NCBI GenBank assembly: GCA_041649315.1
Contig: JBAZNJ010000002.1
Coordinates: forward strand, 851-64,850
DNA from: Patescibacteria group bacterium
Lineage (GTDB): Bacteria > Patescibacteriota > Patescibacteriia > Patescibacteriales > UBA12465
Direction: 5' to 3'
DNA: 64,000 nt
In this document: positions 1-64,000 of the stretch, piece after piece
Numbering within the stretch: the first letter of the stretch is position 1
Layout of the letters: each line of letters starts with the position of its first letter
Translations under genes and position numbers: made by a program
The notes under the pieces: generated by a model
Told to the model about the DNA's origin: nothing
The model's input: the letters and a program-made list of their open reading frames with translations, nothing else
Databases searched by the model: none

Positions 1-1267
1 AATATAGCGAACGGTTTTTTAAATAAAATAAATCATACTGCAATTTTTCAAGAGTATCATCAACGCCGGCGGAATGGTAGTGGCCGGAAACCTGGTCTAA
101 ACCGGTGATGCCCGGTTTGATAAACAGGCGGGTTTTATAAAAAGGAATCCGGCGTTCTAATTCGGCGACGATTTCTGGCCGTTCCGGCCGCGGGCCGATA
201 AAACTCATTTCATTTCTTAAGATATTGATCACCTGAGGGGTTTCGTCTAAATGGCTCCGGCGCAGGAAAGCGCCGACCTTAGTAATCCTGGCGTCGTTCT
301 TTCTTGTCGGCGCGGCGTCATTATTTTCTGTCCGCATCGTCCGGAATTTTATGATCCGGAATTCTTGGCCGTTTTGTCCGAGGCGCGTTTGTCGAAAAAA
401 TATCGGGCCGCGACTATTGATTTTTATCAGCAGAGCGAACATGAGCCAGGCGGGCAGGGAAAGCAGGAGCCCGAGGCCGGCGAAAAAAATATCCGCGCTT
501 CGTTTTAAGAAATTGAAATAATTTTTATGTCCTTCCTGGAGATTATTTAGGAACCATTCGGCATCAATCGCTTCAACCGGTATTTTTCCGGTTATGGATT
601 CGTAAAAATCAGGGTAATTAAAAAAAGTTATTTTTTCGCCCAAGCAGGCGAATAGCGCTTCCCGCAAGGCGTCGCTTTGTCCGAAATCGTCAACGATGAC
701 GATTGTCCGGATATTCTTTTCCCGAATATTGGTTGCCAGATTTTCTAATTCCGTAGCGTTCTTAAAAATTAAGGCGGTTTCATAGCCGGCCGCCGGCCGT
801 TTTTTTAATTCCTCAAGTAATTTTTCCGTTCTTTGGTTAAGGCCAATAATCGCTAAATTATCGCGGGGAATAAAAGTGCGGCTGAGCGCCTGGAACAGGT
901 AGCGCCAAAGTAGAAAAAGACCGAAGAATAAAGCCGTGAAAATCAAGAGATTCGTTTTCGGCGCGATTGCGGTCCGGGGATTTAAATAAAAATAAAGGAC
1001 GGAAATCAGGCCGCTAGCTAAGGCCGTATTAAACGCCAAGCGAATGAAGCGACGGCTGTTGGTTCTTAGATTTAAATTATAAAGATCGTTAATATTAAGG
1101 ATTAAAAGCCAAATAATAAAGACCGCCAAAAAGCTTGGCCAATGGTTTTGCCATTGTCCGCTTCTAACATTTACCGGATAACGGATTGATAGAGTCAGGA
1201 GCAGGGCTAAGTTTAAAATCGCCAGATCGCCGATAAATAGGAATATTTTTTTAAAACGATGAGCCAT
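1..1267 (-). CDS. Polyprenyl-phosphate sugar-phosphate transferase (bacterial sugar transferase family, WbaP/EpsL-like); 3' end runs off the window
   Basis: Absent from the ORF track because it is open to the window edge. My reverse-strand translation from ATG (complement of 1265-1267) reads MAHRFKKIFLFIGDLAILNLALLL..., with several hydrophobic segments. It then reads ...LIKINSRGPIFFRQTRLGQNGQEFRIIKFRTMR...RITKVGAFLRRSHLDETPQVINILRNEMSFIGPRPERPE...KPGITGLDQV, the hallmark block of this family. Confidence 0.85.
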   Translation of the reverse strand, partial: MAHRFKKIFLFIGDLAILNLALLLTLSIRYPVNVRSGQWQNHWPSFLAVFIIWLLILNINDLYNLNLRTNSRRFIRLAFNTALASGLISVLYFYLNPRTAIAPKTNLLIFTALFFGLFLLWRYLFQALSRTFIPRDNLAIIGLNQRTEKLLEELKKRPAAGYETALIFKNATELENLATNIREKNIRTIVIVDDFGQSDALREALFACLGEKITFFNYPDFYESITGKIPVEAIDAEWFLNNLQEGHKNYFNFLKRSADIFFAGLGLLLSLPAWLMFALLIKINSRGPIFFRQTRLGQNGQEFRIIKFRTMRTENNDAAPTRKNDARITKVGAFLRRSHLDETPQVINILRNEMSFIGPRPERPEIVAELERRIPFYKTRLFIKPGITGLDQVSGHYHSAGVDDTLEKLQYDLFYLKNRSLY

Positions 1268-1583
1268 AAGCAGGTTATGGAAATTGATAATTTATCTAGT
1301 ATTATTTAGGATTATAAGAATTTATAATTTTTTAATATTTTAGGAGCTGCGGCCTTTGATGCCTTCCAATCCGACAACTCTTTCAATATATCATTTCAGG
1401 CGCTAAAAATCAATAAAATTTTTTATAAAAACCCTTTATTTTCTTGCTTAATATGTTATAATTATTTTAGTTTAAAGATTAGATTATTTTTAACCATATT
1501 CTAGTTTTTTTAAAGATTGGTTTAAGAATAATTTAACTAATTTTAGATAAAATATTTATATAATTTCAATAATTATTTGTTTT

Positions 1584-3770
1584 ATGCTTATTTTTGGCAA
1601 ATATTTTAGTAAAAAGAATGGAAGAATGAGAGAGGGCGTGAAAATAAACGCTGGTTTGCCAGTTTCAGCAATAACTGTTTTTATTACTCCGGTTTTGATT
1701 TTAGTTATGTCATTATTACTGTTAACGCCAGTGGCGGCGCTTGCGCAGGTTGCGGTTTGCGGCGATTATACGAATCTTAATGTTGTCGTGAAAGATCCGG
1801 CCGGTTCCTATGTTTCCGGAGCGACCGTAGAGATATATAAGCAGGAAGCGGATTCAAGCGGTTTAATTCGAGCAACGACCCGGCTCACCAGCGGTAAAAC
1901 CGATTCGGTTTCCGGAACGGCTAAATTAAAATTCAAGAATAGCACGGCTTCGTCCGCGGCTTATGCGCTTAAGATTAGGACTATAAATCATGATGATGCC
2001 GCCTTTTGGTTTTATAATATTTATTTAGCTTGCGGTGAGAATGTAACAGTTGAAAGGATTTTAAGCGGGATACTTTTTATTCTTCATGATTCCGACGGCC
2101 AGCGTTTAGAGAGAACTAGATTTGATATCTATTCCCAGCGCTATGATTCTTCAGGCAATCCGATCGAAGAGAAGAAAGAGAAGTTGAGCTCGATAACGAC
2201 TGATTATTCTGGCGAAGCCAAGGTTTATCTGCCGGCCGGCAGCGTGCGCGGCTTAGGAGAGACGGCTGGGGATTATTACGCTTTAGAGTTAAGCCGAGGC
2301 GGCTTGAAATTTAATTTTTTCAATATTTACGTAAGCGACGGCCGTTTATCGACTTTCAATTATTTTTTAAGCTCTCTTCGGGTGAAGTTGGAGTATTCTG
2401 ACGGCCTAAGTTTCCCGCCTGGAACGGAAGTAGAAGTTTTCAAGCAGGAAACCGATTCCTCCGGTTACCGCCAGAAGGGTTCTAAAGTCGGCAAATTTAC
2501 TTTAGGCGCGGATTCTTATGGGACGATAGAAGTTCCGGCCGGGACTTATGTCCTCGGCGTGAAGAAAAGCGATAAGTCCTATCATTATTTTTGGAGTGTA
2601 ATAGCGCGCGAAGGACAGAGGGCGGATCATGTTTTAAATGCCCAGACGACCGCGGCCGCTGTCGCTTGTACGGATAAAGCGCGCCTGGTCATAGCCTTGC
2701 GCGATGCCAACGGAAATTTGATTCCCGGTTTGAAATTTGAAGCTTACGAACAGACAGCGGACGCTAACGGTTTGCCAAGCGCGGGTAAAAAGATCGGATC
2801 AGGAACGACGGATAATTCCGGCCAGGCCGAAATATCTTTTAAGCCGGATACCCACAAAGCCTATGCGCTGAAAGTTTGGGATAAAAATGATGATGTTGGG
2901 GTCTTTTGGTTTTTTGACGCCGCCCGGTTCGTCTGCGGCTATGACCGTTATGTGACGAAATATTTGCCGGCTTTGACCGTGGTTTTGCGTGATGCCAGCG
3001 GCGAGTTAAAAAGGAATCATAATTTTTCTCTTTACGCTCAGAGATACGATTTTGATCAAAACCCTTTTTTTGAGAATAAGGATTTAGTAGCTAATTTAAA
3101 AACCGATGGCGGCGGCCAGGCCTTAGTTTATGTCGCGCCTTATAATCCTTATTTTCCGAGCCAAACCGGATTTTATGCTTTAAGCGTTAAGAATGAAAAA
3201 AATGAGGTTAAGAGGGTTTATGATATCCAGATTCCAGCGGAGAGTAATTATACTTTTCAGTATACTATACCGGCAGTTTCTTCAGAAAAAAACACGGCTT
3301 CATCCTCATCTTCTTCATCATCATCGGCGTCGGCCGTCTCTTCGTCTTCAGCGACTGCGCCGACCGCCGCGGCCTCGCCCGGACAGAGCGACGCAGTTTT
3401 GGCTGAGCGCTTAAAAGGTCGTATTTTATTACAGGTTGAAAACAAAGGCCAGGCCTGGTATGTTAATCCGGTTGATGAAAAAAGATATTATCTAGGCCGT
3501 CCAGCTGACGCTTTTAATGTTATGCGCCGTTTCGGTTTAGGAATAAGTAACAAGGATTTTTCCGCGCTACTACTTAATCCTAATTCTTGGCGGCATTTAG
3601 CCGGTCGGATTTTACTTAAGACCGAGGACGACGGCCGCGCCTATTATTTCGATCCGGTTAACCTGCGGGTTTATTATCTAGGCCGTCCAGCCGACGCTTT
3701 TAATGTTATGCGCGAACGCGGGCTTGGAATTTCGGATACCAATATAAAAAAGATTGGCGCTTCGGATTAA
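1584..3770 (+). CDS. Secreted/cell-surface repeat protein (five beta-sandwich-like modules, Ser-rich linker, duplicated C-terminal module)
   Basis: 728-aa ORF. The N-terminal hydrophobic segment ends ...VAALAQ. Five ~95-aa tandem modules have a recurring (T/K)TD..G.A strand pattern like carboxypeptidase-regulatory/Ig-like folds. A poly-Ser linker is followed by two ~55-aa repeats, GRILL(Q/K)...YYLGRPADAFNVMR..GLGIS. Start choice (1584 vs in-frame ATG at 1626) is uncertain. Confidence 0.6.
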   Translation: MLIFGKYFSKKNGRMREGVKINAGLPVSAITVFITPVLILVMSLLLLTPVAALAQVAVCGDYTNLNVVVKDPAGSYVSGATVEIYKQEADSSGLIRATTRLTSGKTDSVSGTAKLKFKNSTASSAAYALKIRTINHDDAAFWFYNIYLACGENVTVERILSGILFILHDSDGQRLERTRFDIYSQRYDSSGNPIEEKKEKLSSITTDYSGEAKVYLPAGSVRGLGETAGDYYALELSRGGLKFNFFNIYVSDGRLSTFNYFLSSLRVKLEYSDGLSFPPGTEVEVFKQETDSSGYRQKGSKVGKFTLGADSYGTIEVPAGTYVLGVKKSDKSYHYFWSVIAREGQRADHVLNAQTTAAAVACTDKARLVIALRDANGNLIPGLKFEAYEQTADANGLPSAGKKIGSGTTDNSGQAEISFKPDTHKAYALKVWDKNDDVGVFWFFDAARFVCGYDRYVTKYLPALTVVLRDASGELKRNHNFSLYAQRYDFDQNPFFENKDLVANLKTDGGGQALVYVAPYNPYFPSQTGFYALSVKNEKNEVKRVYDIQIPAESNYTFQYTIPAVSSEKNTASSSSSSSSSASAVSSSSATAPTAAASPGQSDAVLAERLKGRILLQVENKGQAWYVNPVDEKRYYLGRPADAFNVMRRFGLGISNKDFSALLLNPNSWRHLAGRILLKTEDDGRAYYFDPVNLRVYYLGRPADAFNVMRERGLGISDTNIKKIGASD
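3407..3755 (+). repeat. Tandem duplication of a ~55-aa coding module; near-identical 42-nt cores at 3486-3527 and 3672-3713
   Basis: tattatctaggccgtccagCTgacgcttttaatgttatgcgc vs tattatctaggccgtccagCCgacgcttttaatgttatgcgc differ at one position (41/42 identical by hand alignment). The flanking codons of the two modules have diverged. Confidence 0.85.
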
Positions 3771-3878
3771 TTTATTAGTGTTTTCGACTGATTTTAATAT
3801 AGTATCCGGAGGAGGCGATTTGGGCGGAAATTTAAAAATAAAGTCCGGGGATAAAGTTCGGAAACAAAATAATCAGAT

Positions 3879-4853
3879 ATGTCGAAAGAAAAATACAATT
3901 GGCCAAAGATTGGTAATGACAAGGTCATTGATTTTTTGACGCGCGGCCTGGAAAATAATAAGATCGCGCAAACCTATATTTTTATCGGTCGGGATGATTT
4001 AGGAAAATCAACTTTAGCCCTGGCTTTTGCCCGGAATCTGCAGGGTAATCGCGAAGGTTTTAACAGCGACTTACATATTCTCCAGACCCTAGAAGACAAG
4101 AAGACGATTTCAATTGAGCAGACCCGGGAATTTATAAAGTCCTTGGATTTAAGTTCTTTCTCGGATTCATATAAAATTGGAATAATAAAAGAGGCGGAAA
4201 AATTAAGCGAAGAAGCAAAAAGCGCTTTACTAAAAACCTTGGAAGAGCCAAAAGATAAAGTTATAATAATATTACTGGTGGCCGAGGAACAAGCTTTACC
4301 AGCGACAATCTTATCCCGCGGCCAGATTTTATATTTTTATCCGGTGCCGGCGGCGACAATTTATGATTATTTAATTGATAATTACGGCGCCAATCGATCC
4401 TTGGCTAAGGATTTGGCGAATTTTTCTCTTGGTCGGCCGTTACTGGCGGCGCGATTTTTAGAAAATCCCGATGATTACCGCCGTTATTCGGCTAAAGCCG
4501 AATCCTGGTTGGAGCTTATCGCTAAAGATTTTAATGGTCGCTTAGAAATTTTAAATAATTTGTTTAGCGACAAGACCTGGAGTAAGGCGGCACTTGCCGC
4601 GGCGGAAGAAATTTTATCTTTAGCCGAAGGATTGGCGCGCGATCTTTTGCTGTTATCCCTTGACCAGTCCGAACGTCTTCAACATTCGTCGTTAGCGCCG
4701 ACTCTAGGGCAGACGCTGGAATATTTAAATAATGGCGGATCGGCCACGATTCAGATTTTGAAACAGCTTAAATTAATCGCTCAAGCCCGGGAGTATTTAG
4801 CGGCTAATGTTAATCCGCGCTTGGTCTTGGAGCAGTTGGCGGTCAATATTTAA
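3879..4853 (+). CDS. holB: DNA polymerase III delta' subunit
   Basis: 324 aa. AAA+ clamp-loader layout with a degenerate P-loop (GRDDLGKSTLALAFARNL), the LLKTLEEP box and ILSRGQ (SRC-like) motif. The size fits delta' rather than tau/gamma. Confidence 0.75.
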   Translation: MSKEKYNWPKIGNDKVIDFLTRGLENNKIAQTYIFIGRDDLGKSTLALAFARNLQGNREGFNSDLHILQTLEDKKTISIEQTREFIKSLDLSSFSDSYKIGIIKEAEKLSEEAKSALLKTLEEPKDKVIIILLVAEEQALPATILSRGQILYFYPVPAATIYDYLIDNYGANRSLAKDLANFSLGRPLLAARFLENPDDYRRYSAKAESWLELIAKDFNGRLEILNNLFSDKTWSKAALAAAEEILSLAEGLARDLLLLSLDQSERLQHSSLAPTLGQTLEYLNNGGSATIQILKQLKLIAQAREYLAANVNPRLVLEQLAVNI

Positions 4854-4901
4854 AATTAAAAGATTTAAAATTAAAAATTAAAAGATTATTTTAATAAATT
4901 T

Positions 4902-6032
4902 ATGTTAAAAACAAGAAAAATCAGAAGTCGGTTCGGACTAGCGGTCGCTTTAGCGATTTTAACGCTAACGCTGACCGCCTGTTCAATATCAACGACTTCT
5001 TCGGATACGGAAGGCAGCACGAGCGAAGCCGGGGTTTTTTTGTCCACGGATAACGGCAGTACTTGGCGGCCGATGGTGAGCGTCCCGACCGTGAGCGGGC
5101 GAGCGCAATCAATCGGAAATATCAACGTTAATACCATGGTGATGGACCCGCAGGATAGCCGTGCGGTTTATTTGGCTAGTTTTGATCGCGGTCTTTATTA
5201 TACCTATAACGTAACTAATGGCTGGAATTTCGTTGCCGGCTTACCGACGGCGACGGTTAATGCCGTCGCGGTTGATCCGAAAAATAAATGTATTATCTAC
5301 GCGGCGGTTGCCAATCGCGTTTATCGTTCCGCAGACTGTTCTCGGACTTGGAGTCAGGTTTATTTTGATAATAATCAAGAAGTCAATGTTAACGCGATTG
5401 CGATTGATCATTATAATACTCGCAATATTTATTTAGGCACTTCGCGTGGTGAAATTATTAAAAGCATTGATTCCGGTGGCGCCTGGCGAACCATCCAGCG
5501 TTTAGATGAAGGCCTCGCTCGCTTAATCATTTCGCCGGTCGATAGTCGCCAGGTTTTCTTGGCAACCGCGAAGAATAAGATTTTCAGTTTTATTTCTAAT
5601 ACGAATACTAACCCGGCCGTTTCCGAAGATCTTGATCGGAATTTTATGGTTGAAAACTGGACGGATATGAATCAGGTTTTAAAAGATTTCGGCCTTGGTG
5701 CTAATTTCCGGGAATTGATAATTACTAAGGACGGCGTGATTTTCCTGGCTTCGGATAAATTATTTCTGCGTTCGCCGGATGGCGGTATCAGTTGGGAGAA
5801 CATTAAACTTATTCAACCGGACAAAGACGCCACAATTGGCGCGGTCGCGGTTGATCCGCAGAATATTAATAATATTTATTATGTGACCAATACTTCATTT
5901 TTCCGTTCAAGCGACGGCGGGGCAACCTGGTCAACCAAGAGTTTGCCGACTAAGCGCGCCGGCCGGGAACTTCTGGTTGATTTCAAAGACCCGAATGTGT
6001 TATATTTAGGAACAGTGAGATTAAAGGATTAG
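4902..6032 (+). CDS. Lipoprotein with BNR/Asp-box beta-propeller repeats (Ycf48/sortilin-like)
   Basis: Lipobox-like signal ...LTLTLTAC. Repeated S-x-D-x-G-x-(T/S)-W motifs: STDNGSTW, SADCSRTW, SIDSGGAW, SPDGGISW, SSDGGATW. Confidence 0.6.
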   Translation: MLKTRKIRSRFGLAVALAILTLTLTACSISTTSSDTEGSTSEAGVFLSTDNGSTWRPMVSVPTVSGRAQSIGNINVNTMVMDPQDSRAVYLASFDRGLYYTYNVTNGWNFVAGLPTATVNAVAVDPKNKCIIYAAVANRVYRSADCSRTWSQVYFDNNQEVNVNAIAIDHYNTRNIYLGTSRGEIIKSIDSGGAWRTIQRLDEGLARLIISPVDSRQVFLATAKNKIFSFISNTNTNPAVSEDLDRNFMVENWTDMNQVLKDFGLGANFRELIITKDGVIFLASDKLFLRSPDGGISWENIKLIQPDKDATIGAVAVDPQNINNIYYVTNTSFFRSSDGGATWSTKSLPTKRAGRELLVDFKDPNVLYLGTVRLKD

Positions 6033-6119
6033 AGAAAACTAATTTTTTAGATAATTAAAATAACTTGAACCCTTTTAATGGTTTTATAAATATAAACAGG
6101 CTAATAAAATTAAATTTAT

Positions 6120-6674
6120 ATGAACGCATATTTACAGGAAAAACAGAACTCTTTTATCGGCGCCTTGGATTTTTTTAAGAAAGAAATCGCGACTTTGCGG
6201 ACCGGCCGGGCCAATCCCGGAGTTTTAGATAGCGTCCAGGTCGAGGCCTATGGCGTTATGAATCCGCTTAACGCCGTCGGCAATATCGCCGTGGCTGACA
6301 CGCGCAGTATCGTAATCGCGCCTTGGGACAAGGGGGTAATAAAAAATATTGAAAAAGCGATTATTGATGCTGGTCTTGGTTTCGGCGTTGTGAATGAAGG
6401 CGATAAGATTCGTTTAACGGTTCCGCCTCTAACCGAAGAAAATCGTAAAGAGCTAGTTAAGAAATTGAACGAAAAAATGGAAAAGACCCGGGTTCAATTA
6501 CGCACCGCTCGTGATCAGGTTAAAAATTTAATTGAAGCCGCTTTTGACGATAAGGAAATCAGCGAGGATGATAAATTTCGTTTTATAAAAGAATTAGACG
6601 AATTTACCGCGAAGAAAAACGAAGAATTAAAAGATACCCGCGATCGCAAGGAGCAAGATATAATGGAGATTTAA
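6120..6674 (+). CDS. frr: Ribosome recycling factor
   Basis: 184 aa with typical RRF sequence (…LRTGRANPGVLDSVQVEAYG…LTVPPLTEENRKELVK…). Confidence 0.95.
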   Translation: MNAYLQEKQNSFIGALDFFKKEIATLRTGRANPGVLDSVQVEAYGVMNPLNAVGNIAVADTRSIVIAPWDKGVIKNIEKAIIDAGLGFGVVNEGDKIRLTVPPLTEENRKELVKKLNEKMEKTRVQLRTARDQVKNLIEAAFDDKEISEDDKFRFIKELDEFTAKKNEELKDTRDRKEQDIMEI

Positions 6675-6678
6675 TCCC

Positions 6679-7839
6679 ATGTTTTTAACTGTTATCATAT
6701 TCATTTTAGTACTCTCTGTTTTGGTCTTCGCTCATGAAGCCGGTCATTTTTTTACGGCGCGGCGACTGGGCGTCCGAGCCGAGGAATTCGGTTTTGGTTT
6801 TCCGCCGCGAGCGATCGGCTGGTATAAGAATCGTTTTGGTCGCTGGCGTTCGGTTCGGGGCAATCGATCAATAGAAAGTTTAGAAAATAGCGCGGATGAA
6901 AAATTGCATCCGGCTAAAGGCGCGACGATTTATTCGCTTAATTGGCTGCCGCTCGGCGGTTTTGTAAAAATTAAAGGTGAAAATGGGGAAGATAAGAATG
7001 AAAAAGATAGCTTTGCCGCGAAAAGCAGCGGCCGGCGGATTATTATCTTAGCCGCCGGCGTAATCATGAATGTTGTTCTCGCTTGGTTCTTATTTTCTTT
7101 AGGATATTTGATCGGGATGCCGCAAGCGACCGAAGATCTTAGTCGGAGCGCGCGCGTGAGCGAGGCGCGGGTGATGGTCGCTCAAGTTTTACCGGATTCT
7201 CCGGCTGAGTCCGTCGGATTACAAGCGGGTGACGCGATTTTAGCAGTAGACAATTTAAGAGTCGGTGCGGAAGAATCTTTGCAAAATGCGGTGGCCGCAC
7301 GGGAAGGGGAGGAGGTTGAATTATTAGTAGAACGGGATGGCAAAGAAATGGTTATAAAAGTTATTCCTTTAATTAAAGACGGCGGCCGGGCTACGGTCGG
7401 CGTCGCGATTTACGCCGCCGGTACAGTCCGCTATCCTTTCTTTGCCGCTTTTTGGGAGGGAATGAAAGCGACCGGCTGGATGCTCGGACAGATTATTATC
7501 GCTTTCGTGGGCTTATTTAAAAATATTTTTCAGGGCCGTCCGGTCGGTACGGAATTTGCCGGTCCGATCGGTATCGCGACGATTACCGGCCAGGCGGCGC
7601 GCCTGGGTTTTGCTTATCTTCTACAATTCACGGCCCTTCTATCTCTTAATCTCGCGATTATAAATATCTTACCATTTCCAGCTTTAGACGGCGGCCGAAT
7701 AATGTTCTTATTCATCGAGAAGCTAAAGGGCCGGCCGGTGCGACGTGAGATCGAAACCTTGATTCATAATATCGGCTTCCTTTTATTGATTGCTTTGATT
7801 ATTTTTATAACTTATAAGGATATAATAAAATTGTTTTAA
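6679..7839 (+). CDS. rseP: RIP metalloprotease RseP (site-2 protease, M50, one PDZ domain)
   Basis: HEAGHFF zinc motif in TM1, a central PDZ-like segment, and the C-terminal NLAIINILPFPALDGGR motif. Confidence 0.9.
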   Translation: MFLTVIIFILVLSVLVFAHEAGHFFTARRLGVRAEEFGFGFPPRAIGWYKNRFGRWRSVRGNRSIESLENSADEKLHPAKGATIYSLNWLPLGGFVKIKGENGEDKNEKDSFAAKSSGRRIIILAAGVIMNVVLAWFLFSLGYLIGMPQATEDLSRSARVSEARVMVAQVLPDSPAESVGLQAGDAILAVDNLRVGAEESLQNAVAAREGEEVELLVERDGKEMVIKVIPLIKDGGRATVGVAIYAAGTVRYPFFAAFWEGMKATGWMLGQIIIAFVGLFKNIFQGRPVGTEFAGPIGIATITGQAARLGFAYLLQFTALLSLNLAIINILPFPALDGGRIMFLFIEKLKGRPVRREIETLIHNIGFLLLIALIIFITYKDIIKLF

Positions 7840-7929
7840 AATATCGTTAATAAATTATTTATTAAATAATTAAATATTTATAAAATAAATTTATTAAACG
7901 CTTAATCGTTCGATAAAAAATATAAAAAT

Positions 7930-8253
7930 ATGCAAATTAAAATCAAAGCCAGTAATTTAGAATTAACCGAAGCAATCCGCGCCTATTTCCAGGAAAAGAT
8001 GGATATGTTAGAAAAGTATCTAGGCGATATTCCGGTTATGAACTGCGATTGTGAAATAGAGAAAGCGGTCGGCGGCCAGCACAAGGGCGAAATTTTTCGG
8101 GCGGAAGTTAATTTAAATGTTCCACGTCAAGTTTTGCGCGTGGAAAAAACGGAAAAAGATTTATATAAAGCGATTGATAAGGTTAAGGACCATTTAGAAT
8201 TAGTAATTAAAAAGTATAAAGAAAAAATAAGAGACAAGAGAAGGGGAAAGTAA
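7930..8253 (+). CDS. hpf: Ribosome hibernation promoting factor / RaiA family (short form)
   Basis: 107 aa. MQIKIKASNLELTEAIRAYFQEKM...DLYKAIDKVKDHLE matches the sigma-54-modulation/HPF fold pattern. Confidence 0.85.
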   Translation: MQIKIKASNLELTEAIRAYFQEKMDMLEKYLGDIPVMNCDCEIEKAVGGQHKGEIFRAEVNLNVPRQVLRVEKTEKDLYKAIDKVKDHLELVIKKYKEKIRDKRRGK

Positions 8254-8280
8254 GGGGATAAAATTTAAAATTTATTTAAA

Positions 8281-8310
8281 AAACTCCGGCTTATTTTTCC
8301 GGAGTTTTAT
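8281..8310. terminator. Bidirectional intrinsic terminator between hpf (+) and the small membrane gene (-)
   Basis: aaactccgg (8281-8289) pairs with ccggagttt (8299-8307). An A-run lies upstream and a T-run downstream. Confidence 0.65.
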
Positions 8311-8317
8311 ATAGATT

Positions 8318-8578
8318 TTAAATTTCTTCTCCTATTTTCGATTTTTTCATCGCAACGGAAAAACCGATTATAGTGGAAATTATAAAGATGATTATAGTCA
8401 TCAACCAATTGTTTTGAAAGTAAATAAAGGTTGAGATTATCATCAAAATATAAGATATTATTAGAAACCAAGCCGGCCATTTTTGCTGTTTAGTTTGCAT
8501 CCAGGCCCACCCGATAATTACTAGGGCGATTGTTATCAGTAATACAATAAGTTCCGCCAGGTTCATGATTTTTTCCAT
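8318..8578 (-). CDS. Small hypothetical membrane protein (3 predicted TM segments)
   Basis: The ORF is 8318..8614. I prefer the internal ATG at 8578 (MEKIMNLAELIV...) because its upstream context tatattATG matches other starts here. The protein is hydrophobic and the gene AT-rich. I recognise no homology. Confidence 0.4.
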   Translation of the reverse strand: MEKIMNLAELIVLLITIALVIIGWAWMQTKQQKWPAWFLIISYILMIISTFIYFQNNWLMTIIIFIISTIIGFSVAMKKSKIGEEI

Positions 8579-8773
8579 AATATAAATTTTAGTTATTAAA
8601 TTTTCAAACAACAATTAATTTATCTTTATCACCTTTTTATCTATAAGTCAATATTTATTTAATCAAGAATCCGTATTATACTAATCTTAGAGCCAAACCG
8701 TAAATTTGGATTTATTTGTTTTATTTAATATTAGATAAATTATTAATGAGCGTTTAAGCGTAAATATATAATT

Positions 8774-11602
8774 ATGAAACTTTTTAAAATTTTTGGCGAT
8801 CCGAACGAAAAAATCATTAAAGCCATGCAACCGACAGTTGATAAGATCGGTAGTTTCGAGCCGTCTTTACAGAAATTAAACTCAGAAGAGTTAAAAGCGA
8901 AAACTGCAGAATTTAAAGCTCGTTTAGCTAAAGGCGAAACGCTTGACGATCTTTTGCCGGAAGCTTTCGCCGTTGTTCGGGAAGCGGCGCGTCGAGTTTT
9001 AAATCAGCGGCATTTTGATGTCCAGCTTATTGGCGGTATTGTCTTGCATCGCGGCCAGATTGCCGAAATGAAGACCGGTGAAGGAAAAACTTTGGTTGCG
9101 ACTTTACCTTTATATTTGAATGCTTTAGCCGGAAAGGGTGTCCATCTGATTACGGTTAATGATTATTTGTCGCGTTTGGGCGCCGGTTGGATGGCGCCGG
9201 TTTTTCATACTTTAGGTCTGACGACCGGTGTTATTGTCCATGAAAACGCCTATGCTTATGATCCGGATTATATTGATGAGGACCAATATGATGATCGTTT
9301 GAAGCATTTTAAACGGGTCGCCCGCCGTGAGGCCTATTATTGCGATATTACTTATGGGACGAATAATGAATTTGGTTTTGATTATCTGCGCGATAATATG
9401 GTTTTTACTTTAGAACAGACCGTGCAAAGGCCTCTTCATTACGCGATTGTTGATGAAATTGATTCTATCTTGATTGATGAAGCCCGGACGCCTTTGATAA
9501 TTTCCGCGCCAGCCGAAGAATCAACTGATAAATATTTTAAGTTTGCCCAGATCGTTGAGCGCCTGGAAGAAAATGAAGATTATAATGTTGATGAGAAGAT
9601 GCGGGCGGCGACTTTGACTGAAAACGGAATTGCGAAAGTCGAGAAGATTTTAGGCCTCGGCAATATTTATGTCGAAGGCGGTGTGCGCGAAGTCCATCAT
9701 TTAGAGCAGGCCCTGAAAGCGCGCGTCTTATTCAAGCGCGACAAAGATTACGTAGTTAAAGATGGAGAAATAATTATTGTCGATGAATTTACCGGCCGCA
9801 TGATGCCGGGTCGGCGCTATAGCGAGGGTTTACATCAAGCGATTGAAGCTAAAGAGGGCGTTAAGGTTCAGAAAGAATCCCGGACCATGGCGACGATAAC
9901 TTTTCAAAATCTGTTCCGCATGTATGAAAAATTATCCGGTATGACCGGAACAGCCATAACCGAGGCGGAAGAATTCCATAAGATTTATAATTTAGAAACA
10001 ATTGTTATTCCGACCAATCGCCCGAATATCCGACGGGACGGAAATGACCTTATTTATCGGACGGAAATGGATAAATTCCAGGCGGTAATCCGCGATATTA
10101 AAGAGCGGAGCCAAAAGGGCCAGCCGGTTTTAGTCGGTACGATTTCAATTGAAAAAAATGAAATTTTAGCGGAGATGATGGAGCGGGAAGGATTAAGGCC
10201 GCAGATGCTTAACGCTAAGAATCACCAAAAAGAAGCGGAAATCATCGCTCAGGCCGGTCGGCCCGGCGCCGTAACTTTAGCGACTAACATGGCCGGTCGC
10301 GGTGTAGATATTATTTTGGGCGGCAATCCGCCGATTGCCGAGGAGCAGGAAAAAGTTAAAGAATGCGGCGGCCTCCATGTTATCGGCACCGAGCGCCATG
10401 AATCGCGGCGAATTGATAACCAGTTGCGTGGCCGGGCCGGTCGTCAGGGCGATCCTGGTTCCTCGCAGTTTTACGTTTCAACCGAAGATGATTTGATGCG
10501 GATTTTTGGCGGTGATCGGATGAAAAATTTAATGAAGACCCTAAACGTTCCGGCGGATATGCCGATTCAGAATAAATTGATTTCTAATTCGATTGAAAGC
10601 GCCCAGAAAAAAGTGGAAGGGAATAATTTTGATATCCGGAAGCATTTAGTTGAATATGATGATGTAATCAACAAGCATCGGACTGCGATTTATAAACGGC
10701 GGCGCGAGATTATTGAAATTGCTGAAAGAACAAGCCGTGTGATAGCAGAAAAATCCGTCGAAGCAATCGCAGAGGATCTGAAAGAAGAAACCGGTGAAGC
10801 CGTAATACCAAGAAATCAGGCGGTCGGCGGGACGGAAGCGGGAATGTCCGAAGAAGAAAAGAAAAACAAAACTTTAAGCGAAATCATTTTAGCCATGATT
10901 CAAGGTGAAATTTTTAGCGTTGTTAATTTTCATACCGCCGCGGAAAATCTAGCGGATTGGAATCTAAAAGAAATTAATGAAACGATGCGCACGATTTGGC
11001 CGGCCGGAGATGAGATTTTGGCTAAGCTAAAAGAGTTAGCGGCCGCGGATAAGAATAAAGAAATTATCCGTGAAGAAATTATTGTTTATCTTAACGCGGA
11101 GGCGGAGGCAAGGTATAAGGTTTTAGCCGAGGGCTTTAAAAATGTAAATTTAAAATTTCCCGAAGTAGAGAAGGGAATTCTAATCCGTTCAATTGATGAA
11201 ATGTGGGTTGAACATTTAGAAACTATTGATTATCTCCGACGCGGCATCGGCTTGCGCGGCTATGGCCAGCGCGATCCGCTCGTTGAATATAAGAAAGAAG
11301 CTTATCAGATGTATCAGGAGCTTAACGGTTTAATCCAAAAACAAGTCGCCTATTCAATTTTCAAGACCGGCGACGCCTTAATGATGGCGGCGGAAGCGGA
11401 AGCGAAAAAATTCGCAGCCGCGCCTGCGGCAAAATTAGAGTTTTCTGGTGCAGCCAAGGAAATGCAGAAGCAAGCCGGCGCGCGCAATTCGCTTAATTTT
11501 GTCCATGAAAAAGTTAAAGACGAAAGCGGCGAGAAAGTCGGTCGCAATGACCCGTGCCCCTGCGGTTCGGGTTTGAAATATAAAAAGTGTTGCGGGAAAT
11601 AG
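8774..11602 (+). CDS. secA: Preprotein translocase ATPase SecA
   Basis: 942 aa with Walker [15 protein letters not shown], a DEAD-like [18 protein letters not shown] box, and a C-terminal zinc motif [14 protein letters not shown]. Confidence 0.97.
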
Positions 11603-11733
11603 ATTATAAAAATTTCAGGCAGTAATTTTATAAAAATTTTATAACTATTTTATTCATACTTAGGACATTGTTTAAGTTCAGCTAAATAGTAAAAAAGCCG
11701 GTAAACAGGTCTTAAAACGATGATTTTTGCTCT

Positions 11734-11762
11734 TTGACAGGAGTGCGCAGGGGAGTTAAAAT
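11734..11762 (+). promoter_or_regulatory. Sigma-70-type promoter candidate (TTGACA-17 nt-TAAAAT) upstream of the Bro-N fragment
   Basis: ttgaca at 11734-11739, a 17-nt spacer, and taaaat at 11757-11762; 36 nt upstream of the ATG at 11798. Confidence 0.45.
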
Positions 11763-11797
11763 TAGGTAGTTAGCTACTTAATTTTAATTTAAAATAT

Positions 11798-12124
11798 ATG
11801 AGAACAAACAAGGAAGAGAAAAACTTGAATAGTATCGCGTTGTTCAAAGGACAAAAAATCAGACGCATCATTTTTCGGAAAGAATGGTGGTTTTCGGTGG
11901 TGGATATTTGTGGCGCTTTAACCGATAGCCCAGACCCTGGGGCTTATTGGAGAAAGTTGAAACAAAGATTAAGCGAAGAGGGTGATGAAGCCGTGACATT
12001 TTGTCACGGGTTGAAATTAATGGCTGAAGACGGAAAAATGCGTGAAACCGATTGTGCCAATACTGAAGGATTATTCCGCATCATTCAATCTATCCCTTCG
12101 CCAAAAGCCGAACCACATTTTTAA
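11798..12124 (+). pseudogene. Truncated Bro-N-domain (phage antirepressor-like) gene fragment
   Basis: 108 aa. ...WWFSVVDICGALTDSPDPGAYWRKLKQRLSEEGDEAVTFCHGLKLMAEDGKMRETDCANTEGLFRIIQSIPSPKAEP then stops. As I recall the family, full-length members continue ~150 aa past the PSPKAEP block. No continuation is found in any frame downstream. Confidence 0.6.
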
Positions 12125-12256
12125 GAGTAAGTTTTTACCAGATGGGAGAAAGGATTTTGAATAGCATAGGTCGTGACATTTTGTCACGGACTGGAGAGAA
12201 AATGAGATGGTTATAAAGTATAACTAATCAAAATTTATAATCAAGTAGTTGTGTTT

Positions 12257-12895
12257 ATGAAAAAATCCAAAAATAAAAATCAAAACCGTCTCCGTGATTC
12301 TTATCACCAAATCGCTAACTTCATCTATGAAACCGGTATCCATAGTAAAACGCCACGCTCCGGCTTGTGGTTCCTAGGCAGCGGCCAGCAATCCGTGGCC
12401 GAACATTTATTTCGGACGGCGCTAATTGCTTATGCGCTTACTTATCTTGCCCCAAAAGCGGATAAGGGCAAGGTAATTTTAATGGCGCTTATTCATGATA
12501 TTGGTGAAGGCCGGACTTCGGACCATAATTATGTCCATCAGCGCTATGGCCGATTGGCTGAAGCTAATGCCGTTGATGATATCGCCGACAGCGTGCCTTT
12601 CGGTTCGGAAATTGCTGCGCTTTTTAGGGAAGAACAGACACAAAAAACTTTGGAGGCGAAATTAGTCAAAGATGCTGACCGACTGGAATGGATTGCGACT
12701 TTGCGCGGCGAGGAAGGAAAAGGTAATTTAAAAGCGCGCGCCTGGATCAAAATCGCGATGCGCCGTTTAAAAACCGCGCCCGGCAAGGCCTTGGGCCAGG
12801 CCCTATTAAAAAACAATCCGGACGACTGGTGGTTTGATATTAAAGATTCTTGGTTCGTTGACCGGAAAGAAAAAAATAAAAAATGGAAAAGTTAA
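12257..12895 (+). CDS. HD-domain phosphohydrolase (YfbR-like 5'-deoxynucleotidase family)
   Basis: SVAEHLFRTALIAY...LIHDIGEGRTSD (H...HD...D metal ligands). The ATG at 12257 is preferred over the GTG at 12251. Confidence 0.7.
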   Translation: MKKSKNKNQNRLRDSYHQIANFIYETGIHSKTPRSGLWFLGSGQQSVAEHLFRTALIAYALTYLAPKADKGKVILMALIHDIGEGRTSDHNYVHQRYGRLAEANAVDDIADSVPFGSEIAALFREEQTQKTLEAKLVKDADRLEWIATLRGEEGKGNLKARAWIKIAMRRLKTAPGKALGQALLKNNPDDWWFDIKDSWFVDRKEKNKKWKS

Positions 12896-12947
12896 GAGGA
12901 ATTTGATTTTTTATTATTTTTAAAAAATTAAAGATTAAAATAATATA

Positions 12948-13859
12948 ATGAAAGTATCGGTTATCATGCCAGTTTATAACGGCAAAAAGTATTTATTTAA
13001 ATATGCTATTCCTTCTTTAATAAAGCAGGTTTATAAGAATTGGGAGGCGATTATTATTGATGATGGGTCGAACGACGGGGTTTGGCTGGAAATTGAGAAA
13101 TTATGTCGGGAGGATAGCCGTTTCCGATGCTTCAGATTTAGTGAAAATCGTGGCCTGGGCGCGGCTTTGAATTTTGCCATTAAACACAGTATCGGAGAAA
13201 TAATTACTTTTTTAGAGCAGGATGATGTTTGGTTGTCGGATAAATTATCAGTACAGGTGGAAGAAATCCGTCATGGCCGCCAGTATACTAATTGTTTTGG
13301 ACTTATTTATTATCCGAATAAGGGAGGTAAATTTTTTGGAGTAAAAAATAATTTTTCTACCTTAGCATTTAATCGGAAGTTAATTGAACGCTTTTTGCCG
13401 TTTCCGGAGGATCCGAGGATTACTGGCGTAGAGGATATTTGGGCTATTGTGTATTTGTCAGTAAATAAGCAAGAACTTTCTTTAAATGAAAAAGATTTTT
13501 TATACGAATTATATCCTTTAGTAATTATTTTATATCACGACGATTCTTTGTCTAGGAGTATTAATTTTCGTCGTATCGCCGCTCGTTATAGAGCTTTAAT
13601 GAATAATTTTTGTCCTTATTGTTTTCGCCCAGAATTAATTTGTCATTTTAAGGTCTGGCGGCGGCATCTTTTTTTCAATCGGATTGCCGCCTTGATTCCA
13701 CGGCCGATAATTATTCCATTTGTAAAATTGTATCGGCATTTTGATTATAAACATAAATATAAGAATTCTATTAATTTTAAAGAAGTGGTTAATAAATATC
13801 CAAGTAGAATCCAAGAAGCGGCTGATTTTATGAAAGTGATTGAGGATAGTAATAAGTAA
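12948..13859 (+). CDS. Glycosyltransferase family 2
   Basis: MKVSVIMPVYNGKKYL...IIIDDGSNDG...FLEQDD (DxD) is the classic GT-A N-terminal signature. Confidence 0.8.
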   Translation: MKVSVIMPVYNGKKYLFKYAIPSLIKQVYKNWEAIIIDDGSNDGVWLEIEKLCREDSRFRCFRFSENRGLGAALNFAIKHSIGEIITFLEQDDVWLSDKLSVQVEEIRHGRQYTNCFGLIYYPNKGGKFFGVKNNFSTLAFNRKLIERFLPFPEDPRITGVEDIWAIVYLSVNKQELSLNEKDFLYELYPLVIILYHDDSLSRSINFRRIAARYRALMNNFCPYCFRPELICHFKVWRRHLFFNRIAALIPRPIIIPFVKLYRHFDYKHKYKNSINFKEVVNKYPSRIQEAADFMKVIEDSNK

Positions 13860-13881
13860 TAAATTAAATTTCACATATTCC

Positions 13882-14745
13882 ATGAATAATAATTTCTCTA
13901 AAATTTTAATTACCAATCCGGAGCGCTTGGCTGAAGTCAAGGCCGTGATTCGGCGTGACAGCGTCGATAAACTGCAGGTAATTTCCGATTTTGATCGGAC
14001 TTTGACGACTTGTTTTGTTGATGGTGAAAAGGTTGTTTCGCTGATTGCGGTTTTGCGCGATGAAAAATATCTGACGCCGGATTATCCGGCCAAGGCGCAG
14101 GCGCTGTTTGATCATTATCATCCTTTAGAAATTGATCCGACAATTCCTTTAGAGAAAAAGAAAGAATTAATGCATGAGTGGTGGAGCGCCCACTATAAAT
14201 TATTAATTGCGTCCGGCTTGACGCGGGATGATCTAAAACAAGCCGCGCAATCGGAAAGAATTTTCTTCCGGCCCGGAGCTTTGGAATTTCTTGACTACTT
14301 GGCGACCCGGGAGATTCCGCTTTTAATCTTTTCTTCTTCCGGCTTAGGCGCGGAGAATATTGATTTTTATTTAGAAAGATTTGATAAAAAATTACCGAAT
14401 ATCCGGGTAATTTCCAATACTTTGCTTTGGGACGAAAATGGCCGCGCCAGCGGCGTCCAGGAACCGCTCATCCATACTTTTAACAAAGATTTTTCCGTAG
14501 TTAAAAATTCGCCGTTTTATGCTAAAATAAAAGAGCGCAAAAATATTATTTTATTGGGCGATAGTTTGGGCGACGCGGCCATGGCTGATGGGGCGGGGGC
14601 GGAAAATATTATCAAGATTGGATTTTTAAACGAGAATATTGATAAAGATTTAACCGCTTACCAGGAAAAATATGACATTGTCATCACGGCCGACGGCCCT
14701 TTGGATTATGTTAATTCTTTATTAAAGGAGATAGCGGGAGATTAA
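13882..14745 (+). CDS. HAD-superfamily pyrimidine 5'-nucleotidase, UMPH-1 / cytosolic 5'-nucleotidase III-like
   Basis: Motif I ISDFDRTLT, motif II FSSSGLG, motif IV LLGDSLGDAAMADG (compare GDSxGDLxMADG of the UMPH-1 family). The ATG at 13882 is preferred because the ORF-track start at 13840 overlaps the preceding gene. Confidence 0.65.
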   Translation: MNNNFSKILITNPERLAEVKAVIRRDSVDKLQVISDFDRTLTTCFVDGEKVVSLIAVLRDEKYLTPDYPAKAQALFDHYHPLEIDPTIPLEKKKELMHEWWSAHYKLLIASGLTRDDLKQAAQSERIFFRPGALEFLDYLATREIPLLIFSSSGLGAENIDFYLERFDKKLPNIRVISNTLLWDENGRASGVQEPLIHTFNKDFSVVKNSPFYAKIKERKNIILLGDSLGDAAMADGAGAENIIKIGFLNENIDKDLTAYQEKYDIVITADGPLDYVNSLLKEIAGD

Positions 14746-14756
14746 AAAATTATTTT

Positions 14757-14880
14757 TAAAATTTCTAATATCAAATTTACAATTTCTAATCAATAACAAA
14801 ATCATAATTTCTAATTTTGACATTTGTATTTTGTAATTTAGATTTAATTGGTAATTTTGATTTTGAAATTAGAAATTAAT
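14757..14880 (+). repeat. AT-rich imperfect-palindrome intergenic element, copy 1 (short form)
   Basis: Shares the core aatcaataacaaaatcNtaatttctaattttgRcatttg and flanking aatttctaa / ttagaaatt arms with 22521-22720 (same orientation) and 30123-30330 (inverted). About four-fifths identical to copy 2 by hand alignment. Confidence 0.8.
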
Positions 14881-14886
14881 AATAAT

Positions 14887-15273
14887 ATGCCTTGGGAAAA
14901 AGAAAATATGTCATTTTCCGGCGGTGGCGAAAGCGAGGTAGAGGAACGCCGCAAATCAAGCCGTGAATATTATGATGATGAGGCCGCCGTGGAGGATTTT
15001 GTTGATGCGCCGCTTGATCCGTATCAAGAAAATTTAACGGACGAACGGGCGCGCCAAGAGGCGGATAAAGCAATTAAGCGCCAAGTGGATGCGGTGCGGG
15101 CGGAGAAGGAGGCCCAGGAAGCTCGGGAAGCGGCGGAAAAGAAGGATCGCGAGTATCGTCGTTTGGCGCGCGAATATACTAGAAAAATAATTAATGAAAT
15201 TGAGAGCAAGGAACCGTCTTTGCGCAAGCAAGAAGATAATAGAAAAGACAATAAAGAAGGGAATAGAGAATAA
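14887..15273 (+). CDS. Hypothetical highly charged (E/K/R-rich) protein, probably disordered/coiled coil
   Basis: ATG at 14887 (MPWEKENMSF...), 5 nt upstream of ileS. No recognisable domain. Compositional bias also creates several spurious antisense ORFs here. Confidence 0.45.
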   Translation: MPWEKENMSFSGGGESEVEERRKSSREYYDDEAAVEDFVDAPLDPYQENLTDERARQEADKAIKRQVDAVRAEKEAQEAREAAEKKDREYRRLAREYTRKIINEIESKEPSLRKQEDNRKDNKEGNRE

Positions 15274-15278
15274 TTTTT

Positions 15279-18200
15279 ATGCCGGAAGAAAAAGATAAAA
15301 CGAACAGCAGCTTGTCCTTCCCCCAAATGGAAGAAGAGGTTTTGAAATTCTGGGAAAGGGCCACGGTTTTTAAGAAATCTTTAGATAAGGAAGCGCCGCG
15401 TGGCGACTATGTTTTTTATGACGGTCCGCCTTTCGCGACCGGCACGCCGCATTATGGCCATATCGTCGGCAATATCATGAAAGATATTGTGCCGCGCTAT
15501 CAGACCATGCGCGGCCATCATGTTGATCGGAAATGGGGTTGGGATTGTCACGGTTTGCCGATTGAAAATATCGTTGAGAAAGAGCTTGGTACAAAGACGA
15601 AGAAAGAAATTGAAACGCTCGGCGTCGGGAAATTCAATAATCTTTGCCGGAAGAGTGTTTTGACTTATGTTGAAGAATGGAAAAAAGTTATCCGCCGCCT
15701 CGGCCGTTGGGCTGATATGGAGAACTCATATAAGACCATGGACCTTGATTTTATGGATTCTGTCTGGTGGGCGTTTAAACAGTTATGGGATAAGGGCTTG
15801 ATTTATAAGGATCATCGTTCAATGCATATCTGCCCGCGCTGTGAGACGACATTATCGCAGTCGGAAGTGAGTGAGGGTTATCGGGATGTTAAGGATTTGT
15901 CATGTATTGCGAAATTCCGTTTGGAGCCGGGGCAGAAAATTGGCAGTGAATTAGTTGACGCTAACACTTATGTTTTAGCTTGGACAACGACCCCCTGGAC
16001 TTTGATTGGAAATGTGGCGTTGGCGGTCGGGAAGGATATTGAATATGTGAAAGTGAAGTATCCGTTCGGCAACCTTTTAGCTGGTTCGGCTAAAGATTAT
16101 AAGCCGGGCCAACCTATCGAGGCTGATTTAGCTGATCAGCAAGGTGGCGGTATATTCATAGTAGCAAAGGAAAGATTGTCAGGAGTTTTTGTCGACCGTA
16201 GTCCGGAAATAATTTCTACATTCAAAGGCTCGGATTTGCTTGGCTTGAAATATGATCCATTATTCAATTACTACTCCGCCGACCAATCCTTGGCTAAGCG
16301 TGAGAACGGCTGGAAAATTTATGCCGGCGATTTTGTGACGACCGAAGAGGGAACCGGCGTTGTCCATATCGCGCCGGCTTTTGGCGAAGACGATATGAAG
16401 CTCGGCAAGGAAAATAATCTGCCTTTTGTCCAACATGTCGGGATGGACGGCGTTTTTAAATCGGAAGTCAAGGATTTTCCGGGTTTGCATGTTAAACCGA
16501 TTGATGACCATAGCTCGACTGATGTAGAAATCATAAAATATTTGGCGCATCACGGTTTATTGTTTTCAAAGGAAAAATACGAACACAGTTACCCGCATTG
16601 CTGGCGCTGTGATACGCCGCTCATCAATTATGCGACTTCTTCCTGGTTTGTTAATGTTACTAAGATAAAAGATCAGCTTTTAGAAAACGCGAAGGGAATT
16701 AATTGGTCGCCGGATTATCTTAAGGAAGGCCGTTTCGGCAATTGGCTTGAAGGCGCCCGTGACTGGTCGATTTCCCGCCAGCGTTTTTGGGCGAGCGCGA
16801 TTCCGATTTGGGAATGTTCTTGCGGCGAACGCCGAGTTATCGGTAGTGTCAAAGAGCTTGAGGAATTGAGCGGTATAAAAATAGACGATATCCATAAAGA
16901 CAAAGTTGACTCAATTACTTTCCCTTGTCCGAAATGCGGGGATTGGCTGAAACGGGTGCCAGATGTTTTGGATTGCTGGTTTGAATCCGGCTCCATGCCT
17001 TTCGCGCAACTACATTACCCGGCTGAAAACAAAGAAAAGTTTGAGCAGAATTTCCCGGCGGAATTTATCGCCGAAGGCGTAGACCAGACCCGTTGCTGGT
17101 TTTACTATCTCCATGTTATTGCCGGTGGGATTTTTAATAAGCCGTCTTTTAAAAATGTTATCGCTAATGGAATTGTTTTGGCTGAGGACGGCAAAAAGAT
17201 GAGCAAGCGCTTGAATAATTATCCCGATCCTTTGCTGGTGATGGATAAATACGGCTCGGATGCTTTACGCGCTTATTTAAGCGCCGCGCCGGTTATGGCG
17301 GCGGAAAATCTTAATTTTTCCGAAGCCGGTGTCCAGGAATCATTGCGCAAGAATATCATGGTCTTATGGAATGTTTATAAATTTTATGAGATGTTTGCGC
17401 TTGATAATGAGGCGTCAGTCGAGCCGGGAATGGGGAAAAATGTTTTAGATCAATGGATTTTAGCAAAATTTAATTTGTTAATTAAAGAAATTACGACGGC
17501 CATGGAGGATTATAATCTTCCGAAAGCGATGCGGCCGATTACGGAATTTATTGATGAGCTTTCGACTTGGTATCTGCGCCGTTCCCGCGATCGCTTTAAG
17601 TCCGAAGATGAAGCGGATAAACGAGAGGCTTTGGCAACGACTAAATATGTTTTAATGGAACTCGCTAAATTAATGGCGCCCTTTATGCCGTTTATGGCGG
17701 AAACTTTATGGCAGAAAGTAAGCGGATATGATTTGAAGGATGAAAATAAGTCGGTTCATTTAGAAAATTGGCCGGAGGGCGAACATTTATCTTTTCTTGC
17801 CAAGATTTTTAAGGGAGGGAATAAGGAAAAAGAAGTTTTAGATAAGATGGCTTTAGTCCGTCGTATTGCTGAGTTCGGACTAGCGAAGCGAGATGAGGCC
17901 GGTATTAAGATCAGGCAGATGCTTGAAAAATTAACCATTCGGGGCGCGGCCGCGTTGGAAGCGGAATATACTGATTTAATAAAAGATGAATTAAATATCA
18001 AGGGAGTTGAATTTTCTGATTTGACGGCCGAGAATATCAGCGTTGAGCTTGATACGGAAATTACTCCGGAATTAAAATTAGAAGGAACTAAGCGCGAAAT
18101 TATCCGTTTTGTTAATATGCTTCGCAAGGACGCTGGCTTGAATTTGCAGGATCGGGCGGCCGTTTATCTATCCGGCTCGGATGAGGATTTAGCTAAAAAT

Positions 18201-18338
18201 CTTGAAAAAATTAAAGAGGATATTTTACGAGAAACTTTGTCAGTGTCTTTAGAAATCGTGCCGGAAATAGAAATTGAAATTAAAAAAGAAATTAAGGTTG
18301 ATGGTGCTAAGTTGATGTTAGGGATTAAAAAAATATAA
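15279..18338 (+). CDS. ileS: Isoleucyl-tRNA synthetase (type 2 / eukaryote-like sequence type)
   Basis: 1019 aa with YDGPPFATGTPHYGHIVGN (HIGH region in the PPFATG form typical of type-2 IleRS), WDCHGLP, and KMSKRL (KMSKS). Confidence 0.97.
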   Translation: MPEEKDKTNSSLSFPQMEEEVLKFWERATVFKKSLDKEAPRGDYVFYDGPPFATGTPHYGHIVGNIMKDIVPRYQTMRGHHVDRKWGWDCHGLPIENIVEKELGTKTKKEIETLGVGKFNNLCRKSVLTYVEEWKKVIRRLGRWADMENSYKTMDLDFMDSVWWAFKQLWDKGLIYKDHRSMHICPRCETTLSQSEVSEGYRDVKDLSCIAKFRLEPGQKIGSELVDANTYVLAWTTTPWTLIGNVALAVGKDIEYVKVKYPFGNLLAGSAKDYKPGQPIEADLADQQGGGIFIVAKERLSGVFVDRSPEIISTFKGSDLLGLKYDPLFNYYSADQSLAKRENGWKIYAGDFVTTEEGTGVVHIAPAFGEDDMKLGKENNLPFVQHVGMDGVFKSEVKDFPGLHVKPIDDHSSTDVEIIKYLAHHGLLFSKEKYEHSYPHCWRCDTPLINYATSSWFVNVTKIKDQLLENAKGINWSPDYLKEGRFGNWLEGARDWSISRQRFWASAIPIWECSCGERRVIGSVKELEELSGIKIDDIHKDKVDSITFPCPKCGDWLKRVPDVLDCWFESGSMPFAQLHYPAENKEKFEQNFPAEFIAEGVDQTRCWFYYLHVIAGGIFNKPSFKNVIANGIVLAEDGKKMSKRLNNYPDPLLVMDKYGSDALRAYLSAAPVMAAENLNFSEAGVQESLRKNIMVLWNVYKFYEMFALDNEASVEPGMGKNVLDQWILAKFNLLIKEITTAMEDYNLPKAMRPITEFIDELSTWYLRRSRDRFKSEDEADKREALATTKYVLMELAKLMAPFMPFMAETLWQKVSGYDLKDENKSVHLENWPEGEHLSFLAKIFKGGNKEKEVLDKMALVRRIAEFGLAKRDEAGIKIRQMLEKLTIRGAAALEAEYTDLIKDELNIKGVEFSDLTAENISVELDTEITPELKLEGTKREIIRFVNMLRKDAGLNLQDRAAVYLSGSDEDLAKNLEKIKEDILRETLSVSLEIVPEIEIEIKKEIKVDGAKLMLGIKKI

Positions 18339-18375
18339 TAAAAAGCCGAGCTATCGGCTGTAATAAATAAAATAT

Positions 18376-19140
18376 ATGGGAGGAACAATTACATTTTTAA
18401 TCATCGTCGGGATTTTAATCCTGTCAATGCTTAAGCAGATTAATCAATACGAACGCGGCGTGAAATTCACGATGGGCAAATATAGCGGGATTATGGAGCC
18501 GGGTTGGAAAATCTTGATTCCAATTTTTCAGACTTTTAAGAAAGTCGATATGCGGATTAAGGCGGTTGACGTGCCGGATCAAAAAGCGATTACCCGCGAT
18601 AATGTGCCGGTAATGGTTAACGCCGTGATTTATTATAAAGTTTCCGCGGCCGAAAAAGCGGTCATTGAAGTTGAGAATTTTTATTACGCCATTTCCCAAT
18701 ATGCCCAGACCACGATGCGTAATATTGTCGGCGAAGCGACGCTTGATGAATTACTCGGCCAGCGGGAAAAAATTGCTGAACGGATTCGAGAAATCGTGGA
18801 TAAAGAAACCGACGCCTGGGGCCTGAAAGTAAATAATGTTGAATTAAAAGATGTTTCTTTGCCGGAATCAATGGAGCGCACGATCGCTAAGCAGGCCGAG
18901 GCCGAGCGCGAAAAGCGGGCGGTGATTATTAATTCCGAAGGGGAACTCGCGGCGGCGGAAAATATCGCCCGGGCCGCGGAAATTTTATCCCGTTCCGACG
19001 GGGCCTTGCATTTAAGGACCTTGCAATCGATCAATGATATTTCTAGCGACCAATCCAATACTATCGTTTTTGCGACGCCGGTGGAAATTCTTAAATCTTT
19101 TACTAGTTTTAAAAAGGGAGCGGGCGATAAGGTTGAATAA
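18376..19140 (+). CDS. SPFH/band-7 (stomatin-prohibitin-like) membrane protein
   Basis: N-terminal TM segment, then ...YERGVKFTMGKY...PDQKAITRDNVPVMVNAVIYYKV...AEAEREKRA, typical of stomatin/QmcA-like proteins. Confidence 0.85.
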   Translation: MGGTITFLIIVGILILSMLKQINQYERGVKFTMGKYSGIMEPGWKILIPIFQTFKKVDMRIKAVDVPDQKAITRDNVPVMVNAVIYYKVSAAEKAVIEVENFYYAISQYAQTTMRNIVGEATLDELLGQREKIAERIREIVDKETDAWGLKVNNVELKDVSLPESMERTIAKQAEAEREKRAVIINSEGELAAAENIARAAEILSRSDGALHLRTLQSINDISSDQSNTIVFATPVEILKSFTSFKKGAGDKVE

Positions 19141-19170
19141 AAAGGTTGAATAAAATTAAGAAATAATCCT

Positions 19171-20136
19171 ATGACCACAAAACAAATTTATGATTTAGCA
19201 ATTAAGCTCGGCATTGATACCGATTTGCGCGGCGCAGCCGCGGTAAAAAAATATTTAGCGCGAATCAAGAAAAAATACGAGGAAGCGCCAAAAAAAGCGC
19301 AAGCTGAGTTTGACCAAGAAAAATTAACTAACCCTTATTCGGATACGCGGGTTTTAGTGAGCGGCGATAAAGCGGTTAAAAAAGTTTTAGCCGGAATTGA
19401 TATGGAAGGGCCGGAATTATTATTGGCGAAACAGCGCGGTGATATTGATTTAGTAATCGCCCATCATCCGGAAGGCAAGGCCTTAGCAGATTTGTCTGAT
19501 GTTATGAAGCTCCAAGCCCAGGTTTTGGCCGGTTACGGAATTCCGATAAATATTGCCGAGTCGGTTATCAAGTCGCGGATAAGCGAAGTGAGCCGCGGCG
19601 TTTCACCGATCAATCATGAACGGGCCGTAGATATGGCGCGCCTTTTGGGGCTTGATTTCATGTGCGTCCATACGCCGGCTGATAATTTAGGCGCGCGTTT
19701 TCTTGTTGATTTATTTGAGAAAAAAGAAAAAGAATTAGAAACAGTCGGTGAAATTATTGATTTGTTAAAAACCATTCCTGAATATGCGGCCGCGGTTGAA
19801 CGTAAGGCCGGTCCGGTAATTTTTGCCGGAACGTCGGACAGTAGCTGCGGAAAAATTGTCGTTACAGAATTCACCGGCGGAACTTCTGGCTCTAAGGATA
19901 TTTATGAAAAGATGTCGCAATACGGAATCGGCACGGTTATCGGCATGCATATGGAGGAAGAGCACCGCAAGGAAGCCGAGAAGTATCATATTAATGTCGT
20001 TATTGCCGGACATATGGCCTCAGATTCTATAGGGATGAATTTATTATTGGATGAACTAGAAAAGAGGGGAATAGAAGTTGCTCCGACTTCTGGTTTGATT
20101 CGGGTTAAGCGCTTTAAGGAGAAAGGCAAGAAATAG
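19171..20136 (+). CDS. NIF3-family (dinuclear metal centre) protein, divergent
   Basis: DLVIAHHPEG and VVIAGHMASD resemble the conserved HHP and GH..(T/S)(E/D) metal-binding blocks of NIF3/YbgI proteins. The rest is divergent. Confidence 0.55.
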   Translation: MTTKQIYDLAIKLGIDTDLRGAAAVKKYLARIKKKYEEAPKKAQAEFDQEKLTNPYSDTRVLVSGDKAVKKVLAGIDMEGPELLLAKQRGDIDLVIAHHPEGKALADLSDVMKLQAQVLAGYGIPINIAESVIKSRISEVSRGVSPINHERAVDMARLLGLDFMCVHTPADNLGARFLVDLFEKKEKELETVGEIIDLLKTIPEYAAAVERKAGPVIFAGTSDSSCGKIVVTEFTGGTSGSKDIYEKMSQYGIGTVIGMHMEEEHRKEAEKYHINVVIAGHMASDSIGMNLLLDELEKRGIEVAPTSGLIRVKRFKEKGKK

Positions 20137-20247
20137 GCGCGCGGCGGCTGGTAGCGGCCGGCAGCTAATATAGTCGATAGCCGCCGGAATAATCGCAATC
20201 GCGTTGCTGGCGGATAAAAAGTTTTTAGTGATTAGGTATAAAAAAAT

Positions 20248-20276
20248 CCCCTCGTCATAAGATAACGAGGGGGTTT
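20248..20276. terminator. Bidirectional intrinsic terminator between convergent genes
   Basis: cccctcgt (20248-20255) pairs with acgagggg (20265-20272). Flanked by aaaaaaa upstream and tttatttt downstream. Confidence 0.75.
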
Positions 20277-20279
20277 ATT

Positions 20280-20834
20280 TTATATTATCGGTGCGTCTTT
20301 GACATAAGAGAACATAGAATATTCTCTTATGTCTTTATTTTCATAACCAAGTATTTGGCAGCGCAATGGTTGGCCGTCTTTATCGAGCGCGAAATATTTA
20401 CAATCTCTGGGCCCGATTAGTACGCCGGTCGGCTTGTCTAGTAATAAGGAGCAGAGCTCGACTTTTTCTCCGTCTATATAGCCAATCCGGAAGTTTTTAG
20501 CTAATTTTGTCTCCTGTTCAAAGAATTTTTTAAGATCCAATTGGCTATTTTCTTCCGCAATTATGTTATTTGGTTCAAAAACTGCGATGATTGCAATTTT
20601 TTTCCAACCAAAGTTCCTCTGCCAAAAATTATCCCAGCCCTTGTCGGCCGCTTTGGCGTTTTCGTCCGCTTCAGCCGTAACCGTCAGTCCGGATTCGGTA
20701 ATTGCAATTTTACCAAAAAACCCGACGCGCTGCCAATGCCACCAATGGGATTTTTTTTGAGAAAAAGGTTCCCAAATTATTTTTAAAATTAATCCCAGGG
20801 TGACGTCCAATATATGAAATGGTTTTGTTTTCAT
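20280..20834 (-). CDS. Hypothetical protein (orphan, Trp-rich N-terminal half)
   Basis: 184-aa ORF with no domain I can recognise. Visibly fewer CpG than the neighbours. Followed upstream by the largest non-coding gap in the window. Confidence 0.45.
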   Translation of the reverse strand: MKTKPFHILDVTLGLILKIIWEPFSQKKSHWWHWQRVGFFGKIAITESGLTVTAEADENAKAADKGWDNFWQRNFGWKKIAIIAVFEPNNIIAEENSQLDLKKFFEQETKLAKNFRIGYIDGEKVELCSLLLDKPTGVLIGPRDCKYFALDKDGQPLRCQILGYENKDIREYSMFSYVKDAPII

Positions 20835-20868
20835 TATTAATTTTTTTTAAGTTAAACATTATAAATTT

Positions 20869-21013
20869 AATTATCGGTTCGAGCCCCGCGCTAGAAATAG
20901 ATCCGATAAAGAGTTTAAATCAATAAGCGAGCCGGACTTGGTAATGCCGAGTCAGATTATAGTTTGATCTCTGTAGTAAAATAGTAAAATCGCCAGGAAT
21001 CGAACTGATAATT
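20869..21013. repeat. 145-bp unit bounded by 14-nt inverted repeats that resemble tRNA T-arm sequence
   Basis: aattatcggttcga (20869-20882) is the reverse complement of tcgaactgataatt (21000-21013) with one G:T pair. Both arms read GGTTCGAGCCC / AGTTCGATTCC in their own orientation. An internal tandem tagtaaaa x2 lies at 20974-20989. Confidence 0.6.
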
Positions 21014-21227
21014 AAATTTTGTTTAACCTATTGTCAAAGAGCGGGTTAACTTATAGTCGATGCGTTTAGCCAAATAACCTATTAGTATACTTCGTGGTAT
21101 ACTTCTGGGGTAAATCGACAGATTTAAATTAACTGATTATTATATCATATTTCTTATCTCTTGTCAATATTTATTTAAAACTAATTATATATTATACTAA
21201 TATTATCTAAAAAATTGGCTAAAATAA

Positions 21228-22508
21228 ATGAAAAAATTAGAATTATTGGCTCCGGCCGGAAATATTTTAAAGCTAAAAACCGCTTTGGCCTATGGGGCAG
21301 ACGCGGTTTATTTAGGTATTCCGGATTTTTCGCTTCGGGTTCGGATTAATGATTTTGATTTAGCCGGAATAAAAAAGGCCGTGGCTTATGCCCGGACGCA
21401 TCATAAAAGAGTCTACGCGACTATTAATATTTTTGCTCATAATTGGCATTTTAAAAAATTGCCGGCTTATTTGAAAAAGTTGCGTGAGTTTAGAGTTGAT
21501 GCCTTGATTGTTTCTGATCCCGGGATTATTTCAGTAATAAAAAAAGTTTGGCCGAAGGCGGAAATCCATTTATCGACCCAGGCGAACTGTACGAATATAG
21601 AAGCAGTAAAGTTTTGGGCGGGCCAAGGGATTAAGCGGATAATTTTAGGCCGGGAAGTAACGTTGAAAGAAATAAAAGAAATTCATCGAGCCGTGCCGAA
21701 AATGGAATTAGAATATTTTGTTCATGGCGCGATGTGCATGGCTTATTCCGGCCGTTGTTTCCTGTCTAAATTATTTACGGATCGGAGCGGAAATTTAGGC
21801 GACTGCGCTCAACCCTGCCGTTGGGAATATAGCGCGGCGCGTTATGAAATTAAAGCCGAGAGGCACGAAGAAGAATTAGAAGTAGTTTCCGAACGGCATG
21901 GGACTTATCTTTTAAATTCCCGGGATTTATGTTTGCTCAAATATCTTAAAGAATTAGCGGCGGCCGGGGTGAGCAGTTTTAAAATTGAAGGCCGGGTAAA
22001 AAGCGTTTATTATCAGGCCACGGTTTGCGGTATTTATCGACTGGCGATTGAGTTAATTAATAAGAAAATTCCGGCGGCTAAAGCGCAGACGGAACTTGAT
22101 AATTTAGAACGTGAACTAGAGACAAAATTAGTCCATCGTGGCTATACGATTGGATTTTTATTGGGTGGCCGGGGCGAACAGAATATTAGTGCGGCGCAAG
22201 TGAAAAGCGTTTGGGAATTTTGCGGGCAGGTTGTTCCTGTCAAGGTCGGCAACGTTGGAAATAAAGGCCGGAATTTTATTTGTTTTAAGGTCCATAATAC
22301 CGTTAAGGTCGGGGACGAGTTAGAGATTATCCGGCCGAATTATGATATAATAAAGATAAGGCCGAAAAAGCTTTGGGACGCTAAAACCGGCTTGGAAATA
22401 AAGGAGGCGCATGGCGGGGGCGGCGGGCAGGTTGCGGTTTTAGAATCGCCGGCTTTGGTCGGCGCGGTTCCGGAATTTGCGGTTTTAAGAAGAAAGATTA
22501 AGAAATAA
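21228..22508 (+). CDS. Peptidase U32 family protein
   Basis: 426 aa. LELLAPAGN...AYGADAVYLG...RVYATINIF...FVHGAMCMAYSGRCFLS...CAQPCRW is the characteristic U32 block. Confidence 0.85.
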   Translation: MKKLELLAPAGNILKLKTALAYGADAVYLGIPDFSLRVRINDFDLAGIKKAVAYARTHHKRVYATINIFAHNWHFKKLPAYLKKLREFRVDALIVSDPGIISVIKKVWPKAEIHLSTQANCTNIEAVKFWAGQGIKRIILGREVTLKEIKEIHRAVPKMELEYFVHGAMCMAYSGRCFLSKLFTDRSGNLGDCAQPCRWEYSAARYEIKAERHEEELEVVSERHGTYLLNSRDLCLLKYLKELAAAGVSSFKIEGRVKSVYYQATVCGIYRLAIELINKKIPAAKAQTELDNLERELETKLVHRGYTIGFLLGGRGEQNISAAQVKSVWEFCGQVVPVKVGNVGNKGRNFICFKVHNTVKVGDELEIIRPNYDIIKIRPKKLWDAKTGLEIKEAHGGGGGQVAVLESPALVGAVPEFAVLRRKIKK

Positions 22509-22520
22509 ATTATTCATATT

Positions 22521-22720
22521 TAATTTCTAAATCCATGAATATTAATTTCAAATTTCTAAATCCTAATTTCCAATCAATAACAAAATCCTAATTTCTAATT
22601 TTGGCATTTGAACTTTGAAATTCGGATTTGATTGGTAGTTTGGATTTTGACATTAGAAATTTTAAATATAATTTTTTAATCTTCAATCTTAAATTTTAAA
22701 TATTTAAATCTTTAATATTT
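22521..22720 (+). repeat. AT-rich imperfect-palindrome intergenic element, copy 2 (long form)
   Basis: Fills the gap between the U32 stop and the ruvA start. Its reverse complement aligns along the length of 30123-30330, including an uninterrupted identical 72-nt run (22539-22610 vs 30234-30305). Confidence 0.9.
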
Positions 22721-22722
22721 CT

Positions 22723-23304
22723 ATGATCTCATTCCTACGTGGTCAAATTATCCATAAAACCAACAATTATTTTATTCTAGAAGCTAGCAATATCGGCTAC
22801 CAGGTCTTTGCCGGTGAAAATTTTTTGGCGGATTTGAAACTTGGCGCGACGCTTGAAGTTTTTACCCATCATCGCGTTCGGGAAGAAGCCAGTGATCTCT
22901 ATGGTTTTAAGACGGCTGCGGATTTGGAATTGTTCGAATTACTCCTAACTGTTTCCGGCGTTGGTCCGAAATCTGCGCTCGGCGTTTTAGCAATCGCGTC
23001 GGCCGATGATGTCAAAGAAACGATTATTCGCGGCGACGCCGCCCTTTTGACCAAAGTTTCTGGTATCGGGAAAAAAACCGCTGAACGTTTAGTCCTGGAA
23101 TTAAAAAATAAGATTATCCGAACCGGGGCGGCGGGTGCGGTTCTTAATTCCGCGGTTACCCTTGGTAGCGACGAAATTGACGCCTTAATCGCTCTCGGTT
23201 ATTCGCTCGCCGATGCCCGGGAGGCCCTAAACGCGATCGGGCCGGAGATTGAAGACAGCGGCGAACGGGTTAAGGCGGCTTTAAAGAAAATCGGGCGGAA
23301 ATAA
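22723..23304 (+). CDS. ruvA: Holliday junction DNA helicase subunit RuvA
   Basis: MISFLRGQI...GYQV...LYGF...FELLLTVSGVGPKSALGVL...VSGIGKKTAERLVLELK (OB fold plus tandem HhH). Confidence 0.9.
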   Translation: MISFLRGQIIHKTNNYFILEASNIGYQVFAGENFLADLKLGATLEVFTHHRVREEASDLYGFKTAADLELFELLLTVSGVGPKSALGVLAIASADDVKETIIRGDAALLTKVSGIGKKTAERLVLELKNKIIRTGAAGAVLNSAVTLGSDEIDALIALGYSLADAREALNAIGPEIEDSGERVKAALKKIGRK

Positions 23305-23398
23305 AGGAGAAAAGACTGAAAGTAATGCTTTACAATCGCCCATTTTTCCGTTAGTATAAAGATAAATTCTCCTTAAATTTATTTGTCAAATTTTAAAT

Positions 23399-24625
23399 AT
23401 GCTTCAATCCGTGCTTTTTACTAAGGTTATTAAAGAAATGCCGAAAGACGAGACCAGCTATAATGCCCAGGTTTTGATTCGAGCCGGTTTTATCGATAAG
23501 GTCGGAGCCGGAATTTATACTTATCTACCTTTAGGCAAAAGAGTTTTAGATAAGATTTGTGATGTTGTCCGGGAGGAGATGAACGCGCTCGGCGGCCAGG
23601 AAATATTAATGCCGGCGCTCGTGCCAAAAGATAATTGGCAAACGACCGGACGTTGGGAAACTTTTGACGCTTTATTCCGTTTAACCGGTAATGATTTAAA
23701 AGAATATGCTTTAGGCGCGACTCATGAAGAAATAGTTTCTCCGCTGGCGAAAAATTTTATTTTTTCCTATAAAGATTTACCTTTTGCCGTTTACCAGATC
23801 CAGACGAAATTCCGTAATGAGAAGCGGGCGAAGGCCGGACTTTTGCGCGGCCGGGAATTTTTAATGAAAGATCTTTATTCTTTCCATACTGATCAAGCCG
23901 ACCTTGATGCTTATTATGATCTAGCAATCGCGGCTTATTTTAAAATTTATGAACGCCTCGGCCTAAAGGAAAAAACTTATTTGACTTATGCCGCTGGCGG
24001 TTCTTTTTCTAAGTACTCCCATGAGTTTCAGACCTTGGCCGAAGCCGGCGAAGATTTAATTTATATTTGTGAGAAATGCCGAGTAGCGGTCAACCGAGAG
24101 ATTATTAATGAACAGAATACTTGCCCGCTTTGCGGCGATAAAGATTTAAAGGAACAGAAGGCGATTGAGGTCGGTAATATTTTTAAATTAGGGACGAAGT
24201 TTTCCGAGCCGTTCGGCGTAAAATATAAAGACCAATCCGGAGAGGAAAAATTGGCGCTGATGGGCTGCTATGGAATCGGCCCGAGCCGGATTATGGGAAC
24301 GATTGTGGAAATTTATCATGATGATAAGGGAATTATTTGGCCGGAAAATATCGCCCCTTTTAAAATTCATCTGTTGTCTTTAAATGAAAATGAAGGCGCC
24401 CTTAAAATTTATCATGATTTGCGCGCTGCCGGCCTGGAAGTCCTGTATGATGATCGGGATTTGTCAGCCGGTGAGAAATTTGCCGCTGCGGATTTAATCG
24501 GTTGCCCCTATCGTGTAATTATCAGCAAAAAAACCTTAGCTGCAAACAGCGTGGAAATAAAAAAACGAACGACGAGCGACGGAGAAATGGTCGCAATTAG
24601 CGATTTGATTGAATTTTTTAAATAA
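23399..24625 (+). CDS. proS: Prolyl-tRNA synthetase, short bacterial-type form without the INS editing domain
   Basis: 408 aa with class II motifs (…FRNEKRAKAGLLRGREFLMKD…, …GCYGIGPSRIMG…) and a C-terminal anticodon-binding domain. CEKC-x17-CPLC sits where the ~180-aa INS domain lies in E. coli-type ProRS. Confidence 0.9.
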   Translation: MLQSVLFTKVIKEMPKDETSYNAQVLIRAGFIDKVGAGIYTYLPLGKRVLDKICDVVREEMNALGGQEILMPALVPKDNWQTTGRWETFDALFRLTGNDLKEYALGATHEEIVSPLAKNFIFSYKDLPFAVYQIQTKFRNEKRAKAGLLRGREFLMKDLYSFHTDQADLDAYYDLAIAAYFKIYERLGLKEKTYLTYAAGGSFSKYSHEFQTLAEAGEDLIYICEKCRVAVNREIINEQNTCPLCGDKDLKEQKAIEVGNIFKLGTKFSEPFGVKYKDQSGEEKLALMGCYGIGPSRIMGTIVEIYHDDKGIIWPENIAPFKIHLLSLNENEGALKIYHDLRAAGLEVLYDDRDLSAGEKFAAADLIGCPYRVIISKKTLAANSVEIKKRTTSDGEMVAISDLIEFFK

Positions 24626-24646
24626 TTAAAACCATTAAGATTGATT

Positions 24647-25687
24647 ATGTTCAATAAATTGATTGGAAAATTAAGCCATGATTTAGGTATCGACCTCGGG
24701 ACGAGGAATACTCTTGTTTATGTTGCGGATAAAGGGGTGATTATTAACGAGCCGAGCGTCGTGGCGATCAATAAGCGGACGAATGAAATTTTGGAAGTCG
24801 GCGAAGCGGCGAAAAAGATGGTCGGCAAGACGCCCGGCCATATTGAAGCGATTAAACCTTTAGTTGAGGGCGTAATTTCGGATTTTGAAGTGACCGAGAA
24901 GATGTTGAAATATTTTATCAACAAGGTTCATAGTGAAAACTTTACTTTGATTTCCCGGCCGCGGGTGGCGATTGGGATTCCTTTGGATTTGACTGAAGTT
25001 GAAAAAAAGGCAGTGGAGGACGCGGCGAAATCGGCTGGCGCCCGTAAAGTTTATTTAGTTGAAGAAGCGATGGCTGCGGCGATTGGCGCGCGCTTACCGG
25101 TGACGGAAGCAACCGCGACCATGATTGTTGATATCGGCGGCGGTACGGCGGAAATTGCCGTAATTTCTTTAGGCGGCGTGGTTTCCTGGAAGTCCTTAAA
25201 ATCAGCCGGCAATGAGTTTGATAGCGATATTATTGAATATATCCGCGAAGAATTCAATGTTTTGATTGGTGAACAATTAGCGGAAAAAATAAAAATTGCT
25301 ATCGGTTCGGCTATGCCCTTAGAAGAAGCGCAGGAAATTGAAGTGCGTGGGCGCGATTTGCTAACCGGCTTGCCGAAAGCGATGATGATTAGCGATAAGC
25401 AAGTGCGGGAAGCTATTTCCCGGACGGTTAATAAGATTGTGGAAAATATTAAAATTATTTTAGAGACCACGCCGCCGGAATTAGTGTCGGATATTTATGA
25501 GCGTGGCTTATATTTGTCGGGCGGTGGGGCCTTGTTGCGCGGCTTAGATCAGGCGATTGCCGCGGCCGCCAAGATCCCCGTAAATATTGTCGATGATCCG
25601 CTTACTTGTGTTGTCCGCGGAACCGGAATCCTTTTAAACGATAAAAATCTTTTAGAGAAAGTAGTCCTGCCGACAATTAGCAGTTAA
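24647..25687 (+). CDS. mreB: Rod-shape-determining actin homologue MreB (copy 1, in mreBCD)
   Basis: DLGIDLGTRNTLVY...NEPSVVA...DIGGGTAEIAVISLGGVV...LSGGGALLRGLD. The ATG at 24647 is preferred over the TTG at 24641. Confidence 0.95.
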   Translation: MFNKLIGKLSHDLGIDLGTRNTLVYVADKGVIINEPSVVAINKRTNEILEVGEAAKKMVGKTPGHIEAIKPLVEGVISDFEVTEKMLKYFINKVHSENFTLISRPRVAIGIPLDLTEVEKKAVEDAAKSAGARKVYLVEEAMAAAIGARLPVTEATATMIVDIGGGTAEIAVISLGGVVSWKSLKSAGNEFDSDIIEYIREEFNVLIGEQLAEKIKIAIGSAMPLEEAQEIEVRGRDLLTGLPKAMMISDKQVREAISRTVNKIVENIKIILETTPPELVSDIYERGLYLSGGGALLRGLDQAIAAAAKIPVNIVDDPLTCVVRGTGILLNDKNLLEKVVLPTISS

Positions 25688-25733
25688 GCGACCATATTTT
25701 TTCGTTCCGGTAATTTATGCAATAAAATTTGTT

Positions 25734-26537
25734 ATGATTAAAGATAAAAAAAATAAAAGATTGCTTATCTGGGCGGTAGTCGGCGGACTACTGATTTTTT
25801 TACATATCCTTGGCGCTCTTCGTCCTCTGGAAGATTCTTTAAGCGCTTTGATTAGTCCTTTAGCCGCGCGTTGGCAGGTCCGGGGGCTTAACTCGGCTTT
25901 GCCGGGAGGCGAGGAAGAAAATATTGATGATTTGCGTGGCCGGATTAATGAATTAAATAAGGAGTTGGCTGTCCAGTTAGTCGCGGAGTCCCGGTATCGG
26001 GAAATAGAGGAAGAGAACCAGAAGTTAAAAAATTTATTAAATTTTTTAGACGGCCAGGATTATCGGACAATCGGCGCGGCGCTTATCGCGCGGGAAGAAG
26101 CGGCCAAAGGCGGATACGACCTTATTATTGACCGCGGCGCGGCGGACGGTTTGCGGACCGGCTTAGGAGTAATAAATGAAGAGGGAATCATAATCGGGCT
26201 GGTTAAAGAAGTAAAAAAGAATACGGCAGAAATTTGCTTGATTACGACGCCGGATTGCCGCTTGGCCGCGACGATCCAAAATGAAGATAGAACTCAAGGA
26301 ATTGCTGATGGCGATTTAGGATTGACGGTCAAGATGGAATATATTCCTCAGACAGAAAAAATAAATTTAGGCGATATCGTAATTAGTTCCGGGCTCGGCG
26401 GCGATATTCCGCGCGGCTTAGTAATCGGTCGCGTGGCTCAGATCAGGAGCGAAAGTAATGATGTTTGGCAGGAAGCGACAATTGAGCCCTTAGTAAATTT
26501 TAATGATTTAACCGTCGTAGCTGTGGTCATCCCTTAG
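25734..26537 (+). CDS. mreC: Rod-shape-determining protein MreC
   Basis: N-terminal TM, a coiled-coil segment (ELNKELAVQL...ENQKLKNLL), and a C-terminal beta-barrel region. Lies directly after mreB. Confidence 0.8.
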   Translation: MIKDKKNKRLLIWAVVGGLLIFLHILGALRPLEDSLSALISPLAARWQVRGLNSALPGGEEENIDDLRGRINELNKELAVQLVAESRYREIEEENQKLKNLLNFLDGQDYRTIGAALIAREEAAKGGYDLIIDRGAADGLRTGLGVINEEGIIIGLVKEVKKNTAEICLITTPDCRLAATIQNEDRTQGIADGDLGLTVKMEYIPQTEKINLGDIVISSGLGGDIPRGLVIGRVAQIRSESNDVWQEATIEPLVNFNDLTVVAVVIP

Positions 26538-26540
26538 TTT

Positions 26541-27083
26541 ATGCTTAAAAAAATTGCGCAGATAATTTTTTTCATTATTATTGTTTCTTTAGCCGCTCTG
26601 GCGCAATTTTCTTTTATTTCCGCCCTGCCGTCTTTTTGGCGTTATCTTAATTTACCTTTGATTCTTATAATTTTCTTTTTATTTTTTTCCGGTGAGCGCG
26701 CCGCTTTCGGCGCCGCTTTGATAGCCGGTTTTTGGCTGGATATTTTATTTTTTAATTTTTTTGGTTTACGGATTATTACTTTATTAGTAACGGCTTGGCT
26801 GGCACAGTGCCTTTTTTTAACCTGGCTAACCAACCGTTCTTTATATTCTTTTTTAATATTGATTTTGGCGGCGACTTTAGTTTATAATTTTTTAACAGCT
26901 TTTGGCTTATTTTTAACGGCGCCGGACGGCACGTGTTTTTTCCTGATTAAAGAGAGTTTTTGGCGCGGGCTGGTCTATCAAGGTGCTTGGAGCGCTTTAG
27001 CCGCCCTTTTAGCCTTTAATTTAGTTAGTGTGCTAACCCGCCGTTTTCGGCCGGTTTTTTTGGAAAAAGGGCCGGGTTTATGA
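26541..27083 (+). CDS. mreD: Rod-shape-determining protein MreD (polytopic membrane protein)
   Basis: 180-aa hydrophobic protein 3 nt after mreC. The assignment rests mainly on synteny. Confidence 0.6.
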   Translation: MLKKIAQIIFFIIIVSLAALAQFSFISALPSFWRYLNLPLILIIFFLFFSGERAAFGAALIAGFWLDILFFNFFGLRIITLLVTAWLAQCLFLTWLTNRSLYSFLILILAATLVYNFLTAFGLFLTAPDGTCFFLIKESFWRGLVYQGAWSALAALLAFNLVSVLTRRFRPVFLEKGPGL

Positions 27084-27089
27084 TATAAT
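27081..27089 (+). promoter_or_regulatory. Extended -10 box candidate (TGATATAAT) overlapping the mreD stop codon
   Basis: tgatataat at 27081-27089, ~60 nt upstream of the PfkB-kinase ATG. Confidence 0.35.
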
Positions 27090-27149
27090 CTTAGTGTTAA
27101 AATAGCTTATTGCCGGATAATCAGCATAGAGAATTAATTTTTATAAATT

Positions 27150-28187
27150 ATGAAAAATGAATTCATTACTATCGGCGGGACGACTCGCGATATCTCTTTT
27201 TTTGATAATCATGGGATTCCGGTCGATAATTGCCGAGGTAAATTTTGCCGCAAGTTATTGGCTTTTGAGCCGGGGGCGAAGATAAAAGTTGATAAGTTTT
27301 ATTATTCTTACGGCGGCGGCGCGGCTAATGCCGCGGTCTGTTTGGCTAATTTTGGTTTTAAGGTTTCTTGTTTGGCGCCGATTGGCGATGATGAGAATGG
27401 GCGTTTTATCAAAGAGAACTTGAAAAAACGCCGGGTTGATATTTCTTTAATGCGGACGGTTAAAAGGGAAGAAAGCGGTTCGTCTTTTATTTTAGTTTCT
27501 CCTACGGGTGAACGGATAATTTTTGCTCAACGCGGCGCCAATGTTAAGCTGAAGATAAATTCTTCGGATTTAGAATCTTTGAAGAAAACTAAATATGTTT
27601 ATATTGCTTCTTTAGCCGGCGCCTGGAGGGAAAATTTAAGGAAAATTTTTAGCGCGGTCGGCCATAATCATCATTGGATTTTTTGGAATCCGGGCACGAC
27701 CCAGTATCTTGGCGGTCCGGAAAGAATCGCTCCTTTTTTAAAGAAAGTTACGGTTTTAGCTTCTAACCAAGAAGAAGCGCAGAAATTATTGCGCTCTTCA
27801 AAAAAATATCGCCAGCTTAATGAGGAATTTTTAAATAATCCTGATAATTTAGTAAAAATTCTCCATGATCTTGGCCCGAAAATCGTGATCATAACTTTAG
27901 GGGCGGCCGGCGTAATCGTTTATGACGGCAAGAAATTTTATCGCCGAAATATCATAAAAGAAAAGAGGCGGGTCGATACGACCGGTATTGGCGATATCTT
28001 TAATTCGTCTTTTGCCGCCGGTTTGGCGCTTTATAAGGGGGATATCAATAAGGCTTTGCGTTTAGGTCTGAAGAACGCCGCGCTTAAGGTCGCGTATTTA
28101 GGTGCGCACCATGATCACCTTTTAAAATTGAAAGATATCAAGGCCCCGCGACCAAAAAACGGCCGGAAGGTTAAAAATAAAAAATAA
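27150..28187 (+). CDS. PfkB-family carbohydrate kinase (ribokinase-like)
   Basis: GGGAANAAV (N-terminal GG motif) and DTTGIGDIFNSSFAAGL (C-terminal PfkB signature). Confidence 0.8.
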   Translation: MKNEFITIGGTTRDISFFDNHGIPVDNCRGKFCRKLLAFEPGAKIKVDKFYYSYGGGAANAAVCLANFGFKVSCLAPIGDDENGRFIKENLKKRRVDISLMRTVKREESGSSFILVSPTGERIIFAQRGANVKLKINSSDLESLKKTKYVYIASLAGAWRENLRKIFSAVGHNHHWIFWNPGTTQYLGGPERIAPFLKKVTVLASNQEEAQKLLRSSKKYRQLNEEFLNNPDNLVKILHDLGPKIVIITLGAAGVIVYDGKKFYRRNIIKEKRRVDTTGIGDIFNSSFAAGLALYKGDINKALRLGLKNAALKVAYLGAHHDHLLKLKDIKAPRPKNGRKVKNKK

Positions 28188-28188
28188 T

Positions 28189-28644
28189 ATGATTAAAGAT
28201 TTGGTAATAAAAAAAGTAGAAAAATATACTGACGAGCGCGGCTGGCTGGTCGAGGTTTGGCGCCGCGATGAGTTAGCGGGCTTTGATCCAGCTATGGCGT
28301 ATTTAAGTTTAACCAAGCCGGGAGTGGTTCGTGGCCCGCATGAGCACGTTGCTCAAAGCGATTGTTTTATTTTTGCCGGACCGGGAAATTTTCGTTTATA
28401 TTTATGGGATCGCCGGGAAGAATCGCCGACTAAAGGGGAGAAAATGAAGATTGAAGTCGGCGCGGCCAACCCGACTTTGGTAATCGTGCCGCCGGGAGTG
28501 GTGCATGGCTATCAATGTATTTCTGAGGAAGCGGCGATTAGCATTAACTTGCCGGATAAATTATATAAGGGCGAAGGGAAGAAAGAAGAAGTTGATGAGA
28601 TCCGTTGGGAAAGTCGGGCGGATAGCCCGTATCGGATTGAGTAG
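28189..28644 (+). CDS. RmlC-like cupin (sugar-nucleotide 3,5-epimerase-related), short form
   Basis: 151 aa. DERGWLVEVWR...RGPHEH...PPGVVHGY resembles the RmlC fold motifs. Lies next to rfbB. Confidence 0.55.
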   Translation: MIKDLVIKKVEKYTDERGWLVEVWRRDELAGFDPAMAYLSLTKPGVVRGPHEHVAQSDCFIFAGPGNFRLYLWDRREESPTKGEKMKIEVGAANPTLVIVPPGVVHGYQCISEEAAISINLPDKLYKGEGKKEEVDEIRWESRADSPYRIE

Positions 28645-28718
28645 GATGGTTGTTGGGGTTATGTGAGAGGTTATTGTCGCTGAATAGCTATAAGATTTTT
28701 ATTATCCATATAGTATTT

Positions 28719-29114
28719 ATGTGTATATTTTGCAAAATAATCAATGGCGAATTGCCGTCTTACAAAGTTTACGAAGATGAGAATAATCTAGCTTTTTTAG
28801 ATATCGCGCCGGTTAATCCCGGCCACACCTTAGTCGTTCCGAAAAAGCATTATGAGAATATGGAAAAAATTCCGGCCGCGGACTTACAGTCGCTGATTTT
28901 AGCCGTTAAAAAGGTCGGCCGTTTATTAAAAGAAAAATTAGGCGTCCCCGGTTATAATATCAGCGTTAATAATGATCCGATTGCCGGCCAGATCGTCCCG
29001 CATTTACATTTCCATATTATGCCGCGTCGGCCGGGTGATGGGTATGAATTATGGAAGCAGGGGGAATATAAAGAGGGCGAAGCGGAGGAGATAATAAATA
29101 AATTACTATCATAA
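28719..29114 (+). CDS. HIT-family nucleotide hydrolase/transferase
   Basis: MCIFCKIINGELP...VPHLHFHIMPR (histidine triad). The internal ATG at 28719 is preferred over the 28650 start. Confidence 0.9.
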   Translation: MCIFCKIINGELPSYKVYEDENNLAFLDIAPVNPGHTLVVPKKHYENMEKIPAADLQSLILAVKKVGRLLKEKLGVPGYNISVNNDPIAGQIVPHLHFHIMPRRPGDGYELWKQGEYKEGEAEEIINKLLS

Positions 29115-29116
29115 TT

Positions 29117-30103
29117 ATGAAACTACTTGTGACCGGCGGCGCCGGCTTCATCGGTTCAAATTTTATTCGTTATTGGTTTAAGAATAATCCCGACGACTTG
29201 ATTGTTAATCTTGATCTTTTGACTTATGCCGGAAATTTAGCCAGCTTAAAAGATGTGGAGAATAATCCGAATTATAAATTTATTCAAGGCGACATTGCCA
29301 ATCCGGCAGTCGTGGCGGAAGCGATAAAAGGCGTTGATTTAATCGTTCATTTCGCGGCCGAAAGTCATGTCGATCGTTCCATAAAAAACAGCGCGGATTT
29401 TGTCCGGACTAATATTGAGGGAACGCGAATTTTATTAGAAGCGGCCCGGGCGGCTGGCGGGTCGGACGGAAAAGGAATCCGTTTTCATCATATTTCCACT
29501 GATGAAGTTTTTGGTTCTTTGTCTCCGGCTGATGTGCCGTTTAATGAAAAAACGCCTTATGATCCGCGCTCGCCTTACAGCGCTTCTAAAGCCGCCGCCG
29601 ATCATCTGGTTCGGGCCTATTGGCATACTTACGGATTGCCAATCACGATTTCAAATTGTTCTAATAATTATGGCCCTTATCAGTATCCGGAAAAACTTAT
29701 TCCATTATTTATTACTAATTTAATAGAAGGAAAGAAAGTTCCGGTTTATGGTGAGGGGAAAAATATCCGTGATTGGATCCATGTTGATGACCATAATCGC
29801 GGTGTCGAATTTATTATTAAAAAAGGAAAAATTGGCGCCACTTATTGTTTAGGTGGCAATGGCGAAAAAACTAATTTAGAAATTACTAAGATGATTCTAG
29901 AATTAATGGGGCAGGGCGAAGACATGATTGAGTATGTTACGGATCGTCCCGGTCATGATTTACGTTACGCGATTGATTTTTCTAAAGCCAAGAAAGAGTT
30001 GGGCTGGGAGCCGCAGATTGATTTTAAAGAAGGACTGCGGCAGACCGTTGAATGGTATAAAGATAATAAGGCTTGGTGGGAGAAATTAAAATTAAAAAAT
30101 TAA
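29117..30103 (+). CDS. rfbB: dTDP-glucose 4,6-dehydratase
   Basis: MKLLVTGGAGFIGSNF...AAESHVDRS...YSASKAAADHLVRAY (SDR Y-x3-K)...RPGHDLRYAID. Confidence 0.92.
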   Translation: MKLLVTGGAGFIGSNFIRYWFKNNPDDLIVNLDLLTYAGNLASLKDVENNPNYKFIQGDIANPAVVAEAIKGVDLIVHFAAESHVDRSIKNSADFVRTNIEGTRILLEAARAAGGSDGKGIRFHHISTDEVFGSLSPADVPFNEKTPYDPRSPYSASKAAADHLVRAYWHTYGLPITISNCSNNYGPYQYPEKLIPLFITNLIEGKKVPVYGEGKNIRDWIHVDDHNRGVEFIIKKGKIGATYCLGGNGEKTNLEITKMILELMGQGEDMIEYVTDRPGHDLRYAIDFSKAKKELGWEPQIDFKEGLRQTVEWYKDNKAWWEKLKLKN

Positions 30104-30122
30104 ATATTAAAAATTTAAAATT

Positions 30123-30330
30123 AAAAGATTAAAAATTTAAATATTTAAAATTTAAGATTGAAGATTAAAAAATTATAATTAAAATTTCTAATATCAAAAT
30201 CCAAATTACCAATCAAGTCCAAATTACAAAATTCAAATGCCAAAATTAGAAATTAGGATTTTGTTATTGATTGGAAATTAGGATTTAGAAATTTGAAATT
30301 AATATGCATGGATTTAGCCATTAGAAATTA
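30123..30330 (-). repeat. AT-rich imperfect-palindrome intergenic element, copy 3 (long form, inverted relative to copy 2)
   Basis: See copy 2. Identical runs of 42 nt (tttaaatatttaaaatttaagattgaagattaaaaaattata) and 72 nt, with about ten mismatches and two small indels elsewhere (hand alignment). Confidence 0.9.
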
Positions 30331-30341
30331 ACTATAAATGT

Positions 30342-30767
30342 ATGGATAAAAAACTTTTTATCGTCGAAGACGATGCCAATTTGCTCTACGGCCTGGAGTC
30401 GCAGTTTGAGGCCGATGAATTTGAGGTAGAAACCAGCCTCGGAGATGAAGAGGTTGAAGAGTTAATGGGTAAAATTAGGGATTTCGACCCCAATTATTTG
30501 ATTTTAGATCTGATTTTGCCGAAAATCGATGGTTTTGAAATTATCAAAAAAATAAAGGAAGATGATGTTTTGCGGGATAAGCAGATTTTTATATTCACGG
30601 ATTTAAGCGACGAAGATAGCCGCCAACGCAGTTTAGAACTTGGCGCCGATTATGTCTTTTTTAAGGAAGAATTTGATACTTTTTCTTTTTCAGAAAAGGT
30701 AAAAAGGATTGTTGCCAACCAGGAAAAGGCCGAGGAAAGTAATATTGATGAAGAAATTGGCGACTAG
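30342..30767 (+). CDS. Stand-alone response-regulator receiver domain (CheY-like)
   Basis: 141 aa with the acidic pocket FIVEDD, phospho-acceptor context LILDLILPKIDGFE, and conserved T (IFIFTD) and K (VFFKEE) positions. No output domain, and no histidine kinase in the window. Confidence 0.85.
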   Translation: MDKKLFIVEDDANLLYGLESQFEADEFEVETSLGDEEVEELMGKIRDFDPNYLILDLILPKIDGFEIIKKIKEDDVLRDKQIFIFTDLSDEDSRQRSLELGADYVFFKEEFDTFSFSEKVKRIVANQEKAEESNIDEEIGD

Positions 30768-30820
30768 TTTATTTGACTAAAATCTCGAAAAATACTAAGA
30801 TAGATTAGTATTATTTTTAT

Positions 30821-31828
30821 ATGTTTATCAAAAGAATCGGGATTGATCTCGGAACAACTTATACTTTGATTTATCTGCCGCGACGCGGTATCGTTATTAA
30901 CGAGCCGAGTGTGGTTGCGGTAGCGCTTGAGGACCGAAAAATTTTAGCGGTCGGGAACGAAGCTAAGGATATGGTTGGCCGGACGCCGGATACGATTATC
31001 GCGGTTCGCCCCTTGAAAGACGGAGTTATCGCTGACTATCGGGCGACCGAAGCGATGATTCGTTATTTTATCAATAAAACTTTAGGCGGTGTTCGTCTTT
31101 TTCGGCCGGAAGTAATGGTCGCGGTGCCGGCCGGTATTTCTTCGACCGAACGCCGGGCCGTAATTGAAGCAACTATCGCCGCCGGCGCCAAGGCGGCTTA
31201 TATAATTAAAGAACCAGTAGCTGCGGCTATCGGGGCGGATATTCCGATTGGTTCAGCGACCGGCCATATGGTTATTGATATCGGCGGCGGCACGGCGGAA
31301 ATGGCGGTGATTTCTTTGGGTGGTGTCGTCGCCTCAACTTCAGTTAGGGTTGGCGGCAATAAATTTGATGCGGCGATTTTAGAATATATTCGGAAGAAGT
31401 ATAATTTAGCCATCGGCGAACGGACAGCCGAAGAAATCAAGATTAATATCGGCTCGGCTTTATATATGGAAGATAAATTATACTTGGAAATCCGCGGTCG
31501 GGATATTGTTACCGGTTTGCCGCGGAGTATTACGGTCAGCTCTGATGACGTGACTGAGGCAATTCAAAATGAATTAGAAGAAATAATCGCGGCGGCGAAA
31601 AAAGTTTTACATAAGACGCCGCCTGAATTATCAGCTGATATCATGGATAAAGGAATTGTTTTGACCGGCGGTAGTGCACTTTTGCGCAATATTGATCAGT
31701 TAATCGCCCGGACGACCGGAGTGGCCGCTTATGTGGCTGACGACGCGATGCTTTGCGTTGCCAAGGGGACTGGCATTGCCCTTGATAATTTAGATTCATA
31801 CAAACGCAGTATTTTAGCGACTAAATAA
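30821..31828 (+). CDS. mreB: MreB paralogue (copy 2)
   Basis: 335 aa, colinear with copy 1 and roughly half identical by eye. IGIDLGTTYTLIY...NEPSVVA...DIGGGTAEMAVISLGGVV...LTGGSALLRNID. Confidence 0.9.
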   Translation: MFIKRIGIDLGTTYTLIYLPRRGIVINEPSVVAVALEDRKILAVGNEAKDMVGRTPDTIIAVRPLKDGVIADYRATEAMIRYFINKTLGGVRLFRPEVMVAVPAGISSTERRAVIEATIAAGAKAAYIIKEPVAAAIGADIPIGSATGHMVIDIGGGTAEMAVISLGGVVASTSVRVGGNKFDAAILEYIRKKYNLAIGERTAEEIKINIGSALYMEDKLYLEIRGRDIVTGLPRSITVSSDDVTEAIQNELEEIIAAAKKVLHKTPPELSADIMDKGIVLTGGSALLRNIDQLIARTTGVAAYVADDAMLCVAKGTGIALDNLDSYKRSILATK

Positions 31829-31856
31829 TCAACGGATTCGGCCGTTGATTTTGTTT
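31828..31856 (+). terminator. Intrinsic terminator after mreB copy 2
   Basis: atcaacgg (31828-31835) pairs with ccgttgat (31842-31849) around a 6-nt loop, followed by tttgttt. Confidence 0.65.
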
Positions 31857-31918
31857 AGTTTAATAATTACCACGCCATAAGTTTTAAGAAAAAATTTTTT
31901 GTATATTATTAATTTTAT

Positions 31919-33136
31919 ATGCTTATCGGGATAGACGCTTCGCGCGCCAATAGAATACGCAAGACCGGAACTGAATGGTATTCTTTTTATTTAATAAAAA
32001 ACTTAGCAAAAATTGATAAAAACAATATTTATCGTCTTTATCTTGATGTCCCGCCGACCGCGGAGATGATTAAAGCAGTCAAAGATAATCCGAATTTTTC
32101 TTTTAAGGTGCTTAACTGGCCTTCCCGTTTTTTTTGGACGCTCGGCCGTTTGACCTGGGAAATGATTTGGCGCCGTCCGGATGTTTTGTTTGTCCCGGCC
32201 CATGCTTTGCCGCTAGTGAGCCCGCGGCGGACGGTTAATACAATTCATGATGTCGCTTTTATCCGTGAGCAGAAAGTTTATCGTCCGGAAAAGATAAAAA
32301 TCAATCTGCCCGGTTCACGTCCGGTGATTGATTTTTTCGTTCGGGTTTTAACCGGCGGGAAATATCGTTCGGGTTCGCTTGATTATCTCCGCTGGTCAAC
32401 GGCTTTCGCCTTGAAGCATGCTAAAAGAATAATCGCCGTTTCTGAATTTACTAAAAAAGAAATTTTAGAATTATACCCTAAGGTGCCGGAGAAAAAGATT
32501 AAGGTGGTTTATAATGGTTATAATCGGGAGTTATTCCGTCTTTGCCCCGATCAGGAGAGGCAGAAAGATGTTCTAGAAAAATACGGTCTAGAACAGCCAT
32601 TTTTTCTTTATGTCGGTCGCTTGGAAAAGAAAAAAAATACTCTTATTTTAGTCGAGGCCTTAGCTTTATTAAGGGAAAACCATCCGGGAATAAAAGAAAA
32701 ATTAGTCTTAATCGGCGATGCCGGATATGGTTATGACGAGATAAAATATGCGATTGAAGAATTTGATTTAGAGAGCGATGTTTTAATGCCCGGTTGGGCG
32801 GACGAGGAAGACCTGCCTTATATTTTTTCTGCCGCCAAAGCTTTTATTTTCCCTTCAAAACATGAGGGTTTCGGTCTGCCGGTTATTCAGGCCATGGCTT
32901 GCGATACCCCAATTATTGCCTCTGATATATCAGTATTAAAGGAAATCGCCGGTGAGGCGGTTAAATATTTTAAACAAAATAATAAGAATTCTTTGATGGA
33001 AACTATGGCGGAAATTGTGAATAATCCGTCTTTGCGCGAAGAATTAAAAATTAAGGGAAGAACGCGAGCCAAGGAATTTGATTGGGAAAAATGCGCCCGC
33101 GAAACTCTCCGTGTTTTAGAAGAGTCCGGAGAATAA
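31919..33136 (+). CDS. Glycosyltransferase family 4 (GT-B, retaining)
   Basis: ...FLYVGRLEKKKN...PSKHEGFGLPVIQAMACDTPIIASD (E-x7-E region). Confidence 0.85.
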   Translation: MLIGIDASRANRIRKTGTEWYSFYLIKNLAKIDKNNIYRLYLDVPPTAEMIKAVKDNPNFSFKVLNWPSRFFWTLGRLTWEMIWRRPDVLFVPAHALPLVSPRRTVNTIHDVAFIREQKVYRPEKIKINLPGSRPVIDFFVRVLTGGKYRSGSLDYLRWSTAFALKHAKRIIAVSEFTKKEILELYPKVPEKKIKVVYNGYNRELFRLCPDQERQKDVLEKYGLEQPFFLYVGRLEKKKNTLILVEALALLRENHPGIKEKLVLIGDAGYGYDEIKYAIEEFDLESDVLMPGWADEEDLPYIFSAAKAFIFPSKHEGFGLPVIQAMACDTPIIASDISVLKEIAGEAVKYFKQNNKNSLMETMAEIVNNPSLREELKIKGRTRAKEFDWEKCARETLRVLEESGE

Positions 33137-33191
33137 GTGTTAGGGCCGTCGTTTTGTAAAAATTATAAATATGGTATTATTAAGATGTTAT

Positions 33192-35225
33192 ATGAGAAAA
33201 CTAATAGCATCTTTTTTTATTGTTTTATGTTTAGCGGTCGGCGTAAATATCCGGTCGGCTTTGGCTAGTGTTACTCCTAATGACCCTTATTACGATCGCC
33301 AATGGTATTTGATGAAAATTCGGGCCGATAGTGCTTGGGATAAGGTTTCTTCCAGTCCAGATACGATTATCGCCGTGATTGATTCCGGAATCCAGATTGA
33401 TCATCCGGATTTACGGGATAATATTTGGAAAAATAAAGGGGAAATTCCTGATAACGGGAAGGATGATGATCGAAACGGTTTTATTGATGATACGAATGGT
33501 TGGGATTTTGTTGAGAATATTCCGGATCCAAGGCCGAAATTTTCTAATGGTTGGACTGAGGCTGGTGTGACACATGGCACGATGGTGGCCGGGATTATCG
33601 CTGCGCGCGGAAATAATAACGAGGGGATTGCCGGTCTTGCTTGGCAGGCAAAAATAATGCCGCTTAAGGTTTTAAATGATCGAGGCGAAGGAAAAATTAG
33701 TGATGTTGTCCGGGCGATTGATTATGCGACTAATAATGGCGCGGATATTATTAATTTAAGTTTTGTGTCTTTTGTTTATAGCGAGGCCTTAGAAGAAGCA
33801 ATCGCGCGGGCGCATCAAGCCGGAGTAATCGTCGTTGCCGCCGCCGGCAACGAGCAGTCGGTCGGTGAAGGTTATAATATCGATGAAACGCCGGTTTATC
33901 CGGTTTGTTATGACGGCTCTTTTGGCGAGAATATGGTTATCGGCGTGGCTGCGACCGACGCCTTGGATCAGAAAGCGGCTTTTTCTAGTTATGGAGCCAG
34001 ATGCGTAGATATCTCGGCGCCGGGGATCAGTTTTTTTAGCGCGGTGACGGCCGGTTCTGATGTGAAAAACCCAGGAAAGATTTATGACGGCTATTGGTCC
34101 GGAACTTCAATGGCCGCGCCCTTGGTTTCCGGCGCACTCGCTTTAATTCGAGCGGCTAATCCGGAACTTAGCCGCCGGGAAGTGGTGAGCATCCTTTTCG
34201 CCTCAACCGACAATATTTCCCGGCTTAATCCGGATTACCCCGGCTTGCTCGGCAACGGACGTTTAAATGTGGATCGGGCCGTAGAAATGGCTAAGGAAAT
34301 TTTGTATCAAAAGATTGGACGTTTAATCTTAGCGCCGGTAAGCGGCGATAAAGAAATTAAATTGACTGCGGCCAATGGCGATTTTATAGATAGTTTGAAT
34401 ATCAGCGACGGAAATAATTATAAGTTATCCGCTTATGATTTTAATGATGATGGTGAAGAAGAGTTGATTTTAGCCGCTAAGGCCGGCAATGAGCCGCGCG
34501 TTAAAATACTTAGCCAAGATGGAAAAATCTTAAAGGAATTTTTGGTCTTTGATAAATGGTTCCGCGGTGGCATTGAGGTTGTGGCGGCGGATTTAGATGA
34601 TGATGGTTCTCCGGAGATTATTGCGGTTCAAGTCAGTAAGGGGAATGGCCAAGTACGTATTTTTAATTCCGAAGGCAAATTAATTCGGCAATTTTATGCG
34701 GTTAATAGCCGTTGGCGCGGCGGCCTGAGCGTTGCGGCCGGCAATCTTGACGCTAAGGGCGAAAAAGAAATTATTATCGGCCTCGGTGCCGGAGCCGAGC
34801 CGCAAGTCCGGATATTCAGTCCGAAAGGGAATTTAATCGGTGTTTTTTTGGCCTATGAAAAAAGTTTCCGCGGCGGAGTCAAGGTAGTATCCGCTAATCT
34901 GGACGGCCGTAATAGCCGTGGCCAGGATGAAATAATCGTCGCGCCGGGGCCGGGCCGCGAACCTTTGGTTAAGATTTTTGATAATCGGGCGGCGCTTAAG
35001 AAACAGTTTTTAGTTTATAATCGGAATTGGCAAAACGGCTTTGATTTAACGGCCGGCGATCTTAATAATGACGGCTCGGCGGAGATAATCGTGGGCGCCC
35101 GGCCGGGTGCCGCACCACATGTCCGGGTTTTCAGCGGGAGCGGTCTACTTAGGGACTCTTTCTATACTTGGGAGGAGGGCTTTAAGGGCGGAGTAAATGT
35201 TGCTATAATAAGAATGAGCAACTAA
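33192..35225 (+). CDS. Secreted subtilisin-like serine protease (S8) fused to C-terminal FG-GAP/VCBS-like repeats
   Basis: Signal peptide MRKLIASFFIVLCLAVGVNIRSALA. Catalytic triad contexts VIDSGI, HGTMVAGIIA and GTSMAAPLVSG. Then five repeats of the form (D/N)LD.DG..EII.......P.V(R/K)IF. Confidence 0.85.
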   Translation: MRKLIASFFIVLCLAVGVNIRSALASVTPNDPYYDRQWYLMKIRADSAWDKVSSSPDTIIAVIDSGIQIDHPDLRDNIWKNKGEIPDNGKDDDRNGFIDDTNGWDFVENIPDPRPKFSNGWTEAGVTHGTMVAGIIAARGNNNEGIAGLAWQAKIMPLKVLNDRGEGKISDVVRAIDYATNNGADIINLSFVSFVYSEALEEAIARAHQAGVIVVAAAGNEQSVGEGYNIDETPVYPVCYDGSFGENMVIGVAATDALDQKAAFSSYGARCVDISAPGISFFSAVTAGSDVKNPGKIYDGYWSGTSMAAPLVSGALALIRAANPELSRREVVSILFASTDNISRLNPDYPGLLGNGRLNVDRAVEMAKEILYQKIGRLILAPVSGDKEIKLTAANGDFIDSLNISDGNNYKLSAYDFNDDGEEELILAAKAGNEPRVKILSQDGKILKEFLVFDKWFRGGIEVVAADLDDDGSPEIIAVQVSKGNGQVRIFNSEGKLIRQFYAVNSRWRGGLSVAAGNLDAKGEKEIIIGLGAGAEPQVRIFSPKGNLIGVFLAYEKSFRGGVKVVSANLDGRNSRGQDEIIVAPGPGREPLVKIFDNRAALKKQFLVYNRNWQNGFDLTAGDLNNDGSAEIIVGARPGAAPHVRVFSGSGLLRDSFYTWEEGFKGGVNVAIIRMSN

Positions 35226-35270
35226 GGGGTGGCCGTTGAATATCACGACGATTATATTAATTTTCAATCT

Positions 35271-36293
35271 ATGTCTAAACAGGTTATTTTCGACAAAAAG
35301 AATGTTCTAGTCGCCGGCGGCGCCGGTTTTATCGGTTCGCACCTTTGTGATGAGCTGATTAAAACTAATAAAGTGATTTGCGTGGATAATTTTATTTCCG
35401 GCAGTGAGCGGAATATTGATCATCTCTTAGCCAATCCGGATTTCATGTTCATTAACCATGACTTATCAAAACCTTTTACCCCGGCCGTATTGGAAAATTT
35501 GAAAAAATTTAAATTAGAATTCCAGGGTCTCCAGGAAATATATAATCTTGCTTGTCCGATGTCGCCGCGCCGTTTTTTGGAAAATCGCCTGGCAACACTT
35601 TTAGCCAATTCTTACGCCGTCAAGAATCTTTTGGATTTAGCCGTAAAGTACAATTCTAAATTTTTACATTTTTCTTCTTCGGTCGTTTACGGTCCGCGTC
35701 GGACGGATAATCCGGATTTGAAGATGGCGGAAACTGAATTAGGTTTGGTTGACCAATTATCCGAACGCGGCGCTTATGACGAAGGCAAGCGTTTTGCCGA
35801 AACTATGGTGGCTAATTATCGGGCGCTTTATAATATTGATGTGAAGATTATGCGCCTGTTCCGGGTTTACGGACCGCGGATGATGCAAGGCGACGATCAG
35901 ATGATTCCAGATTTTGTTAATGCCGCTTTAGATAATAAGGATATTACTATCGCCGGCGATGAAAATTTTTCTTCCTCTTTTTGCTATATTGATGATGTTC
36001 TTGACGCGGTCGGGAAGTTAATGAGTTCCGAATTGGCCGGTCCGGTCAATATCGGTTCTGATGTTGATATTAATTTGAGCGATTTTGTGCGCTTGATTAT
36101 TAAGATGACGGATTCCCGTTCCCAGATAAACTACGCGGAAAATAAATTATTTTTTAGCGAATTGGCTTTGCCGGAAATCCGTTTAGCCAAAGACGAGCTG
36201 GGCTGGATGCCGGTCGTGACGCTTGAGAATGGTTTGAAAAAAACGATTTTTGATATCCAGGCGCATAAGCGTTTGCATGGTTTTGAGAGTTGA
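35271..36293 (+). CDS. NAD-dependent sugar-nucleotide epimerase/dehydratase (UDP-glucuronate decarboxylase-like)
   Basis: VLVAGGAGFIGSHLCDEL...SSSVVYG...YDEGKRFAE (Y-x3-K). The start is uncertain (GTG 35229 vs ATG 35271). Confidence 0.8.
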   Translation: MSKQVIFDKKNVLVAGGAGFIGSHLCDELIKTNKVICVDNFISGSERNIDHLLANPDFMFINHDLSKPFTPAVLENLKKFKLEFQGLQEIYNLACPMSPRRFLENRLATLLANSYAVKNLLDLAVKYNSKFLHFSSSVVYGPRRTDNPDLKMAETELGLVDQLSERGAYDEGKRFAETMVANYRALYNIDVKIMRLFRVYGPRMMQGDDQMIPDFVNAALDNKDITIAGDENFSSSFCYIDDVLDAVGKLMSSELAGPVNIGSDVDINLSDFVRLIIKMTDSRSQINYAENKLFFSELALPEIRLAKDELGWMPVVTLENGLKKTIFDIQAHKRLHGFES

Positions 36294-36377
36294 AACGGAA
36301 AATTATTTTAAATTTTTGGTCGTTAAATTCATTGAACCCCCATTAAATTATTAAAAGCGATTTTTGGATAATAAAAA

Positions 36378-36406
36378 ACTCGGTCAGAATTGATCGAGTT
36401 TTTTTG
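36378..36406. terminator. Bidirectional intrinsic terminator between convergent genes
   Basis: actcggtca (36378-36386) pairs with tgatcgagt (36391-36399, one G:T), flanked by aaaaaa and ttttttt. A second hairpin, aaggc...gcctt, lies at 36411-36435. Confidence 0.7.
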
Positions 36407-36443
36407 TTGAAAGGCCAACACGAAGTGTGAGCCTTTTATGTTC

Positions 36444-36911
36444 TTACAATTGTTTTATTACAGCGTTTAAGATCGCTTTAGTTGAGTCCGAAATATTAAG
36501 TGTGTTAAATGCTTTGTCGGACGGCGCTACAAGATGATATGCTTGATGCTCAGACGCTTCGAGTTTAATTTCTCCAGGCTCAGTTTCAATCAAGAAATTG
36601 AATTGTCTAGTTTTTTTACCGGAGCCGGATGTGTAATCAAATGAGCCGAGGTAGGTAAGGATTAGTCCAATAACTAATCCTGTTTCTTCTTTAACTTCCC
36701 GCGCTAAAGCCGTGAGCAAATCTTCATTTTCATCTACGGCGCCACTCGGAAGTTCAACGAGTCCGCCCATAAAATCAGAGAGTACTCGTTCAAGAAGTAA
36801 AAATTTATTATCTCTATTAATGACTGCGCCAACGACTAACTTCTGGATGCCGTCCTTTTTGGAGACGGCGACCAGTTGTTTGATTATTTTTTGATCGATT
36901 TTTAATTCCAT
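36444..36911 (-). CDS. NUDIX hydrolase
   Basis: Complete Nudix box GAVDENEDLLTALAREVKEETGL (G-x5-E-x7-REUxEExGU). Confidence 0.85.
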   Translation of the reverse strand: MELKIDQKIIKQLVAVSKKDGIQKLVVGAVINRDNKFLLLERVLSDFMGGLVELPSGAVDENEDLLTALAREVKEETGLVIGLILTYLGSFDYTSGSGKKTRQFNFLIETEPGEIKLEASEHQAYHLVAPSDKAFNTLNISDSTKAILNAVIKQL

Positions 36912-36926
36912 AGCTTCTATATTGTA

Positions 36927-38177
36927 TTATTTACTCGTTTTAGCGTCAAGTAGAAGTTCGGGATTGTTTTGTACTATTGATGCTACTTTAACGATTCCCT
37001 TAATGTATAGATTGACCATTTGTTCTTCGTCCGGAAATGACCATACTGGCAGTTTAAGTGCATTTTTATAGAATTGCTCTGCTACTGGAAAAGATTGTTG
37101 GATTCGCCTCTGGACACCTTGGTATAGTCTAGGTAGAGCCTTTCCTGGTTCAGTAAATATTGGTAAGCGGTGCAATGTTCCTGTCGATTTAGGCCGATCA
37201 AATTCAATGAGCCCTTCGGCGAGTATTGCATTAGTAAATAAATCAATATTTACACCATTTGAATGAGATTCATCAAATTGCATCACATAAGCATACCAGC
37301 CATGTTGTTTGTTAAGCGTTTGAGGTGTATTTAAGAAGGAATACTGATTAAAGGCGGATGTCATCTTTTCGGCATAGCATTGTCTTTGTTTGAGCCATTC
37401 ATTAAGATGAGAAAATTGTTCTTGTGCTATAGCAACCGCTAGCGGATGAGAGCGAAATTTTAATCCAAATCCGGTCGTGCTGAATGCCGAGAGTGAATAA
37501 TCAGACGGTATTTCTTGTTTACATCGCTTATTGTAGTGCCCTTGAAGCATAGCGCGATAATATATTTCTTTATCGTCGGTTAACATAATACCGCCTTCAC
37601 CGCCAGTAATGGCCGCGTCGCCAAACGTGCCGACGAGCTTATTATTATCACGCGCGCCATGAGCGTGTGAACAGTCTTCAAGCAGCCGCAGATTATGCTT
37701 TTTGCAAATGGAAACAATTTCTCTCATATTGCATGGGATTCCCCACATATGAGTTATCATAATTGCTTTAGTGCGCGGTGTGATGATTTTTTTAATTTCT
37801 GCGGGGTTTATATTGCCGTCCGCTTGGCAGTCGCAGAATATCGGTGTTGCTCCGGTGTGCATTAATGGGCTTACGGTCGCGAAAAAGGTATAGACAGGAC
37901 AAATTACTTCATCGCCTGGCCCGAGCGCGAGCCCCTCATACATTGAATAGATAGCATTGGTCCCGGAATTGGACAGAAGTCCGTATCGGCGTTTATGGTA
38001 ATCGGCGAAAGTGTCTTCGAATTCTTTAATTATCCCCGATCGATTATAAATTGAGATAGTAGCATGGAGTTGCCGGATAACTGCCATTTCTACGGATTTT
38101 GTAATGCGCGGCCACGAGAGATGTGGCCCCTTCGTTTTAATGGTTTTATTACCACCAAAGATTGCGAGCTTATTCAT
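36927..38177 (-). CDS. DegT/DnrJ/EryC1/StrS-family sugar aminotransferase homologue lacking the usual PLP-lysine segment
   Basis: Family blocks are present (…SGTNAIYSMYEGL…DEVICPVYTFFAT…ITHMWGIPCNM…LLEDCSHAHGA…GGEGGIMLT…). Between GTFGDAA and ITGGEGG, however, the expected FSF...K segment is absent. A strong AGGAGG SD lies at 38185-38190. Confidence 0.8.
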   Translation of the reverse strand: MNKLAIFGGNKTIKTKGPHLSWPRITKSVEMAVIRQLHATISIYNRSGIIKEFEDTFADYHKRRYGLLSNSGTNAIYSMYEGLALGPGDEVICPVYTFFATVSPLMHTGATPIFCDCQADGNINPAEIKKIITPRTKAIMITHMWGIPCNMREIVSICKKHNLRLLEDCSHAHGARDNNKLVGTFGDAAITGGEGGIMLTDDKEIYYRAMLQGHYNKRCKQEIPSDYSLSAFSTTGFGLKFRSHPLAVAIAQEQFSHLNEWLKQRQCYAEKMTSAFNQYSFLNTPQTLNKQHGWYAYVMQFDESHSNGVNIDLFTNAILAEGLIEFDRPKSTGTLHRLPIFTEPGKALPRLYQGVQRRIQQSFPVAEQFYKNALKLPVWSFPDEEQMVNLYIKGIVKVASIVQNNPELLLDAKTSK

Positions 38178-38191
38178 AGTTTATCCTCCTT

Positions 38192-39226
38192 TTAATGGTT
38201 TTTTTGGATTATTTTTAATATATCATTTGGATCACACGATGTTTTAGAGTGGTCCGATTTGTATGCGGCTTCAATAACCGCAACGTGTTGTAAATGTTCA
38301 GTGTAGTCCGGTAGAGCTCCGGGAACGAATTGGTGTATTCTTTCGGCGAAATAATCAAGTTGTTCTACTGCCGCTGAAGGCCAACCGCCCTGTCGTTCCA
38401 GTTTTTCAATTTCGTTGCCATTGATGTCGAGTCGGCGTATTAATCCTCGTGATACTTCCACGACACCGTTAGTACCAAAGACGCGTATGCGTTCCTGTTT
38501 TTCCGGATATACTCGGGAAATCACAAAATTTCCGACAAGCTTTTCGTCGTACTGAAATTTTAAATGATAATCAAACAGGAGGTGCGCAGTGTCTTCCACG
38601 TCATATTTTTGCCCCGGACGATTACCTCGTGTCATGCGTGCGGTAATTGATGTTGGCATACCAAAGTACCAGATTAGCAAATCGACGAAGTGGTAGCCCA
38701 TGTCCACCAGTGCGCCACCACCCGAAAGATTTTTTGAAGCTCGCCAGCCCTCATTAAGCGTAGCTATATTCATTGTGTATGCGCCTTCAATGGAGTAAAT
38801 TTTTCCAATATACTTTTTAAGTTGATGAAATGTTTGATATATGGGGTTAAACCGACGTTGGACGGTAACGCCCATATATACCGATCCATTGCGCAGAATT
38901 TTCATTAATTGTCGAGCTTCGACGATATTTGTTGCTAGCGGTTTTTCCTTAATAATGTGTTTTCCCGCCTTAACTAGCGCGCTGATAATATCCAAATATG
39001 CATGATGCGGAATGGAGATCATCGCAACTTGAAAGTCTTGTTCTTTAATTAGTTTATCGAGCTCAATATAGCTTGGTACTTTGTATTGAGCGCTGATTTC
39101 TTTGGCTTTTTTTTGATCAGTATCACAGACACCAATAAGTTCGAAGTTTTCACTTCGCATAATGGCCGGGAGGTGATCGTCTTTCGATTGTTTCCCTAGG
39201 CCGATTACTGCTATTCGCAATTTCAT
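38192..39226 (-). CDS. Gfo/Idh/MocA-family NAD(P)-dependent oxidoreductase
   Basis: MKLRIAVIGLGKQSKDDHLPA (Rossmann), EKPLA motif (IIKEKPLATN), and a C-terminal alpha/beta dimerisation domain. Confidence 0.85.
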   Translation of the reverse strand: MKLRIAVIGLGKQSKDDHLPAIMRSENFELIGVCDTDQKKAKEISAQYKVPSYIELDKLIKEQDFQVAMISIPHHAYLDIISALVKAGKHIIKEKPLATNIVEARQLMKILRNGSVYMGVTVQRRFNPIYQTFHQLKKYIGKIYSIEGAYTMNIATLNEGWRASKNLSGGGALVDMGYHFVDLLIWYFGMPTSITARMTRGNRPGQKYDVEDTAHLLFDYHLKFQYDEKLVGNFVISRVYPEKQERIRVFGTNGVVEVSRGLIRRLDINGNEIEKLERQGGWPSAAVEQLDYFAERIHQFVPGALPDYTEHLQHVAVIEAAYKSDHSKTSCDPNDILKIIQKNH

Positions 39227-39341
39227 AATTAGTCCCCCTATTTTTAAATTGTAAAAGAATGTTTTTAAATAAAGGCCAAGGCCTTCTTTAATTTTATATT
39301 TTACTATTTTTATTTATTTATGTATAGGGGCTGGCTAGCAA

Positions 39342-40553
39342 TTAAACCTCTCCTATCATCTCCATAATCTTCCGTTGTAAATCTGCTTCGTCGCCCGGCT
39401 TGAACAATTTATCATTCGTTCCAATTATTTCCGGAATGCCGCCGAGATTGGCGGCAATGACGCGCAAGCCGGCGGCGCGAGCGCCATAGATTACGGTTGG
39501 GGAATTTTCATAGCATAAGGACGGAACGATCAGGCAATCATTAGCCGCTTTTATTTTTTCTGCTTCTTCATAGCTAAGAGGCCCGATAAAGCTTATCCGC
39601 TTATCTCCGGTTGCCGCTTCTTTTGCCGCGGCCATGCTTGCTCCGCCGCCCCTGATCGCAATCGTGAGTTTAATGTCCGGATTAGATATTTTTTTAAAAG
39701 CTTTGATTAACAAGAAAATGCCTTTTTGTTTTTCTATTTGTCCGATGAATAGGAATTTTTTAATTTTTTGCTTAGGTTTAATCAACGCTGATTCCGCCGG
39801 TCCGGCTTGGTCTGATGCGGTTTGCGTCACTGGCTGGCCGGATCTTGATGCCGTTTGTGTTGCTGGCTGATTGGGATCCGGCGCTGTTTGCATTGTCGGT
39901 TGGTCGAGATTTGACGATGTTTGCGCCTCCGGCCAAGCAAAAGGTTGGATTTCTTTTTCCGAGTTTTTAAAAAATCCATATTGATTATGTAAATCCAAAA
40001 GCCAGCGGGAGGGCGAGATAATTTTTTCCGGCGGAGCGAATAGAGCGCGGGTCAAAAGCCGGTATATTTTTGCGCTTAGTCCGCTTATCTTTTTTTCTTG
40101 GCCCCAAAGCATCAGGCCGGAAGGATGAAGCAGTTGGATATCATGGAGAAAATGTTCATGTTTGATTTTTAAATTTCTAATGGCCGCGGGCACCATAAAA
40201 CCCAGCCCCATTAAATTATGAGTAACGACTAAATCCGGTTTTTCTTTTTTCAATATTTTTTTAATTTGCGCGTATTTACGGAAAGAGAAAATATTGCCTA
40301 AGTGCCAGAATAAACGGGGCAGGGCAGATAACTCGGCTAAATTATAAAATTTAGAGTTTAAATAATAGATTTTTAGGCCATTGTTTTCGTCAGTCGGTTT
40401 TTCGCCGTCAGTTGCCGTTTTTCGCGGTTTTGTGGTAATTAAAAAAACTTCATGGCCGGCTTTTTTAAAGTCGGCCGCCATCATTTCAACAACGGTTTCC
40501 GCGCCGCCGCGGCTATAAATTCCGTATAAGTTGTGGATCAAGGCAACTTTCAT
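39342..40553 (-). CDS. Glycosyltransferase family 4 with an inserted Q/T/P-rich repeat linker
   Basis: MKVALIHNLYGIYSRGGAE...(N-terminal GT-B half)...repeat insert...CYENSPTVIYGARAAGLRVIAANLGGIPE (C-terminal half). Confidence 0.75.
   Translation of the reverse strand: MKVALIHNLYGIYSRGGAETVVEMMAADFKKAGHEVFLITTKPRKTATDGEKPTDENNGLKIYYLNSKFYNLAELSALPRLFWHLGNIFSFRKYAQIKKILKKEKPDLVVTHNLMGLGFMVPAAIRNLKIKHEHFLHDIQLLHPSGLMLWGQEKKISGLSAKIYRLLTRALFAPPEKIISPSRWLLDLHNQYGFFKNSEKEIQPFAWPEAQTSSNLDQPTMQTAPDPNQPATQTASRSGQPVTQTASDQAGPAESALIKPKQKIKKFLFIGQIEKQKGIFLLIKAFKKISNPDIKLTIAIRGGGASMAAAKEAATGDKRISFIGPLSYEEAEKIKAANDCLIVPSLCYENSPTVIYGARAAGLRVIAANLGGIPEIIGTNDKLFKPGDEADLQRKIMEMIGEV
39811..39938 (-). repeat. 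Imperfect ~33-nt tandem repeat (about 3.8 units) encoding an 11-aa repeat QP(T/A/V)(M/T)QTA(P/S)...
   Basis: Units at 39811-39842, 39843-39876, 39877-39909 and a partial 39910-39938. They translate (-) to DQPTMQTAPDPNQPATQTASRSGQPVTQTASDQAG. Confidence 0.8.
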
Positions 40554-40654
40554 AAGGATAGTAGTTTTTTTAAAATTAGGGTCTGCTTTATAGATAAACA
40601 GATTGACTTCGCGGTTTTGCAGCGGAGACGATTTATATGATTTATAATAGAAAT

Positions 40655-41782
40655 TTAAATAAATAATCTTTTTAGATTTTCCGCCATCTTCCGTTCATCA
40701 TATTTTTCCTCCGCTAAGCTTCGCGCCGCCAGCGCCATAGTTCGTCGTAGCGCTTCATTATCTAAGATAAATTTTATTTTTTCTCTCAGATTATCCGCGT
40801 CGCCGGGCGCGGCTAATAGTCCTTCTTTTTGGTCGCTAAAGACGCGGCGAACACCCGGTAGATTCGAAGCGATAACCGGCGCGCCGCAAGCCAGCGCTTC
40901 AATCAAAACCAAGCCGAAGGCCTCATTGCTGTTAATTGAGGGCAAGATTAAAAGATCGGTATTTTGGTAGTAGCGTATTTTTTCCGCGTCATCCAGGCGT
41001 CCGACAAATTTTACTTTATCCGCTATTTTTAATTCCCGCGCCAATGTTTCATAATCGTAGCGCAATTCACCTTCGCCGGCGATAACAAGTCGCCAGTTTT
41101 TTTCGGTCAGGCCGCTTAAGGCCTGGAGCAAAACATCAACGCCTTTAAAATAATGCGCCCGGTCAAGGCCGCCGACGAACAGAATATCTAATTGCCTTTT
41201 TTTAATGAAGCGGTCGTTGATATAATGGATTAGTTTTTGCGCTCGGGCGATTGTGCTGTTAGCCGCCTGGCGATTGATCATTTTCGTTTGAAATTTTTCA
41301 ATATCAAGGCCGAACGGAATTTCTTGGAATTTATCCGGCCGCGCCCGATAATAATCTTTTATCTGGCTGTGAGTTATATAATCAAAACTGGCGCTGACTA
41401 TCAGATCAGCTTGCTTGAAAAGGGAAAAGCGGATAAGGCGGGCCGGCCAGCTTAAGAAACGGAAGATTAAACTGGAATGGCGGACGTCCATATGGTAATG
41501 GATGATCAGTTTTGGTTTTTTGAAAAATAATTTAAAAAACCAGACGACTTCTGCGCCGCCAAAAAAAGGATAATGAAGATAAATATAATCAAATTTGCGC
41601 AGTTTCCAAAGAAGCTGGGGCAAAAAAGCGCCATGGCCGTATTTTAGCCATGGCTTTAGATTATGAGGCGTAAAATTAACAATTTCGGCTGACGGCTTTA
41701 AAAGACGGTCGATCTGAGCGGCGACCGTCGCGATGCCGCCGGCATAAGGCGGGAAAGTGCAGACGACTTGGGCGATTTTCAT
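40655..41782 (-). CDS. Glycosyltransferase family 4
   Basis: MKIAQVVCTFPPYAGGIA...LFVGGLDRAHYFKG...PSINSNEAFGLVLIEALACGAPVIASNLPG. Confidence 0.8.
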   Translation of the reverse strand: MKIAQVVCTFPPYAGGIATVAAQIDRLLKPSAEIVNFTPHNLKPWLKYGHGAFLPQLLWKLRKFDYIYLHYPFFGGAEVVWFFKLFFKKPKLIIHYHMDVRHSSLIFRFLSWPARLIRFSLFKQADLIVSASFDYITHSQIKDYYRARPDKFQEIPFGLDIEKFQTKMINRQAANSTIARAQKLIHYINDRFIKKRQLDILFVGGLDRAHYFKGVDVLLQALSGLTEKNWRLVIAGEGELRYDYETLARELKIADKVKFVGRLDDAEKIRYYQNTDLLILPSINSNEAFGLVLIEALACGAPVIASNLPGVRRVFSDQKEGLLAAPGDADNLREKIKFILDNEALRRTMALAARSLAEEKYDERKMAENLKRLFI

Positions 41783-41803
41783 AATTAGAAGCTAATGCGC
41801 AGT

Positions 41804-42238
41804 TTAAATATTTTTATTATCAGTATTTGAGGATTTTGGGTTATTTGATAGTTTTTGATTATTTAAAGATTCCGGCGTGGATTTTTTCATTAAATCATTC
41901 GTGGCGAGCGGGTTGTCCAGGGCAATTTCTCGGGCGACATCCGTTATATTCCGATCAAGTTTCGCAACCGTTAGGCGCAAGCTAAAGACTACATAAAATA
42001 AAATTAGAACCGCCAGATAAACGAGAAAATTTATACCGCCGCCGGAAAAGCCGAGCCAAGCGACCAAGCGATCGATTTCTTTAATTAAGATTACGGCGCC
42101 GCCGGCTAAAATCCAAAAAGCGAGCCATAAAGAAAATTCATTTCGGCTGATTTCCTGTTTTTTCTTCTGTTTAAACAAGCGAAAAACAAAAAGAGCAATC
42201 AGGATTAAGGCTATTATTTGTTGAAGCATAATGGTCAT
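41804..42238 (-). CDS. Small membrane protein, DUF2304-like (typically partnered with a GT2)
   Basis: Four hydrophobic segments followed by ...LRLTVAKLDRNITDVAREIAL. Sits immediately downstream of a GT2, as I recall for DUF2304 proteins. The start at 42238 (ataatATG context) is preferred over 42268. Confidence 0.5.
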   Translation of the reverse strand: MTIMLQQIIALILIALFVFRLFKQKKKQEISRNEFSLWLAFWILAGGAVILIKEIDRLVAWLGFSGGGINFLVYLAVLILFYVVFSLRLTVAKLDRNITDVAREIALDNPLATNDLMKKSTPESLNNQKLSNNPKSSNTDNKNI

Positions 42239-42339
42239 ATTATGGTTGTTATTTTTGATTATTAGCATTGTCGTTCGGGCGGCAATGCTCCTGAGCGCCT
42301 GTAATTTTGTAGAGTAAAATTTATTGCTAGCCGGACGCC

Positions 42340-42999
42340 TTACTTAATTATTTTATGGATTAAGAGGTCGCGGATGATTTTGAAGCCACCGGATAACTTT
42401 TGGCCGGGGCGGTGATAAATAACCGTGACCGGCACTTCCGCCATCCTTAAGCCCGCCTGCCGCGCCTTGATCTGGATTTCGCTGGCATGGGCCATTTCCC
42501 GGTTAACGATTTTAATCGTCTCGGCGGCGCGCCGGTTCAAGGCCCGAAAACCGTTTTGCGGGTCGCTTAGTTTTAATCCGAGGGCGCGGGTAAATATTTT
42601 TGCCAGCGGCATGATTAGATATTTTTTTACCGGCGGGAAATTTGTTTTTTTTCCCAAAAAACGGGAACCGAAAACGATGTCGGCCCGGTCGTTGATAATC
42701 GGCTCGGCCATATCTTTTATTTCTTCCGCCAAAAATTGATCATCAGCATCAAAATGAATTATTATTTCCGCGCTATGGCGCAAAGCGTAATCATTGCCGG
42801 TTTGCAGGGCGGCGCCTTGGCCGCGATTAATCGGATGGCGCAAGACAATCGCGCCAGCCGTTTCGGCTAAAGCCGCGGTTTCATCGCGCGAGCCGTCATC
42901 AACGACAATTACTTCGTCAACTTGCGCCCGAACAGTTTTAACTACTTTAGCGATATTAGCCGCTTCGTTCCAGGCCGGGATGACACAACTTATTTTCAT
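42340..42999 (-). CDS. Glycosyltransferase family 2 (polyprenol-phosphate glycosyltransferase-like)
   Basis: MKISCVIPAWNEAANI...VIVVDDGSRDET...HFDADDQ (DxD)...FGSRF. Confidence 0.85.
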   Translation of the reverse strand: MKISCVIPAWNEAANIAKVVKTVRAQVDEVIVVDDGSRDETAALAETAGAIVLRHPINRGQGAALQTGNDYALRHSAEIIIHFDADDQFLAEEIKDMAEPIINDRADIVFGSRFLGKKTNFPPVKKYLIMPLAKIFTRALGLKLSDPQNGFRALNRRAAETIKIVNREMAHASEIQIKARQAGLRMAEVPVTVIYHRPGQKLSGGFKIIRDLLIHKIIK

Positions 43000-43084
43000 A
43001 ATTTTTTACTTAAGGTTGTTCATTAAGTTCGTTCGGATAATTTCGTGCCAGTCCAAAGAGATAATTTTATAAATATCATCTAGT

Positions 43085-44107
43085 TTAATTTTTTGGATTT
43101 TTTAGAATCCCGGCTTTTATTTTGTGCTTCCGGTCGCTCTCTAAAGGTCGGAAACCCTCGGTACGGGCGATTTTTTCTAATTCTTTCCAGAAATTTTTCT
43201 TGGGCCGGGATTCGCTGGCGAGGATGAATTGCTTGAGTTTTGGCGTCATCTTTAGGATTTCGAATAAGCCAATCTGCCGGCGTTCCTTGGCACTGCTTGA
43301 TTTCGGTTGTTGCCAATCGGCTAGATGTTGGATAAGAATCATCTTAAGGCAGTCCAATTTTAATTTCAAGGGCGGATCGCTGCGCAATATAGCGGAAAGG
43401 ATTTCCCAGGGATTTTCCGCCGTCATCGTTGCGATAACTAGGCGTCCGGTGGCGGCGGCGCGCAAAACCCGTGCTAAATCTTTCGTGTCCTTTAGATCAT
43501 CAATTGCGATAATATCCGAATCATGGCTTAAGATTTTTTCCCAATTAGCTTCGGTCGGGGGAAGATAACTGATGCCGGTAATTTCCTGTTCCGGATTTGC
43601 GCTTAAGCAATAAAGATTTTTTTTCGCGTCATTTAAGGCGTCAAGCAGGGAATAAAGCAGAGCGCTCTTTCCATTTCTGGCCGGCGCGCCGATAATGATT
43701 AATCCAGAGCGGGCGCGGCCGGCGCTTTGAAGAGTTTTAAGGTCTTTCATCTGTAGGCCGAGCTGGCTTAAACGCCAGGGTTTGACGGGTTGGTCGATAA
43801 TGTTTATAATTATCTTTTCATTATCGCCGTCTGGCAGAACGGCCAAGCGGAAAGTCAAACGGGAATCTTTAGAGCTTATTTTGCAATAACGCTCGGCAGT
43901 TAATTCCCCGGGAGCGATTTCTAAGACCTTGCGCAAGTCCGCGAACAGGTCTTCTTCCAGTTTTTTCGGCAAATGGAAGCTTTTTTGGTCGCCGTTTTTA
44001 AAATCATAATTCAAACAGACCCCATCCAAGCGACGGACAACAGTTAAACGCTTAGCCTCTTCCCAGGCGGCGTAATTGAAGATATTGTTGGTTATTTTCA
44101 AGCCCAT
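43085..44107 (-). CDS. Divergent PilB/GspE/PilT-family (type II/IV secretion) ATPase homologue with degenerate catalytic boxes
   Basis: 340 aa, colinear by hand alignment with the PilB ATPase core. RLTFRLAVLPDGDNEKIIINIID (cf. FRVSTLPT.FGEKVVLRILD). GLIIIGAPARNGKSALLYSLL (Walker A kept as A-x4-GKS). LSANPEQE (cf. EDPVE Asp box). DSDIIAIDDLKD (cf. DPDVIMVGEIRD). TGRLVIATMTA (cf. TGHLVLSTLHT His box). Confidence 0.65.
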   Translation of the reverse strand: MGLKITNNIFNYAAWEEAKRLTVVRRLDGVCLNYDFKNGDQKSFHLPKKLEEDLFADLRKVLEIAPGELTAERYCKISSKDSRLTFRLAVLPDGDNEKIIINIIDQPVKPWRLSQLGLQMKDLKTLQSAGRARSGLIIIGAPARNGKSALLYSLLDALNDAKKNLYCLSANPEQEITGISYLPPTEANWEKILSHDSDIIAIDDLKDTKDLARVLRAAATGRLVIATMTAENPWEILSAILRSDPPLKLKLDCLKMILIQHLADWQQPKSSSAKERRQIGLFEILKMTPKLKQFILASESRPKKNFWKELEKIARTEGFRPLESDRKHKIKAGILKNPKN

Positions 44108-44116
44108 AATGTTTTT

Positions 44117-44125
44117 ATTATAGCA
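44117..44125 (-). promoter_or_regulatory. Extended -10 box (TGCTATAAT on the minus strand) 9 nt upstream of the PilB-like ATG
   Basis: The minus strand reads tgctataat aaaaacatt ATG. This predicts a transcription start 2-3 nt before the start codon. Confidence 0.4.
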
Positions 44126-44136
44126 TAGTTTTGTAT

Positions 44137-44156
44137 TGTGATAAAATGTGATAAAA
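44137..44156. repeat. Perfect tandem decamer tgtgataaaa x2 in the divergent promoter region
   Basis: 44137-44146 and 44147-44156 are identical. They lie between the minus-strand glycan cluster and the plus-strand mraY cluster. Confidence 0.8.
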
Positions 44157-44196
44157 TTAATTCGGGATTGCTATTACCCCATTTTTCTTATTTTTT

Positions 44197-44610
44197 ATGG
44201 CTTATTTTAATTTTTACGCTCGTTTTTATGCGAAACGCCGGGCTATTGCCGAGGCGATCGCGACTTTTTGGCGTTTTCGGCCGGTCCGTCTTTATTTTTT
44301 CATATTTTGGCCGCTCCATATCTTGACTTGGCTTGAGGCATTTTTCATTAGGAAAAATTTAAGCGGAAATTTTTTAGTTTTACATTATAATGTAGATTTT
44401 GGCGTGGACCTAGTAAGCGGTCCGAATCGTATTTTTGTTTATCCGCTTTACGGCCTGGCGGTTTTTTTAATAAATTTTTCTTTGGGCGTTTTTTTGACCA
44501 GGCGGCCGGATTGGCGCCTATTCGCCCATTTTCTTTTAGCCGGGCTCGTTTTATTTTCAGCCCTCTTGGTCTTAGCTTTAATGTTTATTTATTTGATTAA
44601 TTTCAGCTAA
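44197..44610 (+). CDS. Hypothetical membrane protein (about 4 TM segments) preceding mraY by 3 nt
   Basis: 137-aa hydrophobic ORF, probably co-transcribed with mraY. No recognisable family. Confidence 0.4.
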   Translation: MAYFNFYARFYAKRRAIAEAIATFWRFRPVRLYFFIFWPLHILTWLEAFFIRKNLSGNFLVLHYNVDFGVDLVSGPNRIFVYPLYGLAVFLINFSLGVFLTRRPDWRLFAHFLLAGLVLFSALLVLALMFIYLINFS

Positions 44611-44613
44611 TCT

Positions 44614-45660
44614 ATGGAATTCCAGGTTATTAAAATTTTATTCATCTCGACTTTAGCTTTTGTTTTTGCGATTTCTGTCGCCCCGCTTTTAACTAATTTT
44701 TTATATAAGTATAAATTAGGAAAAAAAATCCGTTCAAACGGCGCGACGCCGATTTTTACCAAGCTCCATGCACATAAGGCCGGCACGCCGACTATGGGTG
44801 GTATTTTGGTTTGGGGGACTTTATTGATTATTATTTTTCTTTTTTATTTTTTGGGCCGGATTTGGCCGGACGGAATTTTAAGCCATTTGAATTTTTTATC
44901 GCGGCCGGAAACTTTATTGCCGCTCGGCGCCTTGATCGCTTCGGCGTTCATCGGACTTTTTGATGACTGGCTTGATGTGCGGGGGAAGGGTGTTCTCGGC
45001 GGCGGCGGCTTGAAATTACGCCATCGTCTTTTGATTTATACTTTGATTGCTTTAATTGGCGCGCTTTGGTTTTATTATAAATTGGATTGGACGGTTTTTC
45101 ATATTCCGTTTTTAGGAAATTTTGAAATTGGTATTTGGTATATTCCGGTTTTTATCTTTATTATTGCCGCGGCTTCTTTTTCCGTTAATGAAACCGATGG
45201 CCTGGACGGCTTGGCCGGCGGGACATTATTGATTGCTTTTGCTTCTTACGCGGTAATTTCTTTTGCGCTTGGCCGCTATGAACTCGCGACTTTTTGCGGC
45301 GTGATTATCGGGGCTTTGCTGGCTTTTTTATGGTTTAATATTCCGCCGGCTCGTTTTTATATGGGGGACACCGGCTCAATGAGTTTGGGCGTAACTTTAG
45401 GAATCATCGCCATGTTAACCAATACTTCCTTATTATTGCCGTTTATCGGTTTGATTTTTTTAGTTGAGTCCTTGTCGGTGATAATCCAGGCCTTATCAAA
45501 GAAATTTCGGGGCAAGAAAATAATTCTGTCTTCACCGGTTCATCATCATTTTCAAGCCATTGGCTGGCCCGAGGCAAAAGTAGTAATGCGTTTTTGGGTA
45601 ATCGCCGCGGTCGGCGCCGCCAGCGGCTTGATTATCTTCCTGCTTGATCAGAAATTTTAG
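44614..45660 (+). CDS. mraY: Phospho-N-acetylmuramoyl-pentapeptide transferase
   Basis: ...HAHKAGTPTMGG...FDDWLDV...VNETDGLDGLAGG...GDTGSMSLG...SSPVHHHFQ. Confidence 0.95.
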   Translation: MEFQVIKILFISTLAFVFAISVAPLLTNFLYKYKLGKKIRSNGATPIFTKLHAHKAGTPTMGGILVWGTLLIIIFLFYFLGRIWPDGILSHLNFLSRPETLLPLGALIASAFIGLFDDWLDVRGKGVLGGGGLKLRHRLLIYTLIALIGALWFYYKLDWTVFHIPFLGNFEIGIWYIPVFIFIIAAASFSVNETDGLDGLAGGTLLIAFASYAVISFALGRYELATFCGVIIGALLAFLWFNIPPARFYMGDTGSMSLGVTLGIIAMLTNTSLLLPFIGLIFLVESLSVIIQALSKKFRGKKIILSSPVHHHFQAIGWPEAKVVMRFWVIAAVGAASGLIIFLLDQKF

Positions 45661-45753
45661 GTAGCCAAACGGGCGGGAGTGATAAGCTTTGCTGCCGGAA
45701 GAAAATTTTTTGGCGGAATTAAATGGCATTTGGCGACAGACCCTAAATAATTT

Positions 45754-46923
45754 ATGCCCATAAACAATCGGAGAAAAAATCGGCCGGGGAAAATATTTTC
45801 TTCCTCGCCTAACGAGCATGAAGCGGATAAAAGTTTATTGGCGGCCTTGGCCGTTCTTTTGCTTTTCGGCTTAGTGATGCTGTTTAGCGCTTCTTCAGTT
45901 GTTTCTTACACCCGTTTCGGTAATACTTACCATTATTTTTTGCGTCAATTTTTTAGCCTGATTGTCTCTCTAGGTCTTTTCTGGTTTGCGTCGAAAATGA
46001 ATTACCATTGGTGGAAAAAATTTGCCGGCGTGTTTTTAGTTTTTTCCATTGGCTTATTGCTGTTGGTTTTTATTCCCGGTCTGCGTTCGGAATACGGTTC
46101 GGCGCGGAGTTGGATTAATATTTTCGGTTTTTCTCTTCAACCCTCGGAATTAGTAAAAATATCCTTTTTAATTTATCTGGCCGCCTGGCTGGAGGTTAAG
46201 AGGCACGCTTTAAAAAGCTGGTCTGGTGGCGTCTTACCCTTTTTAATCGTTTTAGGTATTATCAGCGCCTTGATGATTGCTCAGCCGGATATCGGGACTT
46301 TATCAATTATCGCGGTTTCCGCCGTAGCTGTATTTTTTGTTGCCGGGGGCCGGATTTCCCATATCCTTGGCGGTGTGGTAGTCGCAGTAATGATTCTATC
46401 AATCATTATCAGTTCCGGATCTTCAAGTTATGAATCAGATCGTTTCAAATGTTTAAAAGATCCGAGTTATAGCCCGAACGATAAATGCTATCAGATTAAC
46501 CAATCCTTGATTGCGGTCGGTTCCGGCGGTTTATTCGGTCGCGGTATCGGCCAGAGCCGCCAGAAATTTTTATATTTGCCCGAGGTTTGGGCGGACGCGA
46601 TTTTTCCGATTATCGCCGAAGAGACCGGTTTTATTTTTAGCACACTCTTGATTCTACTTTATCTTTTCGTTTTTTATCGCGGTTTGCTTATCGCGCGCGC
46701 CGCGCCCGATCTTTTCGGTGGCGCTTTGGCGGCCGGGATTGTAGTTTGGCTAGCGGCGCAAACTTTTTTAAATATCGGCGGCATGATTAACTTAATTCCG
46801 ATGACCGGCGTGCCTTTGCCTTTTGTTTCTTCCGGCGGCTCCGCGACTTTGGCGGCCTTGCTGGCGATGGGAATTTTAGTTAATATCAGTAAGCATACTA
46901 AAGGGAAGATGAGTCGGAATTAA
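45754..46923 (+). CDS. ftsW: SEDS-family peptidoglycan polymerase FtsW (FtsW/RodA family)
   Basis: ...RSWINIFGFSLQPSELVKI...QPDIGT...LPEVWADAIFPIIAEETGF...PLPFVSSGGSA. Lies between mraY and murG. Confidence 0.85.
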   Translation: MPINNRRKNRPGKIFSSSPNEHEADKSLLAALAVLLLFGLVMLFSASSVVSYTRFGNTYHYFLRQFFSLIVSLGLFWFASKMNYHWWKKFAGVFLVFSIGLLLLVFIPGLRSEYGSARSWINIFGFSLQPSELVKISFLIYLAAWLEVKRHALKSWSGGVLPFLIVLGIISALMIAQPDIGTLSIIAVSAVAVFFVAGGRISHILGGVVVAVMILSIIISSGSSSYESDRFKCLKDPSYSPNDKCYQINQSLIAVGSGGLFGRGIGQSRQKFLYLPEVWADAIFPIIAEETGFIFSTLLILLYLFVFYRGLLIARAAPDLFGGALAAGIVVWLAAQTFLNIGGMINLIPMTGVPLPFVSSGGSATLAALLAMGILVNISKHTKGKMSRN

Positions 46924-46935
46924 TAAAATAGAATT

Positions 46936-48159
46936 ATGATTGATAATAATCAGAAAAATAATCAGATAAGAAGAATAATGTTAGCCGGCGGCGGGACCGG
47001 CGGTTCGGTTTTGCCGCTTTTAGCCGTGGCCGAGGAATTATTGAAAACCGAGGTCGTGGCCGGAGAAAGGGCACTTAAGACCGGTTCGGCGACTGATGCT
47101 TTACCTGGACAAAAGCGATTAGAAATAGTTTTTGTCGGCACGACTAGAGGCCCGGAAAAAGAGATGGTCGCGGATTTTAATAGCCGGATTGGAAACATGA
47201 AATTTATTCCGCTCTCCGGCGGGAAATGGCGCCGTTATTTTTCTTGGCAGAATTTTTTTGATGTTTTTAAGATCATCATTGCTTTTTTTAAATCGTTTAG
47301 GATTTTGCGCCGAGAGCGGCCGGAAATCATAATTAGCGCCGGCAGTTTTATCGCCGTGCCGCTTGTTTGGGCGGCGGCGCTTAAAAAGATTCCGATCTTA
47401 GTCCATCAACAGGATATCCGTCCCGGTTTGGCCAATAAATTGATGGCGCCGTTCGCCCGGGTAATCACGGTCGCGTTTGAAAAATCTTTAGCCGATTATG
47501 GACCGCGTGCGGTTTTAACCGGCAATCCGGTGGCGAGCGCGGTTGAACAGCAAGGGAGGGAACAAGGCGGCCAAATCCGTGATTGGTACGGGCTTAGTCC
47601 GGATCAACCTTTGATTTTAGTAATCGGCGGCTCAACGGGCGCGAGTGCGCTTAATAAGTTAGTCGCGGCGGCCGCTCCTGAATTATCGCGTTTTTGCCAG
47701 ATTGTCCATATCACCGGAAAAGGGAAGACGATAGAAAATGATGCGGGCGGGGAGGGACAGGTTGAAAATGTTGGCACGGAGAATAATGCCTACCATGTTT
47801 TTGAATTTTTAAATTATGATAATTTATTGGTTTTGCTGGCGAGCGCGGATTTAGTCGTTTCTCGTTGCGGTTTAGGCGCTTTAACCGAATTATCCGCTTT
47901 AGAAAAGCCGGCGATTTTAATTCCGATGCCGCGAACTCATCAGGAAGATAACGCCGCGGTTTTCGCGGCGGCGGACGCGGCCGTAGTTTTAAATCAAGAC
48001 GAACTTACGCCGGAGAAATTAACGACGGCCATAAAAAAAATCCTGGAAGATCCGGGATTAAGAAGTGCGTTAAGCCGGAATATCGGTAAAGTTATCAAGC
48101 GCGGCGCGGCCGCGAGTATTGCCGGAATAGTTTGGGAGATTGTGGGGGATAAAATTTAA
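46936..48159 (+). CDS. murG: UDP-GlcNAc:lipid I N-acetylglucosaminyltransferase MurG
   Basis: IMLAGGGTGGSVLPLLAVAEEL...HQQD...GGSTGA...VSRCGLGALTELSALEKPAILIP. Carries two lineage-specific inserts. Confidence 0.9.
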   Translation: MIDNNQKNNQIRRIMLAGGGTGGSVLPLLAVAEELLKTEVVAGERALKTGSATDALPGQKRLEIVFVGTTRGPEKEMVADFNSRIGNMKFIPLSGGKWRRYFSWQNFFDVFKIIIAFFKSFRILRRERPEIIISAGSFIAVPLVWAAALKKIPILVHQQDIRPGLANKLMAPFARVITVAFEKSLADYGPRAVLTGNPVASAVEQQGREQGGQIRDWYGLSPDQPLILVIGGSTGASALNKLVAAAAPELSRFCQIVHITGKGKTIENDAGGEGQVENVGTENNAYHVFEFLNYDNLLVLLASADLVVSRCGLGALTELSALEKPAILIPMPRTHQEDNAAVFAAADAAVVLNQDELTPEKLTTAIKKILEDPGLRSALSRNIGKVIKRGAAASIAGIVWEIVGDKI

Positions 48160-48171
48160 TAAAATAAAAAA

Positions 48172-48191
48172 GCCCTCAAGATTTAGAGGGC
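48172..48191 (-). terminator. Hairpin terminator for the small minus-strand gene (also marks the murG 3' end)
   Basis: gccctc (48172-48177) pairs with gagggc (48186-48191). The A-run at 48166-48171 becomes a U-tract on the minus strand. Confidence 0.5.
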
Positions 48192-48212
48192 CGGGGCATA
48201 ACGATTATTTTA

Positions 48213-48410
48213 TTATTTTTTTAAATTATCTATTCGGTCAAGGACGGAATAGAAACTTAAGCAAAGGATAAAAGCTATAATCATTCCTATTAAACAGATT
48301 AGATGATTTGTGTGTTCCAGTGTATTCGGTACTATTTTCCCCCCAATAAGGCTAGTTATTAGTATTAGAATAAAACATAAACCAGCAAAGATTAAAAAAA
48401 CTGTTTTCAT
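48213..48410 (-). CDS. Small hypothetical membrane protein (65 aa, 2 TM)
   Basis: MKTVFLIFAGLCFILILITSLIGG.... The longer 48213..48677 ORF overlaps the murC start and is rejected. AT-rich. Confidence 0.3.
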   Translation of the reverse strand: MKTVFLIFAGLCFILILITSLIGGKIVPNTLEHTNHLICLIGMIIAFILCLSFYSVLDRIDNLKK

Positions 48411-48474
48411 GATTTTATTTATTAGGTTAAACAATTGTAAAAGAATTAAATTATTATAGCATATTTTAAATAAA

Positions 48475-49827
48475 ATGTCAATAGATAAAAAACCTAAGAA
48501 TAACCCGGTAAAAACCATATACCTAATCGGCCTTAAAGGCGTGGGCATGACTATGTTGGCGCAGTTTTTAGCGGCGCAGGGCCATAAGGTGAGCGGTTCG
48601 GACATTAAGGAGAGTTTTATGACCGATAAGGTTTTGCGCCGGGCAAAGATTAAGGTTTTTTCTCCCTTTGCCGCCAAAAATATTCCGGCTCAAGCCAATA
48701 CGATAATTTATTCAACCGCTTATAACCCGAAAACTAATCCGGAACTAGCCTTTATAAAAAATAATCCGGCGCGATTTAAAAATGTCCGTCTCTTGTCTTA
48801 TCCGGAGGCGCTCGGTGAAATTTTTAATCAATATTATGGTGTCGCCGTTATTGGCAGTCATGGCAAAACCACGATTACCGCTTGGCTCGGTTATATTTTA
48901 GAAAAGGCCGGCCTAAACCCGAACGTCTTAGTCGGCTCTTACGTGCCACAATTTAAGGGCAGTAGTTTAATCGGAAAGTCGAAATATTTTGTCGCCGAAG
49001 TTGATGAATATCAGAATAAATTAAAATATTTTAATCCCCGCGGTGTCGTGCTTAATAATATTGATTACGATCATCCGGACTTTTTTAAAGACAAAAAAGC
49101 TTATGATCAGGTCTTTGTGGATTTTATTAAAAAAATTTCTCGGGATGGCTGGCTGGTGGTTAATAAAGATGACCCCAGAGCCGCGGCGGTCGCGAAATTC
49201 TGTCGTGGCCGGGTGATTTTTTATTCCGCTAAAGACTTTAAAAAATCCGGTGTGCGTTCCGGTTTGCCGGGCCAACATAATCTCTATAACGCCCAAGCGG
49301 TGTTTACCGCGGCGCGCCAGTTGCGCGTGCCGGTCGTAAAAATTAAAAAATATCTGCCGGAGTTTAAGGGAACGGATCGCCGTTTGCAGATCATGGGCCG
49401 TTATCATGGCGCGACGATTATTGACGATTACGCGCATCATCCGACGGAAATCAAGGCCAGCTTAAACGCGATGCGTGAAAAATATCCGCGGCAAAAAATA
49501 ATTACGGTTTTTCATCCCCATACTTTCTCCCGCACCAAAGCGCTATTTAAAGATTTTGCGCGCAGTTTCGCCGGCACTGACGAATTAATAATTTTAGACA
49601 TTTATGGCTCGGCGCGCGAAAAACAGGGCGGGGTGTCTAGCCGGCAGTTGGCGGACGCGATTGTAAAATTCAATCGCACTAATAAGATGTCGCAAGAAGT
49701 TAAAACTATTGCGACCATTCCGGCTGCGGCCGCGTACCTGCGCCGCCGTTTGAAAGCCGGAGAAGTTTTATTACTCATGGGCGCCGGCGATGTATTCCGG
49801 GTTGGGGAGAGATTATTGAAGGTTTAG
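48475..49827 (+). CDS. murC: UDP-N-acetylmuramate--L-alanine ligase
   Basis: IYLIGLKGVGMTMLAQFLAAQGHKVSGSD...AVIGSHGKTTITAW...DDYAHHPTEI. Confidence 0.9.
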   Translation: MSIDKKPKNNPVKTIYLIGLKGVGMTMLAQFLAAQGHKVSGSDIKESFMTDKVLRRAKIKVFSPFAAKNIPAQANTIIYSTAYNPKTNPELAFIKNNPARFKNVRLLSYPEALGEIFNQYYGVAVIGSHGKTTITAWLGYILEKAGLNPNVLVGSYVPQFKGSSLIGKSKYFVAEVDEYQNKLKYFNPRGVVLNNIDYDHPDFFKDKKAYDQVFVDFIKKISRDGWLVVNKDDPRAAAVAKFCRGRVIFYSAKDFKKSGVRSGLPGQHNLYNAQAVFTAARQLRVPVVKIKKYLPEFKGTDRRLQIMGRYHGATIIDDYAHHPTEIKASLNAMREKYPRQKIITVFHPHTFSRTKALFKDFARSFAGTDELIILDIYGSAREKQGGVSSRQLADAIVKFNRTNKMSQEVKTIATIPAAAAYLRRRLKAGEVLLLMGAGDVFRVGERLLKV

Positions 49828-49842
49828 ATTTGTGTTTTTATT

Positions 49843-51645
49843 ATGGAAAAAATAAAAGAAGAAAAAGACGAAAAAAAGTCCGTCAAGCCGACTTTGCCTT
49901 GGCGGAAATTTTGGACGGAATTATGGAAATTATTAAAACCTTTCCGCCGGCTTTTTTTAACGATTACCGCGATTACGATTATTGCCGGCCTTTTGAATTT
50001 GGCTAAGCCGTATATTTTAAAGATGGTTATTGACGGCTTAGGTGATTTAAGCGCCGAGTCCTGGCATTTTTTCTTAAAACTCATCGCTTTATATTTAGCA
50101 ACCGATGAATTTCTATCTTTTATCAGGTATTTAAGCGACCGTCGGATTTTGAAGCTATTGGTTGATTTAGAGTATTTCTTGAATGTCCGGGCGCAGGAAA
50201 AATTGGTTAATTTGAGTTTAGGCTATCATGAACGGGAGAATACCGGCAGCAAGATAATTAAAATTGAAAAAGGGGCTGATAAGATTTCCGAATTTTTAGG
50301 TAATTTTTTTTGGGAGGCCTTGCCGACTTTTTTGCAGATGATAATCGCCTGTGGTGCCTTACTTGTCATGGATTGGCGCATCGGTTTGTCTTTTTTCTTT
50401 TTTGCCGGCCTGTTCGTCGTTATTACTTATTGGTCAAACCGGCGGATGTATCCGGTGCGGAAAAAGATTTTTAAGGATTATGAGGTCGCTTCCGGCAAGA
50501 TGGGCCAAGCGATTATCAACATTAACGCCGTCCAATCTTTTAGCCAGGAAGATCGGGAGTTAAGCGAGTTTGAAAAAATTCGTGCCCGTTTAAGCGCGAA
50601 CGAGAACCGGCAATGGGGTTGGATGATGAAAGTCGGGCTTGGGCGCAACGTGCTGGTTGATTTCGGCCGGGCCGCGGTTTTATTCATCGGCGCTTATTTA
50701 GTTTTGCATAATTCAATCAGCGTCGGCTCCTTAATTTTTATTTTAACTTTAAGCGAACAGGCCTATGGCTCCTTGTATCGCCTCTCGCGTTTTTATGACC
50801 GGATGGAAGAGGGCCGGGAAGGGGTCAATCGCTTAATTGTCCTATTTAACGCGGCTTCGGAAATAGTAAATAAAGAAAATGGAATAAAACCGAAAAACCT
50901 AATCGGCGAAATTGAATTCCAAAACGCTTCCTTCCATTACGCCAATAACGAGCGGGTCGCGGTTAAGAATTTAAATTTTAAAATAAATTCCGGTTGTGTA
51001 ACTGCATTGGTCGGACCGTCGGGCGGAGGCAAAACTACGGTTGCCCGTCTTATTTACCGCCATTACGATCCACAGAGCGGTCGGGTTTTGCTTGACGGAA
51101 AAGATCTGCGCGATTACGACTTGCATGCCTTTCGGAAATTTTTAGCTATCGTGCCGCAGGAAGTAGAAATTTTTGATATCAGCGTGGCGGAAAATATTGC
51201 TTATGCTTATCCCGACGCCAGTCGAGAGGAGATAAAAGCGGCGGCGCGCATCGCTAACGCCGAAGAATTTATTAATAAGTTAAGCGATGGTTATGAGACC
51301 TTGGTCGGTGAGCGGGGGATAAAATTATCCGGCGGTCAGCGTCAACGAATCGGTATCGCCCGGGCGATTCTGGCTAATCCCCGGATTTTAATTTTTGATG
51401 AGGCGACTTCTAATTTAGACAGCCAGAGCGAACGCTTGATTCAAGATGCGATGAATAAGATTAGCCGGAATCGGACCATGATTATTATTGCCCATCGTTT
51501 AAGCACGATTAAGCGCGCTGATAAGATTATTGTTTTAGAAAAGGGTCGGGTCCTTGAAGAAGGCAGTCATCTTGAACTCGCCCAGGTTTCCGGCGGACTT
51601 TATGCCGAGCTTTTGAAGTTGCAGAAGATGGGGGAGGTGGATTGA
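49843..51645 (+). CDS. ABC exporter, fused permease-ATPase (MsbA/multidrug-exporter type)
   Basis: Six-TM exporter domain, then GPSGGGKTT (Walker A), LSGGQRQRIGIARA (signature) and ILIFDEATSNLD (Walker B). Confidence 0.9.
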   Translation: MEKIKEEKDEKKSVKPTLPWRKFWTELWKLLKPFRRLFLTITAITIIAGLLNLAKPYILKMVIDGLGDLSAESWHFFLKLIALYLATDEFLSFIRYLSDRRILKLLVDLEYFLNVRAQEKLVNLSLGYHERENTGSKIIKIEKGADKISEFLGNFFWEALPTFLQMIIACGALLVMDWRIGLSFFFFAGLFVVITYWSNRRMYPVRKKIFKDYEVASGKMGQAIININAVQSFSQEDRELSEFEKIRARLSANENRQWGWMMKVGLGRNVLVDFGRAAVLFIGAYLVLHNSISVGSLIFILTLSEQAYGSLYRLSRFYDRMEEGREGVNRLIVLFNAASEIVNKENGIKPKNLIGEIEFQNASFHYANNERVAVKNLNFKINSGCVTALVGPSGGGKTTVARLIYRHYDPQSGRVLLDGKDLRDYDLHAFRKFLAIVPQEVEIFDISVAENIAYAYPDASREEIKAAARIANAEEFINKLSDGYETLVGERGIKLSGGQRQRIGIARAILANPRILIFDEATSNLDSQSERLIQDAMNKISRNRTMIIIAHRLSTIKRADKIIVLEKGRVLEEGSHLELAQVSGGLYAELLKLQKMGEVD

Positions 51646-51756
51646 TTGTTTCCAATTTTATTTGATTCTTATTATAATAAAATTACTACTGCTTGTAGAA
51701 TATAATAATTAATCCATAGAACATAAATTAATTCATCTATAAAATATAATCAAGTC

Positions 51757-52776
51757 ATGTTAAACATCGAAAAAAACAAGCCCTTGGCTCCTTATACGAC
51801 TCTTAAAATCGGCGCGGCCGCCGAGTTTTTTGCCGCTATAAAAAGCAAAGAAGATTTATTAGAAGCGATTGCTTGGGCGAGAAAAAATAAAAAGCCGATT
51901 TGGATTTTAGGCGGCGGTTCCAATGTTTTAATTTCCAAAAAAATCAAAGGTTTGGTTTTAAAGAATGAGATTAGGGGGATGGATATTATTAAAAAGAATA
52001 AAGATTACGCTTTTGTCGAAGCAAAGTCTGGCGAGTCCTGGACTAAGTTTGTTAATTTTACCGTTGAACAGGGGCTGTCAGGCTTGGAAAATTTATTTTT
52101 AATCTATGGCACGGTCGGGGCCGCTCCAGTCCAGAATATTGGCGCTTACGGCGTAGAACTTAAGGACGTCTTTTATCATCTGCGCGCCATTGACTTAAGA
52201 ACCGGCCACGAGAAGATTTTCGCGCTTAAAGATTGCCGCTTCGGTTATCGAGATAGTGTTTTTAAAAACCGCTTAAAAGGAAAATATTTTATTTATTCCA
52301 TAACCGTAAAATTAAAGCGCCAGCCGAATTTTAAATTAGATTATGGTTCAATTCGTGAGGTGTTGGCTATTAAAGGTATAAAAAAACCGACCGCGCGCCA
52401 GCTGATTAGCGTTATCCAGGAGATTCGCAATAGCAAGTTGCCTAATCCGGGCTTATTTCCTAACGCCGGTTCGTTTTTTAAGAATATTGAGATTAGTACA
52501 GTGAAATTTAAAAACATTAAAGCCAAGTATCCGGATGTGCCGAGTTGGCCAACCGGACCGGGTAAAGTCAAGGTTCCGGCCGCCTGGCTGATCGAGCAAG
52601 CCGGGTTTAAAGGGAAAAAAATTGGTCCAGTCGGCATGCACGAGAAACAGGCGCTTATTTTAGTTAATTATCAAGGGGCTAAGGCGCAACAGGTTTTAGC
52701 TTTAATGAAAAAAGTAAAGGGCACCGTCAAAAGAAAATTCGGCCTTGATTTAGAGGAAGAAGTTAATGTAATATGA
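51757..52776 (+). CDS. murB: UDP-N-acetylenolpyruvoylglucosamine reductase
   Basis: ...LAPYTTLKIGAAAEFF...ILGGGSNVL...GAAPVQNIGAYG...AGSFFKN...PAAWLIEQAGFKG. Confidence 0.92.
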   Translation: MLNIEKNKPLAPYTTLKIGAAAEFFAAIKSKEDLLEAIAWARKNKKPIWILGGGSNVLISKKIKGLVLKNEIRGMDIIKKNKDYAFVEAKSGESWTKFVNFTVEQGLSGLENLFLIYGTVGAAPVQNIGAYGVELKDVFYHLRAIDLRTGHEKIFALKDCRFGYRDSVFKNRLKGKYFIYSITVKLKRQPNFKLDYGSIREVLAIKGIKKPTARQLISVIQEIRNSKLPNPGLFPNAGSFFKNIEISTVKFKNIKAKYPDVPSWPTGPGKVKVPAAWLIEQAGFKGKKIGPVGMHEKQALILVNYQGAKAQQVLALMKKVKGTVKRKFGLDLEEEVNVI

Positions 52777-52788
52777 AGATAAATTAAT

Positions 52789-54702
52789 ATGACTAGTTTT
52801 GAACTCCGCCAGAAATATTTAGATTTTTTTAAAGCGAAAGATCACGCCGTGATTTCGAGCGCTTCTTTGATTCCGGAAAATGATCCGACCGTTTTGTTTA
52901 CGACCGCGGGCATGCATCCGCTCGTGCCTTATTTATTAGGCGAGAAGCATCCGGCCAGAACGCGTTTAGTGAATGCGCAAAAATGTATCCGGACCGGCGA
53001 TATCGAGGAGGTCGGCGACGCAACGCATCATACTTTTTTTGAGATGATGGGCAATTGGTCGCTTGGTGATTATTTTAAAAAAGAATCCATTGCTTATAGC
53101 TGGGAGTTTTTAACCGGCAATAATGATAAGTGTCTTGGTTTGGATAAGAATCGCTTGGCCGTTTCTGTTTTTCAGGGCGACGCTGATGCGCCTTTTGACG
53201 AGGGGGCCTATAATATCTGGTCGGAAATTTTTAAACAGAATAATCTTCCGCTTGAACGCATCGCAAAATTGCCGAAGAAAAATAATTGGTGGGGACCGGC
53301 CGGACAGACCGGACCCTGCGGGCCGGATACGGAAATTTTTTATTGGGTCGGCGATCCGGATAAAATACCGGCTGGTTTTAACGATGACAATAATCTTTGG
53401 GTGGAAATCTGGAATAATGTTTTCATGGAATATAATAAGAATGCTGAAGTAAAGTTTGAGCCCTTGAAACAGAAAAATGTTGATACTGGTTTGGGCTTGG
53501 AGCGGGTTTCAGCGGTAATTAATGGCTTAGATGATAATTATAAGACGGATTTGTTTATAGATATCATAAAAAAATTAGAGGAGTTAAGCGGTCGAAAGTA
53601 TGGCGCGGATTCGGAAACGACGCGAGCGATGCGCATTATTGCCGACCATCTTAAAGCCGCGACTTTTATCATCGGCGATAATAAGGGCGTCACGCCATCC
53701 AACACCGACCAAGGTTATGTCGTGCGGCGCTTGATTAGACGGGCGATTCGCTATGGACGGCAGCTTGGTATCACTGAAAATGCCTGGATAGCTAAAATTG
53801 CGGCGGTTGTTATTGAAAATTATGAAGAAGTTTATCAAGAACTTAAAAATAATCAAGAATTTATTTTAGATGAATTTAACAAAGAAGAAGAAAAATTTAA
53901 TCGAACCTTGAATCGTGGTTTAAAAATTTTAAATACGCAAATATTGTCTGGAGATAAAGAGCTGATAAATAATGTTCCGGATGTAACCCAAGGTTTTACG
54001 CCAGGGGAGCTCACTGGGTTGTGGTTATTTAATCTTTATCAAAGCGAAGGGTTTCCTTTAGAGCTCTCTTTAGAGGAAATACAAAAAATCAGAGGCGCGC
54101 TGTCTTCGGATGAATTAGATAGATTAACTAAGGAGTTTGCCGCTGAACTTAAAAAACACCAAGAGCTTTCCCGCACGGCTTCGGCCGGGAAATTTAAGGG
54201 TGGCTTGGCTGACGCTAGCGAGGAGACCGTAAGGCTCCACACAGCCGCTCATCTGCTTTTAGCCGCGTTGCGCAAAGTTTTAGGCGATCATGTTGTTCAA
54301 AAGGGAAGTAATATCACGCCGGAACGCTTGCGGTTTGATTTTTCTCATTCGCAAAAAATGACGCCGGAGGAGATTGCCCGCGTCGAAGATTTGGTTAATG
54401 GCGCGATTGATCAAGATTTCAAGGTCGTTTGTGAAGAATTACCGCTTGAAGAAGCGAAGAAACGGGGAGCAATGGGCGTTTTTGATTCAAAATATGGAGA
54501 AAAAGTTAAGGTTTATACGGTTTGTCATCTTGATAATTCCGGTCAAAGCGATTTAAAAGATGCTTTTTCGCAAGAAATTTGCGGTGGGCCGCATGTTGAT
54601 TCAATTGGGACATTAGGCCATTTCAAGATTAAGAAGGAAGAAGCGTCTAGTGCTGGCGTGCGGCGGATTAAGGCGGTTTTAGAAAAATCTCCGACCTCTT
54701 GA
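52789..54702 (+). CDS. alaS: Alanyl-tRNA synthetase, short form (catalytic and editing domains, no C-Ala domain)
   Basis: 637 aa with FTTAGM, HHTFFEMMGNWSLGDYFK, WGPAGQTGPCGPDTEIF, and editing motifs HTAAHLL and CGGPHV. The protein ends just after ...AGVRRIKAV. Confidence 0.95.
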   Translation: MTSFELRQKYLDFFKAKDHAVISSASLIPENDPTVLFTTAGMHPLVPYLLGEKHPARTRLVNAQKCIRTGDIEEVGDATHHTFFEMMGNWSLGDYFKKESIAYSWEFLTGNNDKCLGLDKNRLAVSVFQGDADAPFDEGAYNIWSEIFKQNNLPLERIAKLPKKNNWWGPAGQTGPCGPDTEIFYWVGDPDKIPAGFNDDNNLWVEIWNNVFMEYNKNAEVKFEPLKQKNVDTGLGLERVSAVINGLDDNYKTDLFIDIIKKLEELSGRKYGADSETTRAMRIIADHLKAATFIIGDNKGVTPSNTDQGYVVRRLIRRAIRYGRQLGITENAWIAKIAAVVIENYEEVYQELKNNQEFILDEFNKEEEKFNRTLNRGLKILNTQILSGDKELINNVPDVTQGFTPGELTGLWLFNLYQSEGFPLELSLEEIQKIRGALSSDELDRLTKEFAAELKKHQELSRTASAGKFKGGLADASEETVRLHTAAHLLLAALRKVLGDHVVQKGSNITPERLRFDFSHSQKMTPEEIARVEDLVNGAIDQDFKVVCEELPLEEAKKRGAMGVFDSKYGEKVKVYTVCHLDNSGQSDLKDAFSQEICGGPHVDSIGTLGHFKIKKEEASSAGVRRIKAVLEKSPTS

Positions 54703-54727
54703 CAAGCGGCAATCTTATCTCTATAAT
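54699..54727 (+). promoter_or_regulatory. Consensus sigma-70 promoter (TTGACA-17 nt-TATAAT) for the infA-rpmJ-rpsM-rpsK-rpsD-rpoA-rplQ operon
   Basis: ttgaca at 54699-54704 overlaps the alaS stop codon, followed by a 17-nt spacer and tataat at 54722-54727. Confidence 0.6.
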
Positions 54728-54815
54728 AAATTCTATTAAGATTATTATAAAAATAAACTTAAATATTCTTAGATAAATTTTGATAAGGTCTTTATAATCT
54801 TTATCAAATTTTTTT

Positions 54816-55079
54816 GTGTTAATGTCAAACGAGGCAGAAAAAACAAACGATAGCTCAGCGACTTTGAATGCCAAGGATTTTATTGAAATCCAAGGGGAGG
54901 TCTTAGAGCTTATGCCCGCGGCTAGCTTTAAAGTGGCTTTAGAAAACGGTCATGAAATATTAGCCCATTTATCCGGTAAAATGCGGATGAATAAAATTCG
55001 GCTTTTGCCGGGCGATAAAGTTAAATTACAAATTAGCCCTTATGATTTAACTAAGGGGCGGATAGTTTACCGCATGTAA
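54816..55079 (+). CDS. infA: Translation initiation factor IF-1
   Basis: ...[64 protein letters not shown]. Start is GTG 54816 or ATG 54822. There is a short N-terminal extension. Confidence 0.92.
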
Positions 55080-55086
55080 TAATAAT

Positions 55087-55200
55087 ATGAAAGTACGAAC
55101 CAGCGTTAAGAAAATTTGTAAAGATTGTAAAGTGATCCGCCGGGAAGGCCGGGTTCATGTTTTATGTAAAAACCCTAAGCATAAGCAAAGACAGGGGTAA
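55087..55200 (+). CDS. rpmJ: Ribosomal protein L36
   Basis: Below the ORF-track size cutoff. My translation is [37 protein letters not shown] (37 aa). Confidence 0.92.
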
Positions 55201-55219
55201 TTTAGTTATAACTTATTTT

Positions 55220-55615
55220 ATGGCTTTAAGAATTGCGGGAGTAACTCTTCCGAATGAAAAAAGAATAGAAATCGCTTTAACCTATATTTACGGTGTCGGC
55301 CGGATGCGGGCGAATAAGATTTTGGCGGAAGCGAAAATCAATCCGGATACGCGGGTTAATGATTTGCCGGAAGCGACGGCTAATTCTTTGCGTGAAATCG
55401 TGGAAAAAAAATATACGGTTGAGGGCGATTTGCGCCGCGAAGTCCAGAGTAATATTAAACGTTTGAAGGAAATTGGTTGTTATCGCGGTTTGCGCCATGC
55501 GCGTCATTTACCGGTGCGCGGCCAGCGGACTAAAACCAATAGCCGGACTGTCCGAGGTAATAAGCGGGTAACGATGGGCAGTGGCAAGAGCAAGGCCGGC
55601 CTGCAGAAGACCTAA
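55220..55615 (+). CDS. rpsM: Ribosomal protein S13
   Basis: [27 protein letters not shown].... The ATG at 55220 is used because the track start at 55157 would overlap rpmJ. Confidence 0.95.
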
Positions 55616-55658
55616 AATTCTTTTAAGATTCTAGCCAAGACCTAATTTTATAATAAAT

Positions 55659-56231
55659 ATGTCCGAAGAAGTTAAAAAGGAAGAAAAAAAATCGGTTGCG
55701 CCAGAGGAAATAAAACCGAAAGAAATAAAAGAAGAAAAAGAGGAAAAAGATTCCGGTGATTTTTCTTTTGATTCCGGCGCGGAAGAACTACCGGAAGAAA
55801 TAAAACAAAAATTAGAAAAAAATAAGCAGGCCAGAGCGAAAAAAAAGCTGATTAAGAAAAAGAAAAAGAAAGTCGCTAGAGTCGTGAGATCCGGTCGCGC
55901 CTATATCCAGGCGACTTATAATAATACGATTATTACTTTAACTGACGGAAATGGCGATGTTATTTCTTGGGCGAGTGCCGGTTTAGCCGGATTCAAGGGG
56001 GCGAAAAAGGCTACACCTTACGCTGCACAGATTATTGCTAAGATCGCGGTCCAGAAAGCTCGGGAGGAATATGGCTTAGAAGAAGTTAATGTCTTTGTTT
56101 CCGGAGTCGGAACCGGCCGGGAAGCGGCGATTCGAGCTTTGAACGCTAATAATATTAATGTTTTATCGATTAAGGATACGACTTCAGTGCCGCACAACGG
56201 CTGCCGGCCGAAGAAGCCGAGAAGAGTTTAA
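55659..56231 (+). CDS. rpsK: Ribosomal protein S11 with a ~60-aa K/E-rich N-terminal extension
   Basis: The C-terminal 125 aa are canonical S11 (…[16 protein letters not shown]…[15 protein letters not shown]). The N-terminus is [30 protein letters not shown].... Confidence 0.93.
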
Positions 56232-56242
56232 TTTTAAATACT

Positions 56243-56872
56243 ATGGGAAGAAATATTGATAATAAATGTAGAGAATGTCGGCGGGCCGGTGAGAAATTAT
56301 TTCTCAAAGGCGAGCGTTGTTATACGCCAAAATGTGCAATGGTTAAACGTAATACTCCTCCGGGTTTTCATGGCCAGAAGGGTCGCCGCCGTTTAAGTGA
56401 TTATGGTACGCAATTAGCGGAGAAACAGAAATTAAAAAGATTTTATGGCTTGTCGGAGAAGCAATTCCGCTTAACTTTTAATAAGGCGAACAAGAAGACC
56501 GGCGATGCCGGACAGAATTTTTTGCGGCTTTTGGAAATGCGCTTGGATAACGCGATTTATCGCCTCGGTTTCGCAACCTCCCGTGCTCAAGCTCGCCAGT
56601 TAGTTAACCATGGACATTTTACCATTAATAGCCGCAAGACCGATATCCCATCTTTTTCCGTTAAAGCTGGCCAGGTGATAAAGATCCGGAAAAACAGCGC
56701 GTCTAGTAATTATTTTAGAAATTTAGGCGAGCGTCTTAAAAAAGCAGATCGTCCGAGCTGGTTGGATTTTGATGCTGCGGCCTTAAGTGCGAAAATTCTC
56801 CATGAACCTAAAGAGGCCGATTTGCCACAGAATTTTAATATCCAGGTTATCATTGAATATTATTCAAAATAA
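56243..56872 (+). CDS. rpsD: Ribosomal protein S4
   Basis: ...CRECRRAGEKLFLKGERCYTPKC...YGLSEKQFR...RLDNAIYRLGFATSRAQARQLVNHGH. Confidence 0.95.
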   Translation: MGRNIDNKCRECRRAGEKLFLKGERCYTPKCAMVKRNTPPGFHGQKGRRRLSDYGTQLAEKQKLKRFYGLSEKQFRLTFNKANKKTGDAGQNFLRLLEMRLDNAIYRLGFATSRAQARQLVNHGHFTINSRKTDIPSFSVKAGQVIKIRKNSASSNYFRNLGERLKKADRPSWLDFDAAALSAKILHEPKEADLPQNFNIQVIIEYYSK

Positions 56873-56894
56873 AGGGTTTAACCCTAAAAATAAT

Positions 56895-57734
56895 ATGCAA
56901 AATATTGCTAATCCTAAAAAAATCGATTTTAAAGCAGGTAGCAATCCCTTGGAAGGAATCATTACCGTTGAGCCTTTGTTTCCGGGCTATGGTATGACCT
57001 TGGGTAATTCTTTGCGCCGGGTTTTATTGTCCTCTTTGCCGGGGGCGGCTGTTGTCGGCGTGAAGATAAAAGGTGCTAACCATGAATTCATGGCTTTGCC
57101 CCATGTTAAGGAAGATGTTCTGGAAATAATTTTAAATTTAAAGCAATTGCGTTTTAAAACTTTTACAGAAGAAGAAGTGCGTTTAGAGCTCAAGGTTAAA
57201 GGTAAGAAAATTGTTACGGCCGGTGATATCGCCAAGAATTCCAATGTGGAAATAAAGAATCCGGATTTGGTTATCGCACATATTACCGATGACGCCGGAT
57301 CTTTGGAAATAGAGATTATTGCGCGGGAAGGCCGGGGCTATAAGATGACGGATGGGAGCAAGAAAGAAAATCGGGAAATTGGCTATATTGAAATTGATTC
57401 CATTTTTTCTCCGGTAACTTTAGTGAGTGTTAATGTGGAAAATACCCGGGTCGGTAAGATGACTAACTGGGATAAATTAATTCTTGATATTAAGACCGAC
57501 GGCACGATTACCGCCGAAGAAGCTTTTACGGAAGCAGTAAAGATTTTAGTCAATCAGTTCAGCTCGCTTCTGACTTTAGAATCAGGCGAGGCAGAAGAAG
57601 CGGCTCGTGTTGAAGAATCAATGGATGAAAGCGGTGAAGAGGCTGAGGAAGCCGAGGAAGATAAAAAAGAAAAGAAAGAAGAAAAAAAAGAAAAGAAAGC
57701 TAAAAAAGAAAAAACCACCAAAGCTAAAAAATAA
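56895..57734 (+). CDS. rpoA: DNA-directed RNA polymerase alpha subunit: N-terminal domain only, with a charged low-complexity tail in place of the alpha-CTD
   Basis: 279 aa from the ATG at 56895. The NTD is colinear with E. coli alpha to ...AVKILVNQFSSL. It then reads ESGEAEEAARVEESMDESGEEAEEAEEDKKEKKEEKKEKKAKKEKTTKAKK and stops. Confidence 0.9.
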   Translation: MQNIANPKKIDFKAGSNPLEGIITVEPLFPGYGMTLGNSLRRVLLSSLPGAAVVGVKIKGANHEFMALPHVKEDVLEIILNLKQLRFKTFTEEEVRLELKVKGKKIVTAGDIAKNSNVEIKNPDLVIAHITDDAGSLEIEIIAREGRGYKMTDGSKKENREIGYIEIDSIFSPVTLVSVNVENTRVGKMTNWDKLILDIKTDGTITAEEAFTEAVKILVNQFSSLLTLESGEAEEAARVEESMDESGEEAEEAEEDKKEKKEEKKEKKAKKEKTTKAKK

Positions 57735-57737
57735 AAT

Positions 57738-58088
57738 ATGCGTCACAGAAACAAGAATAAAATTTTAGGTCGGAAAAAGGAGCCGCGCGAATTGATGTTG
57801 CGTAATCTGGCTTCCAGTATTTTATTATATGAAAAAGTAAAAACCACGAAAGCGAAAGCCGCCGCGGTTCGGCCTTTGGTAGAAAGGATGATTACGGCAG
57901 CCAAACTCGGGACTTTAAGTTCCCGCCGCGGCTTAGCCAAAGTTTTATTACAAAAAAATTCTGTTAAGAAAGCGATGGAAGTTTTAGGCGACCGCTATAA
58001 GAATCGGGCGGGCGGCTATACTCGAATTATAAAACTCGGAACACGCGCCGGCGACGGAGCGGATATGGTTCAGATTGAATTAGTTTAA
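57738..58088 (+). CDS. rplQ: Ribosomal protein L17
   Basis: MRHRNKNKILGRKKEPRELMLRNLASSIL...GGYTRIIKLGTRAGDGADMVQIELV. Confidence 0.93.
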   Translation: MRHRNKNKILGRKKEPRELMLRNLASSILLYEKVKTTKAKAAAVRPLVERMITAAKLGTLSSRRGLAKVLLQKNSVKKAMEVLGDRYKNRAGGYTRIIKLGTRAGDGADMVQIELV

Positions 58089-58128
58089 TTATTTAAGGGC
58101 TGGATATAATTTTCCGCTCTCGTAAGAT

Positions 58129-58485
58129 ATGAAAAAAATTGACAGAAAAATCCATAAAATCGACGCCACCGGAGAAGCGGTCGGCCGTTTAGCGACTAAG
58201 ATCGCGGGAATTTTGCGCGGCAAAGATCAGCCGGAATTCGAGCCTCATTCAGACATGGGCGGAGTCGTTGAAGTTTTTAACATTTCAAAATTAAAATTTA
58301 CCGGTCGAAAATTAGAACAGAAACAATATCATCATCATTCCGGTTATCTCGGCGGTTTAAAGAGTAAAAAAATGGGCGAGATTTATGCCTCTGATCCGGG
58401 AAATGTTTTGTGGCGCGCGGTTCGTGATATGTTGCCGCCAATAAAAACTCGTTCGGCAATGCTCAAAAGATTAATCATTAAATAA
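58129..58485 (+). CDS. rplM: Ribosomal protein L13 (short form)
   Basis: ...IDATGEAVGRLATKIAGILRGKDQPEFEPHSDMGG...YHHHSGYLGGLK.... Confidence 0.9.
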   Translation: MKKIDRKIHKIDATGEAVGRLATKIAGILRGKDQPEFEPHSDMGGVVEVFNISKLKFTGRKLEQKQYHHHSGYLGGLKSKKMGEIYASDPGNVLWRAVRDMLPPIKTRSAMLKRLIIK

Positions 58486-58486
58486 T

Positions 58487-59083
58487 ATGGCAGAAAAAAA
58501 AGTAAAAGCTGTTAAGGATAAAGCCGTTAAAGATAAAGAAAAAAAAGCGGTTAAAGCCCCGAAAGCGGCCAAAGAAACTAAAGAAATTAAGACGCCTAAA
58601 AAGGATAAGGCCGAGGAGGCGGTTAAAGAAGAAATCAAAAATCAGATAGAAGAAGAGGTTAATGTTCCGTCTAACGGAGAAATTACTGAATTTTCCGGAA
58701 AATATATTAAGGCTATCGGCCGCCGAAAACGAGCGATTGCGAAAGTTCGTTTATATGAAGACGGAAAGGGAATCGTGATGATTAATGGTTTGCGGGCGAG
58801 CCAGTATTTTCCGGGTGAAGGCGCTAATATAATCACCCAGCCCTTGAAAGTCACCGGTCATAATCGTGATTTTAATTTTTCCGTTCTAACTAATGGCGGC
58901 GGAAAAATTGGTCAGATTGACGCGGTTCGTTTAGGCATCAGCCGGGCGATTTTAGCTTTTGATCCGGCAACGAAAGAAGCTTTGAAAGTCAATGGATTCT
59001 TAGCGCGTGATGAACGTAAGGTTGAACGGAAGAAGCCGGGTTTGCGCAAAGCGCGCAAGGCGCCGCAATGGAGCAAACGGTAA
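58487..59083 (+). CDS. rpsI: Ribosomal protein S9 with a ~65-aa K-rich N-terminal extension
   Basis: Canonical C-terminus ...GGGKIGQIDAVRLGISRAIL...LARDERKVERKKPGLRKARKAPQWSKR. The N-terminus MAEKKVKAVKDKAVKDKEKKAVKAPKAAKE... includes a 15-nt tandem repeat. Confidence 0.92.
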   Translation: MAEKKVKAVKDKAVKDKEKKAVKAPKAAKETKEIKTPKKDKAEEAVKEEIKNQIEEEVNVPSNGEITEFSGKYIKAIGRRKRAIAKVRLYEDGKGIVMINGLRASQYFPGEGANIITQPLKVTGHNRDFNFSVLTNGGGKIGQIDAVRLGISRAILAFDPATKEALKVNGFLARDERKVERKKPGLRKARKAPQWSKR

Positions 59084-59101
59084 AATATTTATGTTTAAAG
59101 A

Positions 59102-59128
59102 AAACGCTCGTTTATTCGAGCGTTTTTT
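59102..59128 (+). terminator. Intrinsic terminator after rplM-rpsI
   Basis: aaacgctcg (59102-59110) pairs with cgagcgttt (59117-59125), and the T-run continues to 59128. Confidence 0.75.
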
Positions 59129-59136
59129 GTTATAAT
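59128..59136 (+). promoter_or_regulatory. Extended -10 box (TGTTATAAT) placed 6 nt upstream of the prfB ATG
   Basis: tgttataat at 59128-59136, then taaacc, then ATG at 59143. A start 7 nt after the hexamer coincides with the A of the ATG. Confidence 0.45.
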
Positions 59137-59142
59137 TAAACC

Positions 59143-60261
59143 ATGGAAAATCTCTTAAAAAAACTTGAAGATTTGCGTCAGCGCTTTTTAAAGACCAAGG
59201 CGCTTTTGGATATTGAAGGAAAGGCCGGAGAAGAAAGGGAATTGCGCCGGCAAGCATCTGCGCCGGATTTCTGGTCGGATCGGGAGGCGGCGGTTCGAGT
59301 TAACCAGCGGACTGAAGAATTAGCTACGGAAATAAAGGAATGGGTAATAATGGAAAAAGAAATTCGGGAGACCGAAGAAATAGTCGCTTTAGTTCAGGCC
59401 GAAGATAAAGACGGCTTAGCCGAAGATGAAGTCGGTCTGGCCGAGGATTTGGAAAAAAAATATACGGAGCTAGAAAAGAAATTTTCCCGCTTGGAATTTC
59501 TGTCGCTTTTTTCCGAGAAATACGACCATGATAACGCTTTTTTGGCGATTCATGCCGGTACCGGCGGCGTTGACGCCCAGGATTGGGCGCAGATGCTGGA
59601 ACGGATGTATTTTCGTTTTGGCGAGCGGCAGGGTTGGAAGATGGACATTCTTGATAAGAATTACGGCAATGAAGCCGGAATTAAAAGTGCGGTTTTACGT
59701 GTTTCCGGACCCTGGGTTTATGGCTATTTAAAAAGTGAAAACGGCGTTCATCGCTTACTGCGGAATTCGCCTTTTAATGCCGACGGCTTGAGGCAAACTT
59801 CGTTCGCTTTAGTTGAAGTTATTCCGGAAATAAAGGATGACGGAACAATCGTGATCAAGGACGATGATTTGCGGATTGATGTTTTTCGTTCTTCCGGTCC
59901 GGGCGGCCAAAGCGTTAACACGACCGATTCGGCTGTGCGCATTGTTCATATTCCGAGCGGCATCACAGTCGCTTGCCAGACCGAACGTTCTCAACATCAG
60001 AATAAGGAAAACGCCATGAAACTTTTAAAAACAAAATTATATCAGCGGGCGCTGGAAGAAAAAGAAGAGGAAGAGAGGAAGCTTAAAGGTGAGACGCAGA
60101 AAGCGGAATGGGGTAAGCAGATCCGGTCATATTTTCTCTATGGCAACCGCTTAGTCAAGGATCATCGGAGCGATTACGAGACTTCTAATGTTGACGCGGT
60201 TTTGGACGGCGATTTAGAGCCCTTTATGGAGGCTTATTTGAGATGGCGGAAAAAGAACTAA
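59143..60261 (+). CDS. prfB: Peptide chain release factor 2 (uninterrupted, no programmed frameshift site)
   Basis: SPF tripeptide (RNSPFNADG) and GGQ (SSGPGGQSVNTTDSAVRIVHIPSG). The 372-aa reading frame is continuous from its ATG. Confidence 0.93.
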   Translation: MENLLKKLEDLRQRFLKTKALLDIEGKAGEERELRRQASAPDFWSDREAAVRVNQRTEELATEIKEWVIMEKEIRETEEIVALVQAEDKDGLAEDEVGLAEDLEKKYTELEKKFSRLEFLSLFSEKYDHDNAFLAIHAGTGGVDAQDWAQMLERMYFRFGERQGWKMDILDKNYGNEAGIKSAVLRVSGPWVYGYLKSENGVHRLLRNSPFNADGLRQTSFALVEVIPEIKDDGTIVIKDDDLRIDVFRSSGPGGQSVNTTDSAVRIVHIPSGITVACQTERSQHQNKENAMKLLKTKLYQRALEEKEEEERKLKGETQKAEWGKQIRSYFLYGNRLVKDHRSDYETSNVDAVLDGDLEPFMEAYLRWRKKN

Positions 60262-60298
60262 ATTTCTTTATCTTTTCTTCATCACGAATATTCTAAAA

Positions 60299-60327
60299 TA
60301 CCCTTATAAATTTAAGGGTATTTTTTT
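60299..60327 (+). terminator. Intrinsic terminator after prfB, abutting the comEC start codon
   Basis: taccctta (60299-60306) pairs with taagggta (60313-60320), followed by ttttttt (60321-60327) and then ATG at 60328. Confidence 0.75.
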
Positions 60328-61800
60328 ATGGCTCATAAAAATCGTCGTCGATATTCGTCTGCAAAAATATTTTTATTTTTTAATTTAACGATTATTGGAT
60401 TAGTTTTTTTGCTTGGTTTTCGACCGAACGCTTTCCGTCCGGAATTTTCTGTTGCGGATTTGGCTAATTTTAATGAACAGACAGTTAAATTCCGCGCTTG
60501 GGTTTGCGCTGAAGCCGATCTTAATTATAAGGCCAGGCGTTTAACGGTTTGTGCCCTGGAGATATTGAATAAGATCGGAGAGCAAACAATAAGCAGCCCG
60601 ATTTCCGGCCGGGTTTTAATTTCCGCGAAACTATATACGGCCTATGATTACGGAGATTTTTTAGAAGTGAGCGGTCGGCTCCAGGCGCCGCCGGAAATAG
60701 AGGATTTTGATTACGACCGTTATTTGGCGCGCTATGATATTTATTCCGTGATGTATTATGCGAAGTTGTCGCCGCTTGCCGGAAATTTAAGTGGCCGCCA
60801 GAAAGCTTATCGGCGTTTATTAAAGTTTAAACAGGGTTTAGCTGAACGCCTTAATGCTAATTTACCTGAACCTGAGGCCGGCTTGGCGCGGGCGATGTTG
60901 CTCGGTTATCGGCGACAGATACTTCCGGAGGATTTAGATCTTTTTTCCCGGGTCGGTTTAAGCCATATGATTGCGATTTCCGGCCTTCATATTACGATTT
61001 TAAGCGCGATGGTAATAAATTTATGGTTGGCACTCGGTTTGGCCCGCCGCCGGGCATTGTTTTTGGTTTTAGTTTTTTTGTTTTCCTATCCGCTCTTAAC
61101 CGGTTTATCAGCTTCGGCGATTCGGGCGGCGATCATGGGCGGGCTGGCCTTTTTAGCCGCTTATTACGGCCGGGCCGCTTCTTCGGTTAACGCCCTGGTT
61201 TTCGCCGCCGCCGTAATGCTTGTTTTTAATCCCCGTCTCTTGCGCGCCGATATTGGTTTTCAATTATCATTTCTGGCGATTCTGGGAATAATTTATATTT
61301 ATCCGCTCGGCGAAACTTGGAGCCGGCGTTTTTTAGAGAGACAAAAACTAAAATCCGGCTGGCGAAAATTTTTTCAGGCGCTTTTAGATATCTTTAGTTT
61401 AACCATGACTTCCCAGATTATTACCCTGCCGATCTTATTGATAAATTTCCGGCAGTTTTCTTTAATCGCGCCTTTGGCTAACCTTTTAGTCATCTGGGCC
61501 TTGCCGCCGCTTTTAGCCGTCTTAGTTGGCGGGCTGGCTTTAACAGCCTTTATTCCGGCTGCCGGGATTCTTTGGTTTTTTCCGGCTTATTGCCTGCTTA
61601 AATTTATTTTTATGTCCGCTGAATTATTGGCCGCGCCGCCTTGGGCCGCAATCGCGGTTGAAAATTTTAATTGGTTCTGGGGTGTAGTTTATTATTTTAT
61701 TTTGATTATCGTTGTTAGGAAATTAAAGCGACGGATGCGGAGGGGTAGCGGTATATTAATTAGTATGGCGGAGAAGAATAAAATAAAATTAAAAAATTAA
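60328..61800 (+). CDS. comEC: ComEC/Rec2-family DNA internalisation channel (OB/DUF4131 and competence domains, no metallo-beta-lactamase domain)
   Basis: 490 aa. ...LLGYRRQILPEDLDLFSRVGLSHMIAISGLHITIL... plus about 10 TM segments. Ends without the C-terminal MBL nuclease domain. Confidence 0.85.
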   Translation: MAHKNRRRYSSAKIFLFFNLTIIGLVFLLGFRPNAFRPEFSVADLANFNEQTVKFRAWVCAEADLNYKARRLTVCALEILNKIGEQTISSPISGRVLISAKLYTAYDYGDFLEVSGRLQAPPEIEDFDYDRYLARYDIYSVMYYAKLSPLAGNLSGRQKAYRRLLKFKQGLAERLNANLPEPEAGLARAMLLGYRRQILPEDLDLFSRVGLSHMIAISGLHITILSAMVINLWLALGLARRRALFLVLVFLFSYPLLTGLSASAIRAAIMGGLAFLAAYYGRAASSVNALVFAAAVMLVFNPRLLRADIGFQLSFLAILGIIYIYPLGETWSRRFLERQKLKSGWRKFFQALLDIFSLTMTSQIITLPILLINFRQFSLIAPLANLLVIWALPPLLAVLVGGLALTAFIPAAGILWFFPAYCLLKFIFMSAELLAAPPWAAIAVENFNWFWGVVYYFILIIVVRKLKRRMRRGSGILISMAEKNKIKLKN

Positions 61801-61867
61801 AGCGAAAAAATAAAAATAAAGCGATATTGGATTTAAGAAATTAAAACAGAAAATAATTTAATCAAAT

Positions 61868-61893
61868 TTGACAAAAAATGAGTTTGTTATAAT
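61868..61893 (+). promoter_or_regulatory. Promoter candidate: TTGACA plus extended -10 TGTTATAAT (short 14-nt spacer)
   Basis: ttgaca at 61868-61873 and tgttataat at 61885-61893. Confidence 0.45.
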
Positions 61894-61942
61894 ATAGGGT
61901 TAAGATTCAAATATGTTTTACTTTAAAAATTTGGAGGGAATT

Positions 61943-62395
61943 ATGTCAAAAAAAAACTCAAGTAAACAGAAACAAGAAATAAAATTTGTTATTGGCTTCC
62001 CGAGGCGGCCGGAATTGGATGAGGTTTTAGAAAAGTTAAGAAAAAGTGGATCAGGCACAGAGGCTTATCGGGTCTTAGGTCAAGATGCTTTTAATTTTAT
62101 TTTAGCTGAAATTTTACCAAAGCTGAATAAATTAAAAGATACCATAGAACTTTATTATCTCCGTTTGCGCTGTAACGGTCATCCGGATATAATTACGGCC
62201 TGCGAACAAAAGTTAGTAGTAATAATAAGAAAAAATTCTACTTTATTGTCTGGGCAGTCGGCTTATTTGAAAAAGTTCCCGTGGTATAATTATATTTCCG
62301 CGGGCTTTACGATTTTTTCTGAAGAAATAATGCGGGAGTTAAAGCGAAATTTAAATTTTGAAAAAGTTTCCGCAAATCAATTATTGGCCGTCTAA
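61943..62395 (+). CDS. Hypothetical protein (orphan)
   Basis: The ATG at 61943 is preferred: it has GGAGGG (61933-61938) 4 nt upstream, and the predicted promoter would start transcription near 61900. Low GC and no recognisable domain. Confidence 0.4.
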   Translation: MSKKNSSKQKQEIKFVIGFPRRPELDEVLEKLRKSGSGTEAYRVLGQDAFNFILAEILPKLNKLKDTIELYYLRLRCNGHPDIITACEQKLVVIIRKNSTLLSGQSAYLKKFPWYNYISAGFTIFSEEIMRELKRNLNFEKVSANQLLAV

Positions 62396-62470
62396 GAAAA
62401 GCTGTCTGAAGTAAAATGTTTTGGTAAGTAGTTTACTAAAACTCAGTCGACCCCATTCAGACAAAAAACA

Positions 62471-62502
62471 AAAAACCGCCTTGATTACTCAGGCGGTTTT
62501 TA
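62471..62502. terminator. Bidirectional intrinsic terminator between the orphan gene (+) and rpmB (-)
   Basis: aaaaaccgcc (62471-62480) pairs with ggcggttttt (62492-62501) around an 11-nt loop. Confidence 0.8.
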
Positions 62503-62524
62503 ATATCTTGAAAGATTTTTTTCA

Positions 62525-62755
62525 CTATTTTTTCTCAGCTTTCTTTTCAGTTTTCAGCGCCGGTTTTCGTTTTGCCTTAACCCGTTTCGGCTTAACTAAA
62601 GTCCGAGCGCAAGAAGTACAGATTCGCGCCTTAATGCCGTCAACGGTTTTCGTCTGGAGATTGATGTTTTGTCTTTTTAGGGTTTTTATTTTCGAATGAG
62701 AGCGGGAAGCGCCTTTAGTTGCGCCACGGCCGCAGATATCGCATTTTTTTGCCAT
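62525..62755 (-). CDS. rpmB: Ribosomal protein L28 with a K-rich C-terminal extension
   Basis: MAKKCDICGRGATKGASRSHSKIKTLKRQNINLQ..., followed by the tail ...KPKRVKAKRKPALKTEKKAEKK. Confidence 0.88.
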   Translation of the reverse strand: MAKKCDICGRGATKGASRSHSKIKTLKRQNINLQTKTVDGIKARICTSCARTLVKPKRVKAKRKPALKTEKKAEKK

Positions 62756-62882
62756 ATAGTTTTAAATTCTGATTTCCGTTTAAGCTGCCGCGAAGGGGAG
62801 CACCGCGGAAAAATAATCAATAATAATGCTTTTAGGTTAGCAAGATTTTAAAAAATAATCAAGATGTGCTAAGATAATCTAT

Positions 62883-63482
62883 ATGATTGGAGTTTTTCAA
62901 GTAATTGTTTTAGTTTTTTCTGCCATTGCCCATGAATATATGCATGGCTGGATGGCTTATCGTTTAGGCGATCCGACCGCGAAAAATGCCGGTCGGCTCA
63001 CTCTAAATCCTTTAGCGCACTTGGAATGGTTCGGGTCTTTTTTTATGCCTTTAATCATGATTTTAACCAATATGCCTTTTGTTTTCGGCTGGGCGAAACC
63101 GGTGCCATATAATCCTTATAATCTCCGCGACCGGAAATATGGCGACGCTAAAGTTGCTTTAGCCGGCCCCTTGGCTAATCTGGCAATTGCTGTGGTTTTC
63201 GGTTTGATTTTGCGTTTTTTGCCGATTTTTTCTCTGACTTTTTCAGGATTATTAAGCATTATCGTCTATATCAACTTGATTTTAATGGTTTTTAACTTAG
63301 TGCCGATCCCGCCGCTTGACGGCTCGAAAATATTAGCAACTTTTTTGCCGCCGGAGGCACGAGCCCGTTATCTCGGTAGTGAGCGGACCGGGTTTATTTT
63401 AATAATCCTTTTTGTGATGCTGGCCGGAAGTTTAATCATGCCGATTGTTAACGGATTATTTAGGCTGATTGTAGGGGCTTAG
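62883..63482 (+). CDS. Site-2 protease family (M50) membrane metalloprotease, small SpoIVFB-like form
   Basis: HEYMHG zinc motif in TM1, with NLVPIPPLDGSK downstream. Confidence 0.8.
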   Translation: MIGVFQVIVLVFSAIAHEYMHGWMAYRLGDPTAKNAGRLTLNPLAHLEWFGSFFMPLIMILTNMPFVFGWAKPVPYNPYNLRDRKYGDAKVALAGPLANLAIAVVFGLILRFLPIFSLTFSGLLSIIVYINLILMVFNLVPIPPLDGSKILATFLPPEARARYLGSERTGFILIILFVMLAGSLIMPIVNGLFRLIVGA

Positions 63483-63572
63483 AATTTGTAATCTAATTAG
63501 TAAACAGCGTTAGTTCTTGACTTATATTTTAGATTTTGTTAAATTAAACTAGTAAAAATAATAAATAAAATT

Positions 63573-63597
63573 ATCCTGAATATTCAGGATTATTTTT
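63573..63597 (+). terminator. Perfect 18-nt palindrome plus T-run (terminator or leader hairpin upstream of rpsL)
   Basis: atcctgaatattcaggat (63573-63590) is its own reverse complement and is followed by tattttt. Confidence 0.4.
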
Positions 63598-63648
63598 GCT
63601 TATAATAAAATCCGGTTTAGGAAATTATCCGGAATTCATAATCAATTT

Positions 63649-64000
63649 ATGCCAACTGTAAATCAATTAATTCGCGGCGGCCGTAAAAAAGTCGGTAAGA
63701 AACGGAACGCACTCGCGCTTCATACGACGCTTGATACTTTGCATCGCAAGAAAAAAGATACTGCTAAAGGAGCGCCTTTTAAACAAGGGGTCTGCTTAAA
63801 GGTAACCACGACGACTCCGAAAAAACCGAACTCGGCTTTACGAAAAATTGCTCGTGTCCGCCTATCGAATGGCATGGAAGTTACCGCTTATATTCCGGGA
63901 ATGGGACATAATCTGCAGGAACATTCAATTGTTTTATTAAAAGGCGGGAAAACCAAGGATTTACCGGGTGTTCGCTATAAAGTCGTGCGTGGTGTTTTTG
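63649..64000 (+). CDS. rpsL: Ribosomal protein S12 (3' end beyond window), with an internal insertion near the N-terminus
   Basis: Absent from the ORF track (open at the edge). My translation is [100 protein letters not shown].... Confidence 0.93.

What the first reader, a model, noticed from the sequence alone, without database searches (positions are those of the whole stretch)
14757..30330. Three-copy family of AT-rich, imperfectly palindromic intergenic elements (about 125-210 bp)
The same element occupies three intergenic gaps: 14757-14880, 22521-20 (22521-22720) and 30123-30330.

All copies share the core aatcaataacaaaatcNtaatttctaattttgRcatttg. All are flanked by arms built from aatttctaa / ttagaaatt, so each copy is itself a long imperfect palindrome. 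The two long copies also carry an aaatatttaaaatttaagattgaagattaaaaaatt module.

Shorter relatives of that module (aaaattaaaagatt) occur after holB (4852-4887) and at 30117-30130.

Each copy fills the space between the end of one transcription unit and the start of the next. None encodes an ORF.

This is too long and too conserved to be ordinary AT-rich spacer. The long copies share an uninterrupted identical 72-nt run.

Possible roles are a MITE-like mobile element, a REP-like bidirectional terminator or insulator, or a small structured RNA. The sequence alone does not separate these.
Basis: seen in the sequence. Interest (0 to 1): 0.55.

Follow-up and report, generated by a model that had tools for sequence, protein, structure and literature searches.

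The report
ORF-less copies of a mobile hairpin cassette

Summary
There are three copies: A at 14757-14880, B at 22513-22720 and C at 30124-30331 (inverted). They share an exact 39-nt core, and B and C are 93% alike over 208 nt.

- **Host and sites.** The host is a Patescibacteria (CPR) bacterium. In all held relatives that keep the same gene order, the B and C gaps are only 2-43 nt, so B and C are insertions. The A site has only indirect support.
- **Link to an ORF.** In another contig of the same species, two half-elements bracket a 122-aa PF05635/TIGR02436 ("23S rRNA intervening-sequence", four-helix-bundle) gene. The gene sits exactly where the ORF-less copies have their hairpin loop.
- **Generality.** All 11 related IVP genes examined in other Patescibacteria, and 3 of 3 on cyanobacterial plasmids, sit between inverted arms. 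Two other lineages also hold ORF-less copies whose arms match their own local cassette.
- **Mobility.** One cassette is 100% identical over 463 nt in two unrelated contexts, with identity ending at the arm tips.
- **Arm structure.** The arms are arrays of degenerate 7-nt units, as in the Coxiella IVS.

Best reading: these are MITE-like, ORF-less derivatives of a mobile IVS-type cassette. The transposition mechanism, the RNA processing and any host function remain inferred.

The parts
14757..14880 (+). Copy A: ORF-less hairpin element of about 124 nt. It lies between a UMPH-1-type nucleotidase gene (13840-14745) and a 128-aa gene (14887-15273) that precedes IleRS. Arms are 14760-14793 and 14844-14877.
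   Evidence: nhmmer E 2.8e-25; I4: 34-nt arms, 79% complementary. The centre keeps GACAT, the reverse complement of ATGTC, which is the start of the IVP ORF. Lag-7 autocorrelation is 0.57.
22513..22720 (+). Copy B: 208-nt element between the peptidase U32 gene (21228-22508) and ruvA (22723-23304). Hairpin arms are 22544-22599 and 22606-22661. An outer heptamer tract (the 'module') spans 22662-22720.
   Evidence: I1; MFE -35.5, z -3.1; E 7.8e-40; I2. The site is empty in relatives L006-L019 and L135, where the gap is 2-35 nt.
30124..30331 (-). Copy C: 208-nt element, reverse complement of B. It lies between an NAD-dependent epimerase/dehydratase gene (29117-30103) and a CheY-type response regulator gene (30342-30767). 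Hairpin arms are 30183-30238 and 30245-30300. The outer heptamer tract spans 30124-30180.
   Evidence: I1, 93% to B; E 3e-39; I1. The site is empty in relatives, where the gap is 4-43 nt. C differs from B by a 7-nt indel, TGGCTAA.
4831..4887 (.). Short A/T tract with a 7-8-nt period after the holB-like gene. It may be a remnant or an unrelated simple repeat, and its membership of the family is doubtful.
   Evidence: fourth best lag-7 signal in the window; families D1 and I7 show only 66-75% similarity to the B/C module. The element profile does not hit it.

Best explanation
The three elements are ORF-less, MITE-like derivatives of a small mobile cassette.

**The full cassette.** It consists of two inverted arms, each an array of degenerate 7-nt units (here AATTTCN / NGAAATT). 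The arms enclose a roughly 120-aa gene of the PF05635/TIGR02436 family (23S rRNA intervening-sequence protein, 'S23p', an Avd-like four-helix bundle). This is the architecture of the ORF-bearing intervening sequences of Coxiella and Leptospira 23S rRNA. In Patescibacteria, however, the cassette sits in the short spacers of ordinary protein-coding operons, co-oriented with the downstream gene.

**The window copies.** A, B and C keep both arms and the ORF's start (ATGTC) and post-stop sequence, but lack the ORF body. B and C entered 2-43-nt spacers of conserved gene strings, in either orientation.

**What is shown.**
- Homology of the window copies to the cassette arms.
- Insertion of B and C, from empty sites in relatives.
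- A discrete mobile unit bounded by the arm tips.
- Co-evolution of the arms across lineages.
- Heptamer periodicity of the arms.

**What is inferred.**
- Once transcribed within the operon, the arms pair into a 35-55-bp imperfect stem. By analogy with rRNA intervening sequences, RNase III would cut this stem, so the insertion is tolerated and may cleave or punctuate the polycistronic mRNA.
- Movement depends on a factor supplied in trans. This could be the IVP protein binding the heptamer arrays or an unidentified recombinase.
For: 1. **Half-elements around an IVP gene.** A profile of the window copies finds two half-elements in a second contig of the same species. L005:6838-6906 matches model positions 12-62 and L005:7276-7347 matches positions 66-134. 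They flank a 122-aa ORF. That ORF is PF05635 (E 8.6e-14) and TIGR02436 (E 4.8e-21).
2. **ORF-less centres match the composite join.** Alignment A4 shows this, including the conserved CAT, the reverse complement of the start codon. The same relation holds in a second lineage (A7).
3. **Empty sites.** In L006-L009, L011, L014-L019 and the nearest relative L135 (RuvA 51-77% identical), U32->RuvA and epimerase->response-regulator are adjacent, with gaps of 2-43 nt. The window has 214 and 238 nt.
4. **All related IVP genes are bracketed.** All 11 Patescibacteria IVP genes examined have inverted arms of 24-58 nt. The 9 that were scored gave IR scores of 16.5-35.5. For 806 control ORFs the mean is 8.5, the 99th percentile 13.5 and the maximum 20.5. 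Three of 3 cyanobacterial plasmid homologues are bracketed too.
5. **Identical cassette in two contexts.** The P0217 cassette is 100% identical over 463 nt in two unrelated gene contexts. Identity stops at the arm tips.
6. **Local arm types.** ORF-less copies in two other lineages (L110:2774-2903, L099:4620-4757) carry the arm type of their own local cassette.
7. **Arm co-variation.** Arms differ between lineages but stay complementary: 71% paired against 31-50% for slid controls, and 16 columns with changes on both sides against 7-12.
8. **Heptamer periodicity.** The best autocorrelation lag is 7 in 29 of 34 arms and 14 in 4. Among 30 intergenic gaps of the window, only the three element gaps show it. 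Coxiella's IVS has GACAGAT heptamers before the S23p start (PMC4990558).
9. **Folding of the full cassette.** Its RNA folds with the terminal stem enclosing the ORF: MFE -111 kcal/mol, z -5.6.
10. **Conservation of the protein.** IVP proteins are 66-77% identical across Patescibacteria classes whose RuvA proteins are only about 40-47% identical.
Against: - No transposase or recombinase is linked to the cassette, and PF05635 has no known catalytic activity.
- No target-site duplication could be defined in the AT-rich flanks.
- The third P0217 arrangement (L112, L113, L117) may be an assembly chimera, so 'two contexts' rests on short metagenomic contigs.
- Nothing shows that the hairpin acts as RNA. 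Within the species only 1 of 42 pairs is compensatory, and G.U against A.C mismatches show no bias to the transcribed strand (2 vs 3 in the ORF-less copies; 10 vs 17 in the cassettes).
- No RNase III gene was found in the sequence held.
- Copy number in the full genome is unknown. An exact-core scan of one related metagenome gave only three loci.
- The direction of descent (ORF lost from the cassette, or ORF gained by a hairpin) is inferred, not proven.
- The A site has no clean empty-site comparison. L006 shows only a 10-nt gap before a similarly placed 126-aa ORF whose orthology was not tested.
Confidence: 0.7

Rival explanations
1. This is a conventional MITE. The arms are terminal inverted repeats recognised by a transposase of an unlinked insertion sequence elsewhere in the genome. 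The IVP gene is only a passenger in some copies.
For: - The element has the general MITE anatomy: small size, inverted ends, no transposase, both orientations, and empty sites in relatives.
- PF05635 has no known DNA-cleaving activity (PMC4990558).
Against: - The association of arms with IVP genes holds in 11 of 11 Patescibacteria cassettes and 3 of 3 cyanobacterial ones, with quite different arm sequences. A passenger picked up repeatedly is hard to reconcile with that.
- Complementarity runs along the whole 35-58-nt arms up to the ORF's start and stop, not just 15-30 nt at the tips.
- No transposase gene is seen next to any cassette. The rest of the genomes could not be searched.
Confidence: 0.15
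2. This is a host-serving operon punctuation element. It would be a REP/ERIC-like hairpin acting as a bidirectional terminator, mRNA stabiliser or processing site, or a promoter-bearing insulator. It would be kept because of that function, whatever its origin.
For: - All copies lie in tail-to-head gaps just upstream of a start codon.
- The hairpins are stable, and the transcribed strand folds 1.6-3.7 kcal/mol better than the other strand in 4 of 4 copies.
- Weak promoter-like hexamers lie in or beside the elements (14817-14844 and 30152-30179).
Against: - The same operons in about a dozen relatives work with 2-43-nt spacers and no element.
- B and C are in opposite orientation relative to transcription, so any asymmetric signal, including the promoter-like site in the module, points the wrong way in one of them.
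- There is no G+C-rich stem and no consistent T tract.
- There is no strand-specific G.U signal.
Confidence: 0.1
3. This is a family of small structured RNA genes or cis-regulatory RNAs.
For: The elements have hairpin potential, with z between -2.0 and -3.1.
Against: - No Rfam family reaches threshold; the only matches are sub-threshold plant miRNA-precursor hairpins.
- Only 1 compensatory pair is seen in 42.
- The elements are absent from orthologous sites in relatives.
- Their orientation relative to neighbouring genes is not fixed.
Confidence: 0.03

Closest known systems
ORF-bearing 23S rRNA intervening sequences (Coxiella burnetii IVS, Leptospira IVS)
   Same: - Terminal inverted repeats form a long stem, with a roughly 120-aa PF05635 'S23p' ORF in the loop, sense to the host transcript.
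- Tandem heptamers lie before the start codon.
- ORF-less or decaying versions exist, and distribution is sporadic and horizontal (PMC4990558). Here.
   Different: - These elements are not in rRNA. They lie in spacers of protein-coding operons.
- There are several copies per genome, in both orientations.
- ORF-less copies far from any rRNA gene dominate in the window.
- RNase III excision was not tested.
Short ORF-less 23S rRNA IVSs (Salmonella, Yersinia, Campylobacter; 80-150 nt hairpins cut by RNase III)
   Same: The size (about 125-135 nt for the hairpin), the imperfect AT-rich stem-loop and the lack of an ORF match (PMC2672173).
   Different: The location is intergenic mRNA rather than helix 9, 25 or 45 of 23S rRNA. 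No sequence similarity was tested. Processing is unknown.
Bacterial MITE-like palindromic repeats (Correia/NEMIS of Neisseria, ERIC/IRU of enterobacteria, RUP and BOX of pneumococcus)
   Same: These are 100-200-nt imperfect palindromes inserted in transcribed intergenic regions, in either orientation and with no ORF. From my own knowledge, Correia RNA hairpins are RNase III substrates.
   Different: - There is no sequence relation to these families.
- The arms here are arrays of heptamers rather than unique 20-30-bp inverted repeats.
- The ORF-bearing partner encodes a four-helix-bundle protein, not a transposase.
- No TA or other target duplication was seen.
Cyanobacterial STRR heptanucleotide tandem repeats (own knowledge: Mazel et al. 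1990)
   Same: Both are tandem 7-nt units in intergenic DNA. In three cyanobacterial plasmids such arrays, in inverted orientation, bracket four-helix-bundle genes.
   Different: To my knowledge STRRs were described as simple tandem arrays with no linked gene. I found no paper linking them to PF05635. The unit sequences differ.
Avd, the accessory protein of diversity-generating retroelements
   Same: Avd is homologous to the PF05635 four-helix-bundle pentamer fold (PMC10053308). The closest solved structure to the IVP here is 2rld (E 1.4e-12).
   Different: No reverse transcriptase, template repeat or variable repeat lies next to the cassettes examined.
Integron gene cassettes with attC hairpins
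   Same: Both are promoterless small ORFs, co-oriented with the host transcript and associated with an imperfect palindrome of similar size. ORF-less cassettes exist in both.
   Different: - The palindrome here encloses the ORF instead of following it.
- No integrase and no array were seen.
- No GTTRRRY core was noted at the ends on reading the sequences.
- I considered this reading and rejected it.

Membership tests
MITE (miniature inverted-repeat transposable element) | Small size (under about 600 bp) with no coding capacity | tested here: met
   The elements are 124-208 nt. Only trivial ORFs of at most 36 aa lie within them.
MITE (miniature inverted-repeat transposable element) | Terminal inverted repeats | tested here: met
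   The arms are 34-57 nt and 70-79% complementary.
MITE (miniature inverted-repeat transposable element) | Several copies, with insertion polymorphism (filled against empty sites) | tested here: met
   There are at least 4 ORF-less loci plus 1 ORF-bearing locus in the species. The B and C sites are empty in all relatives held.
MITE (miniature inverted-repeat transposable element) | Target-site duplication | tested here: inconclusive
   No duplication is recognisable at the P0217 cassette junctions or at the window copies. The flanks are AT-rich, and the relatives are too distant to align.
MITE (miniature inverted-repeat transposable element) | A related autonomous element with the same ends that encodes a transposase | tested here: not met
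   A longer partner with the same ends exists, but its only ORF is PF05635, which is not a known transposase. Whole genomes could not be searched for an insertion sequence.
23S rRNA intervening sequence (IVS) | Inserted in a helix of the 23S (or 16S) rRNA gene | tested here: not met
   All copies lie between protein-coding genes, and no rRNA is present in the window.
23S rRNA intervening sequence (IVS) | Complementary termini that form a long stem | tested here: met
23S rRNA intervening sequence (IVS) | PF05635 ORF in the loop of the large forms, sense to the host transcript | tested here: met
   The cassette at L087:9941-10424 carries such an ORF. All 11 Patescibacteria cassettes examined (the 9 tallied in note 6, plus L125 and L133) are co-oriented with the downstream gene.
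23S rRNA intervening sequence (IVS) | Excision from the transcript by RNase III | not testable with these tools
   No transcript data are available. No RNase III signature was found in the DNA held.
REP/BIME elements | 20-40-nt G+C-rich palindromes, often in clusters, linked to a RAYT (TnpA-REP) gene | tested here: not met
   The element-bearing gaps are 13-18% G+C, the elements are 124-208 nt and they occur singly. No RAYT was seen in the annotated neighbourhoods.
Known Rfam RNA family | Score at or above a family's gathering threshold | tested here: not met
   There are 0 hits in the window. Only sub-threshold miRNA-hairpin models match.

The most novel reading that the evidence does not exclude
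PF05635 'intervening-sequence protein' cassettes would be an unrecognised class of autonomous mobile element, found in Patescibacteria and Cyanobacteria and, as rRNA IVSs, in Coxiella and Leptospira.

- A pentameric four-helix-bundle protein would recognise inverted arrays of heptamer repeats at the element's ends and promote, or be required for, its movement or maintenance. This could happen through an RNA or hairpin-DNA intermediate.
- rRNA intervening sequences and heptamer-repeat palindromes such as the three in this window would then be landing sites and ORF-less relics of that one element class.
Probability: 0.3. Interest if true: 0.85.

Novelty: new variant of a known kind. Interest (0 to 1): 0.66.

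Why it matters
**The open question.** Intervening sequences of bacterial rRNA and their 'S23p' ORF have been known since about 1990, yet their origin and the protein's function remain unexplained. Whether they are mobile was only a conjecture (Ralph and McClelland 1993, as cited in PMC4990558).

**What this locus adds.**
- The same architecture lives outside rRNA, in the operon spacers of small-genome CPR bacteria.
- It moves as a discrete unit bounded by its inverted heptamer arrays.
- It leaves ORF-less copies.

**What becomes testable.**
- Does IVP bind the heptamer arrays?
- Does RNase III excise the cassette from mRNA?
- Can a marked cassette move?

**Practical use.** It also explains a class of oversized AT-rich spacers, and probably some contig breaks, in Patescibacteria assemblies. 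It gives a simple signature for finding such elements: lag-7 periodicity in inverted arms around a roughly 120-aa ORF.

Tried and rejected
- **Genome scan with the core.** An exact 25-nt core scan of 185,579 species genomes gave 0 hits. The species is not represented, and the core does not survive between species.
- **Viral contigs.** One arm motif gave 0 hits. The other gave 7 hits, all chance matches inside coding sequence with no palindrome and no IVP. There is no sign of a phage vector.
- **Strand-specific RNA selection.** Counts of G.U against A.C mismatches in the arms showed no bias. The small MFE advantage of the transcribed strand is therefore not taken as evidence.
- **Covariation within the species.** There is too little variation: 1 compensatory pair in 42.
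- **Target-site duplication.** None is definable.
- **RNase III.** A signature search of the DNA held found nothing, which is uninformative.
- **Promoter or terminator role.** Only weak consensus matches were found, and they are inconsistent between orientations.
- **IVP homologues near RuvA.** None occurs in the 80 RuvA-centred loci of other species.
- **Integron attC reading.** Rejected on anatomy.
- **Literature.** Searches for a described link between PF05635 genes and flanking heptamer or inverted repeats, or for MITEs in CPR, found only three relevant papers: the Coxiella IVS paper, a survey of CPR rRNA insertions that lists a few IVP ORFs in rRNA, and DGR papers.

Full report
**1. The observation**

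The three intergenic gaps 14746-14886, 22509-22722 and 30104-30341 hold related AT-rich sequence.
- The repeat finder reports B (22513-22720) and C (30124-30331) as a 208-nt inverted pair, 93% complementary. A (14739-14886) is 72-86% like both.
The longest identical run between B and C is 74 nt.
- A 26-nt piece of the core has no expected chance match, even with three mismatches allowed.
- Twelve of the 17 exact AATTTCTAA sites in the window fall in the three elements, against 3.1 expected for the whole window.
- Each copy folds into one long imperfect hairpin.
- Only trivial ORFs of at most 36 aa lie within the elements.

The observation therefore stands, with three corrections. C is inverted relative to B. 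The identical run is 74 nt, not 72. The 'short relatives' near 4852-4887 are only a short periodic A/T tract.

**2. Host and setting**

RuvA, encoded just downstream of B, is identical to a protein from a 270-kb ENA contig that NCBI names 'Patescibacteria group bacterium'. The nearest relatives are 76-80% identical, and hits named Falkowbacteria lie at 68-71%. All genes around the elements are on the + strand, and the elements sit in tail-to-head gaps. Rfam finds nothing in the whole window at gathering thresholds. At relaxed thresholds the elements hit only plant miRNA-precursor hairpin models far below cut-off.

**3. Insertions, not ancestral spacers**

A RuvA-centred scan of species genomes and one contig look-up gave about a dozen relatives, with RuvA 51-77% identical. 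They keep the gene orders peptidase U32 -> RuvA and epimerase -> response regulator. In these relatives the two spacers are 2-35 nt and 4-43 nt. In the nearest relative, L135, they are 13 and 4 nt. The window has 214 and 238 nt. So B and C were inserted in the lineage of this species. For A there is only indirect support: L006 has a 10-nt gap before a similarly placed 126-aa ORF whose orthology was not tested.

**4. More copies, and the key lead**

An exact-core scan of JGI metagenomes found three loci, all in one sample. Two are the orthologues of B and C in a near-identical strain. The third is a new copy, D, upstream of an RNase H gene.

An nhmmer profile of the copies then found two half-elements on the same contig as D: L005:6838-6906 and L005:7276-7347. 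They match the left and right halves of the model and flank a 122-aa ORF.
- The ORF belongs to PF05635, '23S rRNA-intervening sequence protein' (E 8.6e-14), and to TIGR02436, 'four helix bundle protein' (E 4.8e-21). Its closest solved structure is 2rld.
- The ORF lies between lepA and recJ, with the arms filling the gaps.
- Aligning the arms, with the ORF removed, against A-D shows that the ORF-less centre corresponds to the join. It retains GACAT, the reverse complement of ATGTC, which is the start of the ORF.
- The full cassette RNA folds with a terminal stem enclosing the ORF: -111 kcal/mol, z -5.6.

**5. The architecture is general**

The IVP protein has thousands of homologues. The top 120 are 66-77% identical, and those with names span Moran-, Magasanik-, Nomura-, Kuenen- and Falkowbacteria. 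RuvA between such groups is only about 40-47% identical, which hints at horizontal spread.

I retrieved the DNA around ten further homologous genes in nine contexts.
- None is in rRNA. They sit in tight spacers of ordinary operons, co-oriented with the downstream gene.
- Every one is bracketed by inverted arms of 24-58 nt.
- A local-alignment score for flanking inverted repeats is 16.5-35.5 for the nine IVP genes scored. For 806 control ORFs of similar size the mean is 8.5, the 99th percentile 13.5 and the maximum 20.5.
- Arms from different lineages share motifs with the window elements.

**6. Evidence for a discrete mobile unit**

One protein, P0217, is encoded in two unrelated contexts: glycosyltransferase -> IVP -> TPR gene, and a 976-aa gene -> IVP -> radical-SAM gene. 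Each context was seen in at least two independent assemblies. The DNA is 100% identical over 463 nt, and identity begins and ends at the tips of the inverted arms. A third arrangement combines the left flank of one context with the right flank of the other. It is either a recombinant between copies or a repeat-induced assembly chimera.

The window-derived profile also detects full-length ORF-less elements in two of these other lineages: L110:2774-2903 (E 2e-6) and L099:4620-4757 (E 6e-4). Their arms are of the local cassette type, not the window type. The L110 copy equals its cassette's 5' end joined to its 3' end. Pairs of ORF-bearing and ORF-less elements that co-evolve within each lineage are the pattern expected of an element and its deletion derivatives.

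**7. Arm structure**

- **Complementarity across lineages.** The arms differ in sequence between lineages but stay complementary. With arms anchored on the shared motif, 71% of positions pair, against 31-50% when partners are slid by 1-3 nt. Sixteen columns show changes on both sides, against 7-12 in the slid controls.
- **Heptamer periodicity.** The arms are arrays of degenerate heptamers. The best autocorrelation lag is 7 in 29 of 34 arms and 14 in four. Of 30 intergenic gaps of at least 55 nt in the window, only the three element gaps have their maximum at lag 7, with values of 0.57-0.58 against at most 0.42 elsewhere. A sliding scan of the window ranks the elements first.
- **The 'module' and a unit indel.** B and C differ by a one-unit (7-nt) indel.
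- **Other phyla.** Three four-helix-bundle genes on Nostoc, Dolichospermum and Pseudanabaena plasmids are also bracketed by inverted tandem arrays of short repeat units, heptamers in Nostoc and Dolichospermum. The Dolichospermum arms are TAATTCG repeats, 33 nt and 100% complementary.
- **Coxiella.** The Coxiella IVS is described with terminal inverted repeats forming the stem, the S23p ORF in the loop, RNase III excision, and three or four GACAGAT heptamers before the start codon whose number varies between strains (PMC4990558).

**8. Mechanism**

What is shown:
- homology between the window elements and the arms of IVP cassettes;
- insertion of B and C into conserved operons;
- a discrete unit bounded by the arms;
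- arm complementarity maintained across lineages;
- heptamer periodicity.

What is inferred:
- The ORF-less copies arose by loss of the ORF body.
- When transcribed, the arms pair into a stem that RNase III cleaves, as in rRNA IVSs. This would make the insertion tolerable and might split the polycistronic mRNA.
- Movement requires a trans factor, either IVP binding the heptamer arrays or an unknown recombinase.

I could not show action at the RNA level. There is too little variation within the species, no G.U bias on the transcribed strand, no transcript data, and no RNase III gene in the DNA held. No target duplication could be defined.

**9. Rivals**

- **A standard MITE mobilised by an unlinked insertion sequence** remains possible, because PF05635 is not a known transposase. 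It fits poorly with the universal association of very different arm sequences with the same ORF family.
- **A host-serving terminator, insulator or promoter** is unlikely as the primary explanation. Relatives lack the elements, and B and C have opposite orientations. Secondary use by the host is not excluded.
- **A small RNA gene** has no support.

**10. Comparison with what is known**

By architecture the elements are the closest thing to rRNA intervening sequences, both the ORF-bearing and the short forms. They fail the defining location test, because they are not in rRNA. By behaviour they are MITE-like, but no transposase partner and no target duplication were found.

A survey of CPR rRNA insertions lists a few 23S_rRNA_IVP ORFs inside 16S and 23S insertions and calls the domain uncharacterised (bioRxiv 10.1101/2024.02.27.582315). 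In the library searched I found no description of IVP cassettes in operon spacers, of their ORF-less derivatives, or of inverted heptamer arrays as a family-wide signature. That is the limit of this novelty claim: the library lacks most subscription journals.

**11. Verdict**

The finding is real. It is best filed as a new variant of a known kind: IVS-type hairpin cassettes living and moving outside rRNA, with MITE-like relics. Interest is above that of an ordinary repeat family. It gives concrete handles on the origin of rRNA intervening sequences and on the function of a very large protein family of unknown role.

Noticed in passing
L052:7688-7847 (Patescibacteria UBA2591): A weak but full-length match to the element profile lies inside an RNase HII-like coding sequence. 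It reads as an in-frame AT-rich palindromic insertion of about 50 aa. A hairpin element may have been absorbed into a protein.
   Followed up: no
L026:5345-5737 (-) and L018:13042-13470 (+): The control ORFs with the strongest flanking inverted repeats turned out to be other small 'selfish-looking' genes: a GxxExxY protein (TIGR04256, E 2e-22) and a DUF559 endonuclease-like protein. Hairpin bracketing may extend to other small ORF families in Patescibacteria.
   Followed up: partly
L065:7630-7700; L070:13880-13990; L028:9827-9972: Intergenic palindromes in Doudna- and Magasanikbacteria end in TAATTTCTAAT...ATTAGAAATTA, and a Zambryskibacteria palindrome at L028 carries AATTTCTAA repeats on one arm only. 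The Doudnabacteria copy lies directly upstream of RuvA. They may be distant ORF-less relatives.
   Followed up: partly
window 20137-21227: A minus-strand 184-aa ORF (20280-20834) has no Pfam or NCBIfam match. It has long AT-rich flanks, a perfect TTGACA-17-TATAAT promoter-like site (21167-21139, -) and a G+C hairpin terminator (20272-20248, -). The gene is absent between the NIF3 and U32 genes in the nearest relative, L135. This looks like another lineage-specific insertion.
   Followed up: partly
L112, L113, L117 compared with L110 and L111: A third arrangement of the P0217 cassette joins the left flank of one context to the right flank of the other. It appears in three independent assemblies. 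It is either recombination between cassette copies or a repeat-induced assembly chimera.
   Followed up: partly
window 22520-22540 against 30305-30331: B and C differ by a 7-nt indel (TGGCTAA), exactly one heptamer unit, near the outer end. This suggests unit gain or loss by slippage, as reported for the Coxiella IVS heptamers.
   Followed up: partly
window 4831-4887: A short A/T tract with a 7-8-nt period follows the holB-like gene. It is the fourth best lag-7 signal in the window. It could be a remnant arm or an unrelated simple repeat.
   Followed up: partly
L006:10608-11807 and L007 (same position): Two related species carry an extra gene of about 400 aa between ruvA and the class-II tRNA synthetase gene (Pfam tRNA-synt_2b); its function was not checked. 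The window lacks it.
   Followed up: no
window 1-64000: No Rfam family reaches its gathering score anywhere in the 64 kb.
   Followed up: no
window 25108-25187 and 31255-31334; window 3486-3544 and 3672-3730: Two direct repeats lie inside coding sequence. One is 78% identical between the two MreB-like paralogues. The other is an 85% identical 59-nt internal repeat in the 728-aa ORF 1584-3770.
   Followed up: no

Follow-up and report, generated by a model that had tools for sequence, protein, structure and literature searches.

The gene at 43085..44107 on the minus strand of the analysed window, a 64-kb stretch of DNA, encodes a protein that has the fold of the PilB/GspE ATPases and degenerate catalytic boxes. 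It belongs to a lineage found only in Patescibacteria, is under purifying selection and heads an operon of glycosyltransferase genes. In the best explanation that we can offer, whose probability we consider to be about even, the protein is a motor-derived pseudo-ATPase that has been retained to regulate an envelope glycolipid pathway or to serve as its scaffold, without a catalytic role. Judging from the sequences, the N2D and CTD core was kept in the lineage, and what is needed to hydrolyse ATP and to drive a platform protein appears to have been lost. The tie of the PilB-like protein to the GT2/DUF2304/GT4 pathway is predicted from the gene order. The features of the locus are:

43085..44107, minus strand: T2SSE-like gene (PilB/GspE fold, N2D and CTD only), operon gene 1, catalytically degenerate
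42340..42999, minus strand: GT2, 219 aa (Pfam; NCBIfam NF058614)
41804..42268, minus strand: DUF2304 small membrane protein, GacJ/Rv3632 family (Pfam PF10066, 59.6 bits)
40655..41782, minus strand: GT4a glycosyltransferase, conserved operon member
39342..40553, minus strand: GT4b glycosyltransferase, conserved operon member
38192-39226, minus strand: GFO/IDH/MocA oxidoreductase, part of a window-specific insert (36444..39226)
36927-38177, minus strand: DegT/PseC-like aminotransferase, part of the same insert
36444-36911, minus strand: NUDIX hydrolase, part of the same insert
44117..44144, minus strand: promoter-like site TTATCA-16-(TG)TATAAT, consensus scan only
44197..45660, plus strand: TM137 (137-aa membrane protein) and MraY (44614-45660), divergent context

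Fold and family placement

The open reading frame was confirmed as real and its product comprises 340 aa. The membership in the PilB/GspE family that the initial annotation had proposed was borne out by profile, sequence and structure comparisons. Pfam T2SSE (PF00437) matched over profile positions 88-361/370 with 55.6 bits against a gathering cut-off of 24.9 (E 4.6e-15), and the top PDB matches obtained with phmmer were PilB and GspE (E about 1e-12). An AlphaFold2 model of the protein (pLDDT 86.7, pTM 0.78) together with Foldseek revealed the two-domain fold of N2D and RecA-like CTD. Upon superposition, which had been suggested as a check, both domains of the model overlaid the cores of PilB, PilF and EpsE with TM 0.77-0.80 (for PilB 5tsh_D: TM 0.79, E 2.7e-27; for EpsE: TM 0.77). 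About 100 orthologue clusters were found for the protein.

The scores against the NCBIfam equivalogs were far under the respective cut-offs (GspE 84 vs 617 bits, PilB 67 vs 676, ComGA 55 vs 300 and PilT 45 vs 319). Neither the tetracysteine zinc motif nor the N1D/MshEN N-terminal domain was found in the 340-aa protein, in agreement with the earlier reading that the tetracysteine and the long N-terminal domains are absent. The N1D/MshEN domain mediates partner and c-di-GMP binding.

Catalytic boxes

The register of the boxes was anchored on the numbering of G. metallireducens PilB using a phmmer alignment and was rechecked with MAFFT and hmmalign. For the family comparison 101 T2SSE-like members were set against 17 canonical PilBs. 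The roles of Glu357, Glu395, the arginine fingers and the pore loop were taken from PMC5424180. McCallum et al. report complete conservation across PilT-like ATPases for the Walker motifs and the catalytic Glu as well as for the arginine fingers and the Glu of the Asp box (PMC5424180). In the window protein the boxes are located as follows:

Residues 141-148, 43664..43687, minus strand: P-loop APARNGKS (canonical GPTGSGKT), from the alignment
Residues 169-173, 43589..43603, minus strand: Asp-box remnant SANPE (vs EDP[VI]E), from HMMER and MAFFT
Residues 196-207, 43487..43522, minus strand: Walker B region DSDIIAIDDLKD (vs DPDIIMVGEIRD), from the alignment
Residues 220-230, 43418..43450, minus strand: His-box region TGRLVIATMTA (vs TGHLVLSTLHT), from the alignment

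The Walker A motif APARNGKS had been named before and was confirmed at 141-148. It retains Gly-Lys-Ser, with Lys147 and Ser148 in place, while the first and the middle Gly are replaced. Residue 144 is Arg in the window protein and Gly in a sister strain. Across the family Gly146 is found in 101/101 members and position 147 is occupied by Lys in 78/101 and by Arg in 23/101. In a few outlying subclades the P-loop Lys is changed to Ala, Ile or Leu, such that ligand binding may not be universal.

An HMM search with inspection of the boxes had been recommended; it returned a match with replaced boxes and shifted the Asp box by one residue. The Asp box is replaced, as the initial annotation had stated, with SANPE rather than the neighbouring residues aligned to EDPVE in HMMER and MAFFT. 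The further statement that all acidic residues are lost is wrong for the window protein, since it keeps Glu173, whose counterpart in PilB is Glu357, the residue that coordinates Mg; the box is otherwise replaced. In the family this position is Glu in only 49/101 members.

The Walker B/catalytic box GEIRD is changed to DDLKD at 203-207, exactly as read previously. Gly394 corresponds to Asp203, a position that is acidic in 99/101 family members, and the catalytic Glu395 corresponds to Asp204. The equivalent of Glu395 is not conserved across the 101 members (Asp in 36, a gap in 30, Glu in 11), and neither are the pore-loop residues Asp398 and Glu400. The replacement of both His-box histidines was likewise verified: His413 is exchanged for Arg222 (Arg in 97/101 members, His in 0/101) and His420, which is lost family-wide, for Thr229.

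Among the N2D arginines, Arg87 is the equivalent of the arginine finger Arg271 and is kept in the window protein, a state that occurs in only 10/101 members. The equivalent of the arginine finger Arg286 is Asn102. Family-wide, Arg271 is changed to Tyr or His, Arg286 to Asn or Ser, and Arg257 to Tyr in 93 members. The zinc motif survives only in a P0102/P0103-type subclade. The family also possesses specific invariant residues of its own, including Trp189, Arg222 and Arg276.

Ancestry and selection of the degenerate lineage

The degenerate T2SSE-like proteins form a monophyletic lineage restricted to Patescibacteria (100/100 NJ bootstraps). In an exhaustive search of 1.84 billion representatives the box status was bimodal. 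Matches of ~1000 aa that scored just under the family were rejected as relatives, because their scores sum two domains; they consist of canonical PilB cores arranged in tandem, whose boxes are intact. Whether orthologues keep the same substitutions had been posed as a question, and the degeneration of the boxes is indeed common to the lineage of 101 members. This comparison indicates that the degenerate boxes are a lineage trait and not private decay.

The T2SSE-like gene is under purifying selection. Between strains we counted 11 synonymous vs 1 non-synonymous differences (pN/pS about 0.03). NG86 estimates of dN/dS had a median of 0.14 (range 0.06-0.31, 14 pairs), compared to 0.07 for the neighbouring GT2. 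The dN/dS analysis that had been suggested for telling selection from decay thus spoke for purifying selection and against decay. The protein is the fastest-evolving one in the block, with a mean distance of 1.21 vs 0.26 for MraY. Shortened proteins of about 290 aa turn up repeatedly in the family, and at one locus (L068) the T2SSE-like gene looks frameshifted.

Operon and neighbouring genes

Pfam confirmed the previously described same-strand run from GT2 over DUF2304, two GT4 genes, oxidoreductase and aminotransferase to NUDIX, which extends from 42999 down to 36444. The description as an eight-gene cluster holds in part: five genes are conserved in relatives, while the insert of oxidoreductase, aminotransferase and NUDIX hydrolase is absent from 11/11 relatives with gene tables. 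This insert is plausibly an amino-sugar nucleotide tailoring module.

The best NCBIfam match of the GT2 was PpgS (NF058614), which aligned end to end with 174.8 bits vs a cut-off of 370 (E 1.7e-51). PpgS is a polyprenyl-phospho-GalNAc synthase. From this match we infer that the GT2 is probably a polyprenyl-phosphate-HexNAc synthase. The DUF2304 gene is kept 3' of the GT2 in nearly all loci, and in the window its product is extended at both termini (154 aa vs about 108). Proteins of this family (GacJ/Rv3632) are activating partners of GacI/PpgS-type GT2 enzymes (bioRxiv 10.1101/180810). In GT4b of the window an insert rich in Pro, Thr and Gln separates the two Rossmann halves. Pfam gave no match to GtrA, Wzx or GT-C within the window; a flippase or GT-C transferase may be encoded elsewhere in the genome. 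Rfam and tRNA scans found nothing within the window, and the PADLOC and PHROGs libraries provided no relevant match.

The search for pilus genes comprised Pfam on every ORF of at least 120 aa, a six-frame prepilin motif and a second T2SSE gene. Within the 64-kb window it returned no pilus gene, no prepilin motif and no second T2SSE gene, in agreement with the earlier observation that pilin, PilC, PilM/N/O and secretin genes are missing nearby.

The T2SSE-like gene and the TM137-mraY arm diverge from a common intergenic region of 89 bp. It contains the promoter-like site, which ends about 10 nt before the ATG and which, as the product of a consensus scan only, is not evidence of function. If this putative promoter at 44117..44144 is real, the operon mRNA would be nearly leaderless. 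On the divergent arm TM137 lies 3 nt upstream of MraY, which is followed by FtsW, MurG, a Mur ligase, an MsbA-like ABC transporter and MurB. TM137 had no Pfam or NCBIfam match and no PDB fold match. Since it is kept with MraY where the T2SSE-like operon is absent, we assign it to the MraY arm. We rejected it as a specific membrane partner, flippase or platform protein on the same grounds, i.e. the missing family and fold match and its persistence with MraY without the operon. The glycan operon sits beside lipid II genes.

Synteny and states of the slot before GT2

In 11/11 gene tables anchored on the protein, which reach down to 30% identity, the five genes (T2SSE-like, GT2, DUF2304, GT4, GT4) had an identical layout. 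Of the loci anchored on GT2, 71 were informative; their slot was occupied by the degenerate gene in 54, by a canonical full-length PilB in 6 and by no gene in 11. The glycosyltransferase neighbours are thus conserved in relatives, a point on which the initial annotation had made its proposal depend. The T2SSE-like and GT2 genes are closely spaced, with a 4-bp stop/start overlap in 22/54 loci and a gap of at most 10 nt in 41/54. Since the genomes in this comparison are rather closely related (MreB 93-96% and MraY 77-81% identical), inertia could explain some of the synteny. A back-translated pattern scan of genome contigs yielded one locus only (a Falkowbacteria MAG), the patterns being too loose.

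The canonical PilBs in the six loci are 578-606 aa long, have all boxes intact and come from one clade. At one of these loci (L069) the operon is flanked by PilM (E 1e-43) and by genes with a weak resemblance to PilN and PilO; this pilMNO adjacency concerns one of only two canonical-PilB loci with enough flank. At every degenerate-type locus whose flanks are long, epimerase, S8 peptidase, GT4 and MreB genes lie on the far side, not pilMNO. The proposed link to glycosyltransferase genes rather than to pilus genes therefore holds in the protein's own lineage and has to be restricted to it, given the canonical PilB in the same slot elsewhere and the single case of pilM/N/O. The 11 empty loci comprise a clean loss in one clade (7) and GT2/DUF2304 in a different context (4). 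The downstream operon persists in both groups, so the T2SSE-like function is dispensable in some backgrounds.

In the GT2 tree the slot states were coherent by clade. Its rooting was unreliable, and we left the history of the slot unpolarised for this reason. The slot-resident canonical PilBs rank 1-5 of 75 by mean BLOSUM distance to the degenerate lineage. In NJ trees they were sister to it in 0/100 bootstraps, with long-branch attraction likely, and the count of shared-derived residues gave no excess. A slot-resident PilB as direct ancestor is hence unsupported, and we claim only a positional correspondence. A mirror-tree test of 11 neighbours, comprising only 28 pairs, had none standing out after phylogeny control. 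The distances of GT2 and T2SSE-like protein barely correlated (r 0.17), a hint that the two genes differ in their rate history.

Proposed role and alternative explanations

By sequence the protein has the characteristics of a pseudoenzyme: the fold is kept, the catalytic residues are lost lineage-wide and selection is purifying. In the preferred reading, a scaffold or switch on a polyprenyl-phosphate-HexNAc pathway, the GT2/DUF2304 pair would provide a polyprenyl-phosphate-HexNAc donor with which a wall polymer or a surface protein is glycosylated on the extracytoplasmic side. The remodelled P-loop pocket (Gly146, Lys/Arg147, Ser148, the acidic residue 203 and Arg222) would bind a nucleotide or another phosphate ligand without turnover, and the protein would gate or organise the synthase complex at the membrane. 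This non-motor role may have been inherited from one that canonical PilB already had at the locus, analogous to Myxococcus PilB. A more specific version, in which the pilus motor became a dedicated non-hydrolysing regulatory subunit whose pocket senses nucleotide, nucleotide-sugar or polyprenyl-phosphate and which gates a GacI/GacJ-type synthase, is tentative and in our view rather unlikely. Counting against a role as regulator or scaffold are the rank of the gene as the fastest-evolving one, the mirror-tree null and the clean loss in one clade. Of the three options considered by the initial annotation, the pseudo-enzyme scaffold and the nucleotide sensor fit the data.

The third option, a decaying paralogue en route to loss without a function of its own, would account for the high rate, the recurrent forms of about 290 aa, the clean deletion in one clade and the frame of L068. 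It is effectively refuted by the selection tests (dN/dS 0.14, strain-level pN/pS 0.03) and, given further the 54 independent loci with an intact ORF, the monophyly, the invariant residues Trp189, Arg222 and Arg276 and the maintained translational coupling to GT2, we consider it extremely improbable. Intact, length-conserved ORFs occur in dozens of lineages at 30-45% identity, and under neutral decay the frame would have broken long before such divergence. An active but rewired NTPase, in which a classical Walker B (hhhh-Asp/Glu at 203) replaces the GE and the Asp box and which energises extraction or flipping of lipid-linked sugars, appears very unlikely to us. Gly146 is invariant, Lys147 and Ser148 are present in most members, an acidic residue ends the Walker B strand in 99/101, the nearly invariant Arg222 lies near the gamma-phosphate position and the window protein keeps Glu173 (Mg ligand) and Arg87 (arginine finger), all of which would suit such an enzyme. 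However, the last two are minority states, 23% of the family have Arg in place of the P-loop Lys and outlying subclades have Ala, Ile or Leu there, a conserved catalytic base after residue 203 is lacking, most members are without all three N2D arginines, and His420 is lost. The residues that are completely conserved across PilT-like ATPases (PMC5424180) are nearly all degenerate here.

The protein may alternatively still belong to the type IV pilus machinery, as a non-catalytic PilB paralogue that docks PilC/PilM or mixes into PilB/PilT hexamers and regulates extension. The glycosyltransferase operon would then serve the glycosylation of pilin or of a surface filament, and the linkage would be pilus biology throughout. 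Parcubacteria and Patescibacteria share type IV pili as a conserved trait (PMC4508563; PMC12206443), canonical PilB heads the same operon in the same slot at six loci, pilM and weak pilN-/pilO-like genes flank it in L069, and the N2D-CTD core with its GEK motif is kept. We nevertheless regard this as unlikely: the N1D/MshEN domain is gone, and the pore-loop acids, which are proposed PilC contacts (PMC5424180), are not conserved. The 64-kb window is free of any pilus gene, the far side of the degenerate loci that have long flanks consists of epimerase, S8 peptidase, GT4 and MreB, and of the two canonical-PilB loci whose flank is long enough, just one shows the pilMNO adjacency.

Comparison with known systems

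No described system that matches the arrangement was found, as the initial annotation had suspected, and the literature yielded no prior description of a degenerate PilB-like gene in a glycan operon. With PilB/GspE (5TSH, EpsE 1P9R) the protein shares the N2D and CTD core (TM 0.77-0.80) and a colinear sequence, including GEK, the LG linker, DxD before the Walker B strand, A-A-x-T-G, QRL and G-x-F-E, and in a related clade this genomic slot is occupied by a canonical PilB. In contrast to PilB/GspE, the family is devoid of N1D/MshEN and, outside the P0102/P0103-type subclade, of the zinc motif; it has lost the catalytic Glu, the His-box histidines, the arginine fingers, most of the Asp box and the pore-loop acids; pilus or secretion genes are not nearby and the equivalog scores are far under cut-off. 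To our knowledge, ATPases of the PilB/GspE family are treated as obligate motors. A selected clade that lacks nearly all of the residues conserved for catalysis and is translationally coupled to a glycosyltransferase operon would imply a second, hydrolysis-independent use of the fold. The occurrence of an intact PilB, a dead PilB and an empty slot before the same operon represents a built-in comparative experiment, and the T2SSE-like protein and its small partners could be expressed in E. coli and tested directly.

ComGA of Firmicutes competence is similarly short without long N-terminal domains, and its NCBIfam profile aligned over 25-263/267. The T2SSE-like protein differs in its score (55 vs 300 bits cut-off). 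ComGA keeps its catalytic boxes and lies in the comG pilus operon. A short GT2 followed by DUF2304 is the same two-gene architecture as in GacI/GacJ of S. pyogenes and PpgS/Rv3632 of M. tuberculosis. Unlike PpgS, the GT2 is under the equivalog cut-off (175 vs 370 bits), and unlike both modules the window holds no flippase or GT-C transferase match. We know of no PilB-like gene reported with either system. Patescibacteria are mostly uncultivated and attach to hosts via surface structures; a handle on how their envelope and surface glycans are made would be useful for these reasons.

The functional precedent for a signalling-only PilB is provided by Myxococcus xanthus, in which PilB regulates the production of exopolysaccharide in a manner that requires neither ATP hydrolysis nor the assembly of pili (PMC5544727). 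Myxococcus PilB is a fully active moonlighting motor that acts via the Dif chemosensory pathway (PMC5544727), whereas the T2SSE-like protein is without motor chemistry and without the N-terminal c-di-GMP-binding region and adjoins a glycosyltransferase operon. If the more specific version of our reading is true, it would be the first natural case in which moonlighting of the Myxococcus PilB type has become the sole job of the protein.

Fold and catalytic boxes of the PilB-like protein

The PilB-like open reading frame heading the glycan operon was found on the minus strand as initially annotated:

43085..44107 (-), PilB-like gene, 340 aa

Its product matched the Pfam family T2SSE (PF00437) with 55.6 bits (gathering score 24.9) over profile positions 88-361 of 370, and PilB and GspE were its top matches among solved structures (E ~1e-12). 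An AlphaFold2 model obtained with 28 homologues as input was confident (pLDDT 86.7, pTM 0.78). Both predicted domains superposed on the motor cores of PilB, PilF and EpsE with TM scores of 0.77-0.80. By fold and profile the protein is a member of the T2SSE superfamily. The NCBIfam equivalogs GspE, PilB, ComGA and PilT also matched, far under their cut-offs (e.g. 84 vs 617 bits).

The register of the catalytic boxes was anchored, via the PDB-match alignment, to the G. metallireducens PilB numbering of McCallum et al. (PMC5424180); T327, E357, E395, H413 and H420 all fell at the positions given there. The anchored alignment bore out the substitutions initially read in three boxes, together with the absence of the tetracysteine motif and the N-terminal domains:

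Walker A: canonical PilB GPTGSGKT, window protein APARNGKS
Walker B / catalytic: canonical PilB GEIRD, window protein DDLKD
His box: canonical PilB TGH...H, window protein TGR...T

The Asp box had been read as ANPEQ with all acidic residues lost, which was off by one residue. SANPE aligns with EDPVE, such that Glu173 is retained at the position of the Mg-coordinating Glu357. Arg87 is the retained equivalent of the arginine finger Arg271.

Residue states in 101 members of the degenerate family and 17 canonical PilBs (G. metallireducens PilB numbering)
Position: canonical; family
Catalytic Glu395: Glu 17/17; Asp 36, gap 30, Glu 11
Gly394: Gly 17/17; Asp or Glu 99
His413: His 17/17; Arg 97
His420: His 17/17; lost
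Arg257: Arg 16/17; Tyr 93
Arg271: Arg 17/17; Tyr 61, His 18
Arg286: Arg 17/17; Asn 57, Ser 30
Asp-box Glu357: Glu 17/17; Glu 49
Pore-loop Asp398, Glu400: 17/17 each; scattered states
P-loop Gly: Gly 17/17; invariant
P-loop Lys: Lys 17/17; Lys 78, Arg 23

Outlying subclades have Ala, Ile or Leu in place of the P-loop Lys. Residues near-invariant in and peculiar to the family include Trp189, Arg222 and Arg276 (window protein numbering), and its specific motifs are LPKKLE, KYCK and LPLKLKLD. As judged from the alignment, essentially all residues described as completely conserved in PilT-like ATPases (PMC5424180) are lost, as are the acidic pore-loop residues with a proposed role in PilC engagement. 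Within the predicted motor fold the P-loop pocket persists in a remodelled, positively charged form. The protein fails the defining catalytic features of PilB/GspE enzymes, which makes an annotation as pilus or secretion ATPase unsuitable. Current public records name the family 'ATPase, T2SS/T4P/T4SS family', 'PilB-like' or 'HofB'.

Extent of the degenerate family

A search of 5.8 billion proteins returned ~100 clusters of 330-345-aa proteins with 35-61% identity. Their named sources are Patescibacteria, including one Candidatus Falkowbacteria (Parcubacteria group), and beyond them the scores dropped sharply to canonical PilBs of ~570 aa. When 1.84 billion representatives were searched exhaustively with a profile, ~50 belonged to the family. 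Under the family, remoter short degenerate forms followed in score and then canonical PilBs with boxes letter-for-letter intact. Two length classes exist, ~340 aa and ~290 aa, the latter without the C-terminal helices. Set against 75 canonical PilBs, all degenerate subclasses formed one clade in 100/100 NJ bootstraps.

Proteins of ~1000 aa (P0154, P0157-P0161, P0163, P0164 and others) comprise two complete PilB cores in tandem, with Walker A, Asp box and His box kept in both copies of the three inspected. They were rejected as family relatives, having surfaced only because two domain scores sum.

Gene order and operon

The absence of pilus genes nearby, noted initially, extends to the whole 64-kb window, which also holds no prepilin motif and no second T2SSE gene. 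Its only DNA-uptake- or pilus-related gene is unlinked, 16 kb from the PilB-like gene:

60328-61800 (+), ComEC competence channel gene

An identical layout was found in 11/11 protein-anchored gene tables of relatives, down to 30% identity, and by tblastn in a further locus, L004. One arm carries AlaRS (most tables), MurB, an MsbA-like ABC transporter (most), Mur ligase, MurG, FtsW, MraY and a ~137-aa membrane ORF. The divergent arm carries the T2SSE-like gene, GT2, DUF2304 and two GT4 genes. Beyond the operon, in convergent orientation, nearly all tables show an SDR epimerase/dehydratase and an FG-GAP-repeat S8 peptidase; given sufficient flank and no other genes in between, a third GT4, a second MreB and a response regulator come next. 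Five genes of the initially described eight-gene cluster are thus conserved, while the other three are absent from all 11 relatives, such that the conserved unit is five genes:

36444-39226 (-), insert at operon end: GFO/IDH/MocA oxidoreductase, DegT/PseC-like aminotransferase, NUDIX hydrolase

The oxidoreductase best matches UDP-GlcNAc 3-dehydrogenase, and the insert resembles an acquired module for tailoring amino-sugar nucleotides.

The best NCBIfam match of GT2 is PpgS (polyprenyl-phospho-GalNAc synthase), end to end with E 1.7e-51 and under the equivalog cut-off. DUF2304 is the GacJ/Rv3632 family of small membrane activators of GacI/PpgS-type enzymes (bioRxiv 10.1101/180810). Together GT2 and DUF2304 would form a polyprenyl-phosphate-HexNAc synthase module.

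Further features of the window are:

39342-40553 (-), second GT4, with a ~45-aa Pro/Thr/Gln-rich low-complexity insert (QPTMQTAPDPNQPATQTASRSGQPVTQTASDQ...) between its halves
41804-42268 (-), DUF2304, extended at both its N- and C-terminus (154 aa vs ~108 aa in relatives)
44117-44144 (-), promoter-like site with extended -10 TGcTATAAT, the best on the minus strand of the scanned region
24641-27083 and 30821-31828 (+), two MreB paralogues, one in an mreBCD set
33171-35225 (+), S8 subtilase fused to FG-GAP/beta-propeller repeats, 684 aa
46936-49827 (+), MurG and Mur ligase
44197-44610 (+), TM137, 137-aa membrane protein 3 nt upstream of mraY (also in L005-L015)

Only ~10 nt separate the end of the promoter-like site from the ATG of the PilB-like gene, which lacks an apparent Shine-Dalgarno sequence; the operon transcript may be nearly leaderless. 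The second MreB adjoins the response regulator and GT4 and is 93-96% identical across relatives whose other genes diverged to 40-80%. The subtilase gene lies between those for the epimerase and the third GT4 in almost every relative; its product may be a secreted protease of the same island that processes the envelope or surface. MurG and Mur ligase are only 92% and 88% identical to the sister strain L001 (synonymous divergence 0.15-0.32, rough figures from an ungapped comparison), and the MurG N-terminus is entirely different; identity is 99-100% for MurB, ABC transporter, FtsW and MraY on either side. The pattern is suggestive of recombination in a patch of the dcw arm, or of a hypervariable segment there.

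TM137 is rigidly 137 aa long in 112 clusters, all from Patescibacteria, and fell into no family of Pfam or NCBIfam. Two motifs are invariant, LHYN-DFG on an interhelical beta-hairpin and YLINF at the C-terminus. AF2 modelled the protein confidently (pLDDT 87.8), and no PDB fold matched the model. Since TM137 adjoins MraY even in a divergent lineage without the PilB-like operon at the locus, it looks like an undescribed MraY-associated subunit.

Occupancy of the position upstream of GT2

To avoid circularity, a metagenome census was anchored on GT2 rather than on the PilB-like gene (80 loci, GT2 identity 53-98%). The slot 5' of GT2 was informative in 71 loci:

54/71, degenerate short T2SSE-like gene
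6/71, canonical full-length PilB, 578-606 aa (L069, L073, L075, L078, L087, L092; one clade)
7/71, slot empty, TM137 ~50-70 bp from GT2 (L048, L056, L059, L063, L072, L090, L093)
4/71, GT2-DUF2304 immediately after the MreB-GT4-S8-epimerase block and co-oriented with it, no dcw genes nearby (L077, L081, L083, L086)

Of the 54 degenerate loci, 22 have a 4-bp overlap between the stop of the T2SSE-like gene and the GT2 start, and 41 have a gap of <=10 nt. Whatever the slot state, almost all loci with enough flank have DUF2304 and a GT4a-like gene after GT2, and a second GT4 lies downstream in most. Slot states are clade-coherent on the GT2 tree. In L068 (61-726, +) the PilB-like ORF encodes just 222 aa, and 426 nt separate it from GT2; this copy may have been frameshifted or pseudogenised, or reflect an assembly error.

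The slot-resident canonical PilBs carry an MshEN N-domain, the full set of three arginines and unaltered boxes throughout; the two scanned with Pfam score 444-449 bits for T2SSE. Two of these loci have long flanks. At L069 the PilB lies 17 nt upstream of GT2, with PilM (E 1e-43) and weak PilN- and PilO-like genes at the operon's far end:

6247-7983 (+), canonical PilB of L069
11700-14008 (-), PilM and weak PilN- and PilO-like genes of L069

In this lineage a type IV pilus assembly cluster surrounds the glycosyltransferase operon, an arrangement that might point to pilin or surface-filament glycosylation. L092 has RpoC at the far end instead of pil genes.

Matching position, strand and operon point to a pilB at this locus as the ancestor of the degenerate lineage, or as a gene exchanged with it. 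By mean distance, slot-resident PilBs are the five closest of the 75 canonical PilBs to the degenerate clade. They were never its sister in NJ bootstraps, which long-branch attraction could explain, and no excess of derived residues common to both was found. The sequence evidence is equivocal; an in-situ origin may be inferred from the positional correspondence.

Selection on the PilB-like gene

Window and sister strains differ in the PilB-like gene by 11 synonymous and 1 non-synonymous codons (pN/pS ~0.03, as tight as FtsW). The sole amino-acid difference lies inside the P-loop:

43676-43678, codon 144, Arg144 here, Gly144 in L001-L003

In 14 more diverged pairs with finite dS (1.0-1.95) the median dN/dS was 0.14 (range 0.06-0.31, Nei-Gojobori), compared to 0.07 for GT2 in the same pairs. 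The gene is the fastest-evolving of its block, at 39-49% identity and 32-35% in the two remotest members, against 72-81% for MraY and 93-96% for MreB. It is therefore constrained and not decaying, but less tightly held than its enzyme neighbours. A mirror-tree test of co-evolution was null.

Proposed role

The PilB-like gene is under purifying selection and tightly coupled to its operon. We propose that its product no longer acts as a motor and would instead be a non-hydrolysing scaffold or ligand-dependent switch acting on the adjacent GacI/GacJ-like lipid-sugar synthase and GT4 enzymes. From what is generally known of Walker A mutants, alternation of Lys and Arg would be expected at a site where phosphate is bound but not turned over, and the alternation in the family's P-loop would fit such a site. 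Against a strong claim stand the null mirror-tree result, the fast evolution and the clean loss of the gene in one clade whose operon is intact.

The L069 arrangement would suit a non-catalytic component or regulator of a pilus machine, with the operon serving pilin or surface glycosylation; given the pilus-free window and L092, we regard this as unlikely. A rewired but still active NTPase could draw on the retained pocket and Glu173, and is hardly probable with His420 lost and no conserved catalytic base. Decay, considered initially as a decaying paralogue, might be read from the evolutionary rate; the low dN/dS and pN/pS speak against it and make it very improbable.

In full-text literature covering a minority of subscription journals, including a 2024 review of PilB regulation and several Patescibacteria pilus papers, we found neither a naturally occurring PilB clade with degenerate catalytic boxes described, nor an operon of GacI/GacJ type to which a PilB-like gene is coupled. 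For the proposed scaffold or switch, Myxococcus PilB offers a precedent: its control of exopolysaccharide production needs neither hydrolysis nor pilus assembly (PMC5544727), such that by analogy a non-hydrolysing role in polysaccharide synthesis would lie within the repertoire of the PilB family.
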